Assembly (NCBI GenBank): GCA_051294375.1 | Contig: CM119265.1 | Span: 6,705,489 to 6,769,488, forward strand | Length of the DNA: 64,000 nt | Direction: 5' to 3' | DNA from: Paraspadella gotoi | Lineage: Eukaryota; Animalia; Chaetognatha | Shown: piece by piece, positions 1-64,000 of the stretch | How the letters are laid out: every line of letters begins with the position of its first letter | Numbering within the stretch: position 1 is the stretch's first letter | Translations under genes and position numbers: made by a program | Notes under the pieces: generated by a model | Databases searched by the model: none | Told to the model about the DNA's origin: nothing | The model's input: only the letters and a program-made list of their open reading frames with translations

Positions 1-94
1 AATACTGCGATAGAACCGAATGACGGAAATATTTTTTTTTTCTTTAAAATTTCCTTAAACAGAATCTTGACATTGTCAAGTCAACTTGGGCCTA

Positions 95-3000
95 CCAAAG
101 ACGCATCTTCGTCAATTTGTCCATCGCCGTCATCGTCGATCAAGTTGAAGATTTCCTCATCTATTTCTCCGTCGCAGTCATATCAATACCATCTCCCGCT
201 TTTTGATTCGTCTTGGAAACACTACGTAAAGTATTACAATGAAAATCTAAATTAATCTCGTAAGCTCTTACATTATTGTTTACATAGAACAAATCCTCGT
301 CCATCCTTCCATCTTCGTCGTCGTCTCTTCGATTAAAAATTTCCCTCGTCTATTTTACCGTCGCAGTCATTGTCGATTCGATCCCCCGAGATTTGTTTCG
401 TTTCTTGGCACTGCGGGACGTGGAGGCCGTTATAAAACCGATATTTCTACGAGCATGAAACTTTTTTTTTCTCCATAAAAACACACGAGCCACTCGAAGT
501 TGATACCGCGGCCAGGTCCTCGTCAATTTTTCCGTCGTCATCATATCCGCAAAGTTGAAAATTTCTTCCGTCTATTCAACCCGTCACAATCGTTTATCTA
601 CGTTGTCGCCGGCCAGAACCTCTGTCTGTCGCAACTGTGATAATAAATCGACAGTATAAGTTGAATTGTTTGTTTGTTTGATAAAAACGAAAAAAAAAAA
701 ATTTACCGCGTCCGAGATCCTCATCGACGTAGTTATCCCATCGTATCTATTTTGTCAACGTTTTCCTTCGTCAAATTTTGCCGTCACAAATCGTTTATCG
801 ATTCCATCGTTAGGCACGGTGGCTGACTTTTCGCACTGAAAATTATATCCGTGACATTCGTGAAAGCCTTTCCAGCCTGTCGATTGTCGACGTCTAATTA
901 ATTTGGTCCTTCTTTTATAGAAATGCGCATTTTTTCCGCAAAAATAAAGGTTGAGGGTTAGAAGATAAAGGTATTAGAGTAAAGGATTGGGGTTATGTAT
1001 TTGATAAAAGATAATAATTAAATATATTCAGAATTAAATTTAAGTATAGAGTTGAAACAGAAATGGTGGCGCCTTCGAAAAATAGTGCCGAAGATTTTAA
1101 CCATGACCAAATCTTCGTCGATTTTCCCATCTCGTCTTCGTCTTGAAGATCGAATCTTTCTTCGTCGATTCTTCCGTCGCAATCGTTGTCAATGCTGTCG
1201 CCCGGGAGGGCTTCAGTAGATCGACACTGTTCATTGAACAGTAAGCTTCAAAAAATTAACATTTATATTTTATCTCTAAAAAAGAGTTTTTTTTTTATTA
1301 CAAAGAATTTTATTGTCAACTTTTATAAATATGGTGTCACTGAAAGTTTTAAATTTTATTATTTAAACAAGACTTTTTAAAAGTTTTAAACGATCCTTAA
1401 CCTCAAAAAAAGTCAATGAAATCATTCCGGTTATCTTTTTGGAATGAAAAAACTAGTTTATGTTTATGTTATGTTTATGTTATGTTTATTGATGTTATAT
1501 GAAATTGAGTCGAAAGCACAACTCAATAATAAATTATACCTATATCATCTTAATATAAATAAGCATTTTACTTATAAATAAGCTATCTTGCCTCCTGACT
1601 TTGGACAGGCTTTGGTGGATTAAGGCTTCCATCACTCTTACAAGATAATGAATTATGTTATTTTATATTTTATGTTTATGTTTATGTTCCTCTTACGAAG
1701 TCGAGGTCTTCGTCCACAGCGCCATCTCCGTCGTCGTCTTCAGATTAAAAATCTCCTCGTCTATTGTTCCGTCGCAGTCGTTGTCGACGCCGTCGCCAGG
1801 GAAGACGATCGAGAGTTTACACTGAAGACAAACAGTTTAACCGGCGAATGATTGGGAGGCGTCGAGCCGAACCTCACCCGCTAAACTCACCAACGCCAAA
1901 ATCTTCGTCCGTCCCTTCTCGTCCCCAGTCGTCGTCAATCTCGTTAAACGTCTCCTTCGTCAATTGTTCCGTCGCAGTCGTTATCAACGCCGTCGCCGGC
2001 GGGTCCTTCGGTCAACTCGCACTGACCCGCGGAGCCGAATTTATGAAAGTTGAAACATCAAAGAAGCAAAACGTCTCAAACCGTCCGGCGTTACCGGCGC
2101 CAAGTCTTCGTCGATGTCGCCGTCGCCGTCGTCGTCTTCGTGCGTCGAACGTCTCTTCGTCAATTCGTCCGTCGCAGTCGTTTGTCACGCCCGTCGCCGG
2201 GAGAGGGATCTGATTGGACGCACTGTTTCGAAACGACCGTGAAAGATGAAATGTCGCGGTCGAGTCGGGAAACAAAAAGAAAAAGACCCAAGTTTATACG
2301 TCTCGAGATCTTCGTCGATTTGACCGTCGTCGTCGTCGTCGAGTCGATTGAAAATTTCTTCCGTCGATTCGACCGTCACAGTCGTTGTCGACGCCGTCTC
2401 CCGCGCGAGGGCGGCGTTGGGCTGCACTGGTTTCATCAATCGTCACAGATCTCTTCAGTAACGTTGGGAACGCGATAACAGTGTTACGTTTTGAGGGATA
2501 ATACCGATCCGAGGTCCTCGTCCGTCGGCCGTCGCCGTCGTCGTCTCTCTCGTTAAAATCTCTTCGTCCACTAGACCGTCGCAGTCGTTGTCCAATCCGT
2601 CGCCAGGCAACGACGCCGTTTTTGTGCACTGTGATCAACGGGCGAGATTTTGAAGGAAATAATTTGCACGTGATTCCGAAACGTTTTTGTTTATTCGGCT
2701 CTTCACTGATACTCCGGTTCAGGAGTCCAAGCTTTTATTCGATGTTCCGTAATCAAAAACAAAAAAACCCTTTCAACGTCTTCGTCCGTCTGTCCGTCGC
2801 GTCGTCGTCTTCGCCGTCGCGAATTTCTTCGTCGATCCGTCGCGTCGCAGTCGTTGTCGAGGCGTCGCCGGTCGCGGCCGACTCCTCACGCACTGATTGG
2901 TCAAGACATCAGGGAGAGTCGTGAAAATTCGTAAAGCTGATTGGTCGATTGGAGAACGAGCTCGCGCGGTAAGAAGAATCAATAAATCGTCTTTAAAAAA

Positions 3001-3300
3001 AATTGTCGCCATTCGTCCTCACACTTTTCACTCTTTACTACTACGAAGAAGCACGTACGTACGTCTTAGTATACTTTTGGTAGAAGCGCACGGAAATAGA
3101 ACATAGTAATTTTAGAAATCTAACTTTCAATCCTAAATCCAAATCTGTACCGGAGCCAGGTCTTCGTCAACGTCGCCATCGGCGTCGTCGTCTTTTCCAT
3201 CACGCGTTTCCTCGTCCGTCCGACCGTCACAGTCATTGTCAAATCCGGTCACCGGGTTTAGGTGCAGATTGTGTACACTTATTTTTGATTGTGTGTGTGT

Positions 3301-3381
<81 letters not shown>

Positions 3382-4489
3382 GAGAAAAAAAATAAAATAT
3401 GTTTAAGGATTAGATTTTGTGATAAGACACTTTTTGTTTTCCCTGAGCCTGAGGTCTCCAGATAATAAACAAGATAAAAAAGAATGTTAGGATATAAGAA
3501 ATATATGAAAGAAAAAAGGAAACATTGTTTCTCTTTTTGATCTTTGAGGCAAATATAGTATATAAAACTCAAACAAAATCAGAAACAAGAAGTGGCTCAT
3601 TCATACATTGTCAAAGTCAGTTAAATCATATTAATTGTTCATTGTTTGAAGAGCGATAAAAGAATCCATATGAGCTATGGAAAATGTCCGATGGAAGGAG
3701 TAAATAAAAAGAAATAAAGGAAATTTAAAGGAGCAATAACGAAGAGAGAGGAAAGAAAAGAAGGATAGTCGGAGCGAGAAAAGAAACTTATAATAGCGTG
3801 AGAAGAATCGACATAAAAAAGAACATAAAACGAGTGATAAAATGAGCTAAGAAGCGATTTTTAAAAAGGGAGCGATATATGTACCGGCGCGGTGTCTTCG
3901 TCGATGGCGTGGTCGCCGTCGTCGTCGCGCCCGTTGATCGTCTCTTCGTCGACGTCTCCGTCGCAGTCGTTGTCGACGCCGTCGCCCCGACGAGGATTCG
4001 TCTGCCTACACTGAAAACGATCCGGACAACTGTGGCACTGGGCAACTCTACACAGTGCTCGAACAGCGCGACTGTGCTCCGAGCTCAAGTGCGGCGTTCC
4101 CTCGTCAGGGAAGATAATTATTTTTTTAAAAGCGGAGATAAGAAAGAGGGGGGGGATTTGGTTTTCGCGGTTTCCGTTTTGATGCAAAACTGTATACATA
4201 GCGTGGGTCGATAAAGTGAAACAATCCAGTGTACACTGTACAGTGTACAAATGTACATACAACCAGGCAGATGTGGCACAACAACGCAATCATTCCATCA
4301 GCGTTGCGCAACAAGCAACGCCAATATATACGCGGTCCAGATATGAAAATAGGACGGCAAAACAATGAACTGGGGAACATTGACAGGGATTAACATACGG
4401 GAATGAAATTCCAAAAATGCTAGTGATGGCTTTACGCATAAGGTAATATTATTACCTGGGAGGGGTTAGAGAAGAGGAGGAGAGAGAGC

Positions 4490-4520
<31 letters not shown>

Positions 4521-4640
4521 CTCACCGGTGCGTTATCATTCGTCGATCAGACCGTCACCGTCATCGTCAATTCCGTTTCGAGTTTCTTCGTCGATTTCCC
4601 CGTCGCAGTCGTTGTCTCTGCCGTCCGCCGTCTGGACCTC
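95..4640 (-). CDS. Array of at least 14 tandem repeat exons encoding acidic DNDCDG/DDDGDG (PF11617-like putative metal/Ca-binding) repeats; gene may continue past the window start
   Basis: Exons at about 4524-4638, 3884-4011, 3150-3277, 2773-2893, 2503-2629, 2298-2427, 2093-2223, 1897-2022, 1697-1821, 1101-1227, 707-835, 507-635, 285-411 and 95-222. Most begin ag|TGY (Cys) and end at gt, phase 0. The intact exon at 3884-4011 reads CRQTNPRRGDGVDNDCDGDVDEETINGRDDDGDHAIDEDTAP. Most others have 1-nt indels. Confidence 0.8.
1583..1648 (-). ncRNA. Permuted (P5-type) twister-like ribozyme, element family 3, copy with complete P5
   Basis: Minus strand: TATCTTG-TAAGA-GT-GA-TGG-AA-GC-CT-TAA-TC-C-AC-CAAAG-CCTG-T-CCA-AA-GT-CAGG-AGG-CAAGATA. 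T1 CCA/TGG, T2 AC/GT, P4 CCTG/CAGG, P5 TATCTTG/CAAGATA; one mismatch each in P1 and P2. Followed by a hairpin tail and an ACATAA-type microsatellite (1455-1520). Confidence 0.7.
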
Positions 4641-4679
4641 AACAAAAACGACCACGAAAAACAAAACAGCTTTATTAAA

Positions 4680-4713
4680 TTAAAAACAGGAAAATAAAGG
4701 AAGGAAGGAAGGA

Positions 4714-4753
<40 letters not shown>

Positions 4754-4773
4754 AGAAAGAAAGAAAGAAAGAA

Positions 4774-4809
<36 letters not shown>

Positions 4810-5036
4810 AATGAATGATGAATGAATGAATGAATGAAATGAATGAATGAATGAACGAATGAAATTATTAAAAAATTAAATAAATAAATAAATAAATAAT
4901 AAAATAAATAAATAAATAAATAAATAAATTAATAAAAAATAAATAAATAAATAAATAAATAAATAAGTAAAATAAAATTAATAAATTAATAAATTATAAA
5001 TTAATAAATTANNNNNNNNNNNNNNNNNNNNNNNNN
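4680..5036. repeat. Compound (GAAA)n/(GAAT)n/(TAAA)n microsatellite ending at an assembly gap
   Basis: Directly visible. About 4625-4700 is duplicated at about 5040-5115 across the N run, a probable assembly artefact. Confidence 0.9.
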
Positions 5037-6289
5037 CTGCCGCGCCGTCTGGACCTAACAAAAACGACCACGAAAAACAAAACAGCTTTATTAAATTAAA
5101 AACAGGAAATAAAGGAAGAAGAGAAAGAAAGAGAAATAAATAAACAACTACTCGATAATATAGATAAAAAGGATGAATAAAGGTTATCAAGAAAATTACC
5201 CGGTGATATTCGACAAGGCGGGGGCGTTGACGGGGTTGGTCTAAGGGCGCGTTGGATGCGACGGACGAGTTTAAAGGATCGTGTTCGACGGGAACATATT
5301 TAATGAAAAAGAAATTAATCTTGAGTGTCAACATCATCGAACCTATTTCGAACTCATCTCTGTTTACAAGAATGTTTAAAAAAAAAAACATCGTCCGGCA
5401 TCTGTATATAAATATATTTCGATTCGCTGCACCCAGGAGACTTTTCACTATCAGTTTTTGGAGAAATGAGTTCAAAATTCCGTCGGAAAATCTAAACATT
5501 CGGGATGAAAGACAGATGCGATGGTCGGGGAAAACGGACCTGAGAAATCGTCCTTAAAGTGGGTTATGACAATTAATATTTTTAACAAGTAGATATTATT
5601 TCGCGAACAGTATTTTTACGCTTCATTTCTGTGTTTTTATATTTTTTCCTCGTTATAATATAACGAAAAATAGGGATATAATAATAGGGATATAACTTAT
5701 ATCCCTATTTTCTTTCCGTTAAGAGAAGCACCTTATTTCGTACGAAGCTAACGAAGCGCCACTGGCAGAGTCAAAGCGACATATCTTTTTTTTTTCAATT
5801 TCGAAATACAAAAAAAATATTTTAAAATATTTTTTGGGCAAAATTGAGATTAATTTTTAAAGTACAGGTAGTTCCAGATCTTTTGGGACCAAATTGGGAC
5901 GGGTAAAAAGAAAATAATGGTATAAAATTTGGTTCTCTTATAAAAAAATTGTAATAACAATATAATATATTTTAAAAAATCACCTTTGACAACCATTTTC
6001 TTCTCTAAGTGTCTAGTAAAGGCGGCGCATGATTTTACGACGGCGCCCATTGTCACTATTGCCGCTGTCAGAAAGTCTACAGTTCTGGAGGGGATAAATT
6101 GAACATCCTCCATAGATCGAAAAAGTAATTAGCCTCGTATCCAAATACAATCCTTTTTTTTCTATTATAAAACCGTTTTTATGCTGAAGTTAGTCCCATT
6201 AGAGCTGGATCTCCCTGTACATTTTGTAAACTGAGAATCGCTAGAAATACTAAAACGAAAGGTTACATAACGCAAACACACCGACCCCA

Positions 6290-6703
6290 CCACTTCGGAC
6301 CTCGTTGACGGGCTGGGCGGAAGTGTTTTGACGGGCGGCGGCGTGGCGGGAATCTCGGCCGTAACTGGCGTGGGCGTGGCACAGTCGTAATAGACGTAGT
6401 AGTGACAATAATAAGAGAATAGCAGACAGGCGTAGGGCATGCAGCAGACGGAGGAAGAACCGGGCGTGGCAGTCGCCGAGGATCTGGAGGGTCCTAGCGA
6501 GTCGGTCTTAGCGTTGCGTCCGCCACCGTTGGCGTTGGCGTAGTTGGGGATGGCGTTGGGGTCGTAGTTGGCGTAGTAATTTCTGTAATAGTTGTCAACG
6601 TTAGCGGGATACCCGACGTTGTTCCCGTTTCCCTTATCGTAGTTTTGTTCGCCGTAACCGTTGTCACGTGTCCGAGAGCGATCGCCACCGTTGACTCCGC
6701 CGT

Positions 6704-6734
<31 letters not shown>

Positions 6735-6884
6735 GTATCCGTTTCCGTAGCCATTGCGATAAGGGTCGGGGTAGACGGGTTTATAGGTGGCGGGTTGGTA
6801 GGTCGGTCCGTACGCCGGTGGCTGAGATGGCTGTACGCCCCCACCGCCGGCGTAGTCGCTCGGCAGGTAGTAGCTGTAGCTCAT
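6290..6884 (-). CDS. Gly/Tyr/Asn-rich low-complexity exon with a Cys/Tyr cluster and Pro/Thr linker; probably the 5' part of the DNDCDG-repeat gene
   Basis: ORF 6165-6884: YRNGYGNGYGGGG...YYRNYYANYDPN...CCMPYACLLFSYYCHYYVYYDC. GC-rich codon usage like the repeat exons, same strand. A possible linker exon lies at about 5200-5300. Joining to the repeat exons is inferred. Confidence 0.65.
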
Positions 6885-7422
6885 GTCCCGAAGTTTTTTT
6901 GTCTATTGACTCGATTTTCTGTTTGTTTTCGAAGGTTTTTTTTCCCGTTGTTTTCGTCAGAGGGCGAAGCGTCGAGTCTTCATCTTTTGTTTCGGATCTT
7001 TAATCCAGTTTTGTCGTCGCGAAAATCCTCGGGAGACGAAGAGCGAAAGTAAAAAAGATGAAATGAAAAAAAAAAAAGAATTGAAAACAAAATAAACGCG
7101 CGTTTCTCGCGGCAAAAAATTCTTTCGTTCGTAAAATCCTCGGTATGCGCTTTTTTTTTTCCTCTCAAAAATATGAAGGCCCTCGAACCCCGAGCACTAT
7201 CCTGACGAAACAGTAAAAAGTTAAAGACTCACTGAACCCATAAATCGAGTAAACAGTCCTTATTATCTCTACTCTTCTCCCCGCTCTCCTTTTCATCGAC
7301 TAAACTGTAGTTTGTAATGCGAGGACGGATTAAAATGAAATGATTGAAATGAATTTCCACATTTCGAATAAATAACGAAAGCAATCTAAGAAAGATGAAG
7401 TATCCCTCTGTGGGCTTTTCAT

Positions 7423-7483
<61 letters not shown>

Positions 7484-7854
7484 TCACTCACATATCCTCA
7501 CACACATTCTAGCAAAAAAAAAGAAGATGAACACAGGTTGTTGACTTAGGCTCTAGGCAGTTTATCACATTTTTTATACTAACAATACGTCTCCACATAA
7601 TATAAACGTGTCGTATTGTTTTAGTTACTAAATCCTGTTTAACTTTTTTTGTTTTGTTTTTTTTTACTTGTAGTATTAATTACGACATTTTAATACCGCG
7701 AACGTCGGAGTTTATGGGTCGTTTGCGCGGTTTGAGTTTTTTTCCTCTTGTTTTTGGCTAAAAGCGATAAATTAACACAAAACGCCGTTTGTAGCACAGT
7801 TGGGAGCCTATGGTGGTCAGGTGTCATATGTTATTCATTTACATCATCGATGGA

Positions 7855-7909
<55 letters not shown>

Positions 7910-7910
<1 letters not shown>

Positions 7911-8480
7911 ACCAACGAAAAAGTACTTTGATGGATGAAAAAAAGGGGAAAAGTGGATTTTTGAAGATTCTCTCGGGATTGAAAAACAAATGGCAAAGAA
8001 GCGTTGAGAGTCGATCAAAGATAACGAGAGATTTGCCTGTGATGGTTTATGGCGATAACAGTTTTTTTGAGATGATGATGGTTGAAGAAGATAACTGTGG
8101 ATGCAACCATCATATTGATCGGAGATCAAATTTAAAGACCAAAGGAAATGCTTCATATAGATGGGAAATACATCAGAGCAGAAAATAAGCATTTACAAAG
8201 AAGGTAGTAGAAGTTGATGTGTCGGTGGATGAATTAAAATAGTGCGAATATTGTTGGGATTCTTGGGCTTGCTTTTCAAGCGGGAATTGAGACAAGTATT
8301 TTTTCTGAAATGGGCTGTAAAATAAATAAATAGTGCTAAACTATGAAGAAGAATTATATTGTATTGCATAGAGTGAAAGGAAGACGTTTGGACCGATTTG
8401 CTAATTAGCTGGAATGAAGACAGGATTTTGCTACGAAAGAAGTGTGGGTGGACCACTGGGTGGTTCCGTTAACAACATCT
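7910..8480 (+). pseudogene. Degenerate Mutator-like (MULE) transposase fragment
   Basis: Pieces VMVYGDNSFF...CNHHIDRR (CxxH motif) and TMKKNY...HRVKGRRLDRF resemble invertebrate MULE DDE transposases; interrupted by stops and frameshifts. Confidence 0.45.
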
Positions 8481-9124
8481 TAGCGGAGATCAGAAAATCA
8501 CAAAACTCAAATTAGCCGCGACTCTTATAAGTCATAAAATTCGATGGTTGATCGAGCAGTTCATGAATCGATTTTGATTCGATGAACACGAAGAGGAAGA
8601 TGACGATAGCGACGAAGACGGCGACGATGACGACGACGATAGCGACCAAGACGACGTCGGAGTAAATAAAAAAAAGCGTGAGCGGAAGGATGAAATTGAA
8701 TTGAGCAGCAGCGAAGGCGAAAAAGGAAAAAAAAATCTTGTTTTGACTTCTGAGACGAAAATCGAGTTTTAAAAAGCATCGAAAATACGACTTTATTTCC
8801 TTCTGACTTGAGAACGAAATTGATGAGAGAGCTGGATGCGAAAGGGAGAAAGCGGTAATAAAACAAAAGTTCAAAGAAAACAAAAGTTTTAATTAACAAT
8901 TTTAAAAAAAAAAACTCATTAAGATTTAATGTCGTCTACGCTGTTTAAGTTTACTACTAGTATTTTAATTTTTTTTAAATTTATTCGCGAGCAATTCCTT
9001 GGGCGTTCCCGCGATCGATCAAAAAATATATGTAAAAATTCCGCGGCACTCATTCTTAGAAGGAAAATAAAAGCAATAAAGTGAATGAAATCCTTGGTAA
9101 TACTGAACGGAAGAGAGAGAGAGA

Positions 9125-9199
<75 letters not shown>

Positions 9200-9743
9200 G
9201 AGCCAGGTTTAGGGATGAATTTTCGAACCCCCGGTTTCGAATCCTATCTTTTCACTGTCGAAAGCGTTGATATGTTTATGGAGACAGCTGTATCTGACTC
9301 TGTGAGCGAGAAAGGAAAGGCTTCGTCGCCATGGGGTGAGGCTTTGTCTCTGCTTTCTGTTTATATACCAAGTTATAAAGAAAAAAATATATAAACGATT
9401 CGCTCTCCGACCGACGATGAACATGCGCTTTTCATCTCCTTCACGAATTCCTTCTTTCTTCCTTTTTTCCCTTTTTTTTTCTCGATCCCTTCAATCTTTC
9501 AATTTTTGACCTTTACTCCTTCAAAAAGTGTATCATTCGACTCGTTAGACAACCTGTTAAAAAAATAAACTTGTTTGGAGACACAATAAGAATGCGCAAG
9601 CAACTTCACAGTTCGTTAGCGACGCGAAACGATAATTCCATTACAAAATTCGCGATAATCCGGAGTTGGGAACAAATATCACGAAAGTCTGAATGGTGAA
9701 TCGTGACAAGTTTTCATGCCGAGCCTAACCCTCCCTAGATTCA

Positions 9744-9807
<64 letters not shown>

Positions 9808-11717
9808 CACACACAAAGCGGGTTTCCGGATATTCTTTTGATCTCATTTTGTTTATCCATTCACTTGTATTTGTTACTTTGTTATTCCTTGCACCCATTT
9901 TGTCGTTTTTATTTTTTATTTTGCGAAACAAATTTATAGAAGATGGCTTATTATCGTAAATATTAAGAAATTAAGTAACGAGAGCATCTTTTCTCTTTTT
10001 GACCTACAACTGCAAATATTATGAAGTCTTTACTTTTCAGGTGCGATCTATCTGGAAAAGCAGTTTCGAAAAAAAAACCTCGCTCGTTCGCTTTACAGTT
10101 TTAAAAAACGATATTTTGTTCCTTGGAGAGAAACGATGAGGGAGTCAGGGACTCAGAAGAGGGAAGGGCGGGAAAAAAAGGGGAACGGGGAAAAGGGGAG
10201 AGAGAAAAAGGAGAGGGTCGTTAGAAAAGAAAAAAAAGAATTGCTAGGGCTTCGGGCCTTGAAAATATTCTTAACTTGGTTGAAGCGTTAAAGCAAAAAA
10301 AAAAATAATGGGAAGAAAAAAGAAAACAAAATTTGACGAGAACATAGAGGTGGGAAAAAGGAGGAGAGAGGACAGAAAAGAAAAGTTAGGAAAACGTAGA
10401 AAGGGAGAGGTTACGAATTAATCAATGACAGAAAAAGGGAAGAAAAATGAAAAAAAAGTGGGTGGGATTAGCGAGAAGAGATGGGAAATGCGGTAACCAG
10501 AAAATAACCGAAGACTCAGAAAAGACGAATAAAATAAAGACTAAATAAAATAAATAAGAGAAAAATATTTTATTACGTCTTCCGACGAGAATATAAAAGA
10601 TGCAGAAGTGGTTATCTTCGAATTCAAGAATAAACTCGAAAGAAAAAAATCAAATGTAAACCTCAAGAAAGAATTTAATTTTAAAAAAATCTAAAAATCT
10701 CAGTGGGTCGTGCTTTCGAATGAAGCGTCGAGTGATATGTCTTTTGTTTATTTCGCTGTCTCAAAATCTTTAAAAAAATTTTCTCCAAAAAGACTTTGAC
10801 TGCTAGAGTTCGCCAATGTCTTTATCTTTGCTCATTTGTTTATTTATTTACTGTTGGAAAAGGGAACAGCTATGTAAAATATATTAAAATTTGAAGTTAA
10901 AAAACTTTTACAAATTCCTGTTCATATTCAGAATCATTTTTATTCCAATCCTTTTTTACGCAATATATAACATTCAATTATCTCTATAATTGTTGTGCAT
11001 TCTCAACTTTGATTTTTTTTCCCTCGCCCACTGTCCTCGGACTCTTTATATGCAGATGAGATTCTGTCAGGTCATTTCTGACAGGAAAAAAGTTAAAGTT
11101 AAAGTTAAATCGAAACTTATACTTCTAGTTTATAGGAATCAGAAATGAAAAATGACAGGGCCGACTCGTTTCTTTCTTTATCATGAACTTAGTAAGAATA
11201 AAAATATCTCGTAATCACTGCTAGTGACGAAAATAGTAACAATAAAAATAAGGAGAGAGTGAAGAATTGTGACGTTTTAATAGAAGTAGAAAAGAAGTGA
11301 GACTATCGATCTTACACACGTCGCTATATGCATATTTGAGGAAACCTATACCTAGTATTAAACATAAAAGAATATGATCCTTCCAAACCCAATCTGAGTA
11401 TGAGTAAAGGTTAAAGGTTAAAGGTTACAAAATACAATTGAAAAAAGAAAACTTTAAAAAACGAAAGTCTTGTTGAATTGTTGAATTCGGTGGACCAGTC
11501 AGACTACTTTTACCGTCCCTCTTCTTCAGCTTTTCAGTCTCGCAGAAACTTAGGAAGAATGATATCTCTGGATTACGCTCTTTCCTACTTTCCAACTATT
11601 CAAACTTCCTCCAAACACTCTCCGACAGACGAATTTGATTTCCCTTGAGTTAGTTATCTTTTAATCTGCTAAAGACGAAAGACGCAAGAAGGTCGCCCAA
11701 CATCAAGAGACAACAAA

Positions 11718-24060: not shown

Positions 24061-24987
24061 GTACCTTTTAATGATTGATTCCTCTTTGTATAACTTCTCG
24101 TTTTTAAATTCGGCGAATAAACAAATGCTTTTTCGCTTAAGTTTTTATTCCTTACCGAATTCCGATCGTATGAAAAAGATTAAAGTATTTTTTTTTAAAT
24201 CTATTTTCGTTTTTCTTTAAATATCTTTTAAAAAATTATTTTTAATATTTGTTTTTTGACATCAGTTTCACTAATCATAATTTAATCAAAAACCTGTCGG
24301 TTTGCATGTTTGAAATAAAAGTCAATCAAAGTTTCATTAAACATATTTAAAATATAAGCTTGAAAATGTATTCAAATAAAATAATGAATTGGTTGAAGTT
24401 GAAACTCTAGTAGTTATTTTTTGCCAGATTTGGAAATCTGTTCTTTGGCGGATTCTTTGATGCAGGACCAAAAAGAAGAAAAACACAGAAGCGGTAAGTT
24501 CTTTTCGATTCTATAAACATAAACGAACTTTTAAAAACGTACAAGGTTTTGCTTGAGATGCATAACCAGAAGCATTTACTTCTCACTTAGCTTATGTGTC
24601 CGATAATATTTTTTTATTCGTTTAGAAGGGTTCAGTTACAAAATAGCGATTTAACTTTTAAGTTTCTGGCTAAGTAGCATTTGAGCTGTAGATTGTAGGA
24701 GCATAGTAGACTGAGACCAAAGCTTATTTATTGAATGAATAAATAGTTATTATATGTAGTAGTTGATACAGCGACGCACATCAACACAATTATATCGGAT
24801 TTACCATGGCGGCTGAAATCAAAATTACTTAACGATTAAATAATGTGTAATAGTTATAAATATTTTAATTTAGAGATGAAACGAAAAATTCGTTGGAATA
24901 GCAATTTTATTTTTTTTTTTTCAAATACAAATATTTTAATATACAAATATTATAAATATATAAAGTGCGAGAATGCACAAAAAGGTA

Positions 24988-25059
24988 CTCCCCGGCGGGG
25001 AATCGAACCCCGGTCTCTCGCGTGACAGGCGAGGATACTCACCACTATACTACCGAGGA
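24988..25059 (-). tRNA. tRNA-Asp(GTC)
   Basis: Reverse complement TCCTCGGTAGTATAGTGG...CTGTCAC...CGGGGAG. Confidence 0.96.
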
Positions 25060-25859
25060 ACTGTTCCTTCGAAGGGTTTTGTGCGATCTGCATTTTAACA
25101 GTATCTACCGTTCTCTTTTCTGACTAAAGAATTATATATTCTTGAGCGGTTCTGATTTTGATTAAAAAAAAAAAGGCTTTTTGAAATATTTATTGTATGG
25201 AAAATACTAAAAATAAATTTTTTAAAAAAATGTAGGTACTGTAAGGGTAAGTCTAACTAAAAACCGAAAAAGAATCTTTCGAATAAGAAAAATATTGGAA
25301 TAGTAAAAAGTAGGCTTTCCTCGCAAAACCTCTGGTTATAGGAGATGCAAATGGATTTTCGCTCAACAAATTGGTCATTGTTAATTCCCAAAAATAAATC
25401 GCCAAAACCTGCCAGCAGCAGTTCTGGCAATAGTCATTTTATATAATCTTTCCTTTTGTATATTAAGGCCTATGAACCATCAATTATTATGATTTTAAGA
25501 TTTATCATGCCTATTTTCTGCTTACAACAATTCCTCCTTTGCTAAATATACTTGATACCTATAATTATTATAATGGGTAATATCTTTATTTATAGTCTTT
25601 TTTTAACTAAGTTCAAATATAAACCTAAAGAACCATTGTTGATCCATAATTTCTGATACTTTTAATAAAATTGGTCCACTGACTTTTACGGGGTGTATCT
25701 TTCTTTCTTTTTATCTAGGATTTGAGATTTATTTTCAGTATTCGTTTTTTCTTTTTCTTTAAATAATTAAAACTGAAAAAAAATTGACTTAGAATCGGAG
25801 ATTGTATAAAAATAAAATAAAAAAGAAAAGGGAGGAAAGAGAAAGAGATGAGGGGATAA

Positions 25860-26520
25860 AGTGGCGCAGTTTTACGTCAATTTACGCCAATCTACGCCAA
25901 AGAATCTTAACTTCATAGTTTTATTTGGAAAATGAAAAAAAGTTTTTACGCCGCAAAATTAAATGATATTAATATGGTTTTCTGTTCAATTTACGCCATT
26001 CTACGCCAAACCTGTATAAAAAAGGCCGGAAAAATATTTAAATCAACTTAACTGAGCAGTTTTTACTAGAAAATAAACAAAAAGTCTTTATGCTTCAGAA
26101 TTAAATAATATTTATATTGTTTTTTGTTCATTGTACGCCATTCTACGACACATCTGTATAAAAAAAGGCCGGATAAATCTTTAAAACCACTTTACTGAAT
26201 AGCTTTTACTAGAAAATAAACAGAAAGTCTTTACGCCACCTTTTCCAAATTTGAATATAAACATTTACAATTATTTAACTTGATATATTTAACATTTTTT
26301 TGGGGAAAAATCATTAACGCCTCATATGTAATTAGGAAATAATACGTTTTTACGCCACCAGCGCCAACAAACATGTAAAAAAAAGAAATCAAATCTGAAT
26401 TCACTACGATGTATTCTTAATTAAAAAAAAGCGTTTTCAAAAATTTTGGCTAAATATCCTTGACAGCAGTAAGGAGGCAGAAACATTACTCCAAATTGAC
26501 GTAAATCAGTTGGCGTCAAT
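25860..26520. repeat. MITE-like element with internal ~130-bp TACGCC-containing repeats
   Basis: Imperfect terminal inverted repeat TTTACGTCAATTT / AAATTGACGTAAA; repeated TACGCCATTCTACG..TGTATAAAAAAGGCCGG units. Confidence 0.45.
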
Positions 26521-26730
26521 CAAATATTTAAAAGTCAAACTTGGAATTAACGATTAAAGTACACTTCGTTACTAACGACGTTAGGCTTAATATAAGGTTA
26601 AAAACTATCGAATGAAGAAAATCAGTATTTTTACAGTTTTTGTGCCATACCCTAACTAAGCCTAAGGTCGAATTTCGCGAAAAATTTTCACTTATTTAAT
26701 TTTTGACCTTTCATACTTAAGTAAAATGAA

Positions 26731-26803
26731 TGCCGAAACCCGGGATTGAACCAGGGACCTTTAGATCTTCAGTCTAACGCTCTCCCAACTGAGCTATTTC
26801 GGC
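26731..26803 (-). tRNA. tRNA-Phe(GAA)
   Basis: Reverse complement GCCGAAATAGCTCAGTTGGGAGAGC...CTGAAGA...TTTCGGCA. Confidence 0.97.
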
Positions 26804-27065
26804 TATGCTTTATTTTGTTATTACGTTAGAAATATAAACAACAATTATCGCCAAAATGATTACTTTTAAATTATCTTTTTAATTACAAGAATATTTTAAT
26901 AACCTTCATTCAGCTTCAGTGTTTTGTACAACGACGTTAGTCAATGATCACATATTATCTTTCCGCTTTCTCCATTATTATCATAAGTTTTTCACTTAAA
27001 TATTTGAAAGTGAACAGAAGATATCCTTTAATTTAGTAATGACTAAAATGTAAGATCTGCTACCA

Positions 27066-27137
27066 TCCCATGTGGTCTAGTGGTTAGGATTCGGCGCTCT
27101 CACCGCCGCGGCCGGGGTTCGATTCCCCGCATGGGAA
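27066..27137 (+). tRNA. tRNA-Glu(CTC)
   Basis: TCCCATGTGGTCTAGTGG...CTCTCAC...CATGGGAA. Confidence 0.96.
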
Positions 27138-28820
27138 CAACTTTTGTAGAACAATATTCTCCAAAGTAGGGTTAGCCGCAGTCAATGGGGTGAGTCGAAA
27201 ATTTAGAGCTCAAACGAAAATTTTTACATTTTTAATTATACTTTCAATGGAAAAAAAAAATTTTATATGGATCTATTTTTTTAAATATTTATTTATAGAT
27301 AGGAAAAACCAAAGTTTTTTTTGAGAAATTTTAAATTTTAAGACCAGATTCAGATAGCTAATAAAAATTTGTCTACACAAAGTATAATCCTTTTTTAAAT
27401 ATTTTTATGATAAGTAGGTCAAAAATAAGAAAAACCGTAAAAAATTTTCATCATCATCATCTTTTGATAATTTTATAAGTATTTTTAGATTTTTACTAAG
27501 AAAACGTAAGAATTTTTAAAAGCTGTAATTATATTTCTTATTTAACTTTTAGAATTCATCAAAAAAATTCAATGATTTAAATTTTTTTTTCTTTATATAG
27601 TAATATAGTAGTGTAGAAGACGAGAGGAAGGGTTTAGAGAGAGAGACCGGTGGTAAGTCGCCTCAGTAGTATAATAATTTTAATTAGGCTCGTACCCTCA
27701 GAAAAAAGCATTTTTAACAAAAAATATTTTAATACTATAATCTATGCTCATGATAGATTATTTTAACGCTGTATACATTATCATCTTAATTTCATCGGCT
27801 ATGGCTATCCAAAGATAGACAGAAAGAAGTGGGATGATACTGAAACTTTAGTTTAGTTAATTAAGTTTACTCTAGTTTAGTAGATCTTCCCTTCTCAAAG
27901 TTTGCGGAAGGTGTTTCATGACGCATTGACGAAGAAACTTGCCTCTTTCTTTTATTCACCTGATTCTGAGTCAAACCAGTTTTTCTTCTCGAAAAGTAAA
28001 ACCCCAGCGGAGCTGCGGCGTCGTTGGCTCCGATAAAATAAAATACAAATTGAAAAAAAGAGCATACTCTAGCTGGCTTTCGATTTTCTTTTTATCATCG
28101 ACAATATTTATCAGTTCTCTTAACTTAGGCAGCTGTATTAACTCTTATCTCAAAGAGTTATTTTATTTCTTTATACGTTGGAATATGGCGTAAGTAGGGA
28201 ATAGATTATCGTCACGAATCTTTCTTGATTGAAAAATGATTTGGGTCGAATAATCAAAAATCGTGTCGTGTTAAACTACATTATTGGATGCCCTCGAAGT
28301 TTTACAATATAATAAAAATGTTTTTCGGCTTAAAAATAAAATTACGTAACACATTTACTATACTTATAGACATGAATCTCGAAATATTTATACCAATGTC
28401 CATAATTACTTCCAAGACGCTAACTTAATAGTTAGATGCTTTGATTACCTAACTTATTCGTTTTTTTTTCCTGATATTTGCCTGTTAATGTATTTGTGCA
28501 TCAATCTGTATCATTATTTGATATGAATAAAAATACCTCAATAAAGGACGACAGAGCCTGATTAAAAACAGACTCGACATAGAGCGTGGACACACGACAA
28601 AAAAAAGATGAAAAAAAGGAATCGAACAACCAAATTGTCATGAGAATCAATAATTAACCAATCCTTCGATATAATGATTTTGGATCGATATCGATATCGA
28701 TCTTCAAATAAAATAAGGTAGCTTTGCGAATGAAATTTACTCGCATGTTTACTGCTTTACCTTTTCCTTTAACATTTTTATTTATTTTTCCGCTTGCGGC
28801 CAACACATGAAGAAAGTGTA

Positions 28821-29079
28821 TGGTGGACTAAAATCCACCAAGCGTTCATCAGCGGCCATTGGTGCCGGAGGCAAATCATTCGCCTTCCGAACTTCCGAAC
28901 ACAACAGCTGCAACAACACTTTCAGTCGACATGCCTCAACCTGGCGACGCACTTTCCGCCAACAACACATTAGGCGACAAACCTCAACTTGGAGATGAAC
29001 TTTCCACCAACAACAACAATACATTGAAGAGATGCAACGGTTCTGTCACTAACACATAACAATAATCACTGTCTCTTCA
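28821..29079 (+). mobile_element. SINE-like family 1, copy D, with the T-arm and twister replaced by unrelated sequence
   Basis: The 5' leader, A-box region and 3' tail (AACGGTTCTGTCACTAACAC...TCTCTTCA) match family 1; about 28887-29035 does not. Confidence 0.75.
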
Positions 29080-29652
29080 AGTGTAAATTAAAAAAAAAAA
29101 GATTTTTATAAATCGAGAACAAGAATTGAGCTTTATAAAGAATAAAGCCTCCTTTTCATACTAAAGTTGAAATGGCTAGAAATCTTCACCTTTGTCGTTT
29201 ATGAATTTTGATAAAAACCACATTGAAATAAAAAAAATACCTGCGATTCAGGTAGAGAACGTATCTCTCAAGGCGAATTTATTTGCAGATCAAGTTTGGT
29301 ATGCGTCCGAATTTAGAAAGGAGACAGACACGCGAGCTTCGCGAAGACCCGAGAACAAAATCCGGTATTGAGATTTGAATAGTGGCGAAACGTTTTTCTT
29401 TAAAAAAAAAATAAAATAAACGACATCCAAGCACATCAAAAGCTATAAGAGAAATCGTGCCGCTGAATTCTGCGATGAGACTTTCAGATTATGCCACATA
29501 TAAATAACTTTTCAAATAACAAAGAGATCAAAATCTTCTATATAAAATTATATTTATTTCTGAAATCGTAGTCTCCTCCTCTGAGGATTTACGAAACTCA
29601 GAGACTTTCTAACTTTTAATCGTCTTCGAATTATAATTTCCGAACGAACATC

Positions 29653-30581
29653 ATGTCTTTCGCGGACAAAGCATTCAAACTGGCCATCGCCAAAGAGACC
29701 TTCGAGGTTCTCTCCCCCTGGTGGGATTTGGTTTCCTCGGTTTCTCTCCAAATGCTCACCGTGGTGGCTCTGATGTCCCTTTCCATCGACGTGGTCACGA
29801 AATTCGGAACCGCTGTCAAATGCACACCCATTAACAACACGGTTCACTACGGAGGCTCCCAACAGGTTTGGCTCCTTGATCGGCCTCTTACGACTTGAAG
29901 GTGTGACTGTTCGAGTTGAAAGTGAGACAGGAGAGATAAAGTAAACATTGCCTTAACTCCAAAGAATGTAAACTATTAAATAAGTCTGTGTGATTAAAAA
30001 GAGAAAGTGGGTAACCACTAACAATTAACAAATAGTTTTTTTCTGATTGTTTCGATACCAAGTGGGAAAAAAATGTTCCTTGTATTTGTAACGAGTTTGA
30101 TTTAATTTAATGTGACTGTTCCAGGTTTTTTATGTCAACAACGCCTGCTTCGAATTCGGCGTCGGCGAATATTCTCAGTTCTTCGGCCTGGCTATTCTCT
30201 TCCAATCTCTGCTTCTCGTCACGGTCGACAATTTCTGGCTTAATTGGGGTCGCACCAAGTCCACCCTGAAGGTGAGTATTGGGCGATTAAACCATTTTCT
30301 GTTATTAATTACGTCACTTTTTTTTGCATAGGAGTTCAACAAAATCGTGCTGGAGGTACATTCCTCCCCCTGTCGTCAAGAGCTGATAGATATCGTGCTC
30401 AAAAACACGAAGGAAAAGGTTTCGGAGGAAGAAGATCTGGACGAAGTTGACGGTATTCCTTCGCTGTCGCAAGTGGCCCAGATGCAGGCCCCCGTTACTA
30501 AGGGTCAGGCGCAGGAGGCTATAAAGCTCAACGAGAAACTACAAAAGTTTGTCGACAAGGCAAAAAAGTAAGTTTGGTAAC

Positions 30582-30661
<80 letters not shown>

Positions 30662-31786
30662 AAAAAAAAAAAAAAACTAATGAATAAAGGAGAGAAATCA
30701 ACCAAGCTGCCAGTCGACCTACCATCCATCAATCTCGCTTTATCTTTCACGAGGTCCACGATCATCGAAAGAGCCTACAAGACAAAATCTGCGCTTCGCC
30801 TCTTTGTCGCCACCGTCTTCATATACGGCGCACTTCGCGAAATCCTTGCCGCCATCTTTCAATTTGAATTCGTGTGCGACTTGAGTCCCTACCGCGCTAG
30901 CACCCTTCGTGCCATCCCCGAGGCTCGACATCTCTGCGTCAATCTCAATGCCCCCTTCTATCGTTTGCTCATTCGCGCCTTCGTGGCGATCGTCTGCGTC
31001 AATTGGATTTCTGCCTTCGTCGCCGTCCTCGCGGCTCACAACCTCCTGTCGAAGACGGTGTTGACCAAGCGGCCGTATTCCGCCGTCAACGATGACTACG
31101 CCCTCGCTTACGTCAAGCGATTCCGCGCCGACGACGACTTTCGTTTCCTCATGTTTCTTCTTAGTCAAACGAGCAATTCGATGCACTCGGCCCTAATGGA
31201 ATTTGCTTCGCCCGAGTTCCACGAAAAATTGATCGAGTTCATGTGCGATAGGGATTGGGGGCTGGAGAAGCTGAAAAAGCTGCTGGGTAGTAAGAAGAAA
31301 ACCCTGAAGATCACCGACACGGACCTGCTCATCGTACCACCGGCCGTGCGAAAACTGAAAATGCTGGAGGAGATAAACATCTCCTCCAACAACTACTTAT
31401 CGGATCTAAACAACTTGCAAGATCAACGCGAGCTAAAGTCGCTAAAAGCCAAGGGGTGCAATATAAAGGACATAGGGGCCCTACTGAGGCTTAACCACTT
31501 GCGGCATATCGACGTCTCTGAAAACGACATTCGAGAAATTCCCAAAGGCATCAGGGCCCTGGAGAGGTTGGAATATTTAAACATAAAGAAAAACAAAATG
31601 GAATCTTTGCCTTTAGAAATCTTAAGCATGGAAAAGCTCATACGATTAGAAGTAGAGGAGTCAGTGTTGGATCGAATCGACAGGGACAAAAACTTTTTTC
31701 AAAGAGAAGATCCTGGTGTGTTCAAAAGGATTAAGACTCCCAAGTCCAAGTTCTATGAAAACGTTTATGCTTCCAAAACGCACTAA
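29653..31786 (+). CDS. LRRC8/VRAC-like channel subunit, paralog 1 (pannexin-like TM domain plus short LRR domain), about 542 aa
   Basis: Exons 29653-29865, 30125-30271, 30332-30567 and 30754-31786 join in frame (1629 nt). LRRC8 motifs: FEVLSPWWD, KCTP, YVNNACFE, DNFWLNWGRTKSTL, SSPC, DDFRFLMFLL, DWGLEKLK, then about 5-6 LRRs. Confidence 0.92.
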
Positions 31787-31895
31787 TGTATTTTGTACAT
31801 ATTTTTAATTTTTTCTCCAGACTATATGTATGTTATTTATTAGAATTAGAATTTTGGAAAAATAGAAGCTATCAATAGCAGTGTTTGAGTAAAGC

Positions 31896-34800
31896 ATGGC
31901 GTTATTTACGAGGAAAGCGCTAGAGTTAATGCTCCCTGACAAAGGAATGCAAGCTGTAAGACCATGGTTTGACACAATTACTGGCCATATCGCAGGTACT
32001 TAAGTACTTACGAACTTTTCTCTCCATTATTGTTATTTCAAACTTGCTGTTGAGCAACATACTGTTTGGTTTTATTGTTACTCTTGCAGAAGCCATGTCG
32101 GTTATTTCGTTAGTGGCTATTTCCCTGAAGATCTTCGTTGGTTTCACCACTTTTGTCCGTTGTGTCCCGACGTCTGAAAATTTCAGCAATGATACTTCGT
32201 CAACTGTTCAGCCAGAAACAATTTGCGATGATATGCAATGCACCACGTCGGGAGGAAGGCTGGACGATTCGCAATCTCTGCCCCAGCTTCCGTACAGGTT
32301 TGACAACATACATTATATGACAGTTAACATTAATTTAATGTAAATAAAAAAATCTTTAAAGATAATTGATCTCGCCAGACGAGAGGAGGAACTAAAGAAA
32401 TACAAAAAATTGATGCGATGATAACCAATAACCAATAATTGATGCAATGATAACCAAATGATTGATGCGATGATAACTAAATGATTAATGCGATGATATT
32501 CATTCATTGACACGATGAATCATCGTAAATAAAATAAACAAATGTGTGTATGAGTGAGAGAAAGAGAGAGAGAGAGAGAAAGAAAGAGACGTCACAAAGA
32601 AGTTAAAGCGATCCAAAATCGAGATAATAAAGAAACGCGTGTATTACTATTAGTGAGAGAGAGAGAGAGACAGAGACAGACAGAGAGTGTACGAACACTT
32701 GCGGGTTCGTGCGACTTCGAAATCGTGAATCTAATTTGACGCCGTCGATCAAATAACTTTGATTCTAAACTTAAAACATATTCTGACTAAATCCCGGAGC
32801 TGTAAAATAATTCCACAAAAATCTTGGATGTAAATTTGGGATTTTGTATTGAGAAAAAAGCGCGGAATAAATGGCGATAATAAAAGTTTTTAGAAGGAAA
32901 AAAATAATCAAAGAGAGAGAGTACGAACACTTGCGGGTTCATGCGACTTCGAAATCGGGAATCTAATTTGACGCCATCGATCAAATAATTTTGTTTTCAA
33001 ACATAAAACGTATTCTAAATCTCGCAGCCGTAATAAATCCACGAAAATCTTAGATGTAAATTTGGGATTTTGTATTGAGAAAAAAACGCGGAATAAATGG
33101 CGATAATAAAAGTTTTTAGTAGAGCCAAACTTTTTTAATGGGGTGGGTCAGAAGTTTGATTTGGAAACCTTCCCAAATGAAACTACATACATTTCTGAGA
33201 AAACTTTCATTGGACCAAAATTTTATAAAATGGCTAGAACCACTAGTAATTAATTTTTTAATATTTATTTATAGATAGGAAATGTCTAAAAAATTTTTTT
33301 GAATTTTTTATTTTTTAAAGCAGATTCAGATAGCTTATGAAAGGTTGTCTGTACAAAGTATAATTCTTTTTTCAATATATTGATGATAAGTTGGTTAAAA
33401 TTAGGAAAAATCTTTAAAAATCATCATCGTTATCATCCGATGATTTTAGCAGTTTTTGCTAATTTTTAGTAATAAAACATCAAAATTTTAAAAAGTTGTA
33501 ATTATATTTTTTGCTCTATCAGCTCTATCAGAATCTATTAAAAAAACTTAAAATATAAAAAAAAATTTTGACATTATATAGCAATATAATAATATTAATT
33601 AGCGAATTCGGAACGGTTCGGAACATTTTTGAAAAAAAAAGTTTTAACACAATAATTAATACCAATAATGGTGTTGCGGATTTCGGGCCGCAAAAAAGAT
33701 CAATCCTACAACTACCCAGTAGCTACTTTTTCCTATCAGGAAAAACGTTTTATTAGAGTTTTATTTGTAGTTTATTAGCATCCTTTATTTCCAACAGTGA
33801 GGGCCGTTGCCAGGCCAAGGATTTCCTATCCAGGGAAATTTGGGAATAGTTCCTCTATGATCCTGAGTCCTGAGGTCCGCTGGTCTTGCTGGGGCGCAGT
33901 TGTTCTTCTTTCTTCTTGGGAGGCCGCTGAACTGCCCCCAGAAGCCTTGTTACACTCCTTTTTATAGAAAAACCTAGCCTACCCTTCCTCCTCATCTACA
34001 TAAAATAGAGCATCTCATTGGTGCAAGGCTAAGGAACCTGAGTACCCCTTGAGGACCCTCAGCTCTCCTCTCTCTCCTATTGGCTGAGGGCTGTGGTATC
34101 TGAGATCTCTCTTTCCTCCTCTCTCTCTTGCTGAGGTGTGCAAGCTTGTCATTGGTTCTTCTGTTTTCCCGCCAACTTCTCATTAGATGATCTATGCTGA
34201 GATAGCTGACATAGCAGAGGAGTGACGAGAAAACTTGCTCAGGTACCTATCGCTTCCTTCCTAACCTCAGGTAGGTGAGCAGGGGCGAGCAGACTAGCTC
34301 AGGTACCTCTCTCTTCCTTCCTAACCTTAGGTTGCGGAGCAGGGGCGAGGAGACAAGCTGAGGAACCTCTCTCTTCCTTCCTATCCTTAGGTTGCTGAGC
34401 AGGGGCGAGAAGACTAGCTCAGGTACCTCTCTCTTCCTTCCTATCCTTAAGTTGCTGAGCAGGGGCGAGATCCCTAGCCTCGTAACAAATGGATTAGTTT
34501 AATGCTGTTCCAATTAAAATTTGAATTCGGTCGGCTACCGCTATTTTTAGAAGAAAAAAAATAATCAGAGAGAGAGAGAGAGAGAGAAAGATAGAGAGAA
34601 GCTGGACATCCGCTGGACCGCCGCTGCAGAGCTGAACTCGTTTTTAAACGAATCTGAATAGGGTCCAACTCCTTTCCTTTCTATAAAATATATATATATA
34701 TATATTGGTTGTACCAATTTCATATATATTAAAAAATAAATATTTGGGTATTGAGCCATATAAGAAATTTTTTTACATTGAAAGTATACTTAAAAATGTA

Positions 34801-34987
34801 TAAATTTTTGTTTGAGCATGTTCTCATTCTAAATTTTTGACTCACCCCATTGAGAGGGGCTACCCCTATTCAGAAGAAAAAAAGAGAGAGAGCGACATAT
34901 AATTAAAAGAGAAAGAGAGAAGCTTGACAGCTGATGGACAGCCGCTGGACAGCCGCTGCAGAGGTTTTTACACGAATCAGAAGAAGC

Positions 34988-35021
<34 letters not shown>

Positions 35022-38000
35022 AGCAACATATAATTAAAAGAGAGAGAGAAGCTGAACAGCCCTGTTACTCGTCCAATTAAAAAACAGTACCTATGGCGCC
35101 GAAGGTAGCGCGAGCTCGTCTTAACCCAAAGGATTCGGTGTCGCGCCCTGCTGATTCATACTAGAAAAGCGAAAGAAAGTTTTAAAAAAGGGAGAAACGG
35201 AAGGTGAACTGCTCGCGGCATCGTCTTCTACATTGGTGAGGCCATAATATATATATATTTTTTTTTTTAAGAGAGAGAAAGAGAGAGAGAGAGAAAGAAG
35301 CTGGACAGACGCTGCAGAGCCGGAACTCGTTTTTAGACAAATCAGAAGAAGCAGTGACAGAGAAAAAAGAGAGAGAGAGCGACATATAATTAAAACATTT
35401 TTGTTTTGTAAATAAAACATAAACAAATATGAATATTGATATGTAACATGATAATTTCAAAGATCTTGATGATTAGAAGCCATATCTAAATTTTTAACTC
35501 CCTATGATATCACAGTTTCAATAGTCATGATAGTAAAAAAGCGTGACGCTGACGACGACAAAGAAGCTTAGCCGAAACAAAATCTAGCCAAGACGGGCTT
35601 TAGCCCGTCTGGCGAGATAATAAGTACTTTAAACTTTTAATGTCTTATATTTTCATAGTCAAAGGTTGTTCATGGATGCATTCTGCACTGAAAAACTTGG
35701 ATTTTATGCTCAGGACTTAGGTAAGAAAAATAAACGTTGCTCTAATTCAGCGTGTTGAGCTCGAGTTAAATACAAAATTTATGTTATCAAGGATATCTTC
35801 TTTTTGGACAAACCTGTCTACTAATGATAGTGGATAATTTTTGGCTAAAGTGGTCCAGAACAGGTTAGGAGGGGAAACAAACAAAACGAAAAAAAAAGCC
35901 TGACATTTATTTGAGATATCTTTCAGCATCAAAAATGAAGTCATTTGTTGGATTGGCAAAGTCTTGCCTAAAAAATCCCTGCACGCAAAAATTAGTAAAA
36001 ACACAATTGGACCGAGTTCGTGGAGAACGGCCGGAACTAAAAGACGCGCTGAAAATTGGTAAACTATCGTCATTTTTGGTCGCTAAAAATTAAGTTAAAA
36101 TTTTTCGGTTTTTAACCAGGTCACCTGACAAGATTATCGGAAGCCGAAATTAGAGAGGCTGTGGTTTTGTCTGACAAGGCTCTTCATACAGCAGACAAAG
36201 AAGCCGAATCGTGCGTACTCGCAAACGTAACTTCTTTAGTTTTATTATTTTTTTTTATTTTTTTTTTTATAATCGCGATTTCTTAACAGGTTTATGTGTC
36301 GAAAACAGTTGGTAAAGTTGTAGTTGCATTGGTGTTTCTTGTAGTCGGCGTTCAACGGGTAATAAACAAGGATTTTGATTTCACGTTTCTATGCAACGCT
36401 TCTCATTTGAACCGGCGAGAAAGTTTTGGAGAAAATCTGTATTTTAAGGTATCTTGTATATTTCATTACAAACTGAAACTGTAAAAAAAAAACTCTATTC
36501 TAAAAAAAAAAAAAAAAAATTATCTAATATAACTTTTATTTGCGCAGCGGAGCAACTCTAAAATCCATTTTTGTGTGTCTGTTTGTTAGTCTTTCCCATT
36601 TTTATTTAAAATATTTATAATTTAAGTAATATTATTTCATTTTAATTAATATTTGGTAAAAAGTTTATTATTATCATTATTAAATGAATATGTTTATACT
36701 TGTATACAATGTGAAAATTTTTAAAAAAGTGGTTAAATAATAATAAATATTTGTTTTACATATTTTATGCTTATATTGTAAAATAAGTAATAGGACGTAT
36801 AAAAATACATTTACATAATCAGAAAGTTAATGTAGTATAGTTCGATCGATTAAATCCATTTAGTTAATATATAATAAATAAATCATGATGCGATAATCCG
36901 TTGTTTTTTAATATTAGAGAAAGCAAAGTGTTTTGGAAATTGTTACAACAATTTTTATTTAAGATACGGACATGTTTCGGCTTGTTGAATGCTGATGAAG
37001 GCTTGAAATCAACAAGCCGAAACATGTCCGTATCTTAAATAAAAATCGTTGTAACAATTTCTAAAACACTTTGCTTTCTCTAATAAATAAATCGTAGTCA
37101 TTAATATTAATATTATTACTAGTATTATTTAATATATGTGGTGCAATACATTGAAATTACCGTTTCATGTTTCATTTCAGATCGCGAAATACGAGCATTT
37201 CATTTGCTCCAATAAACTAGGACCAATTTATGAATATTTAATGATTCTTTTTAACATACTGCTCGTAACTTACATATGTTCCTCAATTGCAGCAATAGGA
37301 AAATTCTATTTTATAAGAAAGCCTATTCATAAGGTAAGAATAAAATTACTGTATTCGCTGGAAAAGTACAGAAGAATTTAAATAAGACAACAGGTGGACT
37401 CACGTTTTTTGTTTGATTTACAAATTGGACTAGGTACTTCATGATTATGATCAAACCATAGAAGAAGAAGAATTAGAGAAGAAACTAAAGACGGAGAAAA
37501 CTAAGGATATCATTTTTCTTCTATTTTTTCTTTACACTAAAGATAGGAAATGTTTTGAGGTATGTGTTATTCTAAGACACTAGAACATGATTGAAATCTT
37601 AATGAATTACGACGCAAATCATGTTTTCAGAACTTCAAAGAATTTCTCTCGCCTTTTTTCCACGACGATTTGATTCGATTGGCCTCTCACAAAGAATGGG
37701 ATGGAGCGACCATCGAAAGGCGAAAGATTCCCATCGGTGACGGTTTTTTTGAAATCTCCCTCGCCGATCTCGACCTTAAAGAATTGCCTCCTTGCCTCTT
37801 TAAAGTCGAGAAGTTAAAAGTGAGTTATTTTTTCTAGTATGAAATTGGTACAACCAATATAAAAATTATCCATGACTTTGGACAGGCTTTGGTGGTTTAG
37901 GTATGTAACTTTATTGTAAGCTTAAATTAAGAAAGCGGCGTTCGGAGTGAACAGACAGATATATAGATAACAAGAAAGGTTCGAATCAAAGATGTATAGT

Positions 38001-41000
38001 TGATTTTTTATTAGGTAAAAACAATATCGTATCAGCCTAACAGTGGCGGGTAGAGAAAAAGTGGACCAATCCTCTTTTTTTTTTTTTGTGGGCCCAATTG
38101 ATGAGTCAAGCTCTTCCCAACCCCTTAACTCAGCAAGAGTAGGGTTTGGGTACATTAATGTCATATTATGTTTAGATTTTAAGATTTCCTACTGATACAA
38201 AAATATTTGACAAAATTAAAAGCTATTTTTTTGCTTATATTTTTTATGAAATTGGTACAACCAATATAAAAATTATCCATTCATTTAATAAATAAGCTAT
38301 CTTGCCCCTGACTTTGGACAGGCTTTGGTGGTTTAAGGCCTCCATCACTCTTACTTATATAATTTTATATTAACCCCATGAGCTTTTTCAGCCCCCTCAC
38401 CCTCGACTTTATGGAGGGTGCCCAGTACCCACAGTCCAGTGCCTACCCCTCTACTATGTAAAGTCTAAACGCCCCTACAGCCCACGATATTTAAGCCGTA
38501 AGCAGTTAATCAGATGATAAGTTTTTATTTTTTTTTAATTATTTTTTTTAGTCGGATCTGCTTATCAGCAGATCCCGACTCTATAATTCACTTTGTCGGT
38601 CCGTCGGTCCGCCCCCTCAATATTTTTGGGCACTAACTTATATCATGTCAGAACATCGAATTATGATAAATTATGCAAAAAAAAGGATGTCCGTCCGTCC
38701 GTCTGTCCGTCCCACCTTAGCAAAAAACACCAATTACTCGTGATTGGATGGATGGATTGGAATGAAATTTTGTGTGTGGGTAGGGAAGTGTGTGATTAAG
38801 CTGTATATGAAGTTTCGATGGAATCGTCCGAGTGGAAATGAGTTTAAATGGAAAAAATAAAAAAATAAATTTCACTATTTGAATACCAGTTACTCAAGAG
38901 TGGATGGGGCGATTGACTTGAAATTTTGTATTTGCGTAGGAAAGTGTGTGATTAAGCTGGAAATCAAGTTTCGATGGAATCGTTTTAGTGGAAATGAGTT
39001 TAAATGGAAAAAACAAAAAACCTGTTTCACTAATTGATTATGCTTCTTTTTCCTTTTATATTAAATGTAAATGAAGGATGTATTAATAAATCAAATAATT
39101 AATCAGTTAATTAATCAATTAGTCAATTAATTAATCAATAATTAATTAATCAATCAATCCGTCCATCCGTCCCATCTTAGCAAATAGCTCCAATAACTCG
39201 TAATTGGCTGGTTGGATTGGAATGAAATTTTTTTGTGTGGGGAGGACAGTGTGAGATGAAGCTGGATATAAAGTTTCGATGGAATCGTGCAAGTGGAAAT
39301 GAGTTTAAATGGAAAAAACATAAGTTGCATTTACTAAATTCACATTTTCTTGAATCTTTTTTATTTATGATTACTAATAAATGTTTTAATTAATTAATTA
39401 ATTAATTTGAAAAAATGATACAATTTAAAAAAATTATGCAAGTTGAAAAAATTATGCAAGTTGAAAAAATTATGCAAGTTGAAAAAATGATGCAAGTTGA
39501 AAAAACGATGTAAATTGAAAAAATTATGAGTTGAAAAAAATGTGCGTGGAAAAAATGATGCGAGTTGAAAAAATGATGCGAATTGTAAAAATGATGTAAA
39601 TTGAAAAAATGATGAGTTGAAAAATTATGTGTGTGAAAAAAATTATACGAGTTCAAAAAATGATATGAGTTAAAAAAATGATGCGAGTTAAAAAAAATCT
39701 TAAAAAATATTGTGATTTATCATCTGATTAGCAGATTACCGCTTAATTATTGTAGGCAGATCCGATATTGTTTGCTCAAACTTGTTTTTGATACAGCTGA
39801 TATTATTTGTTACTTTTTTGGAGGTTATGATGTTTATTGTTATAATTATAATTATAATGTTTATAATTAATGTCGTTTTTATCGTGGTAGTTTAGGTGCT
39901 TAAATTGGCTGTGGTCATTTTATCGGTTGTATTGGTTGTTATGGTTAATATGGTGGTTGTAGTTGTTGTAATAATTATTGTTGTTGTAATAGTTGTAGTG
40001 GTTTGTATTGATTGATTTATTACGGGTATTCTTAATTTAATTTAATTAATCTTAGTTGTTGTAAAGTGGTTTTAATTGTTTTGGTTGCTATGGTTGCTAT
40101 GGTAATTATTAATTGTAAAAATTTTTTTTTGTTTTTTCTGTTCAAACTATTTTCACTCACACGATTCCACCTAAACATCAATCTTACACCTTTTACTTCC
40201 ATTAAAAATTTTTATTTAATTTAATTAATTGGATTTTAAGTCTAAGGGGATGATGAACGGATAACCTTTTCTATATATATAATTATTTATAATTTCATAT
40301 TTTGAAATGTGATCTACTGACCAACCAAGTGAATACTAGACTCGGAATCTGCGATAAGCACATCTAACTAAAAATTAAATCAACCAGGTTTTCTACTTTG
40401 TTGAGAAATTCCAGTTATCTACTTAATTTTATTTATTAAAAAAATTTTGAAAAATTTTATCTAGGAACTTGATTTGTCATACAACGAGGATCTTGAAAAT
40501 CTTAGCGGCATAGAAGCTCTTTCAGAATTGACATCGCTCAATATCGACGGTTGTGGGGTAAGTTCTGGCCCTATTTTTCAAAAGCACCCCATTTATGATC
40601 CTTAATTCTTAATATTAACCTGATTATTTAACCCTAATCTCTTACCAATTTCTTGACACTAATTCCTAATCTTAATCCTAAGGGAATCACTAATCTAATT
40701 CCTCTGCTTAATACTTAACCTAATCTATAACCCTAATCCTTATCCTGTAAATATTTTTCATTTTATGTACTAATTGTTGTCATTTTAGATAACTAATCTC
40801 GACGATATAACCGATCTTGGAAACCTGACAAGATTATATGCCGCTGACAACCCTCTTAAAGAAATTCCCGAAAATATCAACTCAAAATTTAAACTTCTCA
40901 AAGTGCTGGACATTCATGACTGCAAAAGTCTAAAAGATTTACCAAAAGGTACATACAGTTTTTAAATATAGGTACTTTTAAAATTAGGATTATAATAATT

Positions 41001-41139
41001 AAATTTTTTTTTTACAGTTGTAAATTTGATGGGGAACTTAGTAGAATTACGGGTGGATAAGAAGTTGTTGACAAAGCTGGACCCGGAGAAACAGTTTTGG
41101 CAGGAAGAATCCCTAGAATATATTTTTGTAAGGAAGTAA
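31896..41139 (+). CDS. LRRC8/VRAC-like channel subunit, paralog 2, 13 exons
   Basis: Exons about 31896-31995, 32090-32297, 35659-35720, 35792-35863, 35927-36058, 36120-36226, 36290-36448, 37181-37333, 37434-37559, 37631-37819, 40465-40557, 40789-40948 and 41018-41139. Motifs: AVRPWFD, VRCVP, FMDAFC, VDNFWLKWSRT, KDIIFLLFFL, KEWDGATI, then LRRs. Confidence 0.88.
32349..35620 (-). mobile_element. Helentron-type element (family H2) filling intron 2 of LRRC8 paralog 2, with nested insertions
   Basis: Subterminal inverted repeats ATCTCGCCAGACG (about 32369) and CGTCTGGCGAGAT (about 35606); hairpin GACGGGC-TTTA-GCCCGTC; 23-bp satellite at 32410-32520. Confidence 0.65.
33672..34487 (-). mobile_element. 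Solo LTR (816 bp) of an LTR retrotransposon
   Basis: TGTTGCG...CGTAACA termini, 5-bp TSD AATGG on both sides, four ~60-bp U3 tandem repeats (34230-34470). CCAAT boxes, TATAAAA (about 33960) and AATAAA signals lie on the minus strand. Confidence 0.9.
36912..37085 (+). mobile_element. Penelope-type pseudo-LTR remnant: ~77-bp inverted repeat containing a minimal hammerhead ribozyme (36989-37031)
   Basis: CTGATGA-AGGCTT-GAAATCAAC-AAGCC-GAAAC-ATGTC with a palindromic ACATGT stem III; near-perfect inverted arms 36912-36988 and 37009-37085. Confidence 0.8.
37839..37902 (-). mobile_element. Family 3 element, 5'-truncated near the predicted twister cleavage site
   Basis: Minus strand begins TAA-AC-C-AC-CAAAG-CCTG-TCCA-AAGT-CA and joins the family tail TGGATAATTTTTATATTGGTTGTACCAATTTCATA. 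Confidence 0.65.
38247..38358 (-). ncRNA. Permuted twister-like ribozyme (38297-38358), family 3, intact core, with 3' tail
   Basis: TAAGA-GT-GA-TGG-AG-GC-CT-TAA-AC-C-AC-CAAAG-CCTG-T-CCA-AA-GT-CAGG-GG-CAAGATAG. P1 AG/CT, P2 AC/GT, T1 CCA/TGG and T2 AC/GT are all Watson-Crick. The 5' P5 strand seen in the 1583 copy is absent. Confidence 0.75.
38548..39786 (+). mobile_element. Helentron-associated non-autonomous element (DINE-1/pearl-like), family H1
   Basis: TT-AGTCGGATCTGC with local inverted repeat GCAGATCCCGACT, (GTCC/GTCT)n microsatellite, central tandem repeats, ~20-bp satellite, 3' GCAGATCCGA plus GTTTGCTCAAAC hairpin, then TT. Confidence 0.8.
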
Positions 41140-41329
41140 AACTTTCATATATTCATTATTCAATGCAACATATTTTTGTCCAAAGCATATCATACATTTA
41201 CTTATTATGACTTATTATGAAAATACAGCTTATGATTCTAAAAATTATTAAGTTATCAAATTTCAATGAGACAGAGTTTACTGTGAGTCATGATAATGAA
41301 AGGTCCTACTGACTTTTACTTTTAACATT

Positions 41330-41495
41330 TTGAATAGAATAGTTGTTATGAGCAAGTGATCCCGAGCAGTCAGTAAGATTTGTATCAGTCTATAAGACCA
41401 CGTTGGAGGCGGGTCAAGTGCCCCGTCCCTCTGCAAGGCGGCGATACTACAGAGCTTTGGGATGGGAGGCGAATGACTTGCCTCCTAGAAGCTGA
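41330..41495 (-). mobile_element. Diverged SINE-like family 1 copy
   Basis: Retains GGAGGCAAGTCATTCGCCTCCCA and GAGGGACGGGGCACTTGACCCGCC on the minus strand. Further fragments at about 42228-42270 and 45020-45170. Confidence 0.65.
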
Positions 41496-43847
41496 CATCG
41501 TTCTTCGAGATCGAAGAAGATTTTTTAAATGGAGGTTTTTGTTAAAATCTGATTACCAAACAATATAAACGCTCCTGAGAAAAATTCCGATAAAAAATAG
41601 ATATAAAAACACTAGATTCCGATCCTGTTGCATCTGAAGGGCTCGCATTTTTTTCTTTGGTCAAATAACCATCATTTTGACATCAAACTATCGGATTCAA
41701 ATGGACTGGTCTGCCTGAAGAAAATATTTTTGACGCAATTTTTATATATAAAATAAAGGGATTTCTCAACTTCAATACAATGTAAACGCATTTAACATAT
41801 GTTATGATTTTACAATAAACTTCGAATTCAGGAATCCGATAGCCATATGTCTGAAGGGCTCTTAAAATTTTTCTTTACATTTTATTTGGTTATTTTAATA
41901 TGATATGATTATGGTAAAGTGAATTAGTCCATTTTGGTGAAATTTTTATTTAAAGTAAAAGTAAAAGAAGAGCTAATGATCGGAATTCTAAGAGTTTTCA
42001 ACTGGGAGTCAGATTTGGGAAAAAACTTTTATGGCAAAAATCTTCCAAAGAGGGGGTGGATTTTCTGAAGATTTTGGTTAATATTTTTTATATTTTTTTT
42101 ATATGTATAGATTTTTTTAAAACTTAACAATAGTAATATTGCCATAATTTTACATTGGCCGGTAAAAGAATATATAAAAAAAAACCTCTGGCTTTTCTCA
42201 TCAGAGCTTAGTCTTATGCTTCCTTCACCATTGACCGCTGAGAACGGTTGGTAGATTTTAAGCCAACAGTGTCATAATAACATGGTCGATGAAATCAGAT
42301 ATACCTTCATATCTAGATTGAAATCAGAAAAGCAAATAGAATCGAACTGGCTAATTGTATCTACAATATGGCATTCATTTAAATGAAGAGAGAAAAAAAA
42401 TTGTATTAGTTAAGAAAACAAATCCTAAAATTATGTGCTTCCTAATAAGGTTAAGTTTTGTAACGAGCGAGCAAAATAATTTTTTTGCGAGCAATAAAAT
42501 TTTTACAGAATTCGGTCTGCGATTTTTTTTTTTTTTACGTTATAATGATCACTGATCAGGCCCTGTACTATGAAATCGGTACAACCAATATAAAATTATT
42601 CATTCAATAAATAAACTACCCGGTCCCTGACTTTGGATTGAGGACTACTCAAATATATTTTTATTATACATATCAATTTAAAATTAAATTTGAAATCGTG
42701 ATAGCCAAAATTTGCAAATCGACGTGGTTTCGGTTTTGGAGATTCTACCGTATTCTGATTCTCTCAATTAATTTTTAAAAACAATCATTTGATAAGGATA
42801 TTATCATCACGATGAATTTAAAATTAATCAGTTTTAAAATATTTTAGACTTATTAATATTATTATTAATCATTGCTTCATTTTAAGGATATCTTAAGTAT
42901 CTTACAACCCTTAAATCAGTTACAGTTAATCAGTTACAAATTAAGACATAGTGAAGATCTTTTGTTCGTATTTTCCCTTCGACTTCGAGTGCCGTCGAAT
43001 TTAAAGAAAGAAAATAAACAAAATGGTGGAGCTGAGGTGTAGATTTCGTGTTTCGTTTACCGTTGCCAGCAGGAACATCGCGTTCTTTTGACTAATATTA
43101 ATATTTTTTTACGTTGAAACGTTGGAACTTTAAAATAATGAAAAATGACGACATCAAACAGCGGGAATGTAAAGAAAATTCGAAGAAAAGCGAATAATTA
43201 GGAGCAGGAGTCTACCTCCACGTCAGCAACGATTAGAACTCATTTGCAGCCGGTTGATGAAAAATATATATAAAAGGTTAAAAAAATACATAAAAATGTC
43301 GTATTATGCGCTAATTCTTTTAAAACATTTCTTGTCAAAATTTCTCGACTCACAATATTTTGCTTTTACAATTACTCGTCACTCTCGTTCACCAGAACAT
43401 ATACGTAGCATTGTTGTCCTCTTTTCAGAAAAAAAAAATGATCTGCGTTTACGTTTACTTCTCTTAAATTTAGACATAAAACGTTTAACGAGCATGTTAC
43501 GAACTACCGACTGGTTCTCCGGTATTTTTTCTTTCATCCATTGTATTTTTTTGTTTTCATTCGCATTGATTCAATGAAGTTGTTGGCATTTCAGGAAAAA
43601 AAATTAATTTAAAAGTTTTTGTACACTAATTCGAAGTTTACAATATATTTTTTGGAAATGATGCATGATGGATAATATATTTTCTTTTTTTTTCAGCGAA
43701 AATGATGATCACGAATATGATTAGTATTTTACACTCATCATATTATATGTCTTAACATGAAACTAGTTAGATTTAGTTGGAAAAAAAAAATTAACAATGC
43801 TCCAATGCCAAAGAAAAAATATATTTAATTGCGCTGCGACATGAAAA

Positions 43848-46800
43848 ATGATTTTCATAACCATTTTCCTCCTGGGTAATATGGTACCAATTACTTACAC
43901 AGGTAAGTTTTTTAAACCAGGATTTTTTTGTTTCTCTGAATGTTAACATCTTGTCGATCCGCACAGGAGCTACAGCAGCGAGATCTATCGCAGTTGCTGT
44001 CGGGGATTCGCCTGTTTTTAAGTGTCCCCTTTTTGACGCTATTGCCTGGATGAAAGGAACTGACATTTTATATGTTAAAGAGAAATATGTCTCGAAGCAG
44101 CCAATCAAGCACAAATACGGCTTAATCGTCGTTAACACTGGCTCAAGTGATTCCTCTGAGGTATTACTTAAAACTTGATTCTGTACTATAAAAAAGTTAA
44201 CAATTTTTTTATTGCCACTTATTAGGATTTGGGAAAAAAACATTACAATCAGTATCATCTGAACATAAAGCGCACTGATTTGTCCGATGCTGATATATAT
44301 CAATGTCAGAGTTCTGAGGTTTGATTTTTTTAATTTATAAGTCACTTGGAGATTAAGCATATGCCTAAATAATTTTTTTGTGATTTAGGGAAAAAAAGTT
44401 AGTACAGTTCTAAATGTCATCGAACGCCCAAAATGTAACCCGGAACGTTTGCCCTCTCCTTTAAAGGTGGGACTTATTCTTAGATGTTTTCTTCAATCCG
44501 ATATTTAAGCAGTAATAAAGAATATACATGATCGATCCAACAGGAAGGAGACAAATTATTTTTTTCTTGCTCTGTCCGATCGTCCGGTCCGAAATCGCCT
44601 GTGCTTTACTGGACAAAAGGACCCTTCTCCGATTTGGGACTGCTCAAGATGCCCGGTAATATTTGTTGTATTGCTAGTATCACCTCTGTAGTGTCTAGAT
44701 TTAAAAAGATTTTTATTGCTCCCACAAATAAGGTAGGAATAAAATTTATAACTTGGTCTCACCCGAAAATGGAAGATTGATAAGTTTTGCTTTTATTTCT
44801 CCGGTCTTTCCATCTCCGTACAATTAAATACTTATTCTAAATAAAATTGGAATTAAGGACATAAACCAAAGGCTATTTAATTACATAATTAAGGTAGCCT
44901 TTGATCTGTGTTCCCTAAGAATTAGGCAGGACTACTAAAAGTAGGGGCCTTAAACATGATTGGGCTCCCTGTTTATAATTTATGTCTATTACCCAAATAC
45001 TTTACGTGCAAAATTGTTTGTTGGCTTTTAAAACCACTATCAACAGACGGCCGGAGGCAAGTCATGAGCCTCCCAACCCAAAGGTCCGTGGTTCGAGCAC
45101 GGTGGCCGCCTAACAGTCAAGGGGGTAAAGATAGGTCATGGATTTCTAATTTTTGAACCGTTTAGTCATTAATTCCTCAAAATTGGTTACGGATTCAAGA
45201 ATCAAAAATCCCAAGAGTTACACTCTAGTCAGAATGCTTAAAAGTTATTTGTTTTTTTTATTTCTTCATATTTTGGGGTAATAATTAAGCCATAGGTTCT
45301 ATGAATACAATCACTATGATTTGTTGTTAATACATAAAAGTGAATAATTATTTTGAAGAATTACGAAAATAATTTGTTACTGAACTCATAAGTCTTAATA
45401 ATTAATAAGTCTTAATAATAAATAAGTCTTAATAATTTGTTAATGAACTCATAAGTCTCATTTCAAAAGTTGTTCATATATTTTTTCATGCTTTTGATAT
45501 TTGTCTCTTTATTTCAAATGTGTATTTGTGGATAAGGCGCTAAGTGGGCTGAAGATGACAATCCGCAACTTCTATAACCCCTCTAGCAGCCATGGAACGG
45601 GTCTTGGGCTTGGAACCAGGCTTGAGGGTTTTCCATGCCCCCAAGGCGGCTTACGGTCGTCCTCACGATTCCCGCAGGGTAGGTACCGGGTTGGGATTGA
45701 ACCCGGTACCTAGTGGTCGATCATGCAAATAATTTTTTTGTTCGTGAGTGCTCCACTCTAATATATACGGTAGGGCAGAGAGGATGTGAAATAAAAAAAG
45801 TGCTATCTCTGAAACCTATAAAACCTTAAAATATACCCATGAGACACTTAATGTGGTAGGTCAGAAAAATTCGATCAAGACAGGATTTTTTTTAAATGCT
45901 AATTTAATTTTTTTTTAATTTTTTATAAAAAATTTGAAGTAGTTTGGTGAATATGCTTATAATTTAATTGTCTATATATCTATCATTATCTATAAAGCAT
46001 AAGCTTAAATTTGAGACCTCCCCCAACTTTCTATTACTTTTCGTTATTGAATTATAAATAAGATTATAAGTTTTTTTAAAAAAAAGATTAAAAAATTAGT
46101 ACTTTTGAACAGTTTTTTTTCAATTAATAATTATTTTAAAATAAAAATTTAAAAAATTGAAATTATATTTAAAAAAATATTAATATAGTATATTGTAGTC
46201 GGGCATTGCCTAGGTTCACCTCGCCTATAAGCATGACACTTTAAGTTGTGACCCGGTGGCTCATTGAGTAAAGCTCATGACCACTAGGTACCGGGTTCAA
46301 TTCCTACCCGGTACCTACCCAGCGGGAAGCATTATGTTTGTTAATATTTTTAAACATTTGTCTATTAATAATATCTATCAAATATTGAGTGAGCTATTAT
46401 AATAAAAAATTTTTTTATAAAAAATAAAAAATAAAATTATTCTTAAAAGCTGGATATGAGTTGAATTAAAGCACTCGCCGACGTCTCGTGAATCAGTTAT
46501 TCAAATGTACTGAGAAAGTCATTATTGATAACATTATTGCTTTCTTTGATTTCGCTATGAAGGGATTTGGGTAATTTCTTTTTAACTTTTTATTACTAGA
46601 AAATTTTTGATAAGTTGTATCTTATCAAAGATTTGATAAATTTATACTAATGTTTCATGTATGACGAAAGAAACGATTATTAGATATTGTTACATAATGT
46701 TGCATGTTTCCAATTGGCTCAATTCCCTCCAAAAGTATGTCAGGATTGCATGTTTGTTGAAAGTGTAATGATATTGAAAACGGGTATACCCCTAAGTCCT

Positions 46801-49800
46801 ACGAATGCTATAGTTAAGTCTCCATACAATGGGCAAATTTATTTTGATATAATCTTTAATTGAAATGAACGTATTTCATTCCCGGCATGAAATGTATCTG
46901 TTTGAAAAAGTGAATCCCATTCTGTCTGATGTTCTGAAAAAGGGACAAAACTCCATTTCATAAGTTTCCAACGCAAATTGTAAAAATTTTATTTCAGATT
47001 CTAAAAATGACCGAACGGGAGTTGGGCAACCAAAATTTAGAACCGTTTCTAACCAATACCAATTGAAAGCGACTTACGAGGATAATGGACTAAACTTATC
47101 TTGTAGTGCCTCACACTCGGATTGGACACAGTCTGGGTATATCGTATTTGTTTGTTCAGAAAAATATTTGTAATTTATTAAATTTGACGACCAGATTTCG
47201 TAATATTTTAGAGACACAAATGACAAGATGACTTGTTTTGTTGGAACGCTTAATATTATTTTTAACCCTAAAATTATCTGTGATGAAGAACAAATGTTTC
47301 AGCCGGATGCCAAAGAATTTTATGTTTATTGTGATGTTCTTGCCAACCCATGGACCCAGGTAATCTAAACAAAAAATAAATTTTCAAAGGGTTTTTGTTT
47401 ATAAACATAATTTTTTTTAAACTATGTACAGGTAGAACAGTATACATGGAGAATATTTTTAAATGACTCGTCTCATGGTTTGAAACCTCAGCACCATCCA
47501 AACTTTACTGTAAAAGAGTATTACCTAGTCAGAGAAAGTGGAATACGTACAAGAGTTCATATTATTCCAAGAGAAGTAGCCAGGGATGGACTCAAATTTC
47601 TACTTCAGGTGTGTACATTTTTAGTTGCGCCCCGAGTAGTTTTTATTCACTTTTTGGTAGGTCGGTCTGTTTTTAATATAATTCACTTTGTCGGTCTGTC
47701 CCCTCAATCTTGTTGGGCAATCACAAATATCATTTCAAAATTATTGTTTATAAACAAACTTTTTTTTCTAAATAAAAACGCAATGAAAAGAAAGTCTTAA
47801 CACAATTATATAATAAGTTAATTTATTCTTTAAACGTCAACACAAGATAAGATAAGAAATACATAAGATCTTAATGTTAATTTATGATAGTTCCAAAATA
47901 AAATATACAGAAGGCTTCATATTATAAAATCAGGCACCCGTCTTTTGTGACCAGAATCTGTTCCCACCAAACTACCCAAACGAATTTTATGAAATTTTAC
48001 ATAGTCTTAATGACGATATAAATGAAACTATTGAGGCGAATTTTGATATTCAACCCCTGACAAGAGATGCAGGTTCCTGGGGCTGGACTCCTGGGGGGCC
48101 AAAAAAGGCTAAAAAATTGTTTTTCATTAAAAAAATAAAAATTTAGTAGCATCAGGTGCATTGACGTTTTAAGCATATCATTTTACTAACAATTTTCCCA
48201 AATTATTCCAAATCTGACTTGAACAGCTGATGTTCATGAAGCTGAAAAATAAGGTAAACCAATATTTTTGTGGTAATAAATACCTTTTTGTGGAAGAGTA
48301 AACGTCTTAAAATTTTTTTTAAAATTAGACTATTTTTTTCCCCGAAGGGTGACCCCCAGGGGGCCCATATCACGGTTCAGGGATTAAATATTAAAATTCG
48401 CCTCGATAATTCTATTTGTATTCACATAGGGATCACTCATACAGAATTTCAGTAGTTTTCTCGGAACGTGTTCTGGTCACAAAAAACGGGTATCTCATTC
48501 TATAATATGAATATGTATGAATGAATGTATGAATATGATGAGGAAACTGTGCATGCTGGCGAAACCTATCGGTTCTTTCTAAATATGTATTATAAAAGAA
48601 AAGTAAATGTAGTGCAACAAATTGGTATTGACGTTTATTCTTCTCTAATTATATTATATTCATTGTTCCAAGGTATTTTCAACGAAGGGAAATATGGAAA
48701 AAATGATTATTTTACGTATTCCAAATGAGTTTCCTTTGTTATGGGCTGTAATTGGAGGCGGTTTAGGTTGGTTATTTTGCTTCGTTAACTGTTAAAAAAA
48801 ACTGAGCAATTTTAATGTTTCTTTATTTTCTAGGGGTTGCCCTCGGATTTCTGGTGTGCTTTGTTTGTTGTCTCTGCTGTCGCAAAAGCTCAAACGATGA
48901 TTTCGATAGTAAAAGTGAAAAAGAATTTTATTCCGGGTAAATATTTTAAAATTCCGTGTTGTAAAATGTACATACCATGATGGAAAAAAAAGTGTCGCGG
49001 TTACTTTCTAGTTATTTTTCGGTATTTTAATGTAAGAATCGAAAAATAAAATTTAAATATCAAAAAATTTTAGCCTTTGTGATTCAATAAGCTGTGGCTC
49101 ATTTATGTATGACAAAAAATACAGGAGTTCCATGTAAAAAAAAATGCATTGTCCAAAAAAATGTTTCCTTTATTTTTATCTTTTTTATATTTATATTTTT
49201 TATTTATATTCATTTCCGGTTTTTTTTATTACTTATTGAGTTTAACCAATACCATTAAAAATCCCTGCCTTTTCTCAGTCTTATGTCAAATGGTTATTGC
49301 ATTATCTCCATTAAAATAGATTCAGGGATGAATCTGAAGTCATATGTCAAAAAAAGAGCAATATTAAAAATACATTAATGCTGTAAATATTACAGAATAT
49401 TATTTTTAAATTGTGAAGTATCAATAAAAGTTATAAGGTTCCGGGTAACCTTTCTGTAAGCAAAGTTATCATTTTTATTTACTTTTAGATGTATTATCAG
49501 AATCAAGTATCAAACAAGTCCAAAAATAAAAAAATAAAGATTTTGTTGAAGTAAAAAACAATGAATTATTACATTATGCAGCAATAACTCTAGTTTGGTT
49601 TACTTTATAAAGGATTAATCTTTTTCACTGCTTGCTAAGGACCATTTTTTGTCCCAAATCTGATGAAAAATATCATATCAGATATATAATTTTAACAATA
49701 ATATGAGTAGTTCTCTTAATAAAAAAAAAATGAAAATAGTTAGAGACAACCTCTTTTGAAAGTATTTGAATGCATTGAATAATTTAATGCTGTTGAGAAA

Positions 49801-52800
49801 TAATCATTTTATTCAGTCTTAGGGAGGCCATATTACTTATTAAAACTTATTTATTAGCCAAAAAATATATTTGACAATAAAATTAACTGGCTTTTCCAAA
49901 CCGCTACACTTTTTTTTTTTCAACATGGTAACAGTTAGTCGCCAACTCTCCATCAACGGTCTTGCCGAAAGTTTGGCACTTAGGCCGATTGAAAGTTTTT
50001 GCGAACGTATTCATTCGGTTAATATGCATTATGCAATATCCAGTTAAATGTAACGCATTCGGGGAGATTCTGATTGCGTTATTTCTAATCGCTATCATTA
50101 CTTATTGCTTAATTTCCATTTTTTTATCAGGGAAACGGAACAAGATGGAAGAAATGCCTATGGCCTGCAGCCCCTTTCCGATAAAAATTCCAAACGCGGA
50201 AGAAATGCTCATTGGGATAATGAACATAGCGCGAGATTAGGTATTTAAAAATAATTATTTATTACCCTGAATTCTAATTAAAAAAGTTTAGAAAACATTA
50301 ACATTTTTATTATTTATACCTATTATTACATTAAAGCTGCAAACTTACTTAAATTACTTTTCATTTTACTTTTAAACTTAAAGAGATTAAGTTAGAAAAA
50401 TTGCTAAAATTTTGACCATGTTAAGATTCTTCAAATGTTCAATTTTTTCTACAGCACGTGATTCTCGAAAAATTGTCCTGACCCATCCAATCGAAGTTGA
50501 GAGTGATCAGACTTCCGTGGCCTTGCATGATACGCCGCCAAACGTAAAGCAACACAAACGCATCAAATCTAAACAACACGTTGACAACAACAATAAAAGC
50601 CTCAGTCGCGCGTTAATTCATGCCGACGATCGAAAGTCCACCACTTGTGACGCTGGACACACTCCGAGAAACGACAGAAAACGGCGAGAAAGGCGGCACA
50701 AAGACGCTGGTGGAGGTACAAACTGCTATTTAATTCTGCACGAGTCGTGCAATAGGGTGGAGTAATGAAAAGATTGAGTGATTGGACATTATTTTTTTGC
50801 TGCCTATGGACATGTAATTAACGAATTTTAAAAAGTTTTTAAAAAATTTTAGCATAACTGTATAGTAAATTCAATTATTTATGTCGTAATATCCTTCTAA
50901 AATTATTAAATTTCAAAATGATTTTTTTATATTTAAGAACCGATTTGCATTATATAATATTTTAATGTTTGATTGCAAAAAGTTTATACTACAGAGAATA
51001 AAAAAAATCATAAATTTTTACCTTTCCCCCCCGTTTTGAAAGCTGAAGATGATAGAATTTTATATTTTTGATTCAACTTTTTATGAAGAATCTGAATCTT
51101 TAATAAAAGTTTAAAAAAAAAATTCTTATTTCATAAGAATATTATTCCAAACATATTGTATTTTACTCTATACTCTATACATGGTCTATTTTCGGTAGTC
51201 CTAGTTAGCTTTTATATGCTTATAATTCCGGTAATATTTCATCAATAAAGTTCATATTTGGTAAGAAGGTAAGGTATTATACTTATGAAAGCGATCAAAT
51301 GACGGCATAATTCACAGAATATTGTCATTTTAGTTGATAGACTTGGTAGACTGGTCACTACTTATAAGGGACTACGCAGAACTATGGACACGTGATCACA
51401 AAATGCGGCTTATTTCGTGTAATAGTTGGTTTAGTTGAATTTTTGCAGATAAATTATAAACCATAGGATTTCAGTCGCATATATATTTCATAATTATGTA
51501 ATAACGTTATTACACGCGATGAGAAAGTTACTGCGGCGCATCATATTCTTAAAAGAAACCATTTTTGGAATTAAAACTGCGATCTTCGAATTATTACTCT
51601 AAGTAAATTCCGAGTTTCCCTAATATTCTTAAGTTTTTTTTCCCTAGGTCTCGGTTCTCAGGAGCGCCGAAGTATGGAAACCTTGGACATTGACGAACCA
51701 GATTCTCTTGAATTAGCCTTAGATCAAAGTCTTGAGTTTCGAAAGCGTTCAAGCCACAGAGGTGAGAGCACAGAGTTTGTTAAAAATTGTAAAAATTTTA
51801 AGAAGAATAATTTTTTACAGACCCCAACCTGCCTCTTAGCTTTAGCTTAACTAATTTTGGCATTTTTAGCCAGAATCAAGTTTATAATTAAAAAAATAGG
51901 TAAGGTTTTTCCTTTTTTGGGGGTATTAATTAATACTTTATCCAGGAAAAACTTTGACTTTTTTTTATATAATATATATAATACAAATTAATGACAACAT
52001 TTTTACAATTTTAGTTTTTGCTTCTTAATCATAAAAAATAATTTTGTCAGCTCTATATTTGACAATACGAGATAAGACATTTAAATTTGGCCGGAGTGAA
52101 AGTTAAATTCCTTTACCAAAGCAAATGTCTGATAGAATTATTGTTATTGAAGAGACAGTAATTATTGTTGTGTTAGTGACAGAACCGTCCCTGAGCTTCT
52201 GATCAGGCTGTAACACCGTGTTACAGGCGGGTTAAGCGCCCCGTCCCTCTTAACTGCTAGGCGACCACCGGGCTAGAACCCCGGACCTTTGGGTTGGGAG
52301 GCGAATGACTTGCCTCCTGCACCAATGGCCGCTAATGAACGGTTGGTGGATTTTGGTCCACCATTTTATCAATTTCTTTCTTTATTAACAAGTTTGAGCA
52401 AACAATGTCAGATCTGCTTACGATAATTAAACGGTAATCTGCTAATCAGATGATAAATCACGATAATTCTTTCAATTTGTGATCCTAACTGATCATAACA
52501 GATCGTACCATACCAAACCAGTATCTGCGCCAATACATGTAAATCGCTTGCAAAGGATTAAACTGAACTGTTACTAGTACTGTTACCAGTTACTGTTACT
52601 ATTTTGATTAGTATTTCTTTTCAACTTGAATCATTTTTCAACACGCATTTTTTCAACTCGCATTTTTTCAACTCGTATCATTTATTCAATTTGCATAATT
52701 TTTTTCAAATCCCATATTTTTATCGTCGCAATCGCTTTGCGTTTGCGATGATATTGCTGTGGTTTTGTACATAAGTGGCTGGCTCTGCAGGGGCTCTTTC

Positions 52801-55800
52801 TTTTTCTCTCTTTTCTCCTGCTGCTGCTGCTGCCTTTTGATTTCTTTTTTTTTCTCTTTCTCTCTCTCTGCGTTTTTATTAAAAAAAATGAATTAGGATT
52901 AAACTCATAAAATTAGGCATTGCATTCGTGCATGTTATCATTTTGCTATCGCAACATCGTGTTTTTATTTCATTTTTTTTTCTCAGGGGCTGCGTCTGCT
53001 GAACAGTTTATTTTTTGACAATGGATTTTTTTTTTTTTTTCAGAAACTGTAACTTTAATTATCCTCGGTACTTTATTTTTTTTTAATTGACAATCGCAAA
53101 ATAGAATTTTTTTTGTTTATAAATTATTTTTTTTTTTTCCAATTTTATTTTTTTTAGTATCAAAATTTGTCGTCAATCCAGATTTTCTTATGCGATTGCG
53201 ACGATCCTAATGCTTTTAAGATTTTCAATTGGCTTCATTTTTTCAACTCGCATCATTTTTTTAAATTTGCTTCATTTTTTTATTAGCATTTTTTAAATTT
53301 CCATCAATTTTTCAACTTGCATCATTTTTCAACTTGCAAATTTTTTCAACTTGCATAATTTTTTCAACTTGCATCATTTTTTTAATTTCCATTATTTTTT
53401 TAACTTGCGTCATTTTTTCAACACGCAATCAATGAATCAATCATTTTATCTGAGAAGAGAGCAGAGAGAGAGAAACTTAAAACATCTTCAAGTGAATATT
53501 CCTTTTTTCCATTTCCGCTCGCAAGATTCCATTGAAACTTTATATCTTGCTAAATCACACACCTTCCTACCCACACACAAAATTTCATCTTAATCTATGC
53601 ATCCAATTATGATTAATTCGAGTAATCATGGGTTGAAATTAGTAAAAAGATTTAAGTAAATGTGACTTATGAAATTTCTATTTAAACTCATTTCTACTTG
53701 TACAATTCCATTGAAACTTTATATCCCGCTTTATCACACACGTTCCTACCCACACACAAAATATACTCTCAAACTATCCATCCAATTAGGATTAATTCGA
53801 GTTATCATGGGTGAAAATTAGTAAAAATATTTAAGTAAATGTCACTTATGTTTTTTTAATTTTAACTCATTTCCACTCGCACGATTCCATCGAAACTTTA
53901 TATCCAGCTCAATCACACACTTTTCTAACCACACACAAAATTTCATTCCAATCCAACCATCCAATCACGAGTAATTGGAGTTTTTGCTAAGGGGGGACGG
54001 ACAGACGGACATCATTTTTTTACATAATTTATCAGAAGTTTGAAATTAATTTTCAACAACGGTTTATTTCAATAAAAACGGACATGTTTCGGCTTAGCTA
54101 CAAGCCTTCATCAACTTTAAAAAAGAGTTAGTGAATTTGAAACAAATTATGTGCATAAAGAAAAGAGTGAGAGAGAGAGAGAATGGGCAAAGTTTCCAAC
54201 ACAGAGTCGAGAAAGGACAGTGGTAATTTATCATAATTTAGGGGGGGACCCACACTGCCTAATTTTTCAAAAAGACCTCCAGGTAAACGCCCTGCTCCTT
54301 CCTCCGTCCGCCTATCTCCGGACCGCCAAAGTGGATTATAGAGTCGGGATCTGCTGATCCGACTAAAAATTTTTTTTCTCTATTGCATTCATTAGTCGTT
54401 TTTGCCAATAAGCCTACTTTTAGAATCATTATTTTAAATACGTGGTGATTTAAGTGATTACTTACCCACCACGGATCAGAAACTAATAGAGAAAGAGAAA
54501 AGTTTGAGGCGACTTACTTAATATAGGCATTCTAGTGAACCTGGTTTTTCCCTTCGGTGTAGTCATAATTTGTTATCCTCGCTTATGCAATACCCTAACT
54601 TTCTGTTTTCGTTTTTTTTTTTAGAGTAGACCTTAGATATTTTGATATTTTGTGCGAATTATTGCATGAACTGAGAGGTTTCGATAAATGATTAATGATT
54701 GTTAGGAATTGAAACGCGTGGAGCACCTCCGCCTCCTCCGCCTCGACCACGTTCAATGTTAGATACGTCTGGTCTTTCTTCCATGAACAGTCCTTCTTCA
54801 CACAGCCACGACAGTTTATTAAAATTAAATATGGAGAGCGTCCAGGAAGAACTAAAGAAAAAGCTAACTTCACCTAACGAAGCTCCAAAATCTCTTGGTA
54901 AGATTTTCATCTTACAATCTTAACATATTAAGTATAATAAGGATCCGATCATAGATTTTGTTCTTGACATAATTTTATTAAAGGATGAAAAACAAATCGT
55001 TGCATTTTTTTACTATCGTTCATAATTTAATGATCATTGACGATCTCGGATCGTCGATCGAAATCAATCTTTGTAAATAAAAAGATTATAAAGATGAACT
55101 TAGTCGCGACATAATTCTTTATTCAGATGATACTACCTACGCCCCGACGACTCTAATACCTCCACCTCTCATTGTGGACGCTGAAATAACTCCAACTCCC
55201 CACGATATTATTGCTCCAACTCCAGTGCATCGTTCTTTGGGTTCGACTTCAAGTAACCTTTATAAATGTTTGTGAAAATTTCAAGATAGTTGTTTTACTA
55301 TATTAAACTAAATTTTATTCAGTTTTTAGTCGGATCTGTTTTCAGCAGATCCCGACTCTATAATTCACTTTGTCGGTCCGTCGGTCCGCCCCCTCAATCT
55401 TGTCGGGCATTCACTTATATCATGTCCGAACATCAAATTATGATAAATTATGCAAAAAAAACAATGTCCGTCCATCTGTCTGTGTCCGTCCGTCCATCCC
55501 AACTTAGCAAAAAACACCAATTACTCGTGATTGGATGGATGGATTGGAATGAAATTTTGTGTGTGGGTAGGGAAGTGTGTGATTGAAGTTTCGATGGAAT
55601 CGTACAAGTGGAAATTAGTTTAATTTGAAAAAAACAAAGAAATATATTTCACTGGAACTGGAAATCAAGTTTCGATGGAATCGTTTGAGTGGAAATGAGT
55701 TTAAATTGAGAAAACAAAGAACCTGTTTCACTAATTGATTATGCTTCTTTTTCTTTTTATTTTAAATATAAATGAAAGATGTATTAATTAATCAAATAAT

Positions 55801-56507
55801 TAATCAGTTAATTAATCAATTAGTCAATTAATTAATAATTAATTAATCAGTCAATCAATCAATCAAAACCAACATTTTGGAACAATATTAATTAATTGCC
55901 TAATTAATTAAATAATTAACTTGAATAAATTTATTAATTAATTACCGATAATGATCGTGGGCAGATCCGACATTGTTTGATCAAAGTTGTTATTTATTTC
56001 CTTAATTTAAAAAAAAAAAATATATATTTTACATAATTTTAATTTAGTTAATTTCAGTTTTTGTTTTTTTTCTTAGTACCATGTCATACTGGAGACGAGT
56101 CCCACGAAATGCCGAACCAGAAATATCGTTTGGTCGACAAATACTTCCCGCCTCCAAAGCCTGATCTACTCGACACTCCAGCATCTAAAACCTCCTACGA
56201 AACATCGCCACCGTCTAAACATCCTCTTTATAATGTCCCCCCATCCTCGGCCTTTACTCCAGTTCCCAATTTTTCGAGTTCGACTTCAAGTCCGATGAAG
56301 AAGTTGGCTTCATCACGAAATTATGCGCCCAAGGGGCCTGCACCTCCTATCCCTCATCATAAAAGCGCCTTTCATCCTCCGCTGTCTCTGGGATACCAGG
56401 GTGATCATCCCGAGCATCCCACTCCTACGCCGGTTTCATTCAGCCCTCAAATGAGCATCAGTTCGGGATATGCCAGTAAAGCTGGATCATACCAATCTGA
56501 ATGTTAA
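43848..56507 (+). CDS. Type I membrane protein with three Ig-like domains (nectin/CADM/Kirre-like layout) and a long Pro-rich cytoplasmic tail
   Basis: Signal exon MIFITIFLLGNMVPITYT (43848-43902). Ig1: FKCP..IAWMK..LNIKRTDLSDADIYQC. Ig2: FFSCSVRSSGP..LYW..EDNGLNLSCSASH. Ig3: YCDVLANP..YTW. TM: LLWAVIGGGVALGFLVCFVCCLCC. Tail exons near 50131, 50455, 51648, 54706, 55127 and 56077 are frame-compatible; ends YQSEC*. Confidence 0.85.
45505..45725 (-). mobile_element. tRNA-headed SINE, family 2, containing a permuted twister-like ribozyme at 45598-45674
   Basis: B-box GGTTCAATCCC, then CGGG-AA-TC-GT-GA-GGA-CG-AC-CG-TAA-GC-C-GC-CTTGGGGG(CATGGAAAA)CCCTCAAG-CCTGG-T-TCC-AA-GC-CCAAG-A-CCCG; tail ...TAGCGCCTTATCCACAAATAC. 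Confidence 0.75.
46248..46328 (+). mobile_element. tRNA-derived head of SINE family 2 (3'-truncated)
   Basis: A-box TGGCTCATTGAG, B-box GGTTCAATTCC; homologous to the minus copy at 45670-45725; ends at CAGCGGGAA, the start of the twister. Confidence 0.7.
47906..48517. mobile_element. Tc1/mariner-like MITE
   Basis: TA-CAGAAG start and ~45-bp imperfect TIRs (TTCATATTATA..ACCCGT.TTTTGTGACCAGAA). Relatives at 59411-60985 and about 21080-21428. Confidence 0.7.
52148..52363 (-). mobile_element. SINE-like family 1, copy C, with a complete tRNA head and twister-like motif at 52187-52258
   Basis: Acceptor stem GCGGCCA/TGGTCGC, A-box TGGTGCAGGAGG, T-arm region CCGGG-GTTCTAG-CCCGG. TAA is intact, but T1 CCG>CAG and the 3' P5 strand is deleted. 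Confidence 0.85.
52386..54367 (-). mobile_element. Helentron-type element H1 with a nested second family (about 52716-53225) and a Penelope-like fragment
   Basis: Same termini as 38548-39786 in reverse. The nested element has ATCGTCGCAATCGC / GCGATTGCGACGAT subterminal repeats. Confidence 0.75.
54075..54118 (-). ncRNA. Penelope-type minimal hammerhead variant
   Basis: Minus strand TTGATGA-AGGCTT-GTAGCT-AAGCC-GAAAC-ATGTC-CGT; same stem II and III as the 36989 copy; C3U change and weak stem I. Confidence 0.6.
55326..55991 (+). mobile_element. Helentron-type element H1 (short copy)
   Basis: Same 5' AGTCGGATCTG/CAGATCCCGACT, GTCC microsatellite and 3' GCAGATCCGAC plus hairpin. Confidence 0.8.
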
Positions 56508-57126
56508 AATGTCACTAATAACCATTAACCATTCCTTTTGGAAATTGTAGTTAAAAACACTAGTTGTATCAACGGACCAAACCTGCTTGATTCTTTGAAT
56601 AAAGAGGTAAAGGTTTAAAAACTAAATGGAAAATAATAAATATTAATTCATTTACATACTTAAAGTTCCCTGTTTAAATATCCGTTTGCCATCGAATGGG
56701 GGGCCAAAAAATGATACAACTATTTGAAGATAGTGCAGGCCGCTCATATTTTTGCATATCAAAATTTATTCCCTCCTTCGAAATCATTTTTGCCTTCAAC
56801 ATTATTGGTTATATCTTGCCACGTATAAAAGGCAGCATAACGTTTCATAAATTTTATCTATTTTACATCATTCTAGATTCGACTCATAAACTAACAATTG
56901 TGACTTAAAAATAAGCAGCAGCAAAATATTAAATTTATTTACTAAAAATATGTACCACGCGTTTAAAATCTAGTGTCCAGAATAAACTTACTCGTAGACT
57001 CAGTAGAAATTTTAGTATTAGAATTAGCCAATGAGAGCGATGTCATGAACATAAATTTTTGCCACAATTTTCATTAAATGTTTAAATTAAAAACCAATTA
57101 GCAATAATTGTTTCTTTTTGGTGCAT

Positions 57127-59110
57127 TTTTATCTCGCCAGGCGGGCTTAAGCCCGTCTTGGGCATAGATAACCATTTAGTAATGCTTCTTTGTGCCATCG
57201 TCGTTACACTGTTTTAACATTGAAAATAGCTCAAGTGTGTGATTATAAGAAGCTTAAAATTTCCTTAGGGTTTTTCATCATTGAGGTCTTTTAAATTGTT
57301 ATGTTTCATATTCCTCCACTTATTTTTGTTTTGTTTACAAAACAATTTTAATATTATATATTTAGACGAGTTTAGTTTTGCAGCGGCTGTCCAGCTCTTA
57401 ATTATATGTCGCTCTCTTTTTTTCCATTGCTTCTTCTTCTGATTCGTCTAAAAACAAGTTAAGCTTTGCAGCGGCTGTCCAGCTTCTCTTTCTTTTTTTC
57501 TTTTTCTTTTTTTTTCTTTCACTTGTACACGTATGTTTGTTTTATTTACGATAAATGACTCGTATTAATGAATGCTTATCATGCAGCAATGAATGACTAT
57601 CATCGCAGCAATGAATGACTATCATCGCAGCAATGAATGACTATCATCGCAGCAATGAATGACTATCATCGCAGCAATGAATGACTATCATCGCAGCAAT
57701 GAATGACTATCATCGCAGCAATGAATGACTATCATCGCAGCAATGAATGACTATCATCGCAGCAATGAATGACTATCATCGCAGCAATGAATGACTATCA
57801 TCGCAGCAATGAATGACTATCATCGCAGCAATGAATGACTATCATCGCAGCAATGAATGACTATCATCGCAGCAATGAATGACTATCATCGCAGCAATGA
57901 ATGACTATCATCGCAGCAATGAATGACTATCATCGCAGCAATGAATGACTATCATCGCAGCAATGAATGACTATCATCGCAGCAATGAATGACTATCATC
58001 GCAGCAATGAATGACTATCATCGCAGCAATGAATGACTATCATCGCAGCAATGAATGACTATCATCGCAGCAATGAATGACTATCATCGCAGCAATGAAT
58101 GACTATCATCGCAGCAATGAATGACTATCATCGCAGCAATGAATGACTATCATCGCAGCAATGAATGACTATCATCGCAGCAATGAATGACTATCATCGC
58201 AGCAATGAATGACTATCATCGCAGCAATGAATGACTATCATCGCAGCAATGAATGATGACTATCATCGCAGCAATGAATGACTATCATCGCAGCAATGAA
58301 TGACTATCATCGCAGCAATGAATGACTATCATCGCAGCAATGAATGACTATCATCGCAGCAATGAATGACTATCATCGCAGCATGAATGACTATATCGCA
58401 GCAATGAATGACTATCATCGCAGCAATGAATGACTATCATCGCAGCAATGAATGCATCCATCATTTAGTTATCATTTAGTTATCATTGCATCCATCATTT
58501 AGTTATCATTGCATCCATCATTTAGTTATCATTGCATCCATCATTTAGTTATCATTGCATCCATCATTTAGTTATCATTGCATCCATCATTTAGTTATCA
58601 TTGCATCCATCATTTAGTTATCATTGCATCCATCATTTAGTTATCATTGCATCCATCATTTAGTTATCATTGCATCCATCATTTGGTTATTATCCCATCA
58701 ATAATCAATTATTATTACATCAATTAATTCTTATTACATCAATAATCAATTATTATTACATCAATTAATTCTTATTACATCAATTAATTCTTATTACATC
58801 AATTTATTATTATTATATCAATCTATTATTATTATTATTATATCAATATATTATTCTATTATTATATCAATCTATTATTATTATTATCAATCTATTATTA
58901 TTATTATTATATCGATCTATTATTATTATTATTATATCGATCTATTATTATTATTATTATATCGATGCTATTATTATTATTATTATATCGATCTATTATT
59001 ATTATTATATCAATAATTTATCGTATCAATCAATTTTTTTTTTTTGCTGATTTTTTTATTAATTTTCTTTGATAGTAACGTCTGGCAAGATCACTATACT
59101 TTTAAGATTT
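57127..59110 (+). mobile_element. Helentron-type element H2 with expanded internal satellites
   Basis: 5' TTATCTCGCCAG plus GCGGGC-TTAA-GCCCGT hairpin; 3' CTGGCAAGAT...CTTTTAAGATTT. Confidence 0.7.
57585..58685. repeat. Tandem arrays: about 39 x 22 bp (GCAATGAATGACTATCATCGCA), then about 10 x 23 bp (GCATCCATCATTTAGTTATCATT)
   Basis: Directly visible and near-perfect; copy numbers estimated from array length. Confidence 0.95.
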
Positions 59111-59410
59111 TTTTCTACGCATCTTTTCTATTTTTGTTTTGGTGTTACTTTTTTAACAAGTCGTTTTACTATTATTAGCAAATAACTGAAGTATTTATCT
59201 AAAAGGTTGGCATTTTCTTTTTGTACTAATGAAGCTCGGACCATGGATGAATGTGGCCGCTTTATTTTATTGAGCTAATTTTGTTGTCCAACCGATGTCG
59301 ATATTTTTAACAAATATTTATTTACGTGCGGAATTTTGTAAAGAATAATTTTTACATTTTATAAATATTTCGAGCCCTTTTTGATTCTGAAGTAAAACTT
59401 AGATAGCTAC

Positions 59411-60985
59411 TACAGAAGTCTTCATATTAGAAAATGCTCTCCCCGTTTTTCTGACCGAAAATCGGTTCTCACCAAATCACTGAACCAAATCTATGATTTT
59501 GCATATAGTATTCGAATAGCCATGCATGGCCGTGGGCTGACCCCTGTGGGACCCATATTTCGGGGCATAGGTCAAATTTCTATTGCCCCGAAATTTTAAT
59601 TTCTATTTCAATTGCCCAGAATTGGGCCAAAATTTGACCAAAGTCGGTCTAGTAGTTTGATCGGAATAGATTTTTTTGTTTGAGTTTGAGCAAACAATGT
59701 CGGATCTGCCTACAATAATTAAGTGGTTGTAGAAGACGAAAATAGTAGGTAATCAGCTAATCAGATGATAAATTACAATTTTTTTTTAAAAATTTTGAAC
59801 TCGCATAATTTTTTCAACTCGCATAATTTTCAACTCGCATCATTTTTCAACTCGCTCATTTTTTCAACTCGCATCATTTTTTCAACTCGCATCATTTTTT
59901 CACTCGCATCATTTTTTCCACTCGCATCATTTTTTCCACTCGCATCTTTTTTCCACTCGCATCATTTTTTCCACTCGCATCATTTTTTCACTCGCATCAT
60001 TTTTCCACTCGCATCATTTTTTCCACTCGCATCATTTTTTCCACTCGCATCATTTTTTCCACTCGCATCATTTTTTCCACTCGCATCATTTTTTCCACTC
60101 GCATCATTTTTTCCACTCGCATCATTTTTTCCACTCGCATCATTTTTTCCACTCGCATTCATTTTTTCCACTCGCATCATTTTTCCACTCTCACATCATT
60201 TTTTTCCACTCGCATCATTTTTTCCACTCGCATCTTTTTTCACTCGCATATTTTTTCCACTCGCATCATTTTTTCCACTCGCATCATTTTTACAATTCAC
60301 ATCATTTTTTTAACTTGCGCCATTTTTATGATCATTTTTAGTGCTGATTCATCGGGAAAAAAAACGAGTCTGCAGCTGGCTCTGCAGGGGCTTTTTCTTT
60401 TTCCCTCTTTTCTCCTGCTGCTTCTACTGCTGCCTTTTGATTTCTTTATTTTTTTCTGGCTGCCTCTGCTGCTGCCGCTCTCTCTCTCTGCGTTTTTATT
60501 TTAAAAAAAATTGAATTAGGATTGAACTCGTAAAATTAAGCATCGCATTTGTGCTATTTTGCTATTTTGCTATCGCAACATCATGTTTTTATTTCCTTTT
60601 TATCTCTCTCTCTGCAATTGCGACGATCCTTATGCTTTTAAGATTTTTTCACCTTGCATCATTTTTTGAACTTGCATAATTTTTTTAAATTGCATCATTT
60701 TTTCACATTAATTAATTAATTAAAACATTTATTAGTGTTCATAAAGAATAAAGATTCAAGTAAATGTGACTTATGTTTTTTCCATTTAAACTCATTTCCA
60801 CTGGCACAATTCCGTCAAAACGTACGGACATCATTTTTTTTGCATAATTTATCATAATTCGATGTTCTGACATGATATAAGTTAGTGCCCGACAATATTG
60901 AGGGGGCGGACCAACGGACCGACAAAGTGAATTATAGAGTCGACTAAAAAACGGGAGAACATTTTCTATTATGAAGCCTTCTGTA
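59411..60985. mobile_element. Tc1/mariner-like MITE with a nested H1 element (about 59683-60946) and a ~21-bp satellite (59800-60300)
   Basis: TACAGAAGTCTTCATATTAGAAAATG...CATTTTCTATTATGAAGCCTTCTGTA termini; internal H1 ends; CCACTCGCATCATTTTTT repeats. Confidence 0.7.
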
Positions 60986-61965
60986 CTATTTGCAATGTTA
61001 TTCAGAAAATATTATTATGTTACTTTGAATACCTTTCAATTTTGAGATTCAATTAAAATTTACAACTACTACTTTGAAAAGAATTAGTTACCAATATACC
61101 TAAAAAGCGAGTCACATTAAATCCCATTTTTAAAATTCCTAATCTCGTATACTTCGTAGCGCTTAACAATAACGTTTTCATGCTTTACATGGCATTTTTA
61201 TTTCCTTAAGTTACACGTTTGTCTTTTGACTTTTCTGAATTACAACCAAAGACTTCTTTTTTGCGCTTACATCTTTTTCTTATTTTAATTTTTTTAAATT
61301 TTTGATTTACTTTTTTTTTCGTACCTGTTGTGTGATAATGACAGATTTTATTTTTATTGCAATAAGTGTCCTTAACTACTGCATATTGAATAATCTAGAC
61401 CAAATTTCGGCACCAACGAGTGAATTTGTGCACATTTTATTCAATTTTGTTAATATTAATGTTTTAAATGTAAATTTAATATTTGTAATATTGTGGTCAA
61501 AACTGACGGTCCGCTCTTTTTAATGAATCTAATGAAATATTAAATTTTAATTTGGCTTTAATTTATTAGTTCTATCATAACGTATATGTCTCGAACCTTT
61601 TTCAATTGTTTTTGTCCTTGGTGCATGGGACCCTTTAATATTCTTTTGGGAACTACTCTAATCCCAGTTTCAGTCTCCTAACTAATATAAAATGCTCCAG
61701 AAAAACATTAGTTTCTTCCTGGTTGGTCTACCTCAGAGGAACATGCTATTGAATTTCAATTAACATTAGATTGAACTTTTCACTCAAAAATACCGTTTTA
61801 TTTAACAGAATAACCTTCCTATTGTAATAGGATCTGACCGTCATTTAATCTAATCTACCTAATTTTTGAATTTTCAATTATGAAGATTTTTTTTTCTATT
61901 AGCATAATTTAAAATGGCCTTTGGATTGTAAAATTGAATCGCAGATCTGCTCCATCATTTACAAC

Positions 61966-63433
61966 ATGACTCAATTAGCAAATCAAATGAACCAGATGAA
62001 TCTTGGGGCTCCACCATCAAGCCTCGCTGGAACTATGCCTCCTACGGCACGTGGTAAGAACATTATTAGGCCTGGTGTTTTGAAAAAAAGGTGGCCAAAA
62101 ACCCCTTTCTTTTACTTTGTTAAATAGTTTTTTTTTGGATACTAGGTAGAATAAAACCTATAGGCCTCTTCAACTCTAAATATTTTTTGTATCTGAGAAG
62201 CTGTTTCATATTTAAAAAAATGTAGCCAATTCTGATTTGAATTAGGGTGTTAGGTGCAAAAGTAAAACTTCGTAAAAATTTTGTTTTACCTCACCTCAGT
62301 ATTTTTAATCAAATATTATTAAAAGATAGCTCATTTTAGTAAGATAAAGCTAATATTTCAAAATTACATGTTTATAATGTTTAACAGGCCCTATGGTTGC
62401 TCCTCAAAATCCGATGATGCCCCCACCAATGGCTAATCATTATGCTGGCATACAAAATTTTCAAAACGCAAGCTTATCTCATATGCCGCTCCCGCCAAAC
62501 GTTGGAACACCACAAATGTCACATATGCCTCCAATATCTAATCATTCTGGAGTGGCGCCTAATTCTGGCATGTCCCAAATGCCTCATCACTATGGAGAAA
62601 TATCGCCGTTGACGGGGGTTTCACCTGTCTCGACCCATACAAATTTAGGAATGGTAGCCAATTCAAACCCACATATGCCGCCCATGCCTCATTATTCGAA
62701 TTCGGGTCCAGGCATGCCACCCCTAATATCTCTGCCAGTATCATCTGGCATGCCGGGAGTACCTTCGAGAGCTTCTCCAATGGCAACCACGGGCATAGCT
62801 CCGAATGCTGGAATGCCGCCATTGCCATTTCAGGCAGGATCAAACATGCCTCCCATGCCGCCAGTTAGCAATCACTATGGAAGTATTCCTTCTTCGGCCC
62901 CGGGAATTCCTGCAGCTTCAAGTCCGGCGGTTAGTACAAAAATATTTCTGTATTAGATTTATTATTCTTTTATATTATTTTAAATTGTTTTTTAGCCAGC
63001 GCCACAACAGTCAAAAAAATTGGATCCCGATCATATGCCGAGTCCTATTCAAGTTATTGAAGATGATAAAAGTGAGTGACTTTTCTGTGAAGCCATATTT
63101 GCTCTTACTCAATTTATTTGTTTGTTTAAGGTAAATCCAGCGGTCCGTGGGCTACGGGTCAACGTGGAACCGTTCCGCCTTTGGTCACCACAAATTTCGT
63201 TGCTGTCGATCAGGGAAACTGCAGTCCACGTTTCATTAGGTTCGATATTTTACGATACAAATAGCAAAAAAAGCAAATTTTAGAAAATAAACCTTTGAAT
63301 TTTAGGTCGACAATGTATAACATTCCTAGTCAGCCGGATCTGATTAAACAGTGCCACATCCCGATTGCGTTGTCCGTCTCACCTTTCGCTCGTCCCCATC
63401 CAGATGAAGTTCCCCCGCCATTGATCGATTTAG
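61966..63433 (+). CDS. SEC24C: COPII coat subunit Sec24C/D-like, 5' exons (gene runs off the window end)
   Basis: Pro-rich N-terminus, then [18 protein letters not shown]...[32 protein letters not shown]...[12 protein letters not shown], the Sec24C/D signature. Exons about 61945-62052, 62388-62929, 62996-63070, 63131-63238 and 63306-63433. The start codon is not certain. Confidence 0.92.
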
Positions 63434-63644
63434 GTAGTCCAAGTTAATGTCGATAACACGGTGCTGCAGATTCAGACTTAAATGGGGTTTCTCGTTTTCA
63501 TATTTTTTTTTCTTTTATTCTTTCTCTTGGGCGACAAATCATTATCACTTTTCAAGATTTTTATTGTCGCGATCAATAAATTAATTACATTATAAATCGC
63601 CTTTTTATAAAAGTGTGTAATTGTATGAAGCTAAAATTTAGATA

Positions 63645-63918
63645 TATTATATAATTAAATTAATTAATTAATAACTAAATTAATTAATTAATAATTAAAT
63701 TAATTAAAAATTAAATTAATTAATAATTAAATAATTAATAATTAAATTAATTAATAATTAAATAATTAATAATTAAATTATTAATAATTAAATTAATTAA
63801 TAATTAAATTAATTAATAATTAAATTAATTAATAATTAAATTAATTAATAATTAAATTAATTAATAATTAAATTAATTAATAATTAAATTAATTAATAAT
63901 TAAATTAATTAATAATTA
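63645..63918. repeat. Pure-AT ~19-bp tandem repeat in a Sec24 intron
   Basis: AATTAAATTAATTAATAAT units. Confidence 0.85.
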
Positions 63919-64000
63919 TATATATATTCTCATCATCAAGGTTCTTCATAATCGATAATTTTTAGTGATCCTTATAATTTTGTATTATTTATTAGTTAAA

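Follow-up and report, generated by a model that had tools for sequence, protein, structure and literature searches.

The window, a stretch of 64,000 nucleotides of the chaetognath Paraspadella gotoi (contig CM119265.1), holds copies and fragments of three families of short elements, in which a compact twister ribozyme of type P5 is embedded. All six ribozyme copies reported by a first-pass annotation, whose position numbers serve here as copy names, were recovered at their sites with a common type-P5 twister fold, both by coordinates and by a scored descriptor. The features are as follows.

14938-15157, plus strand: near-full family 1 copy comprising a leader hairpin, a tRNA-like head that lacks 14 nt of the D arm, the twister and a tail without poly(A)
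14938-14957, plus strand: its leader hairpin, starting TGGTGGA-N6-TCC
15029-15102, plus strand: its twister, copy 15028 (scored fold)
17533-17711, plus strand: family 1 copy, 5'-truncated within the head
17587-17660, plus strand: its twister, copy 17586 (scored fold)
28821-29078, plus strand: family 1 piece made of the leader, half of the head and the tail, with about 150 nt of other sequence replacing the twister
41363-41486, minus strand: decayed family 1 copy absent from the first-pass list, 32.9 bits with model R2
42217-42268, minus strand: family 1 leader and head start only
45050-45125, plus strand: family 1 head ending at P2'
52147-52363, minus strand: full-length family 1 copy, leader and head intact (head 52261-52332)
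52190-52257, minus strand: its twister, copy 52187 (scored fold)
45527-45718, minus strand: family 2 copy that keeps the 3' portion of its tRNA-like head, followed by twister and tail
45597-45676, minus strand: its twister, copy 45598 (scored fold)
46250-46328, plus strand: family 2 head with A- and B-box-like parts, ending at the 5' strand of P5
1574-1646, minus strand: family 3 copy with complete 8-bp P5, tail cut short
1594-1646, minus strand: its twister, copy 1583 (scored fold)
20514-20556, plus strand: family 3 tail only
20631-20662, 24721-24755 and 34701-34724: further family 3 tail pieces, the last inside a TA run
37838-37899, minus strand: family 3 fragment, its 5' end at the predicted cut site, with an internal deletion behind L4
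38245-38354, minus strand: family 3 copy with full tail
38300-38354, minus strand: its twister, copy 38297 (scored fold)
42569-42637, minus strand: family 3 fragment beginning in L4

The descriptor is generic, contains no family sequence and awards at most 21 points. The six copies scored 21, 20, 20, 20, 20 and 19, while in 160 local dinucleotide shuffles 19 was reached at 18 sites and at least 20 at none; five of the six therefore score above anything found in shuffled sequence. A strict descriptor was passed by two copies (15039-15096 and 38307-38348), with no compact match in 40 shuffles. The elements follow one another as in type-P5 twisters, both ends lying in P5, and the catalytic GA is present in all six copies. 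The cleavage loop reads UAA in four, AAA in one and UCA in one, with A after the predicted cut in five, and the pseudoknots T1 and T2 are each intact in five. P2 consists of two pairs on a 3-nt strand in every copy, instead of the canonical four pairs; a review suggests that such a shortening might disturb the active site (PMC5408937), whereas P2 length was irrelevant to twister in a large screen (PMC11662667). The end pair of P4, described in the same review as an essentially invariant G-C, is G-C in families 2 and 3 and A-U in family 1. In minimum-energy folds of single copies, the region around P1/P2 does not take up the secondary structure of a twister. The motif was also inspected by eye for an HDV-like or a hammerhead reading, and both were dropped.

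Only copy 38297 (palindrome in place of P1 at 38341-38336, predicted cut between 38335 and 38334) is a flawless twister. In copy 15028 (P2' 15039-15040, catalytic GA 15041-15042, T1' 15043-15045, palindrome 15046-15051, predicted cut between 15052 and 15053) an A replaces the U before the predicted cut, and its P3 is a near-perfect palindrome too. Copy 17586 has lost the A after the predicted cut and one T2 pair, and from its sequence its twister is probably dead. A T1 mismatch and the loss of the 3' strand of P5 by a 14-nt deletion mark copy 52187 (predicted cut between 52234 and 52233). Copy 45598 (palindrome 45659-45654, predicted cut between 45653 and 45652) has one mismatch each in P4 and P1, and copy 1583, with its 8-bp P5 complete, one each in P2 and the P1 palindrome.

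For family 2, the majority letters of assembled contigs correct precisely those positions at which the window copy is defective: the P4 pair at 45604 (877,755 of 888,943 in summed depth in run X4) and the palindrome centre at 45657 (631,015 of 642,395, with runs X5, X7 and X9 agreeing); they also supply the AAG before P2' (45668; 614,659 of 623,181). Among the variants listed, no frequent one falls on the catalytic GA, T1 or L4. Depth is level across the predicted cut site (bins 45632-45662 and 45663-45693), and the 3' loose ends in the contigs lead into unrelated flanks (agreement 0.38-0.54), not into a next unit. For the ribozyme part of family 1, and for family 3, majority letters, copy number and 5' ends are those seen in the window.

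The letters given earlier for T1, T2, P2 and P1 were read identically on re-checking, and the claim that paired positions co-vary across families holds: in the six-copy alignment 14 of 22 pairs differ on both sides (T1, two of three pairs between families; T2, one of two). The covariation score is 0.515 against a background of 0.205 +/- 0.038, on a base of just three independent lineages and with a structure derived from the same sequences. The 3' tails of the families do not align with one another (p 0.18-0.83), in keeping with the stated absence of flanking homology; an AAG ahead of P2' is common to families 1 and 3 and to the majority letters of family 2. A search of the window with model R2 found no fourth family. 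The proposed comparison with the Rfam twister models returned one weak match, to Twister-P5 (RF02684), which scored 27.4 bits, below the gathering score of 37.6, and had the wrong stretch aligned as its 5' half; at copies 15028, 45598 and 52187 Rfam found nothing.

As carriers, the elements had been called SINE-like, which fits families 1 and 2, both tRNA-headed and of high copy, and fits family 3 less well. The tRNA-like heads of both have A and B boxes, and their best alignments to the window's 14 tRNA genes have z 7.5 (family 1) and 5.6 (family 2); ARAGORN and Rfam call neither as tRNA. The elements are short (190-260 nt), non-coding and dispersed, and the window copies are single, without the tandem arrays of promoter-less ribozyme repeats typical of non-LTR retrozymes. 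Summed contig depth, which gives no true copy number, is thousands of times that of the flank: 5,000-12,000 times for the family 2 copy at 45527-45718, with a fixed 3' end at 45527, and about 4,000 times unique flank for the family 1 head at 45050-45125. In all three families the 3' end lacks poly(A) and simple repeats, and among nine copies examined one target-site duplication is convincing, the 7-nt repeat (28814-28820 and 29079-29085) around 28821-29078. The 5' end of family 1 is one sharp position in three copies, bounded once by this duplication. No polymerase III stop run occurs on the sense strand in two family 1 copies and in family 2, and we infer from the tRNA-like heads that both families would be transcribed by polymerase III. 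Family 3, for which no tRNA head was seen in the window and whose sense strand contains a T5 run, for those reasons need not be a SINE; one of its eight pieces lies in a TA run, and none is in tandem in the window.

The compact fold thus stands in all three families as a type-P5 twister with a 2-bp P2, and fails in one part, the reading of P1 as a 2-bp hairpin with a tiny loop. A 2-nt hairpin loop is sterically impossible; in each of the three families the two supposed loop letters complement themselves, and the six letters together form a palindrome that differs between families. Two of its three pairs change on both sides between families. It is intact in four of the six window copies and broken in two, as well as in the decayed copy 41363; that of family 2 is complete in the majority letters alone, the window copy having a defect at its centre, and in three contigs of run X7 a family 1 variant has a centre whose letters are not complementary. 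Within one molecule no stable P1 was obtained, one pair on a tetraloop costing 3.1-3.9 kcal/mol. In contrast to two monomers, a strand-swapped dimer was 11.7-13.3 kcal/mol more stable for three natural copies, with the same nested helices in both states and the pseudoknots unscored. In free co-folding, the palindrome was chosen as intermolecular helix in copy 38297, and P3, not the P1 palindrome, paired in family 1. Animal hammerheads with a 1-2-bp helix III on a palindromic loop are described as cleaving inefficiently as monomers and efficiently once dimerised (PMC4209133, PMC7229834), and on these models the palindrome likely pairs between two RNAs in the same manner. P1 is reported as dispensable in twisters (PMC5408937 and PMC11662667), so monomers of these families may cut anyway.

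The variant had further been taken as lineage-specific and as repeatedly recruited by SINEs. The first idea fell, as Naiad-type Penelope-like elements from other animals carry this compact core in their 3' untranslated region; the second found no support as worded, the Naiad cores pointing to inheritance from Naiad partners. A 3'-half pattern, outside which the 5' half lay, gave 62 matches in viral and genome collections, two of which (L118 and L119) also have the 5' half; the other 60, all 30 viral ones included, failed the full check. Searching with a pattern for the whole motif produced 3 viral and 66 metagenome matches, all regarded as chance since none of the 69 has T1, T2 and P4. Match L119 sits 160-240 nt downstream of a 1019-aa ORF (locus L136) with N-terminal GIY-YIG, DKA and YIDD, the layout described for Naiads (PMC8557442). 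Moreover, inspection by eye, which is not exhaustive, showed the core in 5 of 49 published Naiad ends, there with longer palindromes; literal motif searches of the Naiad supplement did not find it. The string TGGTGGA-N-TCC, ten fixed letters noticed after the fact, opens family 1 (the start position being fixed by the target-site duplication), L136 and 14 of 50 published Naiad consensus starts.

Thus families and Naiads have a 3' ribozyme core in common, with a linker of 6 nt in the former against 20-25 nt in the latter. The family tails show no likeness to that of the foreign Naiad locus L132 (p 0.21-0.85), and the alignment p-value of family 3 against this locus is circular, since L132 was found with a family 3 pattern. 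The window holds no Naiad ORF or remnant and no ORF flanking any copy; none of 297 scanned frames encodes a reverse transcriptase or GIY-YIG domain, and the L136 protein found nothing there (best E 1.4). A 41-nt match of L136 DNA to 45285-45325 (E 4e-4) had no counterpart at protein level and was set aside. A protein search aimed at the host's place among animals returned distant LRR matches only. According to PMC8557442, Naiads insert preferentially in TA runs, with strong 5' truncation and a 30-40-nt tail, and lack canonical hammerheads; the main text of that article does not mention twisters. A partnership of such short elements with Naiads was found in none of the papers searched.

Among known systems, type-P5 twisters (RF02684), as outlined in PMC5408937 and PMC6765202, share with the families the element order, the NAA loop, the catalytic GA, a 3-bp T1, a 2-bp T2, the C-G closing P3 and a P4 with U and AA in L4; the families differ in the 6-nt palindrome as P1, a P2 of two pairs against four and a conserved AAG-N before P2'. 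With Naiads (PMC8557442) they share the core near the 3' end of several consensi and of L132/L136, the lack of poly(A), the TGGTGGA-N-TCC start (family 1) and truncated 5' ends (family 3), whereas they have no ORF, carry tRNA-like heads in families 1 and 2 and have the shorter linker. The dimeric minimal hammerheads of Penelope-like elements and amphibian retrozymes, as presented in PMC4209133 and PMC7229834, also have a cut-side helix of 1-2 pairs on a palindromic loop, but belong to a different ribozyme class, and dimer dependence, shown there, is predicted here. In Schistosoma Sm-alpha SINEs, according to the account in PMC6765202, a polymerase III-type head likewise precedes a self-cleaving ribozyme in a short repeat; that ribozyme is a hammerhead in tandem units, unlike the twister in dispersed head-first copies described here. 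The T-variant twisters of Perere-3 RTE elements (PMC8501958) resemble the families in a weak P1 and a non-LTR retroelement setting, but are of type P1 and make up the element's 5' end at the cut, while ours are permuted and internal, 55-70 nt from the 3' end. The six-letter reduction of P1 and tRNA-headed short elements with a twister are new here.

In the best reading, the families would be non-autonomous partners of Naiads, two of them with SINE heads, and would carry a twister whose predicted cleavage is gated by dimerization. That all three families bear a palindrome-P1 type-P5 twister, are likely non-autonomous Naiad partners and likely cut efficiently only in paired RNAs is held at about even confidence. 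Each family would have taken its ribozyme from a Naiad 3' end, family 3 perhaps consisting of 5'-truncated Naiad ends. In a lone RNA, P1 could form no more than a single pair closing a palindromic loop of four letters; such a transcript would therefore largely escape cutting, and the Naiad enzyme would copy it back at full length. This fits the genomic copies, since these run across the predicted cut site. Two RNAs, in a tandem transcript or as two molecules, would swap strands, the palindromes forming a 6-bp P1 common to two active sites; both RNAs would then be cut at U|A, freeing a unit-length RNA or splitting head from tail. A bolder version, tentative and somewhat doubtful, makes the elements a new SINE class mobilised by Naiads, not LINEs, with the smallest natural twister, an obligate dimer in which the palindrome serves as a switch set by concentration or by a partner: lone transcripts would be spared for retrotransposition, and cutting, or docking onto Naiad RNA, would occur only when two RNAs meet.

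It is unlikely that single RNAs self-cleave with P1 absent or reduced to one pair, the palindrome being a leftover from a tiny hairpin. The dispensability of P1 and the tolerance of P1/P2 imperfections (as treated in PMC5408937 and PMC11662667) would allow it, and the family 3 fragment starting at the predicted cut recalls the twister-headed RTE elements of PMC8501958; this fragment is, however, one of four family 3 copies reaching the core, a result that random truncation would produce in an estimated one case in ten or so. Against self-cutting monomers also speak the central letters, self-complementary in three families with a CG/GC swap, the longer palindromes at the same place in Naiad relatives, and the level depth across the family 2 site, since efficient cutting would remove the promoter from every transcript. 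Distinctly unlikely, too, is that the families are not separate SINEs but parts of autonomous Penelope-like elements with a tRNA-type promoter, either their terminal repeats or their truncated 3' ends: the variable 5' ends of family 3, the frequency of pieces that consist of its tail only, one of them within a TA run, and its T5 run, which would stop polymerase III, agree with this, but three family 1 copies begin at the same sharp 5' end, in one case next to a target-site duplication, and no ORF lies beside any copy.

That the fold no longer cuts, and is kept as a recognition structure for Naiad reverse transcriptase or Naiad RNA, is improbable. The shortened P2 and P1, at least one defect in five of the six window copies and the weak cutting in vitro of minimal hammerheads from Penelope-like elements (PMC4209133) would suit such a role, yet the catalytic G persists in all six copies, the A after the cut in five, and family 2 lacks frequent variants at GA, T1 or L4 among those listed. 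A retrozyme or Sm-alpha mode, with tandem master arrays elsewhere cut to monomers or circles and dispersed copies as by-products, is very improbable. It would share the order of promoter and ribozyme with the Schistosoma hammerhead SINEs (PMC6765202), and non-LTR retrozymes have been proposed as non-autonomous Penelope derivatives (bioRxiv 10.64898/2026.07.22.740005); but monomers cut from tandems would start and end at the cut with the promoter 3', whereas the window copies are head-first and uncut, and the family 2 loose ends run into unrelated sequence.

If the dimer-gated partnership with Naiads is true, it names the missing ribozyme of elements reported without hammerheads, brings a second ribozyme class to the palindrome-dimer design of the hammerheads of other Penelope-like elements, and shows that tRNA-headed SINEs can also be driven by the enzymes of Penelope-like elements. 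Since Rfam misses the variant, thousands of copies per genome would then go unannotated. RNAs of 55-75 nt are short enough for a direct test of the ribozyme role at Penelope-like 3' ends.

The six copies of a compact twister-like motif claimed by the first-pass annotation were all found in the window, and a model made from them also recovered two damaged sites, with no fourth family found in the window:

15028, 17586 and 52187, one of the three on the minus strand: family 1
45598, minus strand: family 2
1583 and 38297, minus strand: family 3
41363-41441: decayed family 1 copy
37860-37919: family 3 fragment

In RNA sense each copy reads P5, AAG-N, P2' (2 nt), GA, T1', six letters, NAA, P2 (2 nt), C, T2, C[P3]G, P4, U, T1, AA, T2', P4' and P5', where P denotes helices, T pseudoknots and the prime a partner strand. 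A strict descriptor is passed by two of the six, with no compact site in 40 shuffles; on a scored descriptor (maximum 21) the copies reach 19-21, while 160 shuffles yielded no site at 20 and 18 sites at 19. The proposed covariation across families was confirmed, with two-sided changes in 14 of 22 pairs, well beyond shuffled and slid controls, in a six-copy alignment (92% of 118 cells paired) that represents only three lineages and whose structure was derived from the same sequences. In the suggested check with Rfam models, one copy was weakly matched (27.4 bits, gathering threshold 37.6) and three others gave no match. The twister-like feature of the three families is real, and the motif probably works like a type-P5 twister; it is classed as a twister variant and not as a plain type-P5 member because it departs from that type in three tested features, namely a 4-bp P2, a hairpin P1 and the Rfam score.

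Family 1, about 220 nt long, opens with a leader hairpin. Next come a tRNA-like head, which has A/B-box-like motifs and an acceptor stem of 7 bp, the directly adjoining twister, and a tail of 55 nt. A target-site duplication of 7 nt in one copy, the sole convincing case in nine copies examined, sets the termini of the family. In sequencing run X4 the summed contig depth of the head is about 4,000 times that of the flank, which is not a copy number. About 9 nt of the leader (14958-14966) could pair with the tail (15108-15116), which would enclose head and ribozyme within a helix. At 28821-29078, family 1 ends flank a different sequence of about 150 nt, containing an imperfect internal repeat, in the twister's place; a 7-nt duplication bounds the unit, which shows that it either lacked the ribozyme when it moved or has lost it since its insertion.

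Family 2 has a tRNA-like head unlike that of family 1, then the twister and a tail of 70 nt. Runs X4, X5, X7 and X9 (at most four samples, from three studies; X4 possibly from the source sample) supplied contigs for comparison with 44950-45850, and in all four the majority letters mend the P4 mismatch of the window copy, restore AAG and complete the P1 palindrome. Among the variants listed, most of the frequent ones affect the tail, the loop of P3, a single wobble in P5 or the N of AAG-N, and one variant turns the G-U of P2 into A-U. Summed contig depth in X4 is 5,000-12,000 times the flank, again not a copy number. A further repeat family (45756-45848, depth about 400-500 times the flank) directly adjoins the head. 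As for family 3, its window copies have no head, their 5' ends vary, tail-only pieces are numerous and a T5 run is present. The three tails do not align with one another, and a poly(A) 3' end is absent from all families.

The first-pass view of a lineage-specific motif was not upheld. In the PMC8557442 supplement, 49 ends and 50 starts of consensus sequences of Naiads, a clade of Penelope-like retroelements, were inspected by eye over about 300 nt, and the same kind of compact core, with AAG-N and 2-nt P2, occurs in five of those ends (Mgal, Bpla, Mphi, Scon and Mmer). Two of the five have the P4 and T2 letters of family 3, three show one T1 mismatch, and all have a palindrome-containing linker of 20-25 nt. 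TGGTGGA followed by TCC within 10 nt is found in 14 of the 50 starts and at the first base of family 1 (three leaders); this pattern has 8 matches in the window, with 0.37 expected. Independently of this, viral and genome collections were searched with a 3'-half pattern; of the 62 matches, two also possess the complementary 5' half. One of these follows an ORF of 1019 aa that has GIY-YIG (residues 139-230; 26.1 bits, above cut-off), DKA, YIDD and a weak resemblance to RVT_1 (19.6 bits, below cut-off), and a TGGTGGA-type start motif stands upstream; this arrangement is the Naiad layout. In the window itself there is no Naiad-type frame, and the tails of the three families are unlike that of this foreign element group.

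This locus, L136, and L132, L135 and L137 are short contigs in bacterial symbiont assemblies containing animal Naiad elements, one with the complete 1019-aa ORF, and are most likely host DNA remaining in those assemblies. The L132 linker forms a self-duplex of 14.7 kcal/mol and no hairpin. L137 (2683-2753, minus strand) has a compact core devoid of the entire palindromic linker; a second core, which is decayed, follows about 110 nt downstream. Of the PMC8557442 consensus ends inspected, the cnidarian-labelled Naiad-1_Movir bears a type-P5 twister with full 4-bp P2 and two palindromes, and about nine other ends share a different conserved palindrome-bearing motif, not parsable as twister.

Between T1' and the cleavage loop lie six letters that are self-complementary in four of the six copies of the window and also in the majority sequence of family 2; two of the three palindrome pairs show two-sided changes from one family to another. 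P1 had been read as a small hairpin. A single strand allows the outer pair only, which closes a loop of four letters and costs 3-4 kcal/mol. For the three natural copies evaluated, pseudoknots being left unscored, a strand-swapped dimer in which the two strands share a P1 of 6 bp is favoured over two monomers by 11.7-13.3 kcal/mol. Free co-folding chooses the palindrome helix for family 3 but the palindromic P3 for family 1. The dimer reading has a parallel in animal hammerheads, in which a helix III of 1-2 bp with a palindromic loop requires dimers (parts of PMC4209133 and PMC7229834). A rival reading is a mini-twister acting as a monomer; the dispensability of twister P1 (parts of PMC5408937 and PMC11662667) and three X7 contigs with a family 1 variant whose palindrome centre is broken count against the dimer.

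From the observed fold, palindrome, heads, abundance and Naiad likeness, we infer a likely course of transcription, copying and cutting based on the dimer reading. Polymerase III would transcribe families 1 and 2 as single RNAs which, each with one half-disabled ribozyme, would remain whole and be copied by a Naiad enzyme; were two RNAs to pair, for example in a tandem transcript, both would be cut. The level depth over the family 2 cut site fits the copying of whole, uncut RNAs. Of four family 3 sequences reaching the core, one fragment starts where the cut is predicted, which hints weakly at occasional insertion of cut RNA. A structure that does not cut and is used for recognition is a further rival. 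The families might also be ends of autonomous elements. Finally, a retrozyme-like mode may be considered; retrozymes are proposed to be Penelope derivatives in bioRxiv 10.64898/2026.07.22.740005, whose text lacks the words 'twister' and 'tRNA'.

Among known neighbours, RTE elements have 5' twisters (parts of PMC8501958 and PMC7761336), and Schistosoma SINEs carry a hammerhead (part of PMC6765202), whereas the present families carry a twister. In the passages of PMC10085705 consulted, no additional twister permutations are reported. Judging by the titles and opening abstracts of the papers found in literature searches, which covered few subscription journals and neither Repbase nor Dfam, none describes a tRNA-headed SINE with a twister, a natural twister that acts as a dimer, Naiads carrying a twister, or a SINE driven by a Penelope-like element.

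With its 35% G+C, many microsatellites, tRNA gene cluster and intron-split genes, the window is animal-like. Its other features include the following:

18399-27138, both strands: cluster of 14 different tRNA genes
29620-31783 (plus strand) and 40789-40962: parts of genes in which leucine-rich repeats come after a pannexin-like transmembrane region, an LRRC8-like layout; their similarity to database proteins is very remote
57429-59016, 59800-60340, 39376-39724 and 53510-54046: tandem arrays with units of 22, 23, 25, 18 and 179 nt
1-4640, minus strand: gene with many short repeated exons, weakly matching the Cu-binding_MopE motif

Family 3 copy 1583 is placed between two of the short repeated exons of this last gene.
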